From Trichoplax sp. H2 (taxonomy: Eukaryota): a DNA stretch of 64,000 bases. A program made the translations under genes and the position numbers. Below are positions 1 to 64,000 of the stretch, piece by piece (within the stretch, counting starts at the first letter, position 1; each line of letters begins with the position of its first letter). The notes beneath the pieces were generated by a model. The model made no database searches. It was not told where the DNA came from and saw only the letters and a list, made by a program, of their open reading frames with translations. The stretch lies in assembly GCA_003344405.1 (NCBI GenBank), contig NOWV01000110.1, positions 1 through 64,000 of the forward strand, read 5' to 3'.

Positions 1-920
1 TATTCAAGTCGTCTAGAGACTCGCGGCTATCTATCTACAAGCGCTTTTGACGATGATATATCTTTTACTACAAATGATATCAAAACACTGGACTCCAATA
101 ACTTACTATCGACAATAACAGATTCAAGTACAGTATCGCAATTTATACCATTGCAATCAACAGATATAGCTGAAACGTTACAAGCTACAGACAGTATATT
201 ATCAAGCTTAGAGAAAGCGTCTGTTGAGAACTCTATAATATCTACAGAAACATATCTGACGGACGAGCTAGCTTCTACTCTAATATATGATATAGATTCG
301 GATATATCTGATACTTCTGGAATAAATCTGTTATCTGATTACAAAAGTACAATAGCCGATTCGCTATTCTATCGTACTACATTAGTAACTCTAGATGTTC
401 TATCAAGTAGCTCTATTAAGGATGATTTATCGATCGCTACTAACAATGTCCAGACATCGGATTCGGATAGCTTACTATCGACAATATTAGATTCAAGTAT
501 AATATCGCAAGCTCTATCGTTTCAATCATCGGACATAACAGAGACGTCACAAGCTATTAGCAGCTTATTATCAAGTCTAGGTATAACCTCTGTTCAGAAT
601 TCTATAAGCTCTACAGAAAAGTATTTATCGGACGAAGTATTTTCTACTCCAATAAACATAGTTTCGGATGTGTCAGATCCTTCTGCAATAAACCTGTCAT
701 CTAGTTATAAAAGTACAACAGCTGATCAGTTATTTCAGTTAACCACATTAACAGCTCTGGATTTTCTGTCAAGCAGCACTTTTAATAACGAATTATCGAC
801 AATCATCAATGATATCCAGATATCTTATTCAGACAGTCCATTATCGAGGATAATTGATTCAAGTACAATACCACTACTTTTAAATACTCAATCATTAGAT
901 ACAATAGAAACATCGCAAGC
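1..920 (+). repeat. Diverged ~369-nt (123-aa) tandem repeat within the mucin domain
   Basis: tctacagaaacatatctgacggacgag (241) matches tctacagaaaagtatttatcggacgaa (610). Equivalent motifs lie at 31, 400 and 766. About 2.5 units are visible. Confidence 0.8.
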
Positions 921-3900
921 AACGGTCCGTTCTTCATATATCGAATCAAAATCGGCTGATGAGTCTTCCATCCAGCCTACTCATGTCTATCTATCACAAA
1001 AAACTCTATTCACTCAAGTTACTTATACATTATCACCAGTTTTGGATACCTTGATTGCTACATCAGATTCGTCTGATTTTAATTCAGGAGAAGCCTTTGT
1101 ATCTTATTACCATTCCGAATCGTTTGATTTACTTGATTCTTCTATAATAGGGAAGTCTAGTCCTCAATTGCTAACCACTATTGGTAGCCAATTATCTGTT
1201 GATGATACCCAAATATCTCAATCTGATAATTCTCTATATACCGAAAATAAATTAACCAGCAAGTTGCAGATATTGTCCATACAGTCTTCGGTAACAACTG
1301 AATCCTCAGCTACGACAAAATTTACAACAAATGTACCATTACAAACGATCTCTACCGAATTTGTTAGCAATTTGCCTCGTAGGACAACTTCTAGCGTAGA
1401 GGAATATTCTAGCAGCGAATCTTTCGGACCGGAAGAAAATTTGAAGAGTCTATCCACATTTTTGCAAGGAGTAATTTCTACTTCTATCTTACCAACGTCA
1501 AGCTTATCGCCAGAATCCATTAGAGAATTCACAGAATTAACGTCTACTAGTAAATTCTCGCAGTATTTATTATCAACTTCTACAGTGTTAGAAAGCCATG
1601 AAGGTACAGGTGCTATTGCAAGCCCATCTCATTCATCTACGCCATTCCTGTCATCTTTCCAAGCAGCAACGAGCTTAATTTCTGATTTGCAAGTGCAACT
1701 ATCAACTCTTACAACAAATCCAGAAAGTACTCCTTTTATCTTTACTCCAACACATCAATTCGAGCTGACTATCGGTACTTCTTCAGTTTATTTGCAATCA
1801 GGATCGATCTCAGACGTGTCCTACGAATCTTTAGCATTGGTACCTAGTTTAGCTAGTACTAGTGGCAAACCATTTTTGGAACTTACTGAGACTCTACCAA
1901 CGATATCCAGCCTTCAAGTCATTTCATCAAGCGATGCTGGCACATCAATATCCCTTAATTCAGTCGTGCGTTCTGAACAAACTGTACAAGAAACTGTGTT
2001 CTATTCAAATATCTTTACCAGCTTAACATTACCGTCTAAAGGTGATATATTAAGTCAAACTTCTTCAGGATCTGAAATATCAACTAATGAAGTTTCCCCT
2101 TCCACAAGTAGTCTGGGTCTAACTTTTAGCTTATTCTCAAGTGACACCTTAACAGCTGGAACATTTCATACTATCTCTTCATCCTTTGCACCATCGATCC
2201 AATCATCAGCACCGCTATCGCAATCTTCGAAGCAAACGGATAGTGAAACTGTTACAAATATTGAATCGAGCATTAATTCTATTACCAAAAGTAACATCCA
2301 AGATTCGATATTCAGTCAAACTCATGCTGAATACTCCACTATGATTAGCAGTTTCATGGCGATATCTTCCTCAGGACTGAGCTTGACTATTAGCTTTTCA
2401 TCTTCATCCTATCACGAAAATTTAGATACCCTATCAACATTTGCATCGTTCAATCCTAGTCGTTCCTATTCCTTGTTCAGTGATGGTCAGAGCCTTGAAT
2501 CTTCCTTTTCCTTTAGCTCATCTCTATTATCTTATATTAACACTGAAAAGAGTCTTTCAACGGGGCTACCGATAACCGAATCGATCAGTCTGTACTCTGC
2601 TAACCCTCAATCCATCAAATTGTCGGCAACGGCCATCTCTCAAGCTGGTATAGAGAGTAGTAGTGAACAAATAAACAATCTATATTCTACAAGTTTGCAA
2701 TTCTTCACATCACCTACGGCGGCAGTTTCCCAAGCGAAGAAAGAAAGCAGTGGTATACTGTTTACTATTCCCACTACGATATCAACTCTGATAGAAACGA
2801 AACCAACAACTGAACTATCTACTACCATACTTTCAGCACTAGAATCCGACTCGTCGCTCGTTCCATCCAGTCTTTCAGGTTTTGCCTCTACGAAATTGCA
2901 ACAGGAAGAGTCCTCATATGTAACCGTAATGCAAATCAGCTCGGACGTTAACACCTGGTCAAGTTCAATCAATATTATTGCGACTTCTAGTGCATTTTCT
3001 GATAATTTAGATGGCACAACAACTATTTTATCTCAAGCTACAATATTATCATCTAAAATATCTTATAATGTTGCATTGAGTAGCCGGGTAGCTACAATTA
3101 CTTCCATACCATCAAAAATAGAAACATCTGCATTTATTACAAGTGAGAGTACTCTAATACAAAATGGTATTAGCCAAAGCTTTTCTGTTCTATCATCCGA
3201 CGCTTCCGTTTCTGCACATAGTTCCTCCATCTCGTCAGCGATTATCGAAAGTACGCAATCTATAGAGTCTAATATTGGGCCAACAGTATCCACCAGCAGC
3301 ATTTTACCCACATCGCCTCCAGCAACAACATCTGGAGCGATCAGTAATCCTACAACTACAACTACAGATCCATGCCAAAATCAGCCATGTGGTCCTTTAG
3401 CTATATGTCTCAAACGAGATCCTACACAAAATAATACTCTACCTTACTACTGCCAATGTCGCATTGGTTATTATCCATCAAATTTAAATGTAATTTTGTC
3501 ATTTGGAGACAATTGCATAGGCAAGTAATGTATCATAACTTCATTTCAGCAAGTTTAAAGACCTGGGTATTAACTAGGAGGAAATACAGAGATTAGATGC
3601 GATAATCGACTTATAGTATTGTAGTAAATGTTAGATCAATGTCTCTTTATACTGTATCAGCATAGAAAACAATTTGATAGTGTTACGGAGCTAATAGCTC
3701 CTACAAACAAATAAGCACTTTGCATTTATTTAGCTTTATTGATTACTAATGTAGCTTACCTCACAAGCGGCCAAACAGCAAGCAATTAATAGTGGATTGA
3801 TTAGTATATTGTAAAATAAAGTGCTATTATAATGTAGTATGAGAATACTATAGCTCACTATACAACTTAGGTGTTACTTGCATATGAATTGACAGAGCAA

Positions 3901-6824
3901 TCTAATATCTAATCATACATATTAATGGTTAGTATCGTATAAGTATGTTTACTAAATGTTACTTCGTGGATAATTAGTAAGCTATTTAATTGCAGACATG
4001 ATCGCTAAATACTCTTTTAGAACAAAATATAAATTGTGGTACTCCTTAAAATTATAAATATGCCAAAGACAGTAATACTATATCAGATAAGATGAATAAT
4101 TTGATATGATTGCGGTTCTGTTTCAGTCGGATTATTTTTCTATGGTTATATCTCTTTAAATTTACCCTTCAATATTGAATTTAATAACCCGAATAACGGC
4201 CTCGGCAGAGCCATTAGGCAACAAAGTAGAGCTCAGGTATATTATATGTAAAGATGGTTGATTTTTCCTCTGAATAATTTATAAACTATTCAATATTAAA
4301 ATTCGAAGGTGACTAGCATCATTAGGAACTCCAAAAATATTGGGCGGGATTTTGTCCATGTTATTATTATTGGTTTAAGGTACTCATATTTAAAGTAAAA
4401 TATTGCAAGGGTGATCAATAATTTACTTTCTCTGACAATTTATCGATATGTTATCTTATGTAACAGGCCTGGCAGTACGATTGTAGATTTTTATATTGTG
4501 TATAAAAATAATGCAACAGCAACCAGTGAGAATATCCAACTAAATCTTCAAGAAGGAATGCAATCCATAGATGGATACAATATTACAAGGACCAATGTAA
4601 CAAGTAAATGGATTGTAACTAGAATTTAGCATAATCATAAATGTTCCATATTAAACAATTATAAATGCTAGCTAATGTGGCTAATTGAGAAAGGCGGGTT
4701 ATAAAAGCGCTAAAATTTTATTGCTTTGTGATATTAGGTACTAAATTTATTTCTTTATTTTTATTTATAGTTGCTGATGTTTGCCAGGCTGAAAATGATC
4801 CCTGTTCTGGCCTACAGCAAGTTTGCCTTGAAAATAAAAATCGATTCATTTGTGAGAGCTGTCCTACTGGCTATCAATTTAATGCTACAATCAAAAATTG
4901 TTTAGGTGTCGAGAGCTACTTAATACAATTAGACCATATCAAAAGCCGATATTGAAAAGCATTTTCGTCCTGTATATCATATTAAATTTAATATTTTGTT
5001 TTGGTGTACTGAAAAATATCGATTAAATTTTTTCATTTAGTCTTGTCATTCTAAAATTGTACTAATAGACGCATTTCTTTCACCGTCTGTAATAACAATT
5101 AATTATTAGACATTGATGAGTGCATATTCGACTCTAACCCTTGCAATGTAAGCGAAGAATGCATTAATACTGATGGCAGCTATTTATGTATTCCAAGATC
5201 CAAACCAACAACAAATATAAATAGCACAGGTTAGTTTAAATCAAGAATACTAACAGCAGTCAATTAGAAATTAAGTTCTGTAAATATTATCATGTTTCGC
5301 GATATTTACTGGCTTAAGTCCCGAAGGCTTTATGCGATTACATGTAATGTATGTAAAGCATGTATTGCTCTATAGCCATTTAGTAATCTCTCTACTTGCC
5401 AATTTTAAAATTTAGTTCTTTGCTCGGATTATTGTCAGCATGGCGGCAATTGCAATGTTGATTTGCAGACAAATGAAGTACTTTGCAGGTATGCTAAGAA
5501 TTTTGATCTCCATAACTTCTATTCATAACTTGCTAGCATTCGATCAAACTACATTTATCAATATCTACTTATATTCTATCACTATGCTAAAAAAGTTTTC
5601 TTTTGAATTTTGATAATGAATAAGGTTAATGATACTGTTATACCGATATTTCATAATTTCTATAGAGTTTTTAAAAATTATCTGCTTTAAAATATCCTTT
5701 TTTAGTCCGGTGATTTGAGAGAAATCAGCATCTAATTCAACCACCATAGATTGCATATCCTCTCATAGTACTATTTTGTGCAGTTTTTAGCTTCTAGTCA
5801 ATAAGTGATGTGAATTTTATTTTAAATTTATCTATGGTTTCCGATACTTCTTTAGCAATAATCTGGATAATTCAACATTTTATTTAGTCAGGAGCATCTT
5901 TAGAATGAGAGTCCAAAGATAATTAATTAACTCTTATATGATACACATACCATATATGCTTTATTTGTATTCTGATCAAGTGTAGATTCAGAATTACATT
6001 AGTAATAACATTGATACCTTTATTTTATCAGTTGTACCTCGCTCTATACTGGAGATAACTGCGAAAGACTAAGTGGTAAGATACAAAAGATTTGATTTAA
6101 TAAATATTTCAACAAATTAAATAAAACTGTTTAACAAAATTAAGATAGATAATGGGTGCAAACTGTAATAATATATCAACCATTAAAATTTCTGGTTCGA
6201 TAGCACTTGGTATTGCTCTAACGTCTACAGGAGGAGGAATAGTAGCTATTGTTCTTCTAATAGCTTGTGTAATGTTATACTATCGACATCGAAGGTATCG
6301 TATTAATTCCTAATTATATATAGCATATTGCAAATTCTCTTCAATTTTTATAACCTTAACCCCCAATTTCGACACGTTATTATTTTGAATAGCTGATAAA
6401 TAGTTTATTTTACCTCTGCAGCTAGTGACAGTTATCCTTCATATATCAAATTTTGTCTATTTTTTAAGATTAATATAGGTTACTGTTCTCATCTCTTGAA
6501 CTTCAATAAATGTAGTATTATTTCAATCAGCATTTTCTGTTTTCTCCCAATATTTTAATAAGTTTGATAAATTAGAAATATCGGTATGTTGCTACATTAT
6601 TTCGATTTTTACCCGTTTAATTTCCAAAAGAAGTTGCCGATTTCCTATTTTCTTTGATCATTTGTTATTAATTACCTTTCATTTACTCTAAATTAATTCG
6701 CAGGAAAAAAGTCTATTTATCACATTTATTTGATGATGTGGAGAAAAGAAATGAAGTATATGTACAGACTAATACTGCTTACGTAGATGAAGACGGCAAC
6801 AGTATTCATGAAGCATTATTTTAA
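1..6824 (+). CDS. Transmembrane mucin-like protein (Ser/Thr-rich domain, EGF, SEA, EGF, cbEGF-like, EGF, TM, short tail); 5' end outside window
   Basis: Frame is open from base 1. Inferred exons: <1-3520 (S/T-rich, ends in EGF CQNQPC...CQC...C), 4127-4236, 4309-4379, 4467-4603 (SEA, RPGSTIVDF), 4771-4905 (EGF), 5110-5229 (DIDEC...CINTDGSYLC), 5416-5488 and 6032-6075 (EGF), 6204-6294 (TM: ALGIALTSTGGGIVAIVLLIACVMLYY then RHRR), 6704-6824 (tail ending EALF*). All junctions are phase-compatible GT-AG except a GC donor at 3521. Confidence 0.88.
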
Positions 6825-9679
6825 GGTTAAATTTTTCAGTAGATTTAATTAATATTTTCTGATGGATGTAGTAGGATGATATAAATATTACAGAAAATCT
6901 TGCATTGGTGTAATGCAAGCACATGATTTAGCTGTTTCTTAAAATATTTTACTAAAATATATTCATTTTTCTTCCTGTATTCCTTTAGTATAAAATATTT
7001 CAGGCGTAATGCAATTATATAAGACATAGTAAGGAGAGTTGAGTTTCTAGTCCCAAATCAGGGACGCATCTGAAAAAGGCGATGATAATAGCAACTAGAA
7101 CGGACCTATCTACTTATTAACTTTCAATAAGACTTTAGTATTTTCGAGTAAACTTAAATCAGATTTAAAGTCCGTAAATTCCTGCTATGGTATGCAATTT
7201 AACGAAAGAACAAATATGAGAATAAAATTACTGCTTCAAAATGGCCCAAATTTTCAAAGTAGCAAACTTTATTTTGGACTTACTGGCTTTATCCGGATTT
7301 TTCTGTTTAATTTGGAAATATACGGTAAAAGAAAGCTTGTTTATAAATCTCAAGATATAATAGTCTTTATGGACAAGGGAAATAATGCATTTCGAACTTC
7401 ACTTGGTCGTTTCTGTCGATACCTGCAAAATCATTCAAATGAGATTTAAATAATCTGTGATATAAATGTTGGGAAGAAGCACAAAATTAGTCCCTATTGC
7501 TGTCCAGGTCCAGAAATTAAAAACTTATAAAAAAAAATTACAATTTTTCAAGATGATCAATGCTAGTGTACCACAAGCAACATTAACCCTATTTGTGGGA
7601 GAAAAATTTAATTTTTTATATGTAAATGGGTTAGAAATGACGTGCGGTAAAGTTTCTATTCTTCTAATATTATAAACAAAGTACTCAAAGTAATCAGCTT
7701 TCAAAATAGATCTTGTTTAAGTTATTCGTATACGTATACGTGGATTTTAAAACTATAAATTGATAAATTATCCAAACACCCCGATTAAGTTACTGTAAAT
7801 CAAATTATTATTGACTTGTACGTATCTTGCAAAGGTTGCAACGGAAAAAATTAAGGTTAAAAAATTTGATTCAGCATCCTTTAATATTTTACGTTTTTAA
7901 TATTTTTAGTTAATTATTAAATTAAATTAAAAGATTTTTAAAATGATTTTAACCATATAAACTAGTTTATGTGTTTTTGTAATAATCTTGTTAACGGTAC
8001 GGGTAAATGCAATTATGAAATCGTAGAAATTTGCGCATGTAAAATAATTTAATTCGCATTTAAATCTACGTAAATACTTATTGTATTGCAGATCATCACC
8101 TATTTGCTTTAAAAATCTTTGTAACTCTTGCTTATTTGCTTTTACTGTTTATAAATTTCATTTTTAACAATTTGATATTGAATTTAAGCTTTACCACTAA
8201 TTTAACAGTAATGGCAATTAAATAATCTAAAAATCATCTGTGAAACCTGTATTGCTTTGTATGATAGAGTTCTTTTAAGTTTATCAACTGGTCTTGAAAA
8301 TCTATTTGCTCTTGCTCTATTTATGAAAATTCTGAGATATTCAAATATTATATCATGTATTACAATTACTAATTAATAAATTAGGCTATTTTGAATGCTA
8401 CTTATCTAAAAGAATTCATCTATAGCTCATTTTAGATGAAAAAGATAATCCTTGGTTTGACTTTTTACATATAAAATTTCTGTCTATAACTATATAACTG
8501 TGCTATATCTTAATTATACCTTCATACGAAAATCAATTATTTTTTATTCTGATTTATAGCAGCATAGATTATAAATACAATATCTATCTTTGTTGCGAGT
8601 TAGGGCTAATTCTGGCACTATGATACCAGTTTATAATATAATTTTGAAGTTGTTATTAGTATAATCTCTAATTTGTTAGATAAAAATCAACCAGTATATA
8701 AATATTATTAATTATCAAGAACATTTTTACTACCATACTGAATTCAGTAGTCAATATGCTCAATTCTCTAAATTACTATATTTTGGTTACGTACGCAGAT
8801 TGTTAGAGCTGGGTTATTAAATAAGTTATCAAGATAATGCAATTTTGTAGCTCTCCTGTTGACGAATGGTAATCCTAATTCCGTTGCTGTATTGTTTAAG
8901 TTAAAGAATTCCTAACTGATTTTATCACTTGCAGCATTACCAAAGAATACATAATTACTGATGGCTACTATTTATTTAGACGGGATTCTTCTACAGTTAC
9001 CAAACATGCTTTCAAATATTTCTGTACTTATGCTAATAATAAAATTTTAAAGATTTCCAGACTTTTAGTTAAACATTACTTAGAAATTTAGATACAAAGA
9101 CTAATCTAGTAAGATATTTTTAACTTGAACTCCAAATTTACAATTTTATAAGATGATGACCTGCTTGATATGTTATATCATATTTATATTAGTTATAGCA
9201 ATAATTATATCATGTATTTCAAAATGATTATTTGATATATCAGTTTACTTCAAAGTCAAATCAGCTAAAGAAATCAGTAATTACTCATGTTAGAGAGATA
9301 AAATCGTAATCCTTAACTTAAGTGACATAAGATTCTTGGATGCAACTATATTAAAAATGCGTTCACATTAATTAAATAATTTCTGTCATAGTAATGGGTA
9401 TTTAATCTATAGACGTACGCATATAACTTTTTCTCGTGCATTATCGACTCAACTATACAGGGAAACGACCTTTAATATAAAGTTCTTAATGCTTGATCTA
9501 TAAAAAAATTTTAACCACTCTTTTAATTGCATTTTCATGATAATACTATTTATCTTGTAGTTTTCTTTAACATTTATCATTCAAATTTTCTGATAGCGTT
9601 ATATGAATCATTTTGAAGTAACTTAGGTCTAAGTCACAAGGTTGTCTGACTCCGTATGTTATCATCGTAGCTTTAGCTT

Positions 9680-9992
9680 TCATACTGAAACCTATAGAAA
9701 GTCGGCCATACAAATCTATATAAGTTTTATGATCATTTACCTACGCTGTGAACCGAGTACCATGGAGAGATGATAGTATATAAAGCCCGGGGCTGTCATT
9801 AGCTGATCAGTGGATGATTAGCTGTGTAGTATATATATATAAATGTTGATGAAGTAGTCTTGGATGTCAAGCCAGCTAAACTTAATAAAATTCTATTAAA
9901 CCTAAACCTATTCTAATCCTAGTCTGTTGCAGCTTCATTTTTTAAGGAGTTCCAGTGATCTCAGGTATCCCCATCACAGGCTTCTTGCAACA
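9680..9992 (+). mobile_element. Diverged partial solo LTR, family A
   Basis: Aligns by eye with 10795-11117 (catactgaa, aaagcccgg, cattagctg, gtagtcttggatgtcaag, AATAAA, ending ACA). 5' boundary and TSD not resolved. Confidence 0.65.
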
Positions 9993-10446
9993 AACACCTA
10001 TCGAATCAAATTTGAACGGAATTTTAAACAAAACATAGCTTTGATGTGTCTAACTGTTCATGAGGAAGGTTGCCGTCGACTTTAGAATTGCTTAAGTCTT
10101 GATATTTTGAATTTATTTCCTGAAAACCTCTAAACTTTACAGTCATTTAGCAGATATGCTACCGTATTGTTTATGCTTGCAAGCTTTGCGCAGTGTAAGT
10201 ATGATTATCATATAATTCAAAGCAACCGTGATAGGTATTATAAAGTAAATTGTGAGATTGTAATACATGAAGTATCGATGCTATAATTGTTTCCATATTG
10301 GATTAATGATGGTACGCTGTAAAATGGTGTTACTTAGAATTATTTGATTACGTGCAAAATAAGATAAAATGTTGCTATGCTGATTGTAGCTGTGAAGGCT
10401 ATGGAGAGTATCAAACAAACGACATTACATTATCTGATTGGCCTTT

Positions 10447-11565
10447 TGTCATGGTAGTGAATCTACGGTGATGAATGATAACTTACTTAATTTAGACATG
10501 TATATGTATTTGTGACGGAGTACAGACTCCGTCTATTAATTTTAGCGTTAGTTTTAGTAATTAGTAATTAAGATTTTATAAATTATTAATAACCTTTATT
10601 TATTAGGTATTCGATAATTGTAACGTTATTAGTAGTCTAGCTATACTTGTAGTAGACTCTGCAGGATAGTGTATTTACAGAAGTGACAACTAATGTTCAC
10701 ACAATAGTAATTTCTGTTACTTTGTGCCGAGCCTTTGATTGTTAATTGGCTCTTAATTAGTTCGTAACTCATTAGTGTTGTTTACGCCGTCTGCCATACT
10801 GAACCATATAGACAGTCGGCTATACGAAAGCTATATATTTTTAGGGTTATTTATCCAAGCTGTGCACCGAGTGCAACCGAGCTAGGGTATGTAAAGCCCG
10901 GTGCTCTCATTAGCTGTTGAGTTGACGATTGACTGTGTAGTGTACGCGTGTAGTTAGAGTAGTCTTGGATGTCAAGACTACCTTGGTTTAATAAACTATT
11001 TTAAGAGCCTAAGTCTAGTCTACACTTAGCCCGTTGAGGGCATATTTGGCTGTTGTAGCCTTAGTATTCGTACGGATTCAAAGACCCAGGTTTCCTTGTC
11101 GTGGGCTGAACACGACAGTATCACCTTAAGATAGTTATTAATTTGGATATGTGCATGAATTATTTTATGACTTAATATAGCAGATACAAACCTGTTTCTA
11201 ATACAGGTTAAATTATACTAAATATGGTATGTGAATTGTCAATGGTAAATTTAATATAAATCCTGTTAATTATAAGCTAGGGCAAACATAAGGTTAATCT
11301 ATAGTAATATTATAAATTCATTGGATTAAACTAGGAATAATTTAATGTATTCACGAAGTCTTATTGGTTGAAATATATCACATATCGGAAACCGGTTGTA
11401 TGGCTAGAAAAGCTATTTAAATGATTGGCTTTAAATATTATATTAGACTTGCATTTTCTAGAATAAAGATATAGTTAGAAGATTCTAAAAGTGCATTTCT
11501 CAGTCATTGTTACTTATCTAGGGTAATCTAATTAGTTTAGATTAGGCAAGTTTAGTTAAGTAACA
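10447..11565 (+). mobile_element. Solo LTR family B (copy 1) with nested family A LTR
   Basis: TGTCA...TAACA ends; perfect 5-bp TSD CCTTT (10442-46 / 11566-70). Near-identical to 16676-17183 apart from the insert. Confidence 0.9.
10511..11117 (+). mobile_element. Solo LTR family A (607 bp) nested in family B
   Basis: TGTGAC...CGACA ends; TSD GTATT/GTATC. The corresponding empty site (atatgtatcacgttaag) is seen in B copy 2 at ~16731. Internal AATAAA. Confidence 0.88.
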
Positions 11566-14500
11566 CCTTTCTAGAAGTTTTTCAGTAGACATACTCGGCT
11601 AAGTAGAGCTGTATGTAGCTAGTCTTCGTATTAGATCTCATAAAGTTCTAATTTTCTACAAATTTTTAATTTTCGGGATCGGATTTTATCACAAGCTAGG
11701 ACGATAAACGGAGCACTTGGAGTATTTGTTGTATCAGTTAGGATTCTACAGCAATAAATCGTCTGTGATAGTTATATGAACATCTGTTTTGAAATAATGC
11801 AGATGTGTGAAATTTGGCACCTGCGCTTAAAACTATTTGATTGGATTTTAAACTTTTGGGCAAGACACAATCAAATAATCTTTTAGTATCGTATTAAATC
11901 ACCCTAAAATGTAAACTCATTGTGTTAACTGCTAGACAGTAAATAAATTGTTATCAGGATTATAGACCAGCTTCTGTATTTGTCGTGGTACTAGTAATGG
12001 GTAGTAATGCTGTATACGTAGGCTGCTGAAAATAAAGAATTATAAAACTAACTTATTTTCGATTGAGGGCCAGTGAATTAGTTGAATACTTAATTATGTA
12101 AGAGCTCAAGGGTCAGACCGTGTTTAGATTAAGATTTATCTTGTATCTTTTATGAGTTCTCAAACGAAATTTAAAGTAGACTTTCATCAAAATTTAGATC
12201 TAAGAATAGATAACAGCCGATATTGTTAGTTAGGATCAAATTCTATGTATACGTGCATACTTTGTAGCAATGCTAGCGAATCCAGATAGAATATGCAAGA
12301 GCAAGCTGCTTTTTACAAAAAAAAGTTCGTTAACTAATCGTTTACATATAGGAAAACAGTTTCCGTTTATTACACTAAAAAATTTGATGGAAAATTTTAG
12401 AGTTATGAAGTAAACCTAAACTTGATACTTACTTCAAGATACAAAAAGATCACAGAAATATCTGGAAATAGCTCACGAGTATATTAATCACAAGAATAGA
12501 TACCTTTTGGTGATATTTCTATAAATGCTCTACCAGGGAGTCGAAAAATAACTGTCATACTATCAGAAATAAAATTCACGAATAATACGTGATTAATTTA
12601 ATCACAAATTACAACAATAAGATTATCGCCTCCGCTAAGAGGACAAAAAATTGAATACGTCAGTAAACACAATGAAGGCTAGTTAAACAATAATCTTGAA
12701 AATTTGTTTACTTTATTTATATTGAGGTTTTATATAATGACAATAATCTTTAGAAGCAAATGTTATGAATTAAATGGAACGAAAGAGTAGATTTCATGCT
12801 AATTAAATTTACGCATTGAAACTCAAATCTGTTATAGTACTTAACATATGACATCTAGGGTAGGACTTTCTTATTGGCAAACTTACAGATGAATACCTTG
12901 AAGCATTGTTATTACGATAAGCTAGTTTTAAATATATATAAGACTAAATGTGCAAATTTACTTATAAAACATCTGCTAACTATTTGATATCATTTTCCGG
13001 ACTTTTAATGACGTCTTAGGTAGTTCATTTAGATTATGCAGCTTAAAATATCCAGCATTTCGATCTTACTATCTACGCTGTTCATTAAACGATTGATATT
13101 GCAAATGAAATACTATTTAGTAATTCTAAATTACCCCTATTGCATCAGTAATAAGATTAATAGGTCGATAGCCCAATCAAATTTTAAGTAGTATTTGCTC
13201 ATGAGCATCCCTGAATGATTTCGTTATAGATAAATAAAATTTAAATATTTCATCATTTTAAATCTTTAACATTCCTTTCCGCAATTTAACTTTTGAAATA
13301 TTCTTAGACAAATATTAAAATTTTCAAGAAAGTAACAAATAAAATTTACTGCTTCTATGTATCAAACTTTATCGTTTTAATAATTATTATGGCGTATAAC
13401 TATTTACATTAGCAGCTTAATTTTAATTTTGAATCTGCTAGTTTCTATCATTTTGCACCCAAGCACCATCATTAGCTTTAAAAAATTAAAATTTACAAGT
13501 ACATGGGACAACTCTAATAGGAAAATATTGTGAAAGGTCGTAAATTCACATCTGATAAAACTGCAGCTCTGGATTAATGAAAGAGCTACCGTTTGATTGC
13601 ATATACGAATAAATACCTTAATCTATCATAAGATCTAGTTTAGCAATAAAGTCTTATAATCGACAGCTACGTTACGTATCGCTAAAACTCACAGTTTTCT
13701 ATCATAATTTATCCGAACTTTCCTGGCAGGGAACGGTAGGCTTTCAACGTGTTTCGTAAGTCTAATTTCTGGTCCAAATATTTTTCTTATTGTTATAGCA
13801 CTAATAAAAATTTTATAAATATTGACTAGATCTCGTAATAATAAAAGTAGATGATCTTTATCAGTATTTACAACACCATAATTATCGTATAATAATGTTT
13901 ATGAATAAAATAATATCACGACTAATCAGTATGCTATAAATCCGGCTGCAATTTTGCTAAAGAATACATGCATTAATTGATGAAATGATAATAAAGCATT
14001 GCGTCAAGTTTAATTATCGCAATAGTACAAAAGGAAAAGTATAGATAAGACTCTCATATCATTATGAATGCAATAAAGCATGGAATCACTTTTACTGGAG
14101 TGCCTTTCTATCAGCGTAACATATTATGTTGTAGGCCTTATAAAGCGTTAACTTTAATATATCCTAATATGTAATCTTTCATTTCGCCCAAAATTAAAAT
14201 ACTTCCGTTTCAAACTTATAAATTATTAATTTACTTTCATGCACAAATCTGTTCAATAGCTAAAAATCTATAATTTCCGCATAAGGAACTCATTAATTAT
14301 ATCTAAGATCAAAAAGTATACTTAATGGATTAAAACTAATAGAGAATTATGGTGCAATAATTCTGCAGGATATATGAAATTATCATAGCTTTATAAGATG
14401 GGCAATGAAAGTCTGGTATGAATTATAGATGAAATAAGATATTAAAGTATAGAGACACAGTTTTATTAATTACTTTCAAAAGCTAGTCATCAGCAATTAG

Positions 14501-14590
14501 GAAAAGCTAAATAAATTATCTAACCGTTAATCCACGTACCTATGGTAGTTATAGCTTTATTCTATTCAAAGTATACGTACGATAGTATAT

Positions 14591-15159
14591 TGTGATAAAA
14601 TCCGATCATGAAAATTCATAAGTTGTAGAAAATGAGAAGTTTATTAGGTCTAATAATAAGACTAGCTCCACACAGCTCGTATTCTAGCCGAATTAAACTA
14701 CTGAAAGACTTCTAGAAAGAATAATCAGATAATCTAATACCTCCTGCTGTTATACTCTCCATAGCTTTCGCAGCTACAGTCTGTATAACAACATTCTACC
14801 ATAATTTACACATATTCAGCTTATTATTAGTCACAATATTTTACAGCGAACCATCATGATCATTAATCCAATATTAAAATGATTACAGTATTTTCGTAGA
14901 CATTATTCCTACCACTCAAAGTAAAATGAACTAAGCATAACCAAATATATGATTTGCAATTCTATTTCTACCTCTAAACTTATAAGTAGCTCAATATCTT
15001 ACTATATACAGCCAACTGTACTCTAGCATGGATTCTATCCTTACAGTCTATAATTATGGGCTACTAAATATATCATAAGGTAAATAAAGAAAAGACACTA
15101 CCGTATATCATATTAAACATGACTAATAGTCTACAATCACAGTTCTAAGTTATTTTACA
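14591..15159 (-). mobile_element. Solo LTR family C, diverged copy
   Basis: Reverse-complement similarity to 38302-38858; TGT...ACA ends; TSD TATAT/AATAT (1 mismatch). Confidence 0.75.
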
Positions 15160-16675
15160 AATATCAAAAGTAAAATAAGTTCTCTCACTACATGTGTTCA
15201 TGAGTATTGACAAAATCACTACCGTCATCATCCATTGCATACCTGACAAAACTAAATTATAATTATCTCGAAAATATACTATGCATGATAAGATCATAAA
15301 CTAAAGTGATATTTTAATTGAAAGGTTCTAAATTATTTTATTTAACCATAATAAGGTAACAGCATATCTATTTTTACCGTGTAAAACTCCAGATATGATA
15401 TCACTTTAATAATATATGATAACTGTTATGATCATCCTATCTAAAATGATACTTCATTTGCTTGTAAACTATTAGATCTGATACGTTATATCTACTATAA
15501 GCATCATTCTTTTTTGTCATCGAACCGGCTTGGTACCAATTCTGGTAATAAGAATAACAAGACTTGGCAGTTAATTACCTGCTAATATCAATGCACAAGC
15601 AAACAACGGGCATTATTATTATTTACTGGAATTGTTTTCAAGTTACTGCCAACGTTCAAATCTTGTTGAAGCCAGCTTTGTAATAATATAATAAAAGGTA
15701 TTGTAATAAAAATGTCTCATATCTATTTAATCAAATTGGGATCTGATCTCAAAAAATAATTGTTTCAGTTGAGTAAACTTTAAACTATAGGCTTATTTCA
15801 CAGAGTTTAACAATAGTGGCGCATAATTGAATTAATTAAGATTCTAATCAAAAGTATTACAAACGCTATTAGATGTGAAGTTCTGTCGAAGCTTATGTCT
15901 GTAATTCTTAAACATTTTAAATTTTGCGCAATCTATTTACAATTATAAATTTACCTATAGTAAGACTGAAATCATCAAAAGAAGAGTTTTCCTTATAGAT
16001 AGATCATCAATATGTTATACAGCACGAACCAACCCGTTTAAAATACCATTAATCCTATCTTACAGTCCAAAACTACGTTGCTGGGAATCTTCATAAATAC
16101 AGCACGTCTAGTCATCTAGATCTATTTGCCATTCGTAGCTAACTGATCAAAACTAAAAATCAACATTTCTAAATATTAATTAACAATATAATACTAGTAT
16201 GGCGACAATATCTACTTTTAGAAGCCTAGCTCTATCTAACATAGCTAACAATACAATCAAATATGGGGTGCAGAACTATAAATACTAGCACGTATCTAAA
16301 TCTGGTAGTCTTGATAGTTTAATTACTTGCAAGGAATCGTCTAAATGTACTAATTTCATATTGAACAATTGATAGCAGGAATATTTAGCAAGATAAATGC
16401 CACACAATCATAATACAGGGCCGATTTTTTCTAGCCATGCAATTAACGCGTCTTATTCATTCGCCGTATTTATTAATTATAAAAGGAAGTTATCTTGCAG
16501 CTCGGCATTATTCTATCATGCGGTACCGTGTATCGAAAATAATTTTGAATGTCAGTGCTGAGTTTTGCAATAAAGTAATATAGAGCAATGTCTGTCTTGC
16601 GTGGCCTTGGTTTGTTGCTACGCTAGTTAATGTCATATCGTACTGTTTTAATCTAAACTCTTAGATTTTGGTATT

Positions 16676-17183
16676 TGTCACGGTAGTGAATCTACCATGA
16701 TGAATGATAATTTACTTAATTTAGACATGTATATGTATCACGTTAAGATAGTTATTAATTTGGATATGTGCATGAATTATTTTATGACTTAATATAGCCG
16801 ATACAAACCTGTTCCTAATACAGTTTAAATTATACTAAATATGGTATATGAATTGTCAATAGCAAATTCAATATGAATCCTGTTAATTATAAGCTGGGGC
16901 AAACATAACGTTAGTCTATAGTAATATTACAAATTCATTGGATTAGACTAGGAATAATTTAATGTATTCTCGAAGTCTTATTGGTCGAAATATATCACAC
17001 ATTGTAAACCGGTTTTATGGCAAGAAAAGCTATTTAAATGATTGATTTTGAATATTAAATTAGACTTGCATTTTCTAGAATAAAGATATAGTTAGAAGGT
17101 TCTAAAAGTGCATTTCTCAGTCATTGTTACTTATCTAGGGTAATCTAAATTAGTTTAGATTAGGCAAGTTTAGTTAAGTAACA
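16676..17183 (+). mobile_element. Solo LTR family B (copy 2, 508 bp)
   Basis: TGTCAC...GTAACA ends; perfect TSD GTATT; TATA-like tatttaaa and AATAAA in the 3' half. Confidence 0.9.
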
Positions 17184-18215
17184 GTATTATTGATGCAAGC
17201 TGATTATGGTAAATCTACGTCATAACAACCTAAGCAATTAAATTAATAAATTCATCTTGATAATATGGAAGTAAATCTAGTTGCTATCATATAGCCTTTC
17301 TAATGAAAGTATCTCAACAATAACTATCTTCGTCGAAAGAAATTCCCTATAAGACTTTGTTGCAAAGTTTTAGAAATAGTAGAGCGATAATCAATTACTA
17401 TAAGAATCTACTTTAAAATCTAAGGTATGCCAAGCTCAAAGTGAAGTCAAGCCTATCATATGAGTTCATTACCGCAGCTCATAAATAAATCCTATAAATC
17501 CATTTATGACAACATAATTAGCTGCTGTCAGACTTGAATCATCAAACAAAATACTGTTTCTCAAATAGAAATCACCATCTTCTGCAATCCGAATCGTTTT
17601 TACTTCAAACATTTTTAATCTTCTGTTGATATCCAGCACCTTTCAGTGTTGGTCATCTTCATAATTCAGTACTTCAAGTCGTGCAATCTTGCACTACTAT
17701 CTCTCAACTGGCTAATATTAGTCATCTAGAATTTCTAATATAGATTTTAGTAATCATCTAGTATTAACATCACGATAATATCTACTCTTAGTTACCAAGC
17801 TATATCAAATACGTATAGCTATCATTACAAAATCATATATAGGGTGCTTAACTACAGTCTTAAAACACTAAAATTGGCGCCAAGTCTGATAGAGAAGGAA
17901 GCAGATGTTATAACCTGATTGCAATAATAAAAAATGAAAGATAACTAACCATAAATGTTTTCTGAAAAATAATATATTTTATTTTTGCTGGTAATTATCA
18001 TAAAGCATTAAGAATAAACTTTAAAGAGATTTTAAGTTAATAATTTTAATATAAGAAACATCAAGGATGGTATTTAATTTAATCTCTGCTAATGCTAAAG
18101 TACTACAGTTAAAATAAAGACTGATATGTGATTGTTACATTCATCAAAATAACTTAGATATGGAAGTGTAGTTTCTGATTACATTTTGTTTCGAACTTTT
18201 TAGAAGTATGAGTTA

Positions 18216-18577
18216 TGTCACGTTCTGTGATAGTTACATAATTAGTATGTTACCTTCTTTCTATATATCGTTAAATATCACGATGTTATTATCACGTCAT
18301 GCGTATATGGATGTAGTTTTGGTACTATATTAAGCTTATCTATATATGTATTCTCATGTTGCCATAGTCGGTATGATATTCTATTTGTAATGTCTAAACT
18401 AGGGAAACCTTTCTCTTAGAGATGATCTTGTGATCTATGCCAGTAGATCAAAGGTCATAATAAAGAAAGTATATAAACTCATTATTTTAACAATAAAGTT
18501 AGTTCTTCAACTTAATTACTGGGTCTCCTTGCTGAGTGCAGATCTAGTACTTGTTACAAAATTTGGAAGTTGGAACA
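18216..18577 (+). mobile_element. Possible solo LTR (single copy)
   Basis: TGTCAC...GAACA flanked by AGTTA on both sides; tatataaa and aataaa inside. An alternative 3' end exists at 18558, and there is no second copy to confirm it. Confidence 0.4.
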
Positions 18578-19530
18578 AGTTACTACTTAAGGAATTGTTA
18601 AAGTTAGTTATAACCTAAGTTATTGCGTTATTATGATGACATAGTAATATGTTACAAGTATGTATCAAGAACATAGGAGCTTGATAGGACTTATAGTCGA
18701 AGAGATTTACATATAAAATTGTTCATTACCTCGAATGTCCGCATTTGATAATTCAATCGTAATAACAGGTTTGTTATTGAAATATGTTAATGGCATAGTA
18801 ATAGGTTTATAACTACTAAAAGAGTATATAAGATGGACTGCGATCAATAAAAGCGATCCAGGTTAAGGCAAAGTTGTGTGATAGCTTTATATCGTATATT
18901 GTGTTGAGCGAGTTAGTACTTCGCAAGGATTCTGCCTACAATACCGTAGGCCAGGAATGTAGTTCTACGGATTAAAGTAAAAGTTTATTATAATTACTAT
19001 GTTCTTTTCTTGTGTCACTAGAGTAGTTGTGGCAGTAATGAAAAGTAGCTCTCTAATCATGTTTTAATGGGTGCAAATGGGAAGCTCAATGCAATTGTTA
19101 ATCTAAGAACAATATAGCAGTTCTCATTAGACATTTGAATGTTTTCATAGCACTGATCTAATACGAGTTCTAAAACCTACTTAAATTGGTTAATATTTTA
19201 ACTTAAGGCGTGGGAGCTAAAAACTGAATAACTTTCTAACATGGCGTCATAAAATTAAGGCGTATATCTAAATTCTTTAGAAGACTAAAGGATTACCTTT
19301 CGTTTATTTAATAAAGACCTGAAATTTATTTTTTGCTTTTGTTTATTAATAATTACGGTTACCTTTGAAATACCAAATCTATATAGTACAATTTCATTAT
19401 TTAATTAAGATGTATCTTGCTTACTTAGATCAAATTATCATAAATAATTGGGAAGCTTCTTTTAAGAATTAAATCACAATTATATTAAAGCTCAACTACG
19501 TATAAAACCTTCCCGTAGATCACATTTAGC

Positions 19531-19538
19531 TATAAAAG
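19531..19538 (+). promoter_or_regulatory. Candidate TATA box of the LRR-GPCR gene
   Basis: TATAAAAG lies ~80 nt upstream of the inferred ATG (19613), with an Inr-like CAGT at ~19570. The AT-rich background weakens this call. Confidence 0.3.
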
Positions 19539-19612
19539 GACGAAATTATTATTATCAAATTTATTTTCGCAGTCTATTTTGCCGTATGGTCAAACAGATT
19601 CGATAGTGCGCC

Positions 19613-22600
19613 ATGCCGGAAAAGATGCCTAGTTATCGCGTATTGCTATATATATTTATTCTTACACCGTTGATTAATGGTAACCAATAACATAATAATT
19701 TAGATCTTGTTGATAACGAAGTTTTATGAAATGTTTGAAATATTTAATATCTGTGTTATAAATTAATATTGTAATCTTACCTGAAAGCAAGTAATCAGTT
19801 TCTTAGATCGTTTAATTTTGCGCTGCAATTGCCGCAGCAAATTCTAACTTTTAGATTTCCCCCGGGTTAGTTGAAAACGATAATTCCAACAGATATTGAT
19901 GTAATCAGCATTCAGAAGCTGCAATTCTTTAATTTCGCAACTCTACAAATCTCGTACTTGTTCTTTAACAATAATTTTTAAATCACGCTGTTATTTTAAT
20001 TCCAACATATACTTATTCACTTATTTTTTCATAATAACAATTAAGTATTTTATAAATGTGACATTAGGTACGTTCATAACTTATCAGTAGCATATGCATA
20101 ACTTGTAAACTAAAACTTACATCTGTTACTTCTAAAGAAGTACCCTTACCTTAAATTATAAGGAAGAATTTAATTACAGAGAAAACGTACTCCGTGATAA
20201 ATCTATATAACTAACCAGCGTTACAGAAAGTAGGAACATCTTAAAATTTTGATACAAAATCACAACGATGACTATTTTCGTAGACTTTAAGCAACATTTT
20301 ACGTCGTGAATAAAGTCCCATTCTATCGGAAAAACTATTTACAAAAATAAGTTGTTTATGTTGTTACCTCTCCTAGAGAAGAGTTCATGACATTTTTAAA
20401 CACACAAATAAAATTTCTTTACGTTATCTGTCTTTTATACTTTTCTCGTCTAAATAATATCTATGGATTATAGTAGTAAACATGTCGTTACATCCGTTCT
20501 ATCAAAAAATATTAATAATGGTTTCCATTAAATTTAGCCACAATAAGCTATATAGCTGCCCATGGATTTCTACGAACACAAATAGCATATGTTAGAACGT
20601 ATCACTACTTAACCTAAAATAAAATAAAAGTTTTGAGATTTACGCTTTTAGACAACGACGATCTTATAGCCTTATGTCTTTGTTAAAATCTGATTAGTTA
20701 ATAACACGCAAAATAGAGAACTAAATTCCTTCATATCTTCATTAAGAATTTATCTTTAATATTTTTTACGGATTAGGCTCACAAACGGTCAAGTGTGGTA
20801 ATTCAAGTCAAGATATTTCCGCTAGAAGCATATGTGACTGTGTTGACAATTGTAGAAATAAGTTTGATGAAATAAATTGTGGTAAGCCAACCATAAAGTA
20901 AAGTAATTAATTGGTTTAGCAAGAAATGATTTGAAGAAAATTTATTAGAACAATCTTGTGCTTAACTTTCAAATTTTGGGCCATGAACACATCACGCAAC
21001 ATTAGTCTATTTATAGTACTCTAAATTTCTAATGGTATACCTTTAAATTTATATCAGTAAATAATATCGTAAAATCTTTCGTATCCTTCCGTCAAAGCTA
21101 ACGATTACGAAAATATCTTAAATCATATCATATATTTAATAACTATTACTGACTTACTTTTCACCGCACTTACCGGTTGTATACCCAAAAAAAATTTTTG
21201 ATGCATTTATTAATTAGATGCTTAATTAAAAATTTCAATCAACATGAATAAACGCACAGTCATAACATTAAATTTAAACACTATTGTCATCGAGGGTAAC
21301 AAAATCTTGATCACTCCGAAGACATATAGCCCAAACTAGCTTTCAGTCTCTAACATGTACTGTTCCACCCTAAAGTAATGAAACACAAAAGATACTAGCA
21401 CGTTTGGGGTTCTTCGATATAAAGTTATTACTGAAATAAGGTAGCAACTTTTCTGTAATTCATGTACAACGCAGTTTCATATTCATTTAAAAATTACGAC
21501 CAGCAAACGGGTTGGAACTAGTTGTACAATCGAAAGAAGACAACTAATGATAAGATAACTCGTATGAAATATCACAAACAAAACTTCTCTAAACTCTAGA
21601 CTAATTCACTAAAAGACTTATTATTTCTCAAGATTTTCAAGCAAAGTAATGTAAAGAATTTATTATGAACTTATAAAATCAAAGATGAAAAAATCGATAA
21701 TTTATTCTAGGCCATTACTGGCTACTAGTATACATTATTGACACGTGATCTAAAAAATTACTCTCTTAATTGCAATAGCCACAAAAGAAGCGGCTTAGCA
21801 ATTGAGCTTAGCAAAACTGTTACTCTTATAACTCAATTTGTAGCAAGAAGTAAAATCGACAAACATACATGATATCTAACTCTACAATACTCACTGTTCA
21901 ATACAGAAACTAACGATAGATCAATTACTTGTACACGCAAGCAAAATATAATAATGTAAAACATAAAAATAGTAGAATATGGTCGTAACAATCGTTTAAG
22001 AACACCTGCACAATTAACAACGTCATGTAAAAGTGATGTCACATTCATAATTATATATAAATATAATAGGTAATTTCTTATAAATTTTGTAAAAACAATA
22101 ACTATTTAAGTAATTAATCGGAAAGTGATGTATTTCTCGTAGTTTATTAGTCTAAGCCAGGTAGGATTTAACAGATTTAAACAATGTAATTAGATAAAAG
22201 GCGCCTTCCTAAAATTTTCAAATACACCTTGCCCACGTATTTTACATTTTGAGTTGCAAAATCTCCTAAATTCATAATTTTATTGGTACTAAAACAGTTG
22301 GTGTAGGATGTGTTTCTACTATATATATGCTAAAGTCTAATCATAACACAAATCAATATTTATTACTATTATGCCGGACAATAAATCTTCCGAAACATAA
22401 CAAATAGAATTTGAGATAAGACATTTTGTCTAAATAGACTGTCTGACTAAGGCCATTTTCCATCGTAAGTGTACCTAGTAAGTAGCTTTTACTCATCGGG
22501 CAGATAACCATAACAAGTCCGAGCTCTAGCCAAACACAATAAGGAGAATAAATTAAGCGATTATAAACCATGGTATTATTGAGCAATGTGTCATATAAGC

Positions 22601-23355
22601 TAATTACTATTCGCAATAAAAACTTTTGAGTGGGTTGTTATATTCGTTATTAGTGCCGTTAAATATCACAACTATAAGATCCAAAATAGAAGAGTGCCAA
22701 ACCTCATCAAGCTGTCATCTAAATTACAGATTTCATGAAAAAAAGTGTAAGTTAATATTATAAGCAAATAAAACTGGCTAGAGATATGTGAATTTTCTGT
22801 ATAGCAAATCAAAAATTTTTATAAATTACTTCTTTTTCAGTTTGCAAGCCGTCGAAGTGTCGACTTTGGCCACTATCGAGCATGAACGTATCCAGCAATT
22901 CAAGCAGCAATGGTCACTGCGGTTAGTTGTTTCGTCCGATGATGGACTGATACATATATTTCATTTAAGTTATTACAAATAGCTTGACTGGAATTTACAC
23001 GGCTTGACATTTGCAACGATGGTTTTATCCTTTGAGATACCAACTATCATGTATTCTAGCACTTTAGATGCCAATAATGATAAGAACGTACATCAAGTAA
23101 AATCATAATTTTCTTCTAACTAATTCTTTCTAATGGTGTCCTAAGTAGAAACTTAAATTGACTTAACATTAGTAGTAAAATGGACTAGAATTCACATTGG
23201 ATAAGTATTCTAAGCTGAGAACTACTACATTAATCAATTTGCTTAGTTAAACTGCCGTGTATATATGGCTGTTCATGTTCTATGGCGGAAATGAAATGCA
23301 CAAGCAGGAAATTCAGTAAAATGATTAATAATTTCATGATACCATATCAATATGT
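19613..23355 (+). CDS. LRR-GPCR N-terminal exons: signal peptide, LDLa, linker, LRRNT
   Basis: 19613-19679 MPEKMPSYRVLLYIFILTPLIN(G); 20777-20881 SQTVKCGNSSQDISARSICDCVDNCRNKFDEINC (LDLa-like, phase 1-1); 22841-22921 CKPSKCRLWPLSSMNVSSNSSSNGHC (phase 1-1); 23247-23355 KLPCIYGCSCSMAEMKCTSRKF... (LRRNT, phase 1-2). Confidence 0.72.
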
Positions 23356-26300
23356 GTAAGTAAAATTATCTCATTATACTGCTAATATTATTCCTAATTA
23401 ACAATTATTGGAAATGTATTGCAGTCTGTTTCTTGATTCAGTAAAAAAAGGCAGTTTTGGTATAACTCTATAATACAGTAAATTAAATAATGTAATCAAC
23501 GTGCGACTATGAAATCAGACCTAGATTTTGAGTCATTCGATAGTACTTCCTAATTTAACACCTTTATTGCTCGATGTAACTTAACTTAGTATTAAATATA
23601 GACTACCAGCTATATCTTTCTATGATGTATTATGTCCTATCGTAGCTTACTTTATTTGTCATAAGTTATTATTAGTAGATTATAACGATAATCTGTAAAT
23701 ATAGATTTTATATTGGAATATAGATGGTCATGTACATGGTACAGTATGGTGCTGAATTATAGCTGATACTAAATATAAAAATAGATGCATAACTCAAATA
23801 TAGGGGTAGGGGTAGTTTATCTTACTATGGCTAATCGTAAAACATAGTTACATAAATATTGTAGCTGTTACCATAATAAATTGAAAAATGATTTGCTATA
23901 GAGTATGTTACTAACGTTAACTTGAATATATAAAATTTCAGGAAGAATGTTGCTTACTGATTGTACTAGCAGATACTACGAAAACTGTTTAAGCAGATAA
24001 TCGTAGATAATTCAGTAATTCTTCCTGAAAGTCTTTCTCGTAGTTACATTTGGCTAAAGTAGAGCTGTATATAGAATATCTTTGTATAAAGACTTAATAT
24101 AGTTCTTATTTTCGTGACCTGTTATATGAAGCATGGAAGTTTAGTTTAACATTCTGCAATATATTCTGTAATTTCGGATTAACTACTGTGTGTTAATGTG
24201 TAATGGCTAGATTTAAGCAATTACTAACTGTTTTAGTTGAAGCTATTTTAACTAAGTTAGTCTAAAAATTGACTGATTTATGTCTTTAAAATCATGTAAT
24301 TGAACATGATATAGCTGAATCGTGCCAAAAATTACCTTATCACGACCATAATTAAGACGTTAAAAATAGCAATCAAGTAAATCTGATCTTTAGATATTCT
24401 ATATTTCACTTAATCCTATTAAAACTAAATGCTAATTTTAAATATAATAATCATTTATAACTTAAATTATTCGTACGTTTGAACATTATTAAATTTGATG
24501 TTGAATTTCTTTGTTACGAAATGGTATTTTCCGTTAATTCATGACTACTAATGAATTATTTTAGGAACCTAAAGGGCTCTTCCGCCGCCATATTTACGAT
24601 TGATACATCCATCCCTCAGCCATGGATTTATTCAATGTATGTTCTAATTACTTCAACGATTAATTAGTTATCGAAGTATTGGTTAAAATGATTTACTCTA
24701 TTGTTGTAAAATCAATGTAAAACTAGTACTCACAGTTCGGTATCACTTGAGTAAATGCATAAGCCGGTTAAATTTGCAGCTAAGTATATTTATGCTGATA
24801 AAGTTCAAATTTGTATCCATATTTAATATATTTCGAATGAGAGAAGATCGCCCATTTAGTGATAAATAAGATTGTTGGAGCTATTCAATTTAAAATGCTA
24901 GTTCGATATCATGTTCAAATTTACCATATAATATGTATTGCAACGGTTTATAACAACATTTAACGGACAATTCGATAGTATTAATAAGGTTATCGCTCTG
25001 GGAAATCAGATTTAAATACTTTTTTATAGTAAGTACTAGTAAAGCTTCAATGGCCGGATATGCAAATATTAATTAATCATATTTTGATGTAGTAAGTTTT
25101 ATTGAATATCCATCAGTTCTTATACTTAATTTTATGCTTTTCATTCAAGTACTTTCAACAATCAGCTGATGAGCGAAAACTTCGGCCCAAAAGTTTTGAT
25201 TAATCTTCCAAACTTGTTGCAATTGTGAGTAATTATACATACCTATTAATGCTTAAAATCATTTGTAAATAATTGCTCTCCTGAGAAAATAGCACTGTAG
25301 CTTTCCATTACTACTGCTATAGTAAATAAATTAAAATACTGCAGCGAAAATAGTATAGTTTCGTTTGCATTCTAATATTATTTCTGCAATGTTATTATTA
25401 GAGCGTAAGTAAATTACCAGTATTACATGCTAATAGCATGCCTCCTGAATAATTATTGGAAGGATAATAAACTATTTTAAAATGAATGCATAATGACGCA
25501 TTTTAAAGAGAAAATAACAGTGACTTAAATTGATTTATAAACTTTGCTAGGAATTTAAGAAGCAATCAGTTAACCCATATCCAAGACAAAACATTTCAAT
25601 CTTTGAAAAAAATGGAGCATTTGTAATTGCATCTACAATATCAATTTATTAATCATGCAAAGTCAAATCTTGTTATATTTGTTAGATAATGAGCCTAGAA
25701 TATTTAATATTGCTAATTTTAAGAATGAAATTTTGACTGGGATTAAACTTCATAAATCATTATATTAGGAGCTTACAGAACAACAGCATTGTAATTATTG
25801 AAGAAAATGCTTTCCTTGGATTGACAAATCTGAAAATATTGTAATTAAATACTTTTTCCGTGTTCTAATAGAATCATATACACAATGCTATACTTTACAA
25901 ATGTGATAGAGATACTGTAAATAGTATACATCATATTGTAATTTTAATATAATGCGTATAATATCTTAAGTCATCAATGCAATTTATTTTAGAAATAACT
26001 TCTAATCGCAAATACCTGCAAAATTACTATATGTGATAATATTCCGTGTGACTTATGAATAAGTCTTATGTTAAAATCGAATTTGTGATTACTAGCAATT
26101 ACTCCATAATTTACCAAAGAAAATTGATAATCTTTCCATGCTAAATTTAATAATCGACCGTAGTTAACAGTACTCTAGATCAATTTATATTTGAAATATT
26201 AGTATTTGTATGCCTTTTTAAGTATAAATGCTGACATTGATTGGAAATTTTGTCATTAATGCCATCATTGTGTAATATGAAAGGTCCTAACTTTTCTTTG

Positions 26301-29300
26301 CCAATTATTCCATGACATTTAGATGTTTAAACGATAATCCTATTCCTAATCTATCAATGAGAGTCTTCAAACCAGTGCCAAGTTTAAAATACCTGTATGT
26401 TGCAACAATTGTTTTATTTTAATTATCAATAAATCGATAGCTTAGGAAAATAGAAAGAAAAGACAGCCAAAATAATCCATTTTATAATTTAAAAAGATAT
26501 AGCAAATTTCAATAGTGTATCACTCCTGCTATACTAATCTTTACAAATAATTATGATACTGTTACTAAATCGCAGTTTTTTAAGTGATCTAAGCGCATAA
26601 TTGTTTAGCTATTTTCAGTAAATAACTATTTCTGTAGGGTTAGATGACTTCAGTATTTCTTATTCGGTTTCAATGTCTTCAATAGGAGTATTGCATCGGC
26701 ATATTTGAAAGAATTGAGCTGTACATCCCTACATGCGCCTGGCTTACTGCAACTGTATGTGTAATAGCTTGATAAATATCTAAATTTTTCGATGTATATT
26801 CTAATTAAAGAATTTAAGATGTCTATATTACTGTCACGACTTAACTCTTATTAACAGCTTTAAAATAGATTTAAAGTTACCGTAGTTTCTTTGTTCACTC
26901 CTAATATTAATTATGTGTGACTTACTTGTACTGTAAATATAAATTTAATTATGGAGACATTGGCATTTAATCAGTCCTTATAAAGTGACTATGTTGCTAC
27001 CTGATTCATAAAAAATTAATACGCATGCAACTTTATATTAATACTGAGGCCATCTAAGTTCCAATAATCAAAAATTATTTAAAATCCGTAAAGTGCATGA
27101 AATGCCTAGTCAATCTTGGAATATGCGAAATAGCTGCCGAAATAGTTACTTTAGTAATACAGTAGTAGCAAGCTCTGCTCCATATATATCTCCGTGACAG
27201 TACTGATACTCATTAAGAAAAACTGAATAATTTTAAAATACTGGATTGCAGTGTGTCCGTCCGTAGACAAATCTTTTTAGTATAACCGATACTTTGCCTT
27301 TAAGTCCAAATTTCTATCATAAGAGATCGTATCATAATCTATTTGTCTCAATTACTATATAAGAATTTTATGACAGTACTAAAAAGATTCATTGTAGTAA
27401 TTTATGACCAAAGTGATATCTATTACAAATACTTATTAGCTCTAAATACTATGAACGTAAAATTTTCTAAATTTAGCTATTTCATCTTCTTAGCAGTTTT
27501 CACCTGTCACTTGCTTATTTTATAAAATCTAATTCAAGTTTTTCTGACCTTTGTTAGTCTAAATTACTTAAAAAATGAGCATGATCAGAAATCAAATTAT
27601 AACTTTTAGCTTTATTTGTAAACAAATCGAGTTGAATACGTTAAAAGAACATTATTAATTAAACATACAGTACATTTTTTTAGTGCAAAATTAATCAGTT
27701 TTTATATCTAATCCCACAATTGGAAAATTATCGGCAATTACCCAACCGTAGCGATGAGTTCTTGAGACTTACATGAAATCTGTTTGAAGATTCATTATAT
27801 TATTAGTTCACAAAGTAATAATTAAAACCTTATCGAAAACATTTAACAATCCTGATTCTTTTTTTAGGCATCTTTATAACTTAAAAATTCAAAGAATTGG
27901 ACATGGAACATTTAATAAATCAGGCTCCATAGTTCTTTTGTGAGTGTCGTAGCGTTGTACAATGTACTATCAAGATTAGAGTAGAAATATCGATGTTAGA
28001 ATAATTTTGTTGGCTTACCTTTATTTAGTGAGTTTCTAATTAAAATATATGATGCTTAAATATAGCACCAGCTTTTATGGCAGCGATATATAACACAACA
28101 TATAAACATACAATGAAATTAATAGTTAAATTGGGAATCGAGAATGATCTACTTACAATTCAAATCACTACGATTGTATGATACTTATATTGAATAGTAG
28201 ATTATCGTGAAAATATTCTGTGATAGGATATATCGTAATTTGACTACTTTGTATTAGTCATTAGACGTCTATATTCGTACATAGTGTTGTCTTTATTAGG
28301 TAGAAGTAAGTAAAATTAGATTTTGATTCATTGCAAGGTTCAATGTTAATATTCCTAACTAAGATGTCTGAACTATCGCAAAAGAGTATACTCGTGCTAA
28401 TGCGGTATACCGTATAATAAAATTAACTCTTAAAATTAGTATTTAAAGCAAAATACGAGGCGTTCAAGTCTGTGTAGTCTACTAGTATTGGAAAGGTGTT
28501 CTTGATGGAGTATGCATTACTCCCTGATACATGGTTCAGAGAGTCGACTTATTGATCGTACATTACGTTACCTTACCTTGTTGCAATGCTGTTTAGTACC
28601 AGTGAAATAATAAATAATCATTAAATTAGTAAAAATATCAAAGCTAACCTAATTACTTAAGAGATGTCAAAATCATTTGTATTTACATAAGATTTTCTGT
28701 TAAATTCCATCAGAGATCTGATGAGGAACCAGATTCGATCCATTGCTCCGCGTACATTTGATGGTTTAAATAGTTTAAAGATGTTGTAAGCATTATCAAT
28801 CAGCTCTAAATTAAATATAAATATCTGCGGTTTTGTTAATTCAAAAATATAGCGAATAATTACTTTTTATATTTCTTGTGGGTATTGTGTCAATCAACAA
28901 GTAGTATATCAGCTATATTTTTAACTTCGGCTTGATATAGACAAGGTTAAACTTATATCCATGTATTGGGATATTTAAAATTGCTTATTGATTTTTTATA
29001 CTTGCGTGATTCTTAATATTTTGATTATGTTCAATACAAAATATTGAAATACTAACGTTGTTTAATTTTTTAATAGATTTTTAGATTATAATCCGATCGC
29101 AATAATACCTTCGAAAATTTTATCAGCAATGCCCCTCCTTGAAACCTTGTAAATAATAATTTAAATTATTAACTGTTTAATCTTAATGTAATTTCAGAAT
29201 TAAATTTCCTTTCTATCAACATTCACGATTTAGTACCAGTTCAAAAACTATGGGTCTTTCAATGGAAAGGCATGCTTTCCGAAAGCAATATTATTTGAAA

Positions 29301-32300
29301 GAGATGTAAGCTTTGCTTTTAGATTTTTTAATTAAGTATATTCGCGGTTATCTAAGGAAATACCGGAATTTCTAATTGCAAAGTGTCCATGTCGAGTATA
29401 GTAATTAATAAGAAATGTGAGTAATATTAGCTCATTGCTGCAAATAAACACTTTTCAGCCGGAAATTTCGGCTTCTTTGGTATTAGCATTCCGTTTGCAT
29501 ACACGATATTAGGACCTTGCAGTAATTTGAAATGTTACAAAAAATTTAATATAAATTAAGAATATTAAAATTGAATATATTAAATTCAGTTGTGATACAG
29601 CAACTATGAAATGAGGCATAACTACGAATCTGAAAGTTCACACTAAAGAACTAACTAAACATGATAGTTTAATTGCATTGTTTAATGTTATTTCAATCCA
29701 ATAGATATTTAGGCTTTTCAAATTATCGAAGTATTGGGTGTGAAACCTTTTCTCAATTACCCAGAATTAGCCTTTTGTAAGAAATCTTTTATTCGGTCTA
29801 ATTATAGATAATATTATAAAACTGAATCCTAATTCAATTTATTTAGATACCTAAATTCGGGTATAATATCTCATATTTGCGATGAAGCATTTAGGGACCT
29901 TAGGCACCTTTCTATCTTGTAATATGGCTAGTAAATGTTATGCAAACATATTAGCGAGACCACTAACGTGATAAATTTGATTTCATACGGTAATCGATGC
30001 AATTCAAGTTTCTTACTGCTTGTCTTAAATATTAAACAGAAATTTAGGAAGCAATAGACTGAAGCATTTAAGCGAATACACTTTTTCTGGGCTCGCATCA
30101 TTAAAGATTTTGTAAGGAGATTATTTGGCTGTTATAGCATTCTTCGTTAGGATCAGACTATTAACCTTTTAAGTACTTTACAGTACTATGGCAACATAAC
30201 GTGACCATCACTGTTTTTTTTCGATTAATTAATCTAACCACTGTAATGAATTCATTATTTAATTAAATTATGGAAAGTAAAACACTTAACACCTCTTGCC
30301 ATGGACTACTAGATAAATGGAATATCTTGAATCGAGTGGTCCATGGCTACACAGTATCATTGGTGACTTTACATCGGTGAAAAGTGAACAAGGGAATCTT
30401 GAAGCTATCATCTTCGCCATTCACTTGTCCACTTTTTCTTTCGCTTCAGTTACAGTACTGAAAGACGGAGATCGTAATCTTCTCTGTCTCGATCGTGCCC
30501 GTAGTTGTAGTTCCCTCCTCTCTCTCTCTCTTTGATTTACTTAGGCCAATAAAGCTTCTTTTCTTCGGGAACAATTGTGTCTCTTGTCGACAGTCTAAAA
30601 CCCAGAACGTGAATGCAGTAATGTAGAACTACACGACAGCAGGTCTATTGTAGAGGTCTATTCCTTTCCGTGTTGAACGATCCGCTAACGTTGGTAACCG
30701 GTTGGAAACCAGTGATGCTATCAGTAGCAGCTGTTAACATCGCCACTAGTATCGTCGTATTTATTAACCTCCATAGTAGTCAAACGATTAAAGCCACGCT
30801 GCATAATAAGCGTTAACAGGACAGCACTAGTGCAAGTACTTGTGTACAGAACGCGAATGCTAAATCATACTACTGTACACTTCATGCTTTTACCAGTAAA
30901 GCAAAGCATCGCGATGCGTATACGAGCCCTTTATTTGTTTGCTATTCGTCAACTCCGTCGACTACTGCAAGTACTTCTGTACAGAACGCGAATGCTAAAT
31001 CATACTACACTCCTTGCTTTTACCAGTAAAGCAAAGCATCGAGATGAGCATGTGAGCGCTTTATTTGTTTGCTTTTCCTCCACTCCGTCGACTACTGCTT
31101 CTACTGTTGAGCACGAGCTGTGCCAGTTAGGATCGATTCAAGTTGCAACCAGTGTTTTAAATTGACAAAAATTTTTAATAATCGCACGTCGTTTAATTTA
31201 TAAAGCAAATTAATTTTTCAAACTATTACCCACTCTTCACCCAATAACACAAACTAAGTTTAAAATACTAAAATCTTAAAAATATTAGCAAAAGCAGATG
31301 TATTAATTAGTAAAAATTCAAAAAATTGGTTAATACTTTCAATACTGATCTTATGATACCGTAGTCTAATTTATTCATCGCCTCTATATAAGTCGTGGCG
31401 GATTTATTGCTTTCCGTAATACCTATAATTTTGCATAGGGAAAATGTAGTGCTATGAATCTTAAATTCATTTTCTACTGTTGCAGCATCTAACACCAAAT
31501 CATCTAGTGTAAAATTATCATTCAAATGTTACGCTAATCTATCAGATTGACCTAATACTACTGCAATTGAATTATTCTTTTATTAGGCGCCTTTTTGCTG
31601 ATATTTTAACTTTAACAATAATTATTGGTTGTAAAAATCTCGCTAAAATTTGAAACCTGAGCATTTATAAATGGGAATGATCTTTGCCGTTCCGCAGTTA
31701 TTTTAGGAATAATGGCTTTATTAAGAGAATATTATTTTAATTTTTCAAATATTTTTCCTTAAAATATAAATTACATTGTCAAGATTCCTAGAGATAGTCT
31801 ATACCGTTAAATTGATGTAAATATGAGTTCTCCAAAGCGTAAATGAACGTTTTATGTTTTTATACTGTATTATTTAAAAAATTACCATACATTTTAATTG
31901 CAAGCATTAATCTGAATATTAATGTAAGATTTAAACATAATCTTGCTTTTATTCTTTGCAGCATGCGCTAATATAAATTAAATTTAAAGTAAATTTGAGC
32001 TTAAGCTTATAATAATTGTTGGTCATTCTCTGTAGGAATTTACAATTGAATTTGCTCGAGCATTTACCAGCTAAAGTTTTCACTTCCGTTCCTGATCTAA
32101 GAATTCTGTAGGCGCTTTCATATTTCCGATACACCTTGTGCTTCATGTAGTCAGTAACATCTTCTAAGCTATTGCAATTTTGAAATTTCTTACTACCTTA
32201 AATCTGTTTACTGTAACTGACAGTACACCAGGAGTAAATAAAAATCAGACTTAACTTATCAAATAAAGCTTTCATGTTTCAGGTCGATTTGATCTACAAA

Positions 32301-35300
32301 AGTAACTGTCTTTCAAATTGTAGATTTATACATAGAAATAATTTTAAAACCATTGATGAAAATATCTGCGATGGTCCTAAATATTTACATTGGATGTGAG
32401 TATGTCGTATTGACAATACCAGTTTGGACTGGCTGATGTATAATAATTGACTTTAAGTTTCCAGACTTTTAAACAAATTCGATTTTAATTTTTGTGTAGG
32501 TAATGCCTAATGTATTTTAATTTAGCGATATTTATATAAATAAATACAGCATATAATGATTTTAGCGTATCTCATATAAACTAGTTATGTTATCACCGCT
32601 CATCAAATTCCTAAATTGTAGAAAATTTGAACATTCTTAGATTTTATACAAGATGGTCTAAATACAGCTCTACTTTAACAAAATGCGTACAAGCACTAGA
32701 AAAGATATTTAGAAATAACAATTGAATTACCTAATGTTGCCTATTTGTGTACTTACCGTTGCTTCTGCAGTCTCGAGCAGTATAGCTGTCATAGCAATAT
32801 ACTACATTATTTCACAATTATTCAAGTTATAGTTATCAATATTTACCGGCCATGTACTGCGAAGGATCATTTACAAAAAATGTTATTGTAGCAGCGACAA
32901 TATTTATGTAGATATTGTTTCCGACCAGTTACAGTACGATGAACTATTTATATACTAACGTAGAAGTTGTGCATCTATCTTTACTTTTAGCATTAAATAA
33001 TGATTCGGCACCTAACGAGCTGTATACCGTCATCTGCACTTTAAAATAGAATCTACATTTATAGTCTATTTTCTACAAATTACTAAATACGCCTGACGAT
33101 ATAATATCGTAAGCTTAGGTACCATACATCGAAATAGCCATGACTATTAATTTACAATTCAATACGACGTCACATCACAATTGGCTTTAATTTTATAAAT
33201 ATTCATTATAAAATAATCTTTGCAAACAGATTTACATACTAATTTTTATTACAGAGCCCTGTTTGCTAATCAAATAGAATCACTTAATGTCCAAGCTTTA
33301 AAGGGTTGCTCCAAAACTATACAAAATTTGTAAGAAATTTATAAAACATGACTCTTTCATTATATACTAATTGAAATAGGTATCATACATCTGATTAAAT
33401 ATAACAATTGATCAATCTTACGGTACGATAATGAGCTAATAAGCAATCAAAATATTACGACTTAACTTTAAACCAAATAAACTTAGAGATTTAGATGCCA
33501 ATATAATCCGGTATATCAATACATCAGATTTTTCAATTTTTCCTAAATTGAAAAAACTGTAAGTCAATTATCGTAAGTTACCAAGAAATTTAATTTAAAT
33601 TACTATTGTTTTCATGCAATATATACGTCATACTATAGACGCTTATATTTGATTGCATGACATAAACCGTTAACTTTCGCTTTAAAGGCACTGACTTTTG
33701 CTCCTGATTAATATCGTGTAGTACTTCTTATATTAAGATCTTAAAACTTTACTCGAATGATCGATAGTTACTCAGTAACTATAATAAAGAATTAAAGATG
33801 GATTCCTTAATGATCTATCTTATAAAAATATAGTAGATGAACATAAACAGTAGCATCGAAAGAATTGATAATTTTTTAAATCTTGTTAAAACATGAAGCT
33901 GCCATCTTTTCTTCATTAATTTCGAAGGTTTTGTATAAAACACTACATAAAATTTTCGAATTGCTTTTTATAATACACTAAAATGTACTGTAAGGTTGTG
34001 CTGGTTTGCAGAATTAGCATGTAATACGATAATTTTCCTTTTGATATACTGCATCCTATGCAGAAATTTTGTACGGTTGCAAAGTCAGTAACCGTCTAAT
34101 TTTAAGGATGGGTATATAATGGCTTTTATAGCCTAATAACCAATACACGTTAATATGATTACAATATCTAATTATACTGCAGGTAATTCTAATATGCTGC
34201 ACAGTATTACTATAAAATTTGAACTACAAAATACAGATTACAGTTCGTGTAAGATGCAACATGCCTTAACATAATTCTTACTATCTAACGAAGAATTAGT
34301 TTCAGTCACAATTAAATAACCAGTTATTGTAAGTAATTTTACTTCTTCGGCAAGCAATAAAATTCTGATATAATAACATTGCTATAAGTTTTCAACAATA
34401 TCATTTTTTGATAACGATAGTCGTTTCTTCTAAATTTACCTTTAAGACATTTTAAATATTGTTAGATGGATTTTAACGGTAGCTGTAGGCATTTTAATTT
34501 TTACTATTTTAGAAATATTGTGAGTTGGCAAGCTCAATCCTTTATTATTTATGTGATTATAGATGATAAAATGCCAGGATATAGTTCAACCTTAGTAGGT
34601 TTTCCTTTGTTTCTCATTGACTAATTAAATATCTTGTCATAACTATGCCGTTATAGAAACTTAGGTTTTAATCCAATCGAAAAATTAGAATCTGCGCCGA
34701 ATGTAAAATCTTTATATGAGTTTGAAACCTTGTAAGAGACTAAGATAAATAATGATATTATTATTAGCTAAAATTTAAAGTGAACCTTGATTTTTCGTGT
34801 TCTAATCTATCGTGCGGTACTATGGAAATCCGGATAAGGAAGTAATGTTGCACCTGCCCTTTATTGAGATTGATCAATTTGCTAAATTGCGTATAAAAGT
34901 AGTATAATCTGATAAAATAGACTTGCACATGCTTAGTTTGTGAGGAGCTAGCAAAGTATGGCATCACTAAATCAATCCTGGCAATTTTTACTAGTGTTGT
35001 TCACGTTTATATCTATAGAATGAAAGAGAAATTATAATAGAATCGATCGATTATTAGTGTTTCGCTGATGTTTTTTGCCATGTATTTGGATTGTACTGTA
35101 ACTGTAATCTACTCTTAAACATAGACATTTTGTATTGCTATTAAATACAGACACATTTACAGTCTGTTCGCTCTACATTCAAATATGGCTTACTACATTT
35201 AGTTATTACAGTCCTCGCTATTTTCTACAATCAACTGCTATTCTATAACCTGTTATGGTATATGTTGTATCTAATCCTACAATCATGTTCTCTGCATGTG

Positions 35301-38300
35301 TTCTAATGCCATAGCTATAAATACCGCCGTTTTCTACCTTAGATTTGTTAAGTGGCATTATTAGTCACAGTTAGTATTCACACTTTACTCATGGCAGCTA
35401 CCACGCTGATCTACCGCCATTATCACATTGTACCTAAGTACTATCTACAATAAAGTATCCTCTTTTCTTAACCTCCTTGATCAATTCTCTGCATGGCAAC
35501 TAAAATTATTATCTGACTCTTCGAATCCTCTATCACATTTTTAATAGACTACTGAAAGAAAATCCTAATAGCAACTTAAATGGAGGGGCACTGAATATTT
35601 TTAATCGAGCGGTTCGCGTGTAAGACATTCTATATGCTCAATTATAGGTGGTATCTAGAAATTAAAAATAGAATATATTACTGATTCACTACCATTTTAT
35701 TAATCATTTATGGCAATAGAGAATCATCAGTATTGGATTTTAATAACAGTAAATGGACTACAATAGCAAAATATGCAAATTTACGCACCTTGTAAGTGTA
35801 GAGTTTGCCTTTTATCTGTAATGAATTTATTTCTAGTTGTAAGAGATTTGCTTTGATGTTAAATTTCGCAGTTAATTAGCCATTTTTGGAACTAATATTT
35901 TCCTTTAAATTGTCTAGGATCATGTTTGGGTGTCGCATTCCACGAAGTTATACGTTCTCTTATCATTTAAAGTTACAATACCTGTAAAAGAATAGAAATG
36001 ATACTCTAAAACTTTATAGATAATTGAACTTAGAATTAAAGCGTTATCATTAAACTAGAATTGCATAATAACCGCGTTTAATTTTTGCTTGTTCAGGAAT
36101 TTGAATAACCTGCAACGTAGTATAGATTCGTTACATAGAGACCTATTTTATGGATTATATAGTTTAAAATATTTGTAAGTGTAGCAGTAACAGAAAAAGT
36201 TTTTTCAGATAATTGTATTTAGGGACATTAATCTTATTGATCTATTATATTAAAAAGGTATCAACATTTCGCTAATTGATTTTATGTTCTGATAGAACTG
36301 CAACTGATAATAGATTTCTCGCAGTCAGAAATGATAGCTTTCCTCTATTACTATCGCTAAAGTACCTGTAAGTTAAAATTTGAGAGCTAAAGATTAATAT
36401 TCTGCTATTAATGTGCCGCAGTTTTTTTAGATTATAATCTTGGTATTAGATGTGATGATTACGTGCGAAATTCACTAATAACAAACATCGATCACAAAGT
36501 TTTGATTGAAAATTTTCTAGGTATTTAGATTTCAACCTCATTAGTTCAATCCAGGACAACAGTTTTAGCTCATTGCCCTTTTTAATTAATTTGTAAGTTT
36601 TGATCCATAAATTTTAACTGGTAATGTAACAATTCGAGAAAAATTTAATTGGTATTAAGGTAAACTTTGGTCTAATCTAACTCCGCTAATAATGATTTAC
36701 TAAATTTACGGATAGTATGTGAATAAGCTCACAAGTGAAAGATTATTCTACCCATGAATCAAAGAATAACACGCTTATCGTAAAAATGCCCAGTATTTTG
36801 ATATTTTATTCTAAATCTGAAAAATTATTTCCAGATCAATATCATTCAATAAGTTATACACTATCACCAAAAAGGCATTTCTATTTTTATCAAATTTAAA
36901 TTCTTTGTAAGTCTACACATGTATTAAAACTTTTAATTTACACCATAATAAGTGATTAGAGTTAATACGCCCAAAATTATTCTATATGATGCAATTTCAA
37001 TTATAGAAATTTAACTGGAAATTTGATCACGAGCATTGAAGAATTTGCATTTCAAGATCTAGTTCAATTACGAATTCTGTAAATTTCTTTTGAAGATAAT
37101 GACTGCTTTAATTAAGTATAGGAGTGACGTACAGTTTCAAAATAATCTATTTTTCATTCGAAGTAATGATATTGCCTTAATGACTTCAATAATGCACTAC
37201 TACTAGTCTCTTAAACAGCAATAAATTAAAAGCGCTTGGAACAAACACATTTAAGGGCCTAAAGAATTTACATGAACTGTAAGCACATTCTTCATTACAG
37301 CTTTCTTTCTGCGTACATGTATGTTAGCTTTATAAAGAAGTTATGAAGTTTAATTACACTGTCGCATAATTTCTTATAGTTTCCTTCATTTAAATTAAAG
37401 TTCTTAATAAAGTGTAATCGCGGCTAGTCTTTATGTTAATAGATCTCATCGTAATAACCCAAGAATATTTCTAATATTTCATGCAAATTACTCCACCAGT
37501 ATAGATATCACGGTGGTTGCTATATTTTTAAGTTATATAGTCTCAAATTGAATATTTTACAAATTTTATTTTGTTTGAATTGAGGAGGACTTCCTATTAG
37601 CCAGTTTAGACTTCAGGAAAATTTTCTGCCTGGTTTTATGACGCTTTTACAATTAACGTATTTCAAAAATATTTGTCTTAGTCATTTGAGAGCAAATCAA
37701 CTAGAACATGTGAATTTGATGAGCTTCAAGGCCATACCAAGTTTATATAAATTGTAAGTATATCATTTACATAAGTCAAATGCATAAATACAGCAGCTAA
37801 CAGTAATGAGAAACAAAGAGTATAAAGGTTGTTTGCTAACTGAAGAGGAAACTATCAGCGCTGACAATGTTTTGTTAATTGAAGATTTTCGCCAATTACA
37901 CTAGACTCAACGTTTAAATTTATTCTTACGGCCGTAATTTATGTCCATTAATGTAATGTAGGAAATGCTTCTTATAGTAGTAGGGTTAAATAAAGATACG
38001 AGTTTTTCACAAGAATCTGTCCTCTTACCTATCGCAGTTTTAGTAATCTTATTCTATACTGCACTCACACTTGTTTAAGTATGCATAGAACAAGCGAAGA
38101 TTACCAGTAACAAGATCAAAAACAGATTTCCAAAATCTCTAACATACTTGCAGACTAGTTAATTTGTTTACCCTGACCTAAAAATGGGTAGATTTATCAT
38201 TCTTCTGATATTACCAACTGTAGTGCTGCACTCATATTCGATTGTGTTAATAACTATATTTGATATAGTTAGGTTACTCTGAATAGATATTATCATGAAG

Positions 38301-41300
38301 CTGTAATGTAACTTAGTATTGTAATTGTACAGTAGACTGTTAGCTATGTTTCGTATAATGTACGGTAGATATTTATCCTAAGAGATATTTGATAGCTATA
38401 ACTATAGACTGTAGTGGTAGAGACTCTATACTAGAGTACAGATGACTATATACGGTAAGTTGTTGAGTTACTAATAAGGCTATAGGTAAAAATAGAACTG
38501 TAAATCATATATTAGGATATGGTTAATTCATTGTACTTTGGCTAGTGTGAATAATGTCTACGTAAGTACTGTAGTCATATCCATATCGGATTAATGATGG
38601 TCCGCAGTAGAATAGTCTTACTAAGAATAATTTAACTATGTGTAAAATAAGGTAAAAGGTTGCCATGCGGATTGTAGCTGCAAATGCTACGAAAAGTATA
38701 AAAGCATGCAGCCTTAGATTATTCAGTTACTTCGTTGTAGAAGTCTTTAGAAGTAGTATTCGGCTAGAGTAGAGCTGTGTGTAGTTAATCTTTGTATAAG
38801 ATTCAATAAAGTCCTTAATTTTCTAAAATTTGGAATTTCGTGACTGGTATATATTACAGAAGCTTATATTAGATGATTGCTAACTACTATATAGAAATTG
38901 TTGATGACTAATATTAGCCAGTTGACTAATTATGGTACAAGATTATGTAGCTAGAAACACTGTAGTTGATTTGGATTGTAGAAGATAATGATGCACTATT
39001 TGAGAAAAGTACTTTGTTAGATAGTCCATGTCTGATTGTAGATTAATCAAGTTATCATAAATAGATTTAATGAAATATATTTAAGAACTGCAGAGATTAG
39101 TTCAAGGGAAAAGAAATCTCACTTCGCTTTGAGCTCGGGATACTTTAGATTTTAGACTGGATTCTTGTAGCAATTAATTATTGCTCTACTATTCCTAAAA
39201 CCTTGTAATAAAAGCCCATTAGAACATATCATTTGACTAAGATAGTTATTGTGAGACATTTTTATTACATTTACACCAACCTTCAATTTATTTAGTTATA
39301 TTACTAGTCATAGCCTGGTCCAGGGTCTCAAGAAGTTTCCTTTCTATTTCATAATCGACTTACGAAACAATTTAATTTATTAGGCACTATTTATAGCTCT
39401 ATATTACATGCTGTGATACTTAATATATCATAGTTCAAGCAACTAACTATTTACCTCCCCCTCAACGCAGTGCTTCGATTAAGATAGTGAAGCAAATAAA
39501 TGGGTAGAAACATAGCCATCGAAAATAGTCGAATGCTCAGACGAACTGATAAGATTGAAACCTTGCGATAACAATCTGTCCTTTATTGATTAACTTAGAC
39601 TTTAATATACATCCTGCTTACTTATTTTGTAACAGTGCAATGTTTAAAGTAATTGCTTAAAAATTAACGACTGATACTTAATTATAAATTTGTTTAAGGA
39701 TTTCTTATATGTAAATATACGAGTAAACATCGAATTAGGATAGTAAAAAAAATTTTTGCATTTGCTATGAATCATAAATGATAGACGGAAAGTTTATTCC
39801 TAACTAAGTGCATTTAACTTTTACCGTTGAAAATTTTTTTAAGAAACCTAATATCGAACCAAATAAATAAATTTATTGTCAATGATGAAAATCAGCAATC
39901 TGCAGCGCTGCAGGCAGAGATAATGTAAGTTATTTCTTAAATAAAAATCATCAATATCACAATTATGACTGAGCTTAAGCTTTCGAAATATCGATAGTTT
40001 AATGTCAACTTTGCCCACATTTACATATTATATATTTTGGCTCTATAGTGAACTTGACGACAACAAATTTAACCCGGTATATTGGAAACAATTTCAATGT
40101 GACCGTTTACGAGAGATGTAAGTAAAAAGTTGAGTAGATTCATACTTCTCCAGTGTACGACAAGGTACTATACTTTCGTTGTATGAATAGAAGTAAAAAC
40201 TCATAAAACTAATCTTCCAACAAGCCGCTTATTATACTTGTAAGGAAGTTGTTAGTCTTACTTACAGTATCTCTCCGTAGTTAGTTGGAGTGACTAAGTA
40301 GCTAGTAAGTTAGTTGATCACTCACATCAGAATAGAGTAGACAGTGGGATTACTGCTGTGAGTGATAATAGTAAATATTGAAAATATGATACTAGGTTCT
40401 AAGAGAAGATTTGTTGATTTTGCTTTTTCGTTATGTGATCACAGAGATGGTTTCTAATATATGTTTATCGCAGATTAGCGGATTTGCTTAATTAAGCAAT
40501 AGCTTGATGTCACAAAACAGCTTTGCAACAAGATAACGTAATATACGGTCAATAAGTCAATTCCTTGAACCAAGTATCAAGGAACGATATCTGCACTATC
40601 AAAAACACTTTTGCTCTACTAGCAGACTACACAAAGACTTAGACGCCTCGTATTTTACGTTAAACACTAAGTTTGAGAATTCACTTTATTACACGATATA
40701 ATGCATTTATATACTATTCCTCAATAGTTCATGAGTCATAGTTAATACAATTAACATTGGAATCATTTACTGAATTAGATATTAATTTTAGCTACTGCTC
40801 CCTTAACGCAGACAACAGCATTTACGAACATAGACATGTAATGACTAATGCAGAATAGTCAGATTACGATATGTCCTATCATGGAACATTTCCATGATAA
40901 TTTACAATCTACCATAAGTAAATTACAATTACAATGATTCGAACTGTAAGTAGATGATTTACATTCCCTATTATAACTATTAATTTCAGTATGTGTATAA
41001 GTGTCACTGTCATAAAATGTCAGTGCTATATTAAAACATAGTATATCCAAATTAGAAGTTAACTAAATAAGGATAGTCTAACAGGATTATCCTAACATAG
41101 ATATGTCTACTATAATGCAGTATTTAACACTGTAACACTTGATCAGAATTTTAAATGAATGGTATCGCTTGCCTGCCTATAATATATTAAAATTATCTGT
41201 TTCATTTATTTGGCGTATTTGTTACGAAGCTAAGGTGCTAGCACTATAATCCTATCGGATATCAGCACAGTTTAAGGCATATATCGTTTCCTTTTCTAAC

Positions 41301-44300
41301 GATGTTTAAATGGCATCGAAATTCTTTTTTCGATTTTACATTTATTACAATATTGTCTTAAGGGTAAACTCTTGACAGAACTTCGTTTATAATTTAATAT
41401 AATGGTTAATGTATAACCTGCATAAATTGTTATTAAATATTTAAGAGTAAATCATAGCAATTAAACTTTACAATAAATAACATTTTAGTAAATGCTACAA
41501 ATGTAAAATACGGGACTTACATTCTGGTTACTTCGCGAATATGACCAATCTTCAGACAGTGTAAGTTTACTAAGTTTTATACGCAATGATTGATGATTTT
41601 TATTCAGTCTATGTTACTTTTAAGGGCTATCAAAAATCTAGCTAATACGCATTTCATTACAGGTAATTTGGATTAGTCTATTTTAAATACTAAAATAATT
41701 TCTTCCAAATACAAAAAGAGATTTGGCAGGAAACATATTAACTAGTTTACCAGCCAATTTATTTCAAAATACGCCCTATCTGCAAAGCATGTAAGTACTA
41801 TAAAATATCCGATCTATTCACTTAATCATTAATATGGTCAGTTTATAGCGCTATCGCACATAGTAAAAGTGCAATTAGTATTATTTGTCGATTTATTGAT
41901 CAGCTTAATTAAATTTCGCTAGCGATTTCTCTTTAAATGGATTACGAAGTTTTGACTTTGTAATGACTGAGCACCTGGAGAATCTGCAGGCTCTGTATGT
42001 ATTATAGAAATATAAATTTTAGTCTATGCTATCAATTTCATTATGTTTTTATTATCTGGATGTCACAAACCAGCTTCGTGACAAAGATAACGTAATACAA
42101 ATCTCTAAATTAATATAGTCTGCGAGATTCAATATCCCTTAATTACCTCACAAGAATTTAGACGCCTTTGATCCTACGTTAAACTCACCTAGACAATTGA
42201 GAAATACTTTATTCAACTATCAGACGGGCTTATATACCGTTCTACAGCAGCTAACATTCATGAGTCATCTTATAAAAATACTTAGGTGAGAACGTCTACT
42301 AACTAATTTTTCACTGTAGGACTAAAATATGTCCATTCACAGAATCATTTCAGTGCACATTACAGCACAGCATTAAATTTACTGTAACAAATTTATAATT
42401 AGAGTAATTCCTATTGTAAGTAACTAGTTGTAATATATTATCACCATATTATATTAACCAAATTTAGATAGCTATTTCTTCACGGTAGTTCGTACCGTGA
42501 CACTGGATTATATAATATACGCTATTTACAGCTTATTTCAAAAGCATTCAGTATGGCAGGATTAGCTGTACATTTAATGATATGTAAAAGGTCTTACTAT
42601 CAAATGATAGATCATAGTCATCCCCATTATTATAAAGGAAAATTTTATAACTCAACAGTTCAACAAATTCATTCAATTTAAAAGAATCTGATTCTAGCAA
42701 TATAAATTATGCACATGAGTTCAAAGGAATCATGAGTCCAGCAGCTTCTAAATAGTTTAACCCAATCTATCTACGGCAGCAAATTTGCCTGCTATCAGGC
42801 TAAAACTATTAAAAATGAACTTTTCCTCGAATTTAAAATCGACGAATTCTACCGCAAGAATATATTCTCTTCAGATATGATTTATCTTCTAGTAATATCT
42901 AATCCTGCAAGATATTGGACATCTTCATAATTACAGTACATTAATTGATCTAAAAGGTGCTATAGTATAACTAGATAAGCGTCAATTATATATGATCACA
43001 ACCAAGTAGACGTAATAATAAAGACTTAGTTAAGACCTATCTGATTGATTTCTAACAGAAACCTCTTAGGCCTTTTTTTCGCCGTTTTGAACTATTATTA
43101 ATCAACTAAGATGAGTTTTAGCAATCAATATTGTTACTAACATAAATAATGCATTACGTGCAGTATCTAAAGCTATTATTTCTCTGATTTAATTATTTGG
43201 AGATATCAATGTAATCAAATGTAGGCTGCATTACTCTTGTACTTTCATTAATTTACCTCAAAACAGAATAACGAAATGAAAAATTCTTCTTCTAAATCAC
43301 AGTAGCCGTTTAGCAACTCTGCATATACAGGCAAATTTTTTCTTCATCTTATGTTCTAATCGAAAAATTAATATTAAAGATCGATATTTTTGGGGTCACT
43401 AATACCAGTGTACATCATATTGCAGATTATACTGTCGTTCTTTTATTCCGTAAGACTAGATGCATCTTTAAAGTATTCGAAAGCAAGCTGTAGAAATATA
43501 TAAAATTCAGGCTACGATGCTTTGATAGACTTGCCAGCTGTCACTCCCTTCAATAAGCAAGCTAAGACTGAGAATCGATTAAACTGTGAACCGACTAATT
43601 TTTGAACCATAAATAAATTTGAATCTAATGTAGATGAATCGTGTAATTGTAATTATCAGAAAAAGATGCTAATGGGCGTAGTCCTTAGTCAAAGAACTAA
43701 TTTGTAAATTATATTATAATTCTGTAAGAAATTGAAGTCTTGCTTTATTTTAAGACCCTGACTGCAACATTTTACTAAAAATGAAGCTGATATTATTGTG
43801 AATGTTTTATTGCTCTACTTTATATACGCTCGTAAATACGGAGAAATGCAAAGACTATTGCGATAATTGCAAAGTTCATTACCTACCGTTAGTAAAGCAA
43901 GCACTGGCTTGCTTTCTGATTTTACAGGAATAAAATTATATATTTATACAGTAATGTAATGCAACAGCACATTTTATTGATTCGAATAAGATATCTTGGA
44001 ATTATAATTATAGATTTGTATGGATATCATTTTTCATTTATCACGTTTAATTTTAAATTTTTAAACGTGAATCTGGTTCACGGTAACGCTTTAAAATTAT
44101 TGTCAATCTTATAATTACATAGATATCTACCATTTAATGCCTTGACTCATCTGCAAATGAAAACTGCGAAGAATACCCAGACAATAAAAAATTTGTAAGT
44201 TAGCTGCAATAGTTTATGTATAGGTCAGCAATTAAAGTTGTTCTATAAGTTATATGCTGCTGTATTTCACGATTGCTTTTTGTCTGCTAGCAAATGAGTT

Positions 44301-47300
44301 TTGAAATACGATGCTAATAAACAAATAGTGAATTTTTAGTACATGCAAAAAATTAGAAATTCATTACATCTTTGCGCAAAATATGCAGTACTACGCGCAG
44401 CCCTGCTCTTATCCGATTGTTACTTAACTAAACTTGCCTAATCTAAACTAATTTAGATTACCCTAGATAAGTAACAATGACTGAGAAATACACTTTCAGA
44501 ATCTTCTAACTATATCTTTATTCTAGAAAATGCAAGTCTAATTTAATATTCAAAATCAATCATTTAAATAGCTTTTCGAGGCATTAAACCGGTTTACGAT
44601 GTGTGATATATTTCGACCAGTAAGACTTCGAGAATACATTAAATTATTCCTAGTCTAATCTAGTGAATTTGTAATATTACTACACATTAACTTTATGTTT
44701 GCCCTAGCTTATAATTAACGGGATTTATATTGAATTTGCCATTAGCAATTCATTTACCATATTTAGTATAATTTAACCTGTATTAGGAACAGGTTTATAT
44801 CGGCTATATTAAGTCATCAAATAATTCATGCACATATCCAAATTAATAACTATCTAAACGTGATACATAAACATGTCTAAATTAAGTAAGTTATCATTCA
44901 TCACGGTAGATTCACTACCGTGACACCGATACACTCACTTGAAGATCTGAAAATGAATTACCAATCATCTGAACTTGTATGCGTATAGATTTTCCGTAGA
45001 ATCTGCGGTCACAATCAATTATACATTAAAATCTGTTCTTATACTACGAATACAATTTTCGCGTTGACTCTTCGCAGAAACTTAAATCCCCTTAAATTTT
45101 ACCCTAACAACTAAAAAATTGATTTGGTTCATTATCTATCGCGCTTTTATATTCTTCGGCAGCAGGCAACATTGATGAGTTATCGTAATATTCTAATAGT
45201 TAATTTATACTTTATAACTAAATGAAGATAGAAATATTTATAGTTGTGATATATACCGATCACGAAATTCCAAATTTTAGAAAAATAAGGGCTTTATTGA
45301 ATCTTATACAAAGATTAACTACACACAGCTTTACTCTAGCCCAATACTACTTCTAAAGACTTCTACAACGAAGTAACTGAATAATCTAAGGCTGCATGCT
45401 TTTATACTTTTCGTAGCATTTGCAGCTACTATCCGAAGGGCAACCTTTTACCTTACTTTATACATAGTAAAATTATTCTTGGTAACACTATTCTACTGCG
45501 GACCATCATTAATCCGATATGGATACGACTACAGTATTTACGTAGACATTATTCACACTAGCCAAAGTACAATGAATTAACCATATCCTAATATATGATT
45601 TACAGTTCTGTTTTTACCTATAGCCTTATTAGTAACTTAACACCTTACTGTATATAGTCATCTGTACTCTAGCATAGAGTCTATACTACTACAGTCTATA
45701 GTTATAGCTACTAAATATCTCTTAGGATAAATATCTACCGTACATTATACTAAACATAGCTAACAGTCTACAATCACAATACCAAGTTACATTGCAATAG
45801 TCAAGGACATCTACCGACTAATTCTAGATAACTGGAAATGAGTATGTGTATTCACAGAATCATTTGCAGTATGACGTATTAATTATCGGTCGTCAGGAGG
45901 ATTTCTATTACAAGAATTAGAAATATAATCAATTAAGGCCAATTGCTATATAAAATTCTTGTTACAGTACAATTTATAATTTATTACAACAATTAATTGC
46001 AAATAACGTTTGAAATGTTGAATTCACTAAATTTGTGATATAATTCTTTACGGTACCAGCAGTTGATACTGTGACAATACCGCCAATTACATCCTAAATC
46101 CAAATGAGTTCGAGTTTAAAATCCAGTGTGTTCTGCCATGATAGCATCTTTCTAAACTTTAACTTATAAGCGGATTGCGATTTGTTCTAGTTATACTCAA
46201 ATTTTAAATTTCTAATGTAGCAAAGCTTAATAAAATTTTGGAAATCAACTGCGTATAATCTTATTTAAAATGAATGCATTAACTTTGACAGGCATTTGCA
46301 TAACAATTACATCTCCAAAATCGATGATAGATTCTTCACTGCCTTTCGGTCCGTCATTGAAGTGTAAGTAAAAATTATTCTATAGCAAACAAGCTCAATA
46401 AATGTGAGAAGAATATATTCAGACTCATCTGTGCTTGGCTACTATGCATACTTGAGTACCTGCATTTAAAACAAAGAAATTATCTGTTTTAAAACAAAGA
46501 CAACACTTTCGTTAATACTTATATCTCCAGGAAACTGCAATTCAATCGTTTGCAATTTCTTCCTTCTCATGTCTGCACAGGAACGCAAATAAAATTTTTG
46601 TAAGTAACTATATTTCGGTATTCATTAATAATCATTAATAAATCAGTAAAATCTGAAAACTTATTCATTGTATATAAAATCAGTAATGCAGGCCATAATC
46701 TTATCCAATCTATCAATCGCAAACAATTCAGAGAATGCAAAATATTGCAGGAATTGTAAGTATTTCGATGAAGCAGTGATCTGTACTACATACCTGATTC
46801 GCAATTATGCAGATGTAACGATCATATGTAGGAATTTTATTTATATGTAATAAGAAGTGAAGCTCCTCATAATGCAAACGAGCTTATTACTCATATTCTT
46901 ATTACTGTTATGTTTTAGTTTAATGCATGTAGTGAATATTGATTTATTGCTTTTAGTTTTAAAGCAAAGTACAATATGGTTCTCCTTAATATTGTACACA
47001 AATAATAAAAAGCCACTAAAAAAACGAAGCGTTGGCTTGCAATATATTTAAATCAGATTTTCCTACAATATTGTCATAATAGCTTAATATCAGTAAAAGA
47101 AATCATTTATAATTAGTAACAGCTAGTTAGGGTGATGATAGGTTATGGAAAATACAATAGCATTATCAGATATATGACACTAAAATAATTCTTCTAGAGC
47201 TGTAAGCAACGTGATTGAGGTGACGTGATTTAATTAAAACTTTCGTTCAGTCTTACTTTCGATAGCATAAATATTGAAATTTATTAACTAGATACTCGTA

Positions 47301-50300
47301 TATCGCCATAAGCGTATACCCTAGGTCGAAATAAATAGATAGCGTCCGAAAATTTAAGTAGCTTTAATAATTAAGTTGGCAAAATCTTGCCTTGTCATTT
47401 AGGTCAAAAATTACCTGTTGTGTTAAGAACAAAATATAGATCACAGTAAAATAAATCAATTTTTGATGTCTGCATATAATTTACACAATATTAGAGATTT
47501 GAGTGCCAATAGGATATCAGAGCTGCCAACGAATGTGTTTATGGACCTGATTGCCTTAGAAAGGATGTAAGTCCATCTGTATTTTTAGACAAATATTTCA
47601 GGTCTTTCTTTTTATTATACAGCAAACTATCATTTTGCATTATAAATAATTCGACATAAGAAACATTATTATAAATATGCGTTATCGCCTTTTAGTAAAG
47701 CTTTTGAGAACTGATAGCAAATTGATAGCACCTTTTGCCTGCTTAGAATCACTGATTTGATCCAAAATAGCTGAACAAGCTAACTTAGACAGTCATCATT
47801 TAGTTATTATGATTATAAGAACACAGCATTACTATACTAAGGATCAGTTCGAAGCCGGTTCGCAGCATGTGGTAATAAATGCTTGCGATTTTTAACTTGC
47901 GTTGTATTAACATCTTTCTATTTTTAACTGACAAAAGCTAATTTACTTTCTTTAATATACTCATAATATTGCATAATAAAGTACTGTAGCCTTTAATTTT
48001 TGGTTGTAATCAGTAGCGCATGCATTAAAATAAAATGTGATTGGATGACCGATGGTAAATCCAACCTATATGTTGTAAAGGACTTGCATTGCTATAACGC
48101 ATTGGTTGGCATAGAAATTTATTCTGTAACAAAGAAAAATGAAAATAATAATTTACTATTAAATTAATCACTGATTAGCAATACAGCAGAACTTTTAGTT
48201 ATTACGTATCTAATAAAAACTGTACATTGACTAAACAGTCTCGCCAATCAAGCTATGTCCCAAAGGGACGTTAAACTTCACCTAAATTTGTCAAATATTA
48301 ATCTTGCCACAGCACTAGCAATGGCTTTGATTTAATGTCTGCTAACTAACCTAAACTCTAATTCCGTTTTACAATCAAATAGAAATCTGAATAATAATCA
48401 ACTAGAATATCTTGGCGCTCATCTTTTCCCTCCCAATTCCCCATTGCAATCTGTGTAATTAAGCTACTTCGATTCGAAATATAAAATACATTACCTATAC
48501 TATAACTTTGAAAGGCACAGTTCGATATTTAATTAGTGTAACTCGGAATTATTTATTATTGAAATAGGAGATTTATGAATAACAAAATATCCAAAATCGA
48601 CAAAGAAGTGCTTGGTGTAGATTCCATTGCTCATACTCTGTAAAAATTAATTATTAACAAACTACCTTATGTCCGATACCTAATGAGAATCGTAAAGAAC
48701 AAGTATGCAAAAAGATGATTATTCTCTGTTTTATTGCTTTTTAGCACATTAAGTGGTAATAATCTAAATGAGATTCCGGTTCAGCTATTTACAAATACCC
48801 CGCGTCTCATAAACCTGTAAGGCGAAGAATAAATAGCGAAGTTAAATGATTGTGCTAAGATTATTTACCTAAAACTTCATACTATGGTTTTTCTAGGAAT
48901 ATATTTTTGATTTGATTTTAACTACATGATAAAAACTTTTACTCTACTTTATCTTATATAATTTAGTTGCAATCTAACAATTTGTAATAATTCTACAAAA
49001 CATCATTAGATTAGAATACTATTTCAAGATTTAACCATTGGATTTGTATATGTTTAAAAACTATGTTGGTATTTTATAGTAGTTAAATGGTCATAAAATT
49101 TTAATTCTGAGAAAATTTATAGATGTCATTTTATCGCTTATTCAGGGAGTTAGATCGTAATAAAATTGAAGTAATTCCCGATTTTGCTTTTGTTGGAGTT
49201 AGTCTTATCGAATATTTGTAAGTATCCTACAAAGCATAGAAAACCAAAGCACAAATTACGCTATTGATAATAACGACACCATTTACCATATCTGTAGGAC
49301 AATGCTTAATATTTTGGCATCGTTATGACTTGATCCAAAATCTATTTAATGTCTTTCATAATTCAAAGTAAAGAGAATAATTTCCATAAAATTTAAAAAT
49401 AATTTCTAAATAAAAGCTGTATATTTAATATTTCTTCTGCAGGAATTTAAGTAATAATAATATTTCTTCTATCGTAAAGAATACCTTTGCTGGCTTGTCT
49501 CATATACTGGCACTGTAAGTTCAATAATGATACAACTACTTATTTGCATTTTAATTAAACGTAAATTAATAGCAACTGTTCATTACTTTTATTAGTTATC
49601 TTAACAACCTACCAAAACTAAAGTATCTAGAAATGGAAACATTTACTGAAATGAATTCGCTTGTTGGCTTGTAAGGCATACAAATTTCTCTTTGCTACTC
49701 GATAAATATAATATCATAGCCATAATTCCAATTGAATTTTATTCACAATTTGATAATTCACCTATAAACCTTCACCTACTGTACATCTTGAGCTTTTGAG
49801 TTGCTATAAATTCATCCAAAGCTAGCCTTGCAAGGAGAAATATACCAAACCAATGCTTTTAGTTTACGGATATTTGAGGAAACTACTCATCCTTCTAATT
49901 GCAATTTTGTAGCGACTTTTTACACTTATTTGTTTCTACATTAACTAAAATTTGACTGGAAGACGTATTACAAATTGACGAACTCTTGCACTCCGTCGTA
50001 GTAGCCAAAAGTAGTGATATCTCTACTTTACCTATAAGTTGAAGTCGCGAAATTTAAGCTCAGTTACATAATTAAAGTTGAAATATTTAAATGTAAAAGT
50101 TTAATAATGAATCCATGATAGCTGCATTACAGTGTCTTGTTTATAGAATCATTTCTGCAATAAAATTCTTTACAATCTAGCTACTAAGTTAAGCAACTAC
50201 ATTATGGAGATGGGAATAGGAATTTTTGTCTATGTTAGAATAATTTGATTAAGCTTAACCTTACTTAGTCAATTTCTAGTATTAATACATAGTATCATGT

Positions 50301-53300
50301 TTTATTACTATACCGACTATTGTGAGATAGCAGTACTAAAATTGATATTTATATGAAGAAGCTGAGAACAATCTTTTGATAGTTTGAATAACTGTGATTG
50401 AATTGATTTATGAGAGATTGTTGATTAATTTAAGAATATTCTGTGTGTCGGTAATGCAATTTGACTACCTTGTAATAGTCATTGGACATCTTTACTGATA
50501 AAGACTACTGTCTTCATCAGCTACCTAAATCACTATGTAATCCACTAGAAGGTTTCGATACTAGTAATGCAACTACTTAGCTTAAACTACGAAGCGTCAA
50601 GTTCTATCTGATATTTGGTTTAGGAACATACCAAATAGATCGTAAATTGTGTTACTGTTAATAGCTGATATGCTGGATTTACAGTAGCATTACTAGACCG
50701 TAAAGGCAATTTCTGTAACAAATCTACAATTAGAATTACAAGCGTAAGGCCTTATACTATTCTTATTGTCTTTTATTTACCATATAGTAACTAAATTATG
50801 TGCTATACAATTTGTTATAGTTTTTTTTATAGTTACAATGGCTCCTGCTTAAAAGTATTCGATCTCAATCACTTGACATGAATATTAAATTTATTAAATT
50901 TTGCAAACTACCTTTAATAGCCCTTTGTACCGTTATAGAATAAGAAATTATAATTCTGGTTAGAACTTAGAAGTAAAGAGAAGATATTTTCGACGTGATT
51001 ATATTGATTTCATAAACTAGATCTTTGCAATATTGTGTCCTCAATGCTTCCTTTGTAAATCAACTGATCCATTATTTGCCAGGCATATATGATTTGTGAG
51101 TGAAAAGAAAATAATAACGAATTTTTGCCAATAAGAGTTTGTAGAAACGCTAATTTTATGATATAGAACAATAATGAAGTAAACATTTGGAGTTATTTGA
51201 AGCACTCGTGTCAGTTACTGCATTAGAATTAGTAGACAATGTCAATGTAGAAATTAAATTGGTGATGAGTATTCTTATATTAAAGTTACTTTATTACAGC
51301 TTACTTGCAATAAAACACTAATCCGACAAGTCTAGATTAAGCAAATTCTGGCATTGTAGATTTATTTTTCAGCATACTAATGAAAACTGCAACAGGTGTA
51401 GATTACAACTACTTTATCACTAATGTTAGTCTTGTCATTCAAGACCAGTTAAACAACAAACAATTTTACTATCATATATTAGAACAGTATCGAGAACAGA
51501 GAACCAAATATCAACTACTAAACTTATGCTGTAATTTATATGCGGACTTTATATACTCCCACTTAGCCAGCGACAGTGCACACGAAATCATAATTAATAC
51601 AAAATTAGATTAATGTAATTTAGCATCCCTACTGACTATACCTTAGCAGATAGCATAAATTACTTTTATGTATATCAAAACTTATGATTAACCAACTAAT
51701 TATCCGTAGCTCAGTACTTTACGATAGGAAAGTATACAGTAAGCATAAGATAAGTATGCATTACCAGATATTGTCTGCATAGTTGCAAGAGTTGCAAGAT
51801 GAACAGCAGCTTTAGTAAATAAAACTAAAATAAATTATAGCATTGATTACGGCGTTAGAGTACCTGACTCTGTAACATACCTTTCCTAGTTGTAACTTAC
51901 ATTTTCTAGCTTACAACAACATAAATACATGAAATTGGTTTTTGAGAAGTAAATCGTCTTTTTCAGATCACTTGATGGTAATAACTTAATTGGTCTTAGA
52001 AAAGACTTTGTTGAAAAATTGTACCGTTTAGATGACGTGTACGTACGAGTATAAGTTTTATTTTAAGAAACAGATCAAAAGATTGTTATTTTCTAAAGTC
52101 GGAAATAATTAACGAATGTATGATCTTATCAATTAAGTTTTTCCATACTTTGGTAATCATTAATTAGGACATTAGGTTACACTCGCCTTTCTAGTAATGA
52201 TATTTTTGAAATTTTATCAAAAAAGTCTGAATATACAAAGCTGTAAGTTGTTGTCGATATTTTTATATAACTTGGTAAAACATATCGTAGAATATCTTCT
52301 TTAAAGATTTGATACTACTCGTATTCTCTTAGCGCATAGAAGAGGCTATGAGAGCTATATGGAACTATAGCTAGTTTACAGTCGATGTTATTACTACGAG
52401 TAGACATATGAAATGTTTGATATATAATTATAATTTGAAAATTTTGAGTTTATTTGACGTTTTACAGTAAACTACATTATCTCATAGACATAAGTTACTC
52501 TTAGATACAATTTTTATAAATAGATAACTACTCTTAAATTAATAGCGGAATTAATGTCTGCTTTTGTATCATCGTTTTAGCGTACTGGATGGTCTTCAAC
52601 TGCGTTCGTTCCCTCCAAAATTACTACCTTACATACGCTCCGTAATAACTCTGTATGTGTACTTAAATTAGTGCATAATCTTCGTTCACTACAATTTATG
52701 GTAGACGTCGAAAGTCTAACGCGACGGGAATAGTCAATTTTAGAAGTTTCATTGAAACATAATTTTATCTGCCAGGATTGTAAGGAAATAATTTCTTCCT
52801 AATCAATTATTAGGAGTTTAAAAGACAATCTCATCCAGTCTCTGGATGAAAGATTTATCAAGCTGCTAAATCTGGTATCGCATCTGTATGTTACTACTGT
52901 TTTTACATTATTAAATTACCGTCATCTATTCACTAAGACAGGCAGTGCATGCTAAAGTTTAATAAATTACATTTAAACTGTACTAGCCCGCTCATCTATT
53001 ATTCTGTTATTATAAGTTCAACTTTTAAAATAGCCTTACAGACATTTAAATTTTACTTTTTATCTTGAATCTACAATAAATGTCTTGTAGGTTTACTTGT
53101 CATTAATATATACTAGTAAGTTATTAAATCATTTAATAGCGGTACATGTTTCAAAAATTTGATAAATTTCAATTAGCATCGGTTCTATCCAACAATTATA
53201 TATCGATACTTGACTATCCCTAGTGTAATTCCCACACTGAACAGCTGAAGTACACCAAATTATTGCCTAGATTTAGAAACCATGAAATATAAAATTAATT

Positions 53301-56300
53301 TAATCATAGCTTACATTTTTAGCTTAAAGTTCTAAAATATGAATTACTACTTCTGTTATCTAGTTCCATATTAATCCTTCCATTTTCCTATCTTAAATCG
53401 ATCAGTATATCTTAACACACATATGTGGAATGTATCTTTGACTCAACTTTGATCTTAAATAGAATATTTCTAAAAATACTCTTCTACTACATCTTATTGA
53501 AGCTCATATTCATAGGAACGCCCCCCCCCCTCAAAGAAATAATTGCCATTTCATAATAATGAACTATAACAAAACATAATCAGAAACATGTCGAAGTAAA
53601 TCAGCTTCTTTTAATTACAGGAATCTAGCCAACAATCAATTAGGAAACGAAGACTATTCTAAATTGAAATATGTTCGAAGTTTGAAATCTGTGTATGTAT
53701 CATAACTTAACTTACGAACTACTACCCGAAAGTAATAGATTACTTATTATCTCCACTACACCTGGAGGCCTACTGTGTGGTGTTCTATACTACTTGCGGC
53801 CACATAGGAATAAGACCGTTCTAAGAGTTTACTATAGTTGTATTAATAGAGTATTCGAAACGCTATCTAATCACGAACTGAGAAGCTGAGCATTCACTCC
53901 TCCTTTTATACCCTACCACCACACTTGTGGTGCACACATAGTAATTTAGTAACATAATATTTACATGGTTCGTATAGAAAAACAATCCTCAATAGCTATA
54001 TAGTTCACTATAAGTACAACTAGTAAACAATTTTAATTGGCAATAACTAATAAATAGCGAAAGAAACGAACGAGGCTCTGCATGCTACTCGCACGTTACT
54101 CGCACTTTGCGGCGAGTGCTAAGGTGTGGCCAATATTAGTATCTATAAAGATTATACTAATTGATTTCAGAACACGCTTGCATCTTGGTTGTCTAGCAAA
54201 ACTATACACGATTAATGTTCATAATTACTGCTTGCTGTATTGCTATTAGCTACATGCGAAGCCTACTTAATTAACATGTACAATGCTTAGCTCCGTAACA
54301 GTATGTAACCAATATTTTGACATACTTTCGAATTAGTTTCTTATTGCAATAGTTATGAAAATAATTAATTTTTATTAACGCAATTATTCATTTAGACTGC
54401 TGTAGAATCAAACTTGGAGTTAATGAAAAAACTGTAATTAATACTGTATGCTTCAAATTCATGCATTGCAGAGACTTATCTTATAACAAAATTAGCAGCG
54501 TTTGTTCCAGTGATATAAACATTAGGACGTGGTTATCATTGGCAATCTTGTAAGGCTGGCACATTCATCTGCTAATAATTTGATTATTTACTTAAAATAA
54601 CATGTGTATTGCTATCTTGGAAATTTTTACCTATTTAGATACCCGATATTTTAGAGTATACCTATTCTTCATGTAAATTCTTTACATGCTTCAACTTCTA
54701 TAAACATAGTTACCCTACGTCCTATCACTTTGTTTCAGAATTTACTTGTTTATTATAGTATTTCTTTAACGGAAATTTAGACAAATTATCATAGCTAATT
54801 TATTTTCCTTAATTAAAAAAATGAAATATGGAACATAGATTTGACTTAGTAAACAAATTATGTATGATTTAAAATCTTGTTATAACAACTAACGAATGAA
54901 CACTGAATTAGTGTTATCTAAATTTTACTGCGAACGAAAACAGGTTATTATTAATCAATAGAGGCAATGAAAAATATCAGTACGTTAACGTTTTACTAGA
55001 TTTTTAATAATTATAATCTATTGCATTCCTGAACAGAAATCTAGAAGGAAATCAAATAAAGACCTTAGATAATTATTGTCTGTCATATTCTCGCAGTTTA
55101 CGAGTTTTGTAAGTTAATTGTGAAATATAGCATATAAGATATAGCAAATAGAAAATAATAGATGTTTTTGGTGTTGTTATTATTTTTTAATCCTAATTAT
55201 ATTAGATACGACAATATTTTCTCAATCTTAATTTAATTCTATAGTAAGTTACGACAAATAATGTCAGAGTACTAAACAAGATGATGCCTATTACTGTCAG
55301 ACTATGATATTTCAATAAAATAACGTTGATTTCTTAATTTTTATGCTATTTATGTCGTTCAGGAATCTACGAAATAATCCATTAATCGAATTTTCTGGAG
55401 ATATTCTGTTAGAAAACTCTGTATTACGAGAAATGTAAGCATATTTATTTACTTACTCTTAGTATATTATTTAGCCAAGTTTGTATCGTGGATTATTTGC
55501 TACGTTTAGCATAGCGATCTACAAATAGTTCAGAAAAATTGCACAGTATGAAGATACTCTACTGAAGTATAAATGATTTTAAGCAATATTATGCTAATAG
55601 TGACATTTACATATGTGCAACTCCTATCTTTAGGCATAGTAGTTTGTTCAGTAGACTAAATATCGGACTGAAAAATGAGTATTTTGCAGCATTAATTATA
55701 ATCGCATTGTATAATAACGGCGACTCTTTCAATTCTATCTCGGCCGAGACTGTTACTTTATAAGAATTAGATTCTTAAATTTTGATCAAATACTTTTGGA
55801 TATATTTATTACAATCCTAAGCCACACAGGTTTAATTATTACGCTCTTTAATATTCAGTATAATCTTGGCAATAGTAGCAGAAAAATTTACTTGATCATT
55901 TTTCTATTAGATACTCAACGCGAGTTTATCTCTGTTGCGTTGTACCATCCTCAGTGACTGTATGTGAGCCTTTTGCAAACCAAATGGAGTTATCTACTTG
56001 TTCAGATCTATTATCCCATGGCCTATTAAGTATTATGATTTGGATTTTTGGCTCTATATCCATTATTGGTAATGTTCTTGCTGCCATATGGGGAATACGA
56101 TCCAAGGATTCTAAACGTCCTATTTCAACGAGACAATTGCTTCATTTGTCGATTGCTGACTCTATCATGGGATTCTACTTAATCGTTATTGCATCAGCTA
56201 ATATTTACTTTGCGGGAGTTTATTCAGAATATCTTGAAGCCTGGTTACGAAGTCCAATGTGTTTATTGGCATCCTTTCTCGTCTCCTTATCTAGTTTTAT

Positions 56301-59300
56301 GTCAACTATAGTTTTGTTCTTAATCACACTTGATCGTTACTTGCATTTAGTTTACCCTTTTTCTGATTGTCGTTTATCACTTAAGACTAATAGCGGATTA
56401 TTAGCCATGGCATGGTTGATATCGTTTGTATTTATTGGTGTACCTATTATTTTAAGCTTTAATCAGCCTGCTATTAATCGTTTATATGGCAGCAACAGCG
56501 CCTGTTTACCCAGTAATTTCGACAATCCAAATTATGTAGCATGGCTATTCGCCTACTGTGGTGTAACTTTTTTAATATGGATAGCCATTGCAATTATGTA
56601 TGCTGTTATCATCTTTACGCTAACTCAAGCGCGTAAGGCAGCAAAACGCGAAGAACGCTTTAATGATAAAATTATACGATACAAGATGATCACCATTGTT
56701 CTTACTGATTTGATCTGTTGGGTTCCGTTATATGTTATATTAGCCAAAATCCTGCTTGGTAACATTCTGGACATTCATACTTTGCCGTTTGTTGCTGTAC
56801 TTTCTTTGCCACTGAATTCATGCATTAACCCAATCCTTTATACATTATTTACAACAATGTTTATGAACGCCGCTAAGCAGTTTTGGGATACTTCAAGCCA
56901 ACATTTTCGTCAATTTATGCCATCACAATCGGAATCTGCTCAAAAGAAACCTAATTCTAGCAATAGCTTAGGAAGTAAAGAGTGTAATAGTTATTTCATG
57001 CTGTGTTTATATAACTAGTTTATTGTTGTTTAACGATTTCATTAGCAATAGATAATCTCAGTATGCCATTTATAGTTATTATTGACGGCTTGATTCTGCT
57101 TCTCTTTAGACGCCATTTTTAATTTCGACCAAAGTCTATACATGAAACTATTGGCAGTAATAAATGACGATATCGTACAAGTGAGTATTCTATTTAGTAA
57201 CTACCATACACATTCCACAGGTGCCTCTCTAAGCAGATTCCAGACGTTTTGTACTTTACACTGTTAAAAATGCTCTTTCATATTGTTGTCTTTCACATTA
57301 ATTTGAACAATTAAAATTATGACGATATCAAAATAAACAATGATCAAATTTCGTATACTTAAATCTTATCGAATATCTTTGTCACCAATATTAACTGTTC
57401 ACATCAAATTTATTTACAGTAGCTGATGCTTTCACGAATAGCTCATTAAAATATTATTGTCAATTTATTTCTTACATTTGGATGCAGTATCTTAATATTA
57501 TAAACAATCTATCGATTGTTCTAATAGGCGAATCTTTTGGATATAATTAGGATTGATTCAAAGTTTAAATCATTTTTGATATAATTAGGATTCATTTAAA
57601 GTTCAATTTCACGCCAAAAACAAAAAGAGTGTGATCGCAATTCTTAAATTGTATGACTTAAAAGATCGAAAATTATGGGAAAACGAAAAGCAATTTCAGA
57701 AAATGATGAGATCACATAATTATCAATTAAGAAATATCGTCAATAGCTTGTATTTAACCGAAGGAAGAAGCTTCCATTTTAAATTGGAACAACATAATTT
57801 ATCACAAAAACTGTAAATAAAGATAACAAAATTAACTTGTAATTATTAAGAAATTTTCAGTTATTAAGCTTGGTTAATAGCTTTAGAGCTCATAATTTTG
57901 CATCCTATGTATATTGCACAACATAAAGTAAGCAGGACCTTTTAATCCTTTACTTTATGATCGTATGATATAGGATAACTTGCTACTCCATAGTTAATGA
58001 AGAAATACAACCGTTGAAGAGTTTAATTCATTCCAAACTTCTAACAGCAAAAAATATCCAACAAATCGTACGTGATCTTATCCAAGCAATGGAATCATTA
58101 TTTTCCAATTTCATAGTACATGGCAATGTCAATCCTGAATCTATTTTGGTCGCAATATCTGATCAGGTAATCAATTACGCTAACTGACTTGTCCTTATCT
58201 CTTGATACTATGGCTGCTATCTATAGACTCTACTTCCTAAGCATTTTGCTGAACTAAATTGTAAATCACCGACACTATCGTAATAGCTAAAACATTGATT
58301 AACGATTTATTTTATAACAATATTTATATTAAATATTAGCAAAGCCAGTACTCACACCCTTCTAAAGTCTCCTAATTTGATATAGTATAATATTTTTTGA
58401 CTTTAATTAGCAAAATTAATGTTTTCAGTTTTTGTAATAATGCTGGTATATGCTCTCTTTAACAAATGAGACTAAAGTCCGAAATAAGAACGCATTCAAT
58501 GTTTGATAAGCTAAAGACACCCAGCTATGGATTCATATAATAAGCCTCATCAACTCATCATTAGTAGTTTCCTCTACTTCTTAAAATAGGAATTATAACA
58601 TTTGAGGAATACACGCTCGCGAAAATAATCGTGCTAATATTCAGTTCACTAACACTCATGTTCCTTTACTTAGCTGTTGAACTCAACTTTATTAAATTCT
58701 ATCAGTATGTATTGTAGTCCATCGTAGCTTTAAATTAAAATAATAAGATTAAAAAAAAATGAATTAATTGAAAATTCGATTGTAAGATTGTTTGCTAGTG
58801 ACTATTCTTAAATGATATTTATGATTTGTGTTGTTGCTTTTACCCACCCTTAAGTATATCATGACTCTTAAGGTATTAATACATTATACTTATTTACTAT
58901 TATGCAGAACTTATCGCAACGCTTTAATTTGAAGTGATGTTTTATAATAGATCCTACAATATAAAATTTAACGTAATCATCCAACTTGATATGAAAGTTA
59001 TGGTTTGATTGAAAAATCAAGTTTACGTAATAATGAGAAAGATTTACTAATTCTGATTCTAATTATATAGAGATACCTAGTCGCACTGCAATAATTACTT
59101 ATTTGTCTAATTTAGAGACAAGAAGTTCATGCTGTTCTGGGCAATTTTACATCTACTCGGTGTTTTAATAATTCATCGGATTGCTTGGAAGGAACACGCC
59201 ATGATTTAGTGAATGTCTCCAAAGTATGCGACATGTTTACAGGTTATTGTAATGCTATTTTTTCTCAATCATCTGATATCAGCAGTAACTATGAGTTTGA

Positions 59301-59645
59301 AAGTTGCATCAAGAGCTCAGGCTCAACCGAAACTGATTGGACAAAAACCATGACAATGGTATGTTAACTGTGATTCTGTAAAATAATCTACTGTAAGATC
59401 TTAAATTGCAGTAGCAGTTGTAAATGTATTACTGCTTCAGATCAGTCATCCCTACAATGATTTCGTATCTGTAGATAACTTTATGACATTAATTAAAAAT
59501 GCCATGTCTGTTTAAATGATTTTCTTTATAATTTAAGATTCAAACAGTAAGCACAGCTATTATCTCACAGCAGCCTGCAATACAACCGAAAGATTTAATG
59601 AAAAACTTACTAGCTATTATGAAAGAAGCCAAAGGGTGTAAATAA
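19613..59645 (+). CDS. Giant leucine-rich-repeat GPCR (type C LGR, RXFP/GRL101-like) with LDLa, ~52 LRRs and C-terminal pseudokinase; roughly 2000 aa
   Basis: Continuous phase-compatible chain of ~62 GT-AG exons: signal peptide, LDLa, linker, LRRNT, 52 LRR exons, hinge plus 7TM exon, 5 kinase-region exons (see sub-features). The last exon and stop are uncertain. Confidence 0.8.
23575..24125 (+). mobile_element. Old family C LTR-like copy in intron
   Basis: tgtaacttaacttagtatt...ggctaaagtagagctgtat...ttttcgtgac is similar to 38302-38858. No clear TSD. Confidence 0.55.
24565..55434 (+). CDS. Array of 52 single-LRR exons (phase 2-2)
   Basis: Exon starts: 24565, 25150, 25551, 25769, 26323, 26686, 27868, 28714, 29077, 29234, 29705, 29847, 30040, 32324, 33255, 33487, 34657, 35548, 35720, 35918, 36097, 36296, 36521, 36835, 37007, 37207, 37682, 39844, 40049, 41489, 41719, 41923, 44123, 46292, 46531, 46684, 47495, 48383, 48568, 48745, 49146, 49443, 49596, 51021, 51967, 52168, 52581, 52814, 53621, 54472, 55037, 55363. 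Each is AG...GT bounded, 66-81 nt, a multiple of 3 and stop-free. Examples: DLMRNQIRSIAPRTFDGLNSLKML, NLTGNLITSIEEFAFQDLVQLRIL. Confidence 0.9.
30826..31098. repeat. Two-unit tandem repeat (135 + 130 bp) in intron
   Basis: Unit acta(g/c)tgcaagtactt...cagaacgcgaatgctaaatcatactac...actccgtcg starts at 30826 and 30961, with a third start at 31091. Confidence 0.9.
31140..32230 (-). pseudogene. Degraded coding relic of unknown origin inside an LRR-GPCR intron
   Basis: Minus-strand ORF pieces (31949-32146, 31307-31525) extend through stops and frameshifts into protein-like text. No family recognised. Confidence 0.3.
38302..38858 (+). mobile_element. Solo LTR family C (557 bp)
   Basis: TGTAAT...ATTACA ends; perfect TSD GAAGC; TATAAAA and AATAAA; near-identical inverted copy at 45245-45796. 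Confidence 0.9.
40508..41137 (-). mobile_element. Solo LTR family D (630 bp)
   Basis: TGTCAC...GTAACA ends; perfect TSD CTTGA; first ~230 bp related to the start of the 42061 element; AATAAA and TATA on the minus strand. Confidence 0.85.
42061..42502 (-). mobile_element. Solo LTR family D variant (442 bp)
   Basis: TGTCAC...GTGACA ends; perfect TSD CTGGA. Confidence 0.85.
44418..44925 (-). mobile_element. Solo LTR family B (copy 3, 508 bp)
   Basis: Reverse complement of 16676-17183; perfect TSD CCGAT. Confidence 0.9.
45245..45796 (-). mobile_element. Solo LTR family C (552 bp)
   Basis: Reverse complement of 38302-38858; TG...CA ends; perfect TSD ATAGT. Confidence 0.9.
55911..56983 (+). CDS. 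Hinge plus rhodopsin-class 7TM domain of LGR type (single exon)
   Basis: Acceptor at 55910. Hinge YLCCVVPSSVTVCEP...STCSDLL; TM3 ITLDRY; ECL2 CLP; TM6 TDLICWVP; TM7 PLNSCINPILY. Phase-1 donor after 56974 or 56983; unspliced read-through stops at 57018. Confidence 0.93.
57110..59645 (+). CDS. Degenerate protein-kinase (pseudokinase) domain exons downstream of the 7TM
   Basis: Exons 57110-57180; 57589-57812 (VIAILKLYDLKDRKLWENEK, subdomains II-III); 57974-58166 (DLIQAMESLFSNFIVHGNVNPESILV, VIa-VIb); 59116-59358 (HAVLGNFT, VII; HDL, IX-like); 59538-59645. Junction phases 1,0,2,0,0 are all compatible. Confidence 0.75.
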
Positions 59646-61811
59646 CGAGAATTAGCAATTCGCATTGATGAGTTAGTCTATTTAATTATGAAATCTTTGT
59701 ATTAATAATGGACTATTCATGAAATAGCAATGACTGATGTTACTGATTTTAACGGTTTAATTCATTTACGAAATTTCATTTCTCTTAAAATTCAGCATTT
59801 CTAGCCGACTACCTCGCTTTGCAACTACTAAACTTTGCAATGATGCTAGCAATGAACACTAACACTGCAAAATTATCCGTTAATTAAGTCATTGAACTTC
59901 GTCGCAATAATTTAAATAATCAGCTATAACTGATTTTAATTGCTCATGATTGAATCCAAAATATCTTGCATTTAGAAATTTTATGAATCAGTATTTAGCA
60001 TCTGCTGAGAAATAATTCCTGTTTAAATACCTTTGTGCCGTTGTTGCGGATTGATTTATCCTAATTGTTGGATAACATTATTGTTATCAATCTATTCTAT
60101 TACTTACTTGTCTCAGGATGAGCTCTTATCGTTTTGTTGTCACTTAGTTTCACTTGCAGGCCTGTAAACCACCAAAGAAAGGTATTATTTAGCTAATTTA
60201 TAATTTGATTATAAATCTATTATTACCTGTAAAATAGTTGTCAAGTTATATAAAACTGGGAAAGAAATGTATGAAGTTCTTAATTTTCATAAGGCGAAGC
60301 TGGTATCTGTAACCAACTAGATTAATTCTGTTAAAATCGGAATTTTATCTATCCTCTCTGATGTATCCAATTAAATTATCCAAAATCTTGCAAAGTGAAT
60401 AATACCATATCTCATTTAAGCTTGCTATAGTATAAAAAATCGTTAAACCTTCTTGTATGCATTTCTTACTCGAGAGTTTCATATTCAAGATACTCTCCGT
60501 TTAAAAGTAAGCAAAATGATCGTTTTCGAGAATAATTATTACGATGCTATCGCACAGCAGAGAAGTTAGAGATGTTTAGTGTTGTAGCCTTATTTAGGTT
60601 ATATTCTTCTACTTAATATTGTACATTAATAACATCCAACAGCTTTTTCGAGTACTATAAATTAGAAAGGTATCGACTACGTGTGATGTCGAATCAAGCA
60701 CTGCAAATGTAAAACGTAGAAATTATAGTTCAAAAAAATGAGTGCAGTATATAGAGTACAAATTCTAGGTGAATAAATCTACTGTTATTGGTATTCAGAA
60801 CATATACAGAATGACATAGAGTATAGTAGTGTCCTGTAAATTTCCAAACTTCTTACTCCAACTTAAATTTTTAATCTTTAATCAATACTTTATATGCTCT
60901 TTTGCAGTATTATAGACTTAAGCTTTCATTTTAATGTACATAAGGATAGCTTACATACTTGTATAATAATCGAATTTTCAGAAAAGTAGGAGTAGCAAAG
61001 CATTAATAGAATGATATATATAAGCTACTGTAAGTCAATTTTTCAACATCAAAGTATCATCATTCAATTTTCATGCTCATCTTATTTATTAACTTAAATC
61101 ACAAATTGCCCAATGAATAAATATTGATGAAAGTTGAAAACTTTGAAACTTCATAAATAATTACTAATGAGAAATTTGGATGGTATATTAAAACTTCGTA
61201 GCATTCGACTCCTATACCGTCTAGATTTAATAAGTTTGGTACAATTAATAGTTTTATAGTCTTTTACATGTTTGCCCATGGAGCTTGAAATTCTTTATCA
61301 TACATTTTACGCATATTAGAATTGGATAAGAATTCAGCCAAAATTGCAGTGAGATTAAATTATCCTAATTTAGTATCTCGAAACAGGTGCAGACTTTTCG
61401 GTAACAGATTATTTAATTTACAATGCCTAGTTATCTTAAAGCATGAATTTAACTTTTGCGAGTAAGGTCTGCTTTAGATTTAAGTGCAATCCTTTATGTA
61501 ATAAACTACTTAATATGTTCAATTCTTTAAGCTAATCTGTTGTAACTATGTATCTGACATTAAACGCCTATGTTAATAAATTATAATTAATAGACACTTC
61601 TATTAAGCTATCATAAATCAACGTAATAACAAGTTGTACCTATAATTCTAAGGTTGTAACTGCAAGTTAATGTCAAAATACTTTAGATTGTGTGCACTTT
61701 GAGTGTTGCATGTTATTATATCATTTTTATACCTATATTTTAAATTATTTTTATATTTATATCAAAAAATATAATTGCTATGTTTTTAGTAATATTATTG
61801 ACTGTATATTG

Positions 61812-62127
61812 TGTAGCAATTTGTTATTATTTTGTATGACATTACAGATTCATCATTTTAGGGTGTTAGTTGTTATTGTTATTTATTATTGTAAGTTACT
61901 ATCTGTTTAATCTTCGAATAATATTATTGTAAGAGTGATAGTAAAATATCTCACCTAAAGTATATATATATAATCTTTTCAGTTAGACTTTTCACGTTCT
62001 GATTATTCACGACTATCTGTATCTCTTACACGCTTCTCATAAGCTCAATAAAGATAATCTAAGCTCAACTATTATTGAATATGTCTATTGAAAGTCCCTC
62101 ACTAACTACTGAAACTACATCACCACA
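61812..62127 (+). mobile_element. Solo LTR family E (316 bp)
   Basis: TGTAG...CCACA ends; perfect TSD TATTG; TATA run and AATAAA; empty site (tgtatactgaaag) at ~62545. Confidence 0.85.
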
Positions 62128-62160
62128 TATTGAAAGCACATTAAACCTTTAAATCGTTGC

Positions 62161-62368
62161 TTATGGTGATTTTGTTAGACACATTGCTTTCTTTAACAAC
62201 TTTTTCCCAAATTTTCGTACCGTATTAACTGAATGATTTTCAAGTAACAGGCAAAATTTTCGAAAATCACTATTGTCACGCTTGTCTCGTAATATGCTTG
62301 AAAGCTCCGCTGCTTTATCTTCTTTATGAATCATGTTTTTAATATCAGTAACCTCTCTGGAACTCAAA
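62161..62368 (-). CDS. Second, gap-truncated copy of the CARD-like exon
   Basis: Same peptide as the 3' part of 62582-62922 with one synonymous SNP; cut off by the N run. May be an allelic or assembly duplicate. Confidence 0.5.
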
Positions 62369-62388
62369 NNNNNNNNNNNNNNNNNNNN
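62369..62388. other. Assembly gap (20 N)
   Basis: Run of n characters. Confidence 1.
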
Positions 62389-62581
62389 TCTAAGGTTGTA
62401 ACTGCAAGTTAATGTCAAAATACTTTAGATTGTGTGCACTTTGAGTGTTGCATGTTATTATATCATTTTTATACCTATATTTTAAATTATTTTTATATTT
62501 ATATCAAAAAATATAATTGCTATGTTTTTAGTAATTTTATTGACTGTATACTGAAAGCGCATTAAACCTTTAAATCGTTGC

Positions 62582-62922
62582 TTATGGTGATTTTGTTAGA
62601 CACATTGCTTTCTTTAGCAACTTTTTCCCAAATTTTCGTACCGTATTAACTGAATGATTTTCAAGTAACAGGCAAAATTTTCGAAAATCACTATTGTCAC
62701 GCTTGTCTCGTAATATGCTTGAAAGCTCCGCTGCTTTATCTTCTTTATGAATCATGTTTTTAATATCAGTAACCTCTCTGGAACTCAAAATACCCTTTGA
62801 TTTTAACGGCTCTACTAATTCATCTACAGGAACTATCCGAATAAAGTCCTTGTTATATGTATCTAGGGCTTTTTTTACTTGTAATTTCGATATCGATTCA
62901 CATTCCTCTTCTTCGGATGATC
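62582..62922 (-). CDS. Terminal exon encoding a CARD/death-fold domain
   Basis: KALDTYNKDFIRIVPVDELVEPLKSKGILSSREVTDI...EDKAAELSSILRDKRDNSDFRKFCLLLE fits the CARD pattern (L..L....vl....L...gvL...e...I......ka..Ll..L.......F...L). The ORF-track start is TTG; an AG acceptor at 62923-24 (phase 1) is more likely. A candidate upstream exon 63964-64000 (MMNGNERIASET, phase-1 GTGAGG donor) fits. Confidence 0.75.
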
Positions 62923-64000
62923 CTACGCAACATAACGCCAAAGTAATAAAGAATTAGTATTATTAATGCTATTATGATCGTAATTTAAGCTAGGATTAAA
63001 GTCATGATCGCGTTAAAATCTTTCAAATTCATTTTTGAGATTTCAATTACGTAAATTATTTCGTTTATAAACAGATAACAGAATTCAAATAATGTATCGC
63101 TATTAAGGGAAGTACCTTTAATTTGCGGTAATAGACAGTTGGAATTTAACACAAATTAGTAAATTGTCTATCAATACAAGTTTCAATGGCAGTTTGTCAC
63201 AAATGCATTAAACTTGAGGGATTAATCATAGTAGGTTTTCTTTTTTTGGAGGTCTAAATTTTTAGTCTGAGTAAATTGTTGGAGAATTTTAGACTAGATC
63301 ACTACAGAAAAATTTTTTCGCTGTATTGTAGGAAGAAAGGTCAACTATAGCCTAGTAGCCAATTAATATTTATTCTTATGTCAGAATTTCATAGATAAAC
63401 ATTGACATTGCAGGCTATAGCAATCGTGAGTTTTATTTTATAATGATTCAACCTCATTCAACCTTATGCATCAATGCATCAACTATGAAATTTAGAAAGC
63501 TGATGTTTGAATGAACGTCTACAGATTTATTCATAGTAATCCCTGCTTTATTCTCTTTTAAAATTGTCAAGAGCATATCAAGTAACTAATCATACGCTTA
63601 AATCGTTTAAAATTATTTCATTAGGAATTTTACAAGCATCAAGGCACACTGCTTGTTCTATTTTCCTAGTTGTATTTACGTTTGTGAAAGATTTCCAAAT
63701 TGTTTTCTGTACCGCATAATGCATGTGTAAATTAAGAACATTTAAGATCTAGTAGTCAGAGACTACTTGACTGATCAAAAAACTTTTATATTTATATTCT
63801 TCGTTACAAAGTACAGGAGTTTTCACCATAGAAGCAGTTAGAAAAGCTTATTCGTGTAATAGATGAAGCCTAACTGTAAATAAATTCAGCTACCTGTACA
63901 TTTCGGTATTACGGGCTTTTATAAAAATAATATTTTTTATTACTTTATAGGAATATTCCTCACCAGTTTCACTAGCTATTCTTTCATTTCCATTCATCAT

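Follow-up and report, generated by a model that had tools for sequence, protein, structure and literature searches.

Organization of the Locus

The window, that is the whole stretch of 64,000 nucleotides that was analysed, carries on its forward strand a chain of phase-compatible exons from 20777 to 59645, made of 62 exons and 2021 codons with a single stop, the terminal one, whereas the two remaining frames contain 193 and 174 stops. The GC content of the gene region is 29–33%. The encoded domains are arranged in the order LDLa-like module, Cys-rich LRRNT-like cap, 52 LRRs, short Cys hinge, 7TM, and kinase-like tail. The gene size is a lower bound (at least 62 exons and at least 2021 residues), 20777 being the most upstream exon assigned; a start codon, a signal peptide, and the true 5' end were not found. 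An earlier note on this DNA had placed the array at 24565–55434, and both ends are recovered here at identical coordinates; it had missed that the gene begins at least 3.8 kb upstream of the array and runs 4.2 kb downstream of it.

All the exons described below lie on the forward strand. The LDLa-like exon (20777–20881, phase 1-1) was assigned on the basis of its splice sites, frame, and BLASTP, in which its 34-aa translation matches the GRL101-like LDLa modules of P0059 (E 8e-5 and 4e-4) and P0041 (E 0.004); its motif is the sole LDLa-like one within the 64-kb window. It is followed by two Cys-containing linker exons, both in phase 1-1, located at 22654–22746 (in-frame chain and AG/GTAAGT borders) and at 22841–22921 (in-frame chain), and by the LRRNT-like cap exon (23247–23355), read from the sequence as C-x3-C-x-C-x6-C, which is entered in phase 1 and left in phase 2 and continues into LRR exon 1 without any stop. 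A Pfam search gave no match for either the LDLa-like or the LRRNT-like exon.

The Array of One-LRR Exons

Between 24565 and 55434 there are 52 exons bounded by AG and GT, all in phase 2-2, each encoding one 24-residue LRR. They were detected in a census that required no motif and counted AG...GT windows of 66–81 nt, in multiples of 3, with an open phase-2 frame and a donor matching GTAAGT in at least 5 of 6 positions. In the interval 24.5–55.5 kb of the forward strand, the array frame yields 53 candidates, equal to 49 loci, versus 9–13 in each of the remaining five strand/frame combinations; for windows of exactly 72 nt the counts are 37 versus 1–5. LRR scoring added three exons with weaker donors, starting at 29847, 32036, and 48568, which brings the total to 52. 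The lengths are 72 nt (40 exons), 75 nt (six), 69 nt (three), 78 nt (two), and 81 nt (one), and the joined exons form 3774 nt with no stops.

The exons identified by LRR scoring, census, and joined frame, all of 72 nt, are exons 3 (25551–25622), 4 (25769–25840), 5 (26323–26394), 8 (28714–28785), 9 (29077–29148), 13 (30040–30111), 15 (32324–32395), 17 (33487–33558), 23 (36521–36592), 24 (36835–36906), 25 (37007–37078), 26 (37207–37278), 27 (37682–37753), 31 (41719–41790), 32 (41923–41994), 33 (44123–44194), 34 (46292–46363), 37 (47495–47566), 38 (48383–48454), 40 (48745–48816), 41 (49146–49217), 42 (49443–49514), 45 (51967–52038), 47 (52581–52652), 48 (52814–52885), 49 (53621–53692), 51 (55037–55108), and 52 (55363–55434). 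The exons with weaker donors, identified by LRR scoring and joined frame and also of 72 nt, are exons 12 (29847–29918, donor GTAATA), 14 (32036–32107, GTAGGC), and 39 (48568–48639, GTAAAA). Census and joined frame identify exons 11 (29705–29776), 22 (36296–36367), 30 (41489–41560, with Cys at the Asn position), and 36 (46684–46755), of 72 nt; exons 29 (40049–40117) and 35 (46531–46599), of 69 nt; exons 16 (33255–33329), 18 (34657–34731), 43 (49596–49670), and 46 (52168–52242), of 75 nt; exons 21 (36097–36174) and 50 (54472–54549), of 78 nt; and exon 28 (39844–39924), of 81 nt. The scaffold score joins census and joined frame as evidence for exons 1 (24565–24636, degenerate), 7 (27868–27939), 10 (29234–29305, with the weakest LRR signal), 19 (35548–35619), and 20 (35720–35791, degenerate), of 72 nt, for exon 6 (26686–26754, 69 nt, lacking Asn), and for exons 2 (25150–25224) and 44 (51021–51095, degenerate), of 75 nt.

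All the array introns are in phase 2 and each interrupts the codon for the leading Leu of LxxLxLxxNxL; this codon is L, I, V, or F in all 51 junctions between LRR exons, although the criterion played no role in exon selection. The 3' end of all 52 exons is xT. Hydrophobic residues occupy 6–7 of the 7 scaffold positions in 46 of the 52 exons versus 3 of 91 chance candidates taken from the remaining frames and strands, and the ladder position is Asn in 38 exons and C, S, or T in another six. These data bear out the number, phase, divisibility by 3, and openness of the exons reported in the earlier note, as well as its assignment of one LRR to each of them.

Some of the exons might instead be decayed pseudo-exons or chance windows that are never spliced, with about 45–50 real LRRs left, the candidates being exons without the Asn ladder such as 1, 6, 10, 20, and 44. 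Eight of the 52 exons lack N, C, S, or T at the ladder position, exon 10 has the lowest scaffold score of all (4 of 7) and is the least certain, and the interval offers the chance windows counted above in every other frame; nevertheless, all the suspect exons retain the xT end and the hydrophobic junction codon, a scaffold score of at least 5 is reached by 51 of the 52 exons versus 22 of the 91 null candidates, and irregular repeats are common in genuine LRR domains, so that a partly relic array is improbable. Given the chance rate of 9–13 candidates per 31 kb in the other frames, one or two of the non-canonical LRR exons may be chance finds. As a whole, the set of 52 small exons is genuine, and it likely serves a single, very large placozoan receptor gene as its ligand-binding arm.

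Divergence, Donor Sites, and Introns of the Array

The exons had also been described as highly divergent, in agreement with the pairwise comparison of the 40 exons of 72 nt, in which amino-acid identity averages 20% and reaches 50% at most, and nucleotide identity averages 38%, peaks at 57%, and shows no dependence on exon distance (1 to 12). The donor sites carry A at +3 in 48, G at +5 in 45, and T at +6 in 37 of the 52 exons; they are uniformly near the consensus and none is obviously weak except those of exons 12, 14, and 39. Old exons with strong donors fit fixed, individually maintained repeats.

The introns of the array exceed 1 kb in 8 cases out of 51, and several of these contain interspersed repeats. 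In particular, the copy at 38332–38858 in intron 27 and the copy at 45245–45771 in intron 33 are inverted partners, with arms of 527 nt that are 95% complementary.

Symmetric phase-2 exons encoding one LRR each are the ordinary gene plan of LGRs, so that their symmetry does not by itself point to combinatorial use. This consideration bears on the possibility that the 52 exons are a library of cassettes used in many combinations by regulated exon skipping, from which ectodomains of many lengths and surfaces would be produced by one gene for the recognition of ligands or microbes. In fact, with phase 2-2, lengths in multiples of 3, and one LRR per exon, any skip leaves frame and repeat register intact, and the variable positions of the repeats are highly divergent; moreover, placozoans are described as devoid of canonical TLRs (PMC6321704, in the portion available), which makes another LRR recognition system plausible. 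However, the near-consensus donors, with the three exceptions named above, stand against regulated skipping, as do the long unbroken LRR arrays of predicted Trichoplax proteins and the introns themselves: no shared selector elements were found across the 51 array introns, the commonest intronic 10-mer is AT-rich and present in 7 of them, and the long repeats are only transposon-like. Combinatorial use of the array finds no support here and is considered unlikely.

A similarly low probability is given to a split of the array into two or more transcription units by a promoter or terminator inside a large repeat-bearing intron (37754–39843, 40118–41488, 41995–44122, or 44195–46291), which would generate a protein of LRRs alone plus an LGR of reduced length. 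The large introns with their repeats are in line with this reading, as are the database models of Trichoplax relatives that begin inside the LRRs, but these short models resemble annotation artefacts, being labelled partial or starting with a Met in mid-repeat. Furthermore, no in-frame stops, terminal exons, or exons with a Met plus a signal peptide were seen within the array, and across every large intron the phase is constant and the junction codon hydrophobic. The single giant receptor suggested by the earlier note is instead backed, at the level of sequence, by the in-frame chain that leads from the LRRNT-like exon through the 52 LRRs to the hinge and the 7TM; an internal stop splitting the array, which the note had named as evidence against its own proposal, occurs nowhere in the 2021 codons.

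Hinge, 7TM, and Kinase-like Tail

Exon 53 (55911–56974), assigned by Pfam, homology, and chain, encodes the short Cys hinge and the entire rhodopsin-type 7TM; its phase-2 acceptor joins LRR exon 52 in phase with Ile as the junction codon. The DRY, CWxP, and NPxxY motifs are all kept and Pfam recognizes 7tm_1 (E 1.5e-24). Among solved structures the 7TM is closest to RXFP1 (E 1e-37), ahead of TSHR (E 1.5e-27), and the nearest proteins are the Trichoplax receptors named "GRL101-like" by NCBI, with 51–59% identity, the highest value being that to one protein of Trichoplax sp. H2. Exons 49–53 align with the last LRRs and the hinge of these receptors, and the joined ectodomain is colinear with the entire 858-residue LRR part of P0025 of Trichoplax sp. 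H2 (E 1e-36); the Trichoplax gene models compared are mostly N-terminally partial or truncated.

Downstream of the 7TM, five exons encode a kinase-like tail that is probably inactive. Exon 54 (57110–57180) passes from phase 1 to 0 and was assigned by the phase-compatible chain. Exon 55 (57589–57812; tblastn and chain) corresponds to the N-lobe-like part of the domain and matches in tblastn the tails of P0002 (E 1.4e-10), P0164, and P0001. Exon 56 (57974–58166; tblastn, Pfam, and motif) covers the catalytic-loop region, in which HGN replaces HRD; it matches P0164 in tblastn (E 4e-14) and Pfam Pkinase with E 2.6e-4 and 20.9 bits, under the cut-off of 31.7 bits. Exon 57 (59116–59358; alignment, chain, and motif) has GNF at the DFG position, and the last coding exon (59538–59645), in which the chain meets its only stop codon, resembles the C-terminus of P0001 only weakly in tblastn (E 0.26). 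P0001, P0002, and P0164 are each one predicted protein with both a 7TM and a tail homologous to these exons. The tail profile, searched against solved structures, retrieves protein kinases almost exclusively, the best being CDKL3 and the pseudokinase VRK3 (6.5e-4), and in the ESM Atlas the tail of P0002 groups with Pkinase clusters (feature score 0.97, TM 0.53–0.57).

Relation to Known Receptors

A long extracellular LRR solenoid coupled across the membrane to a cytoplasmic domain of the signalling or kinase type is also found in Toll-like receptors and in plant LRR receptor kinases, among them BRI1, whose long array winds as a superhelix instead of lying in a flat horseshoe. Those receptors, however, combine about 20–30 LRRs with a single-pass anchor, whereas here 52 LRRs precede a 7TM, and no homology is claimed outside the LRR and kinase folds.

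Hemichordates and echinoderms have GRL101-like proteins with a kinase-like tail, including P0056 and P0075 of Glandiceps, P0057 and P0041 of Ptychodera, P0108 of Saccoglossus, P0063 and P0078 of Antedon, and P0098 of Holothuria. The order LDLa, LRR, 7TM, and kinase-like tail is the same, and the placozoan tail profile matches their C-termini behind the 7TM, with E-values that refer to a set of only 164 proteins; Pfam gives weak kinase matches in this region in 5 of the 6 proteins scanned, with P0056 above the curated cut-off. These proteins differ in being rich in LDLa, CUB, or lectin modules and in having few LRRs, and some of their tails retain HGD, whereas the placozoan ones have HGN or HGS.

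Fusions of a 7TM receptor and a C-terminal kinase-fold domain in one polypeptide are also known as oomycete and amoebozoan "GPCR-bigrams", choanoflagellate GPCR-TKL/K, and choanoflagellate and sponge GPCR-TK (PMC12716839 and PMC6033456, as far as their available text goes); unlike these, the present gene combines a rhodopsin-family LGR 7TM with a tail lacking the catalytic Asp. In the literature searched, no description of this kinase-like tail was found, and the term "kinase domain" has no occurrences in the text of the placozoan LGR review PMC9545775.

Type C LGRs (RXFP1/2 and invertebrate GRL101) resemble the receptor in the 7TM and in the name of its nearest proteins, as seen above, in the LDLa-like module N-terminal to the LRRs, and in the one-exon-per-LRR organization; however, type A and C LGRs carry about 7–9 LRRs (PMC9545775, available part) versus 52 here, and only one LDLa-like module is present in this receptor, degenerate and under Pfam detection. 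The closest group is represented by the placozoan-specific LGRs, to which 41 of the 46 LGRs of Trichoplax adhaerens belong (Hauser, Koch and Grimmelikhuijzen 2022, PMC9545775, available part), and which have similar 7TMs, a short Cys-rich hinge alignable with that of exon 53, and an unusually long LRR run as ectodomain. Their LRRs are unusually many, "as much as 34" in the available text of PMC9545775, with Tadh-LGR-15 as an example, versus 52 here, and a longer member or the orthologue of this gene may exist among those published; an LDLa-like module is present here and was not met in the same text. The unusual LRR number emphasized in the earlier note stands, while this prior clade with up to 34 LRRs had escaped it.

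Proposed Architecture and Function

The locus likely represents one intact forward-strand gene (20777–59645) of the placozoan LGR radiation, of the relaxin-receptor/GRL101 type, with the array as its ligand-binding arm, and what the sequence suggests as its product is most likely one constitutive giant receptor. The array would have originated by ancient tandem exon duplication and would since have been kept open by selection. Constitutive splicing of the 52 LRR exons would generate a single uninterrupted solenoid of about 1260 residues, a length at which it is predicted to wind through more than one turn of a superhelix. This solenoid may bind a large or multivalent extracellular ligand, and the binding would be relayed via the hinge to the 7TM, which would signal through G proteins, with the kinase-like tail acting as a putative non-catalytic docking module.

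Since the placozoan LGR radiation is already published (PMC9545775, available part), the receptor is regarded as a larger member of a known radiation. The family itself is known, and what is unusual in this receptor is the record LRR number together with the kinase-like tail.

The LRR exon array

The receptor gene is located on the forward strand of an AT-rich window (GC 28-37%), and its ectodomain is encoded for the most part by a run of 52 exons at 24565-55434, each of which contains one LRR. A census was made of AG...GT windows of 66-81 nt, in multiples of three, that are open in the frame with one leading and two trailing bases and have a donor matching GTAAGT at 5 or more of 6 positions; on the + strand, the interval 24.5-55.5 kb yielded 53 candidates at 49 loci, against 9-13 in each of the other five strand and frame combinations. 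When only windows of 72 nt are counted, the census figures are 37 and 1-5, respectively. LRR scoring adds three exons with weaker donors, at 29847, 32036 and 48568, and the total is 52, comprising 40 exons of 72 nt, six of 75, three of 69, two of 78 and one of 81. All 52 have phase 2-2, one LRR per exon and same-phase introns, and when joined they form 3774 nt devoid of stop codons. The earlier note, read from the sequence alone, had described a stop-free array with this exon number, phase and extent; the description is confirmed in full, the census and the LRR scoring giving identical first and last coordinates.

Several exons look odd when taken singly, but their reality is supported above all by a feature that was not used to select them: every exon ends in xT, and the codons split by the introns encode L, I, V or F in 51 of 51 cases, the split codon being that of the first Leu of the LxxLxLxxNxL motif. 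In addition, the LRR scaffold is hydrophobic at 6-7 of its seven positions in 46/52 exons, against 3/91 chance windows from other frames; the ladder position is occupied by Asn in 38 exons and by C, S or T in another six. The array consensus is that of a typical 24-residue LRR, and the weakest LRR signal belongs to exon 10 (29234-29305). A search for internal caps across the 52 repeats found none; in particular, exons 29-30, considered as a possible LRRCT/LRRNT pair splitting the ectodomain, are regular LRRs in register with Cys at the Asn position. Further LRR exons between the LRRNT-like cap and exon 1 were also rejected, as the two open windows in that interval are both non-LRR.

The exons are as divergent as the earlier note had stated. 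Pairwise comparison of the 40 exons that are 72 nt long gives a mean amino-acid identity of 20% (maximum 50%) and a mean nucleotide identity of 38% (maximum 57%), the latter against 28% predicted from composition alone, and exons 1 to 12 places apart show no trend in identity. There is thus no recent duplication, concerted evolution or assembly artefact, and the array is old.

The introns have a median length of 291 nt, eight of them exceeding 1 kb, and some carry interspersed repeats. Two inverted copies of 527 nt, 95% alike, lie at 38332-38858 and 45245-45771 in two large introns, and another inverted pair of 195 nt (76%) is found at 28098-28292 and 40810-41004; very many contigs of four public sequencing runs match the intronic repeat stretches, as expected for a multi-copy element. 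Intron 13 contains a direct repeat of 100 nt (30876-31105; 86% identity, spacing 130 nt), which falls within the most GC-rich part of the array, the 30-32 kb bin (GC 0.34). Rfam and tRNA scans of the window, this direct repeat included, gave no matches.

The 7TM exon and the class of the receptor

Exon 52 is joined in phase 2, through an Ile junction codon, to a single exon of 1064 nt (55911-56974) encoding a hinge and a complete rhodopsin-type 7TM domain. The hinge is short and contains four cysteines (CC-x9-C-x12-C). Pfam 7tm_1 matches the exon with an E-value of 1.5e-24, and the class A activation motifs DRY, CWxP and NPxxY are all present; among receptors of solved structure the closest are RXFP1 (1e-37), TSHR (1.5e-27), FSHR (7e-26) and LHCGR (1.3e-20), while other GPCRs score 3e-12 or worse. 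A metagenome scan with the 7TM domain returned no relative.

An LGR-like 7TM with its activation motifs, tandem LRRs N-terminal to it in the same predicted polypeptide and the one-LRR-per-exon plan identify the product as an LGR. In vertebrate LGR genes, too, each LRR has its own exon and the introns share one phase. The chain from the 52 LRR exons to the 7TM exon is in phase without a stop, LRR_8 and 7tm_1 occur within one protein in the relatives P0001, P0016, P0019 and P0025, and the joined ectodomain is colinear over all 858 LRR residues of P0025 from Trichoplax sp. H2 (E 1e-36), exons 49-52 aligning with the final LRRs of P0001. Both sequence logic and homology thus lend good support to the single giant receptor proposed in the earlier note.

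Closest in sequence are GRL101-like proteins, with 59% identity in Trichoplax sp. H2 and 51-56% in T. adhaerens; the next named matches, relaxin-receptor-like proteins of frogs, reach 28%, which marks the window as placozoan DNA. With 52 LRRs the receptor lies outside the range of about 6-10 that characterizes the type C/GRL101 group; its closest relatives, its high LRR number and its hinge, which can be aligned with those of P0001 and P0002, place it in the placozoan-specific LGR clade, an assignment made by sequence similarity. The available text of Hauser, Koch and Grimmelikhuijzen (PMC9545775) describes in T. adhaerens the largest known LGR repertoire, with 46 genes, of which 41 belong to a placozoan-specific group distinguished by a hinge of its own and by "an unusually high number" of LRRs, compared with 7-9 in types A and C and 14-18 in type B; a receptor of this kind is therefore already in print. 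The example named there, Tadh-LGR-15, has "as much as 34" LRRs, and against this published maximum the present array, about 1.5 times as long, is a record-size member of the clade. The repeat numbers of the relatives are lower bounds, since most database models are partial or begin with a Met inside a repeat.

Upstream exons and the whole gene

Four exons with proper splice sites precede the array and chain in frame into LRR exon 1. The first (20777-20881) encodes an LDLa-like module, the only instance of this motif in the window, which was matched by BLASTP to the LDLa modules of GRL101-like proteins (P0059, E 8e-5 and 4e-4; P0041, E 0.004); its cysteine spacing, judged by eye, is atypical, and a Pfam search of the exon gave no match. 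It is followed by two Cys-containing linker exons (22654-22746 and 22841-22921), assigned from the in-frame chain, and by an LRRNT-like cap exon (23247-23355) that is entered in phase 1 and left in phase 2. A start codon with a signal peptide was looked for further upstream in the window and was not found: the lone Met-plus-hydrophobic candidate, at 9153-9213, is unsupported and separated by 11.6 kb from the first exon assigned downstream of it, and a possible Met exon with a weak donor, noted by eye at about 20483-20591, does not look like a signal peptide.

Together with the array, the hinge and 7TM exon and five downstream coding exons, these four exons form a model of 62 exons (20777-59645), 6065 nt or 2021 codons long, with one stop at the end of the chain; read in its two alternative frames, the joined sequence contains 193 and 174 stops. 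On these sequence grounds the locus is likely to be one intact gene whose exons are used constitutively, giving a receptor with about 52 LRRs.

The kinase-like tail

Downstream of the 7TM exon, exons of compatible phase are found at 57110-57180 (exon 54), 57589-57812 (exon 55), 57974-58166 (exon 56) and 59116-59358 (exon 57), before the last coding exon (59538-59645), in which the chain meets its single stop. At 57540-57600, directly upstream of exon 55, a short tandem duplication (about 38 nt), noted by eye, includes the acceptor, so that two near-identical acceptors of this exon lie about 38 nt apart.

The tail exons share homology with the last 270-320 residues of the placozoan proteins P0001, P0002 and P0164 (tblastn down to 4e-14; alignment A1 of placozoan kinase-like tails). 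Different searches point to a kinase-like fold: Pfam gives sub-threshold matches to Pkinase and PK_Tyr_Ser-Thr on P0002 and P0164, and to Pkinase on exon 56 (E 2.6e-4, below the cut-off); the A1 profile retrieves from the PDB almost exclusively protein kinases, the best being CDKL3 and the pseudokinase VRK3 (6.5e-4); and in the ESM Atlas the P0002 tail is grouped with Pkinase clusters (feature score 0.97, TM 0.53-0.57). The catalytic loop of the tail has HGN in place of HRD, GNF replaces DFG, and the aligned N-lobe has no Gly-rich loop; for these reasons the tail is probably an inactive kinase-like domain, that is, a pseudokinase.

An HMM search of 164 collected proteins with the A1 profile matches the C-termini, behind the 7TM, of eight GRL101-like proteins (P0041, P0056, P0057, P0063, P0075, P0078, P0098 and P0108); the hemichordates Glandiceps, Ptychodera and Saccoglossus account for four of them and the echinoderms Antedon and Holothuria for the other four. 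In five of the six proteins scanned, Pfam gives a weak kinase match at this position, one of the five being above the curated cut-off. Word-index protein searches with the P0002 tail and with A1 returned only P0002 itself, so the spread of the tail depends on the HMM search, whose E-values come from a very small database; the match is therefore a lead to homology and not a proof of it.

In the literature searched, the LDLa-like module and the kinase-like tail of the complete gene are undescribed, and no account of an LDLa-LRR-7TM-kinase-like architecture was found. The term "kinase domain" does not occur in PMC9545775; the available part of Veenstra's GRL101 paper mentions kinase domains for the insulin RTK only, and in the consulted text of a recent survey (PMC12716839) GPCR-kinase fusions in holozoans are confined to choanoflagellates and sponges.

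Constitutive or combinatorial use of the exons

The 52 symmetric exons might instead be Dscam-type cassettes used in different combinations, since with phase-2 symmetry any skip preserves both the reading frame and the repeat register. The same symmetric phase-2 plan, however, is the ordinary one of LGR genes and by itself carries no weight. Moreover, the donor sites are uniformly near consensus, no shared docking or selector element was found in the introns (no 10-mer is present in more than 7 of 51, and the recurrent ones are AT-rich), and repeats of at least 80 nt in the array are transposon-like only; short or structured elements could escape this 10-mer and repeat search. The cassette reading is unsupported by these features and considered improbable.

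Public sequencing runs matching the stretch do not bear on this choice: none of those listed is on record as RNA, and three, containing 78-83% of the sampled words, resemble genome assemblies some 100-140 million letters in size. The interval 37001-57000 was compared with four smaller runs (X4, X5, X7, X9). Fifteen of their 21 joints were inspected; none of the 15 is bounded by GT..AG or falls on an exon border, and nearly all of them are located within repeat-bearing intron sequence. The introns that separate exons 51, 52 and 53 are traversed colinearly by contigs from X7 (3273 nt) and X9 (1258 nt). These four runs therefore represent DNA or unspliced RNA and are silent on splicing and expression.

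Neighbouring loci

A separate gene, upstream of the receptor gene, occupies 1-6310 (+). It comprises an open S/T-rich mucin-like ORF, from the first base of the window to 3528, a weak SEA-like piece (4399-4629, E 0.079), EGF-type exons with FXa_inhibition/EGF (4689-4955) and EGF_CA (5103-5231, E 4.4e-9) matches, and, by eye, a hydrophobic segment with a basic tail resembling a membrane anchor (6149-6310). On the other side of the receptor gene, a CARD-like ORF on the reverse strand is present twice, nearly identical, within 62161-62953, flanking an assembly gap of 20 N (62369-62388); the segments 61671-61910 and 62413-62565 (+) are duplicated likewise, and the gap has probably led to a duplicated assembly of the sequence around it. 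Pfam CARD (E 1.7e-4, 22 bits, slightly below the cut-off) and nSTAND_NTPase4 (E 2.8e-4) match the ORF, and a STAND/NLR-like gene adjoining the receptor may begin with it.

Possible function and significance

Placozoans lack neurons and are very simply built, and we know of no ligand for any placozoan LGR. In the most likely mode of action, the 52 repeats would form one uninterrupted solenoid of about 1260 residues, too long for a flat horseshoe; by analogy with TLRs and BRI1, which have arrays of 20-25 repeats, a superhelix of roughly two turns is to be expected. A large or multivalent ligand would be bound along its concave face, the hinge would relay the signal to the 7TM and hence to G proteins, and the tail would serve as a docking module. 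A speculative and rather unlikely reading is that an LGR framework has been turned into a receptor for patterns or surfaces, in which a two-turn superhelix of 52 individually diversified LRRs is coupled through the 7TM to a cytoplasmic pseudokinase. Such a protein would be a functional analogue of TLRs or of plant LRR receptor kinases in a phylum that, according to the available text of PMC6321704, lacks canonical TLRs; skipping of symmetric exons, if regulated, could in addition adjust how long the binding arm is. As the LDLa, LRR, 7TM and kinase-like plan is common to hemichordate and echinoderm GRL101-like proteins, on this reading it would represent a metazoan receptor architecture of ancient origin that has so far gone undescribed.

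The locus provides the complete exon-level anatomy of what may be the longest placozoan LGR, whose 52 uninterrupted LRRs are several times those of any vertebrate LGR, and its symmetric exons offer a clean test case for the question whether splicing tunes the LRR number. Published descriptions of placozoan LGRs lack a part at either end, namely the upstream LDLa-like module and the downstream kinase-like tail. The tail, if confirmed, ties LGRs to the scattered GPCR-kinase fusions, and if the tails are homologous, a receptor with LDLa, LRR, 7TM and kinase-like parts is older than the placozoan-bilaterian split.
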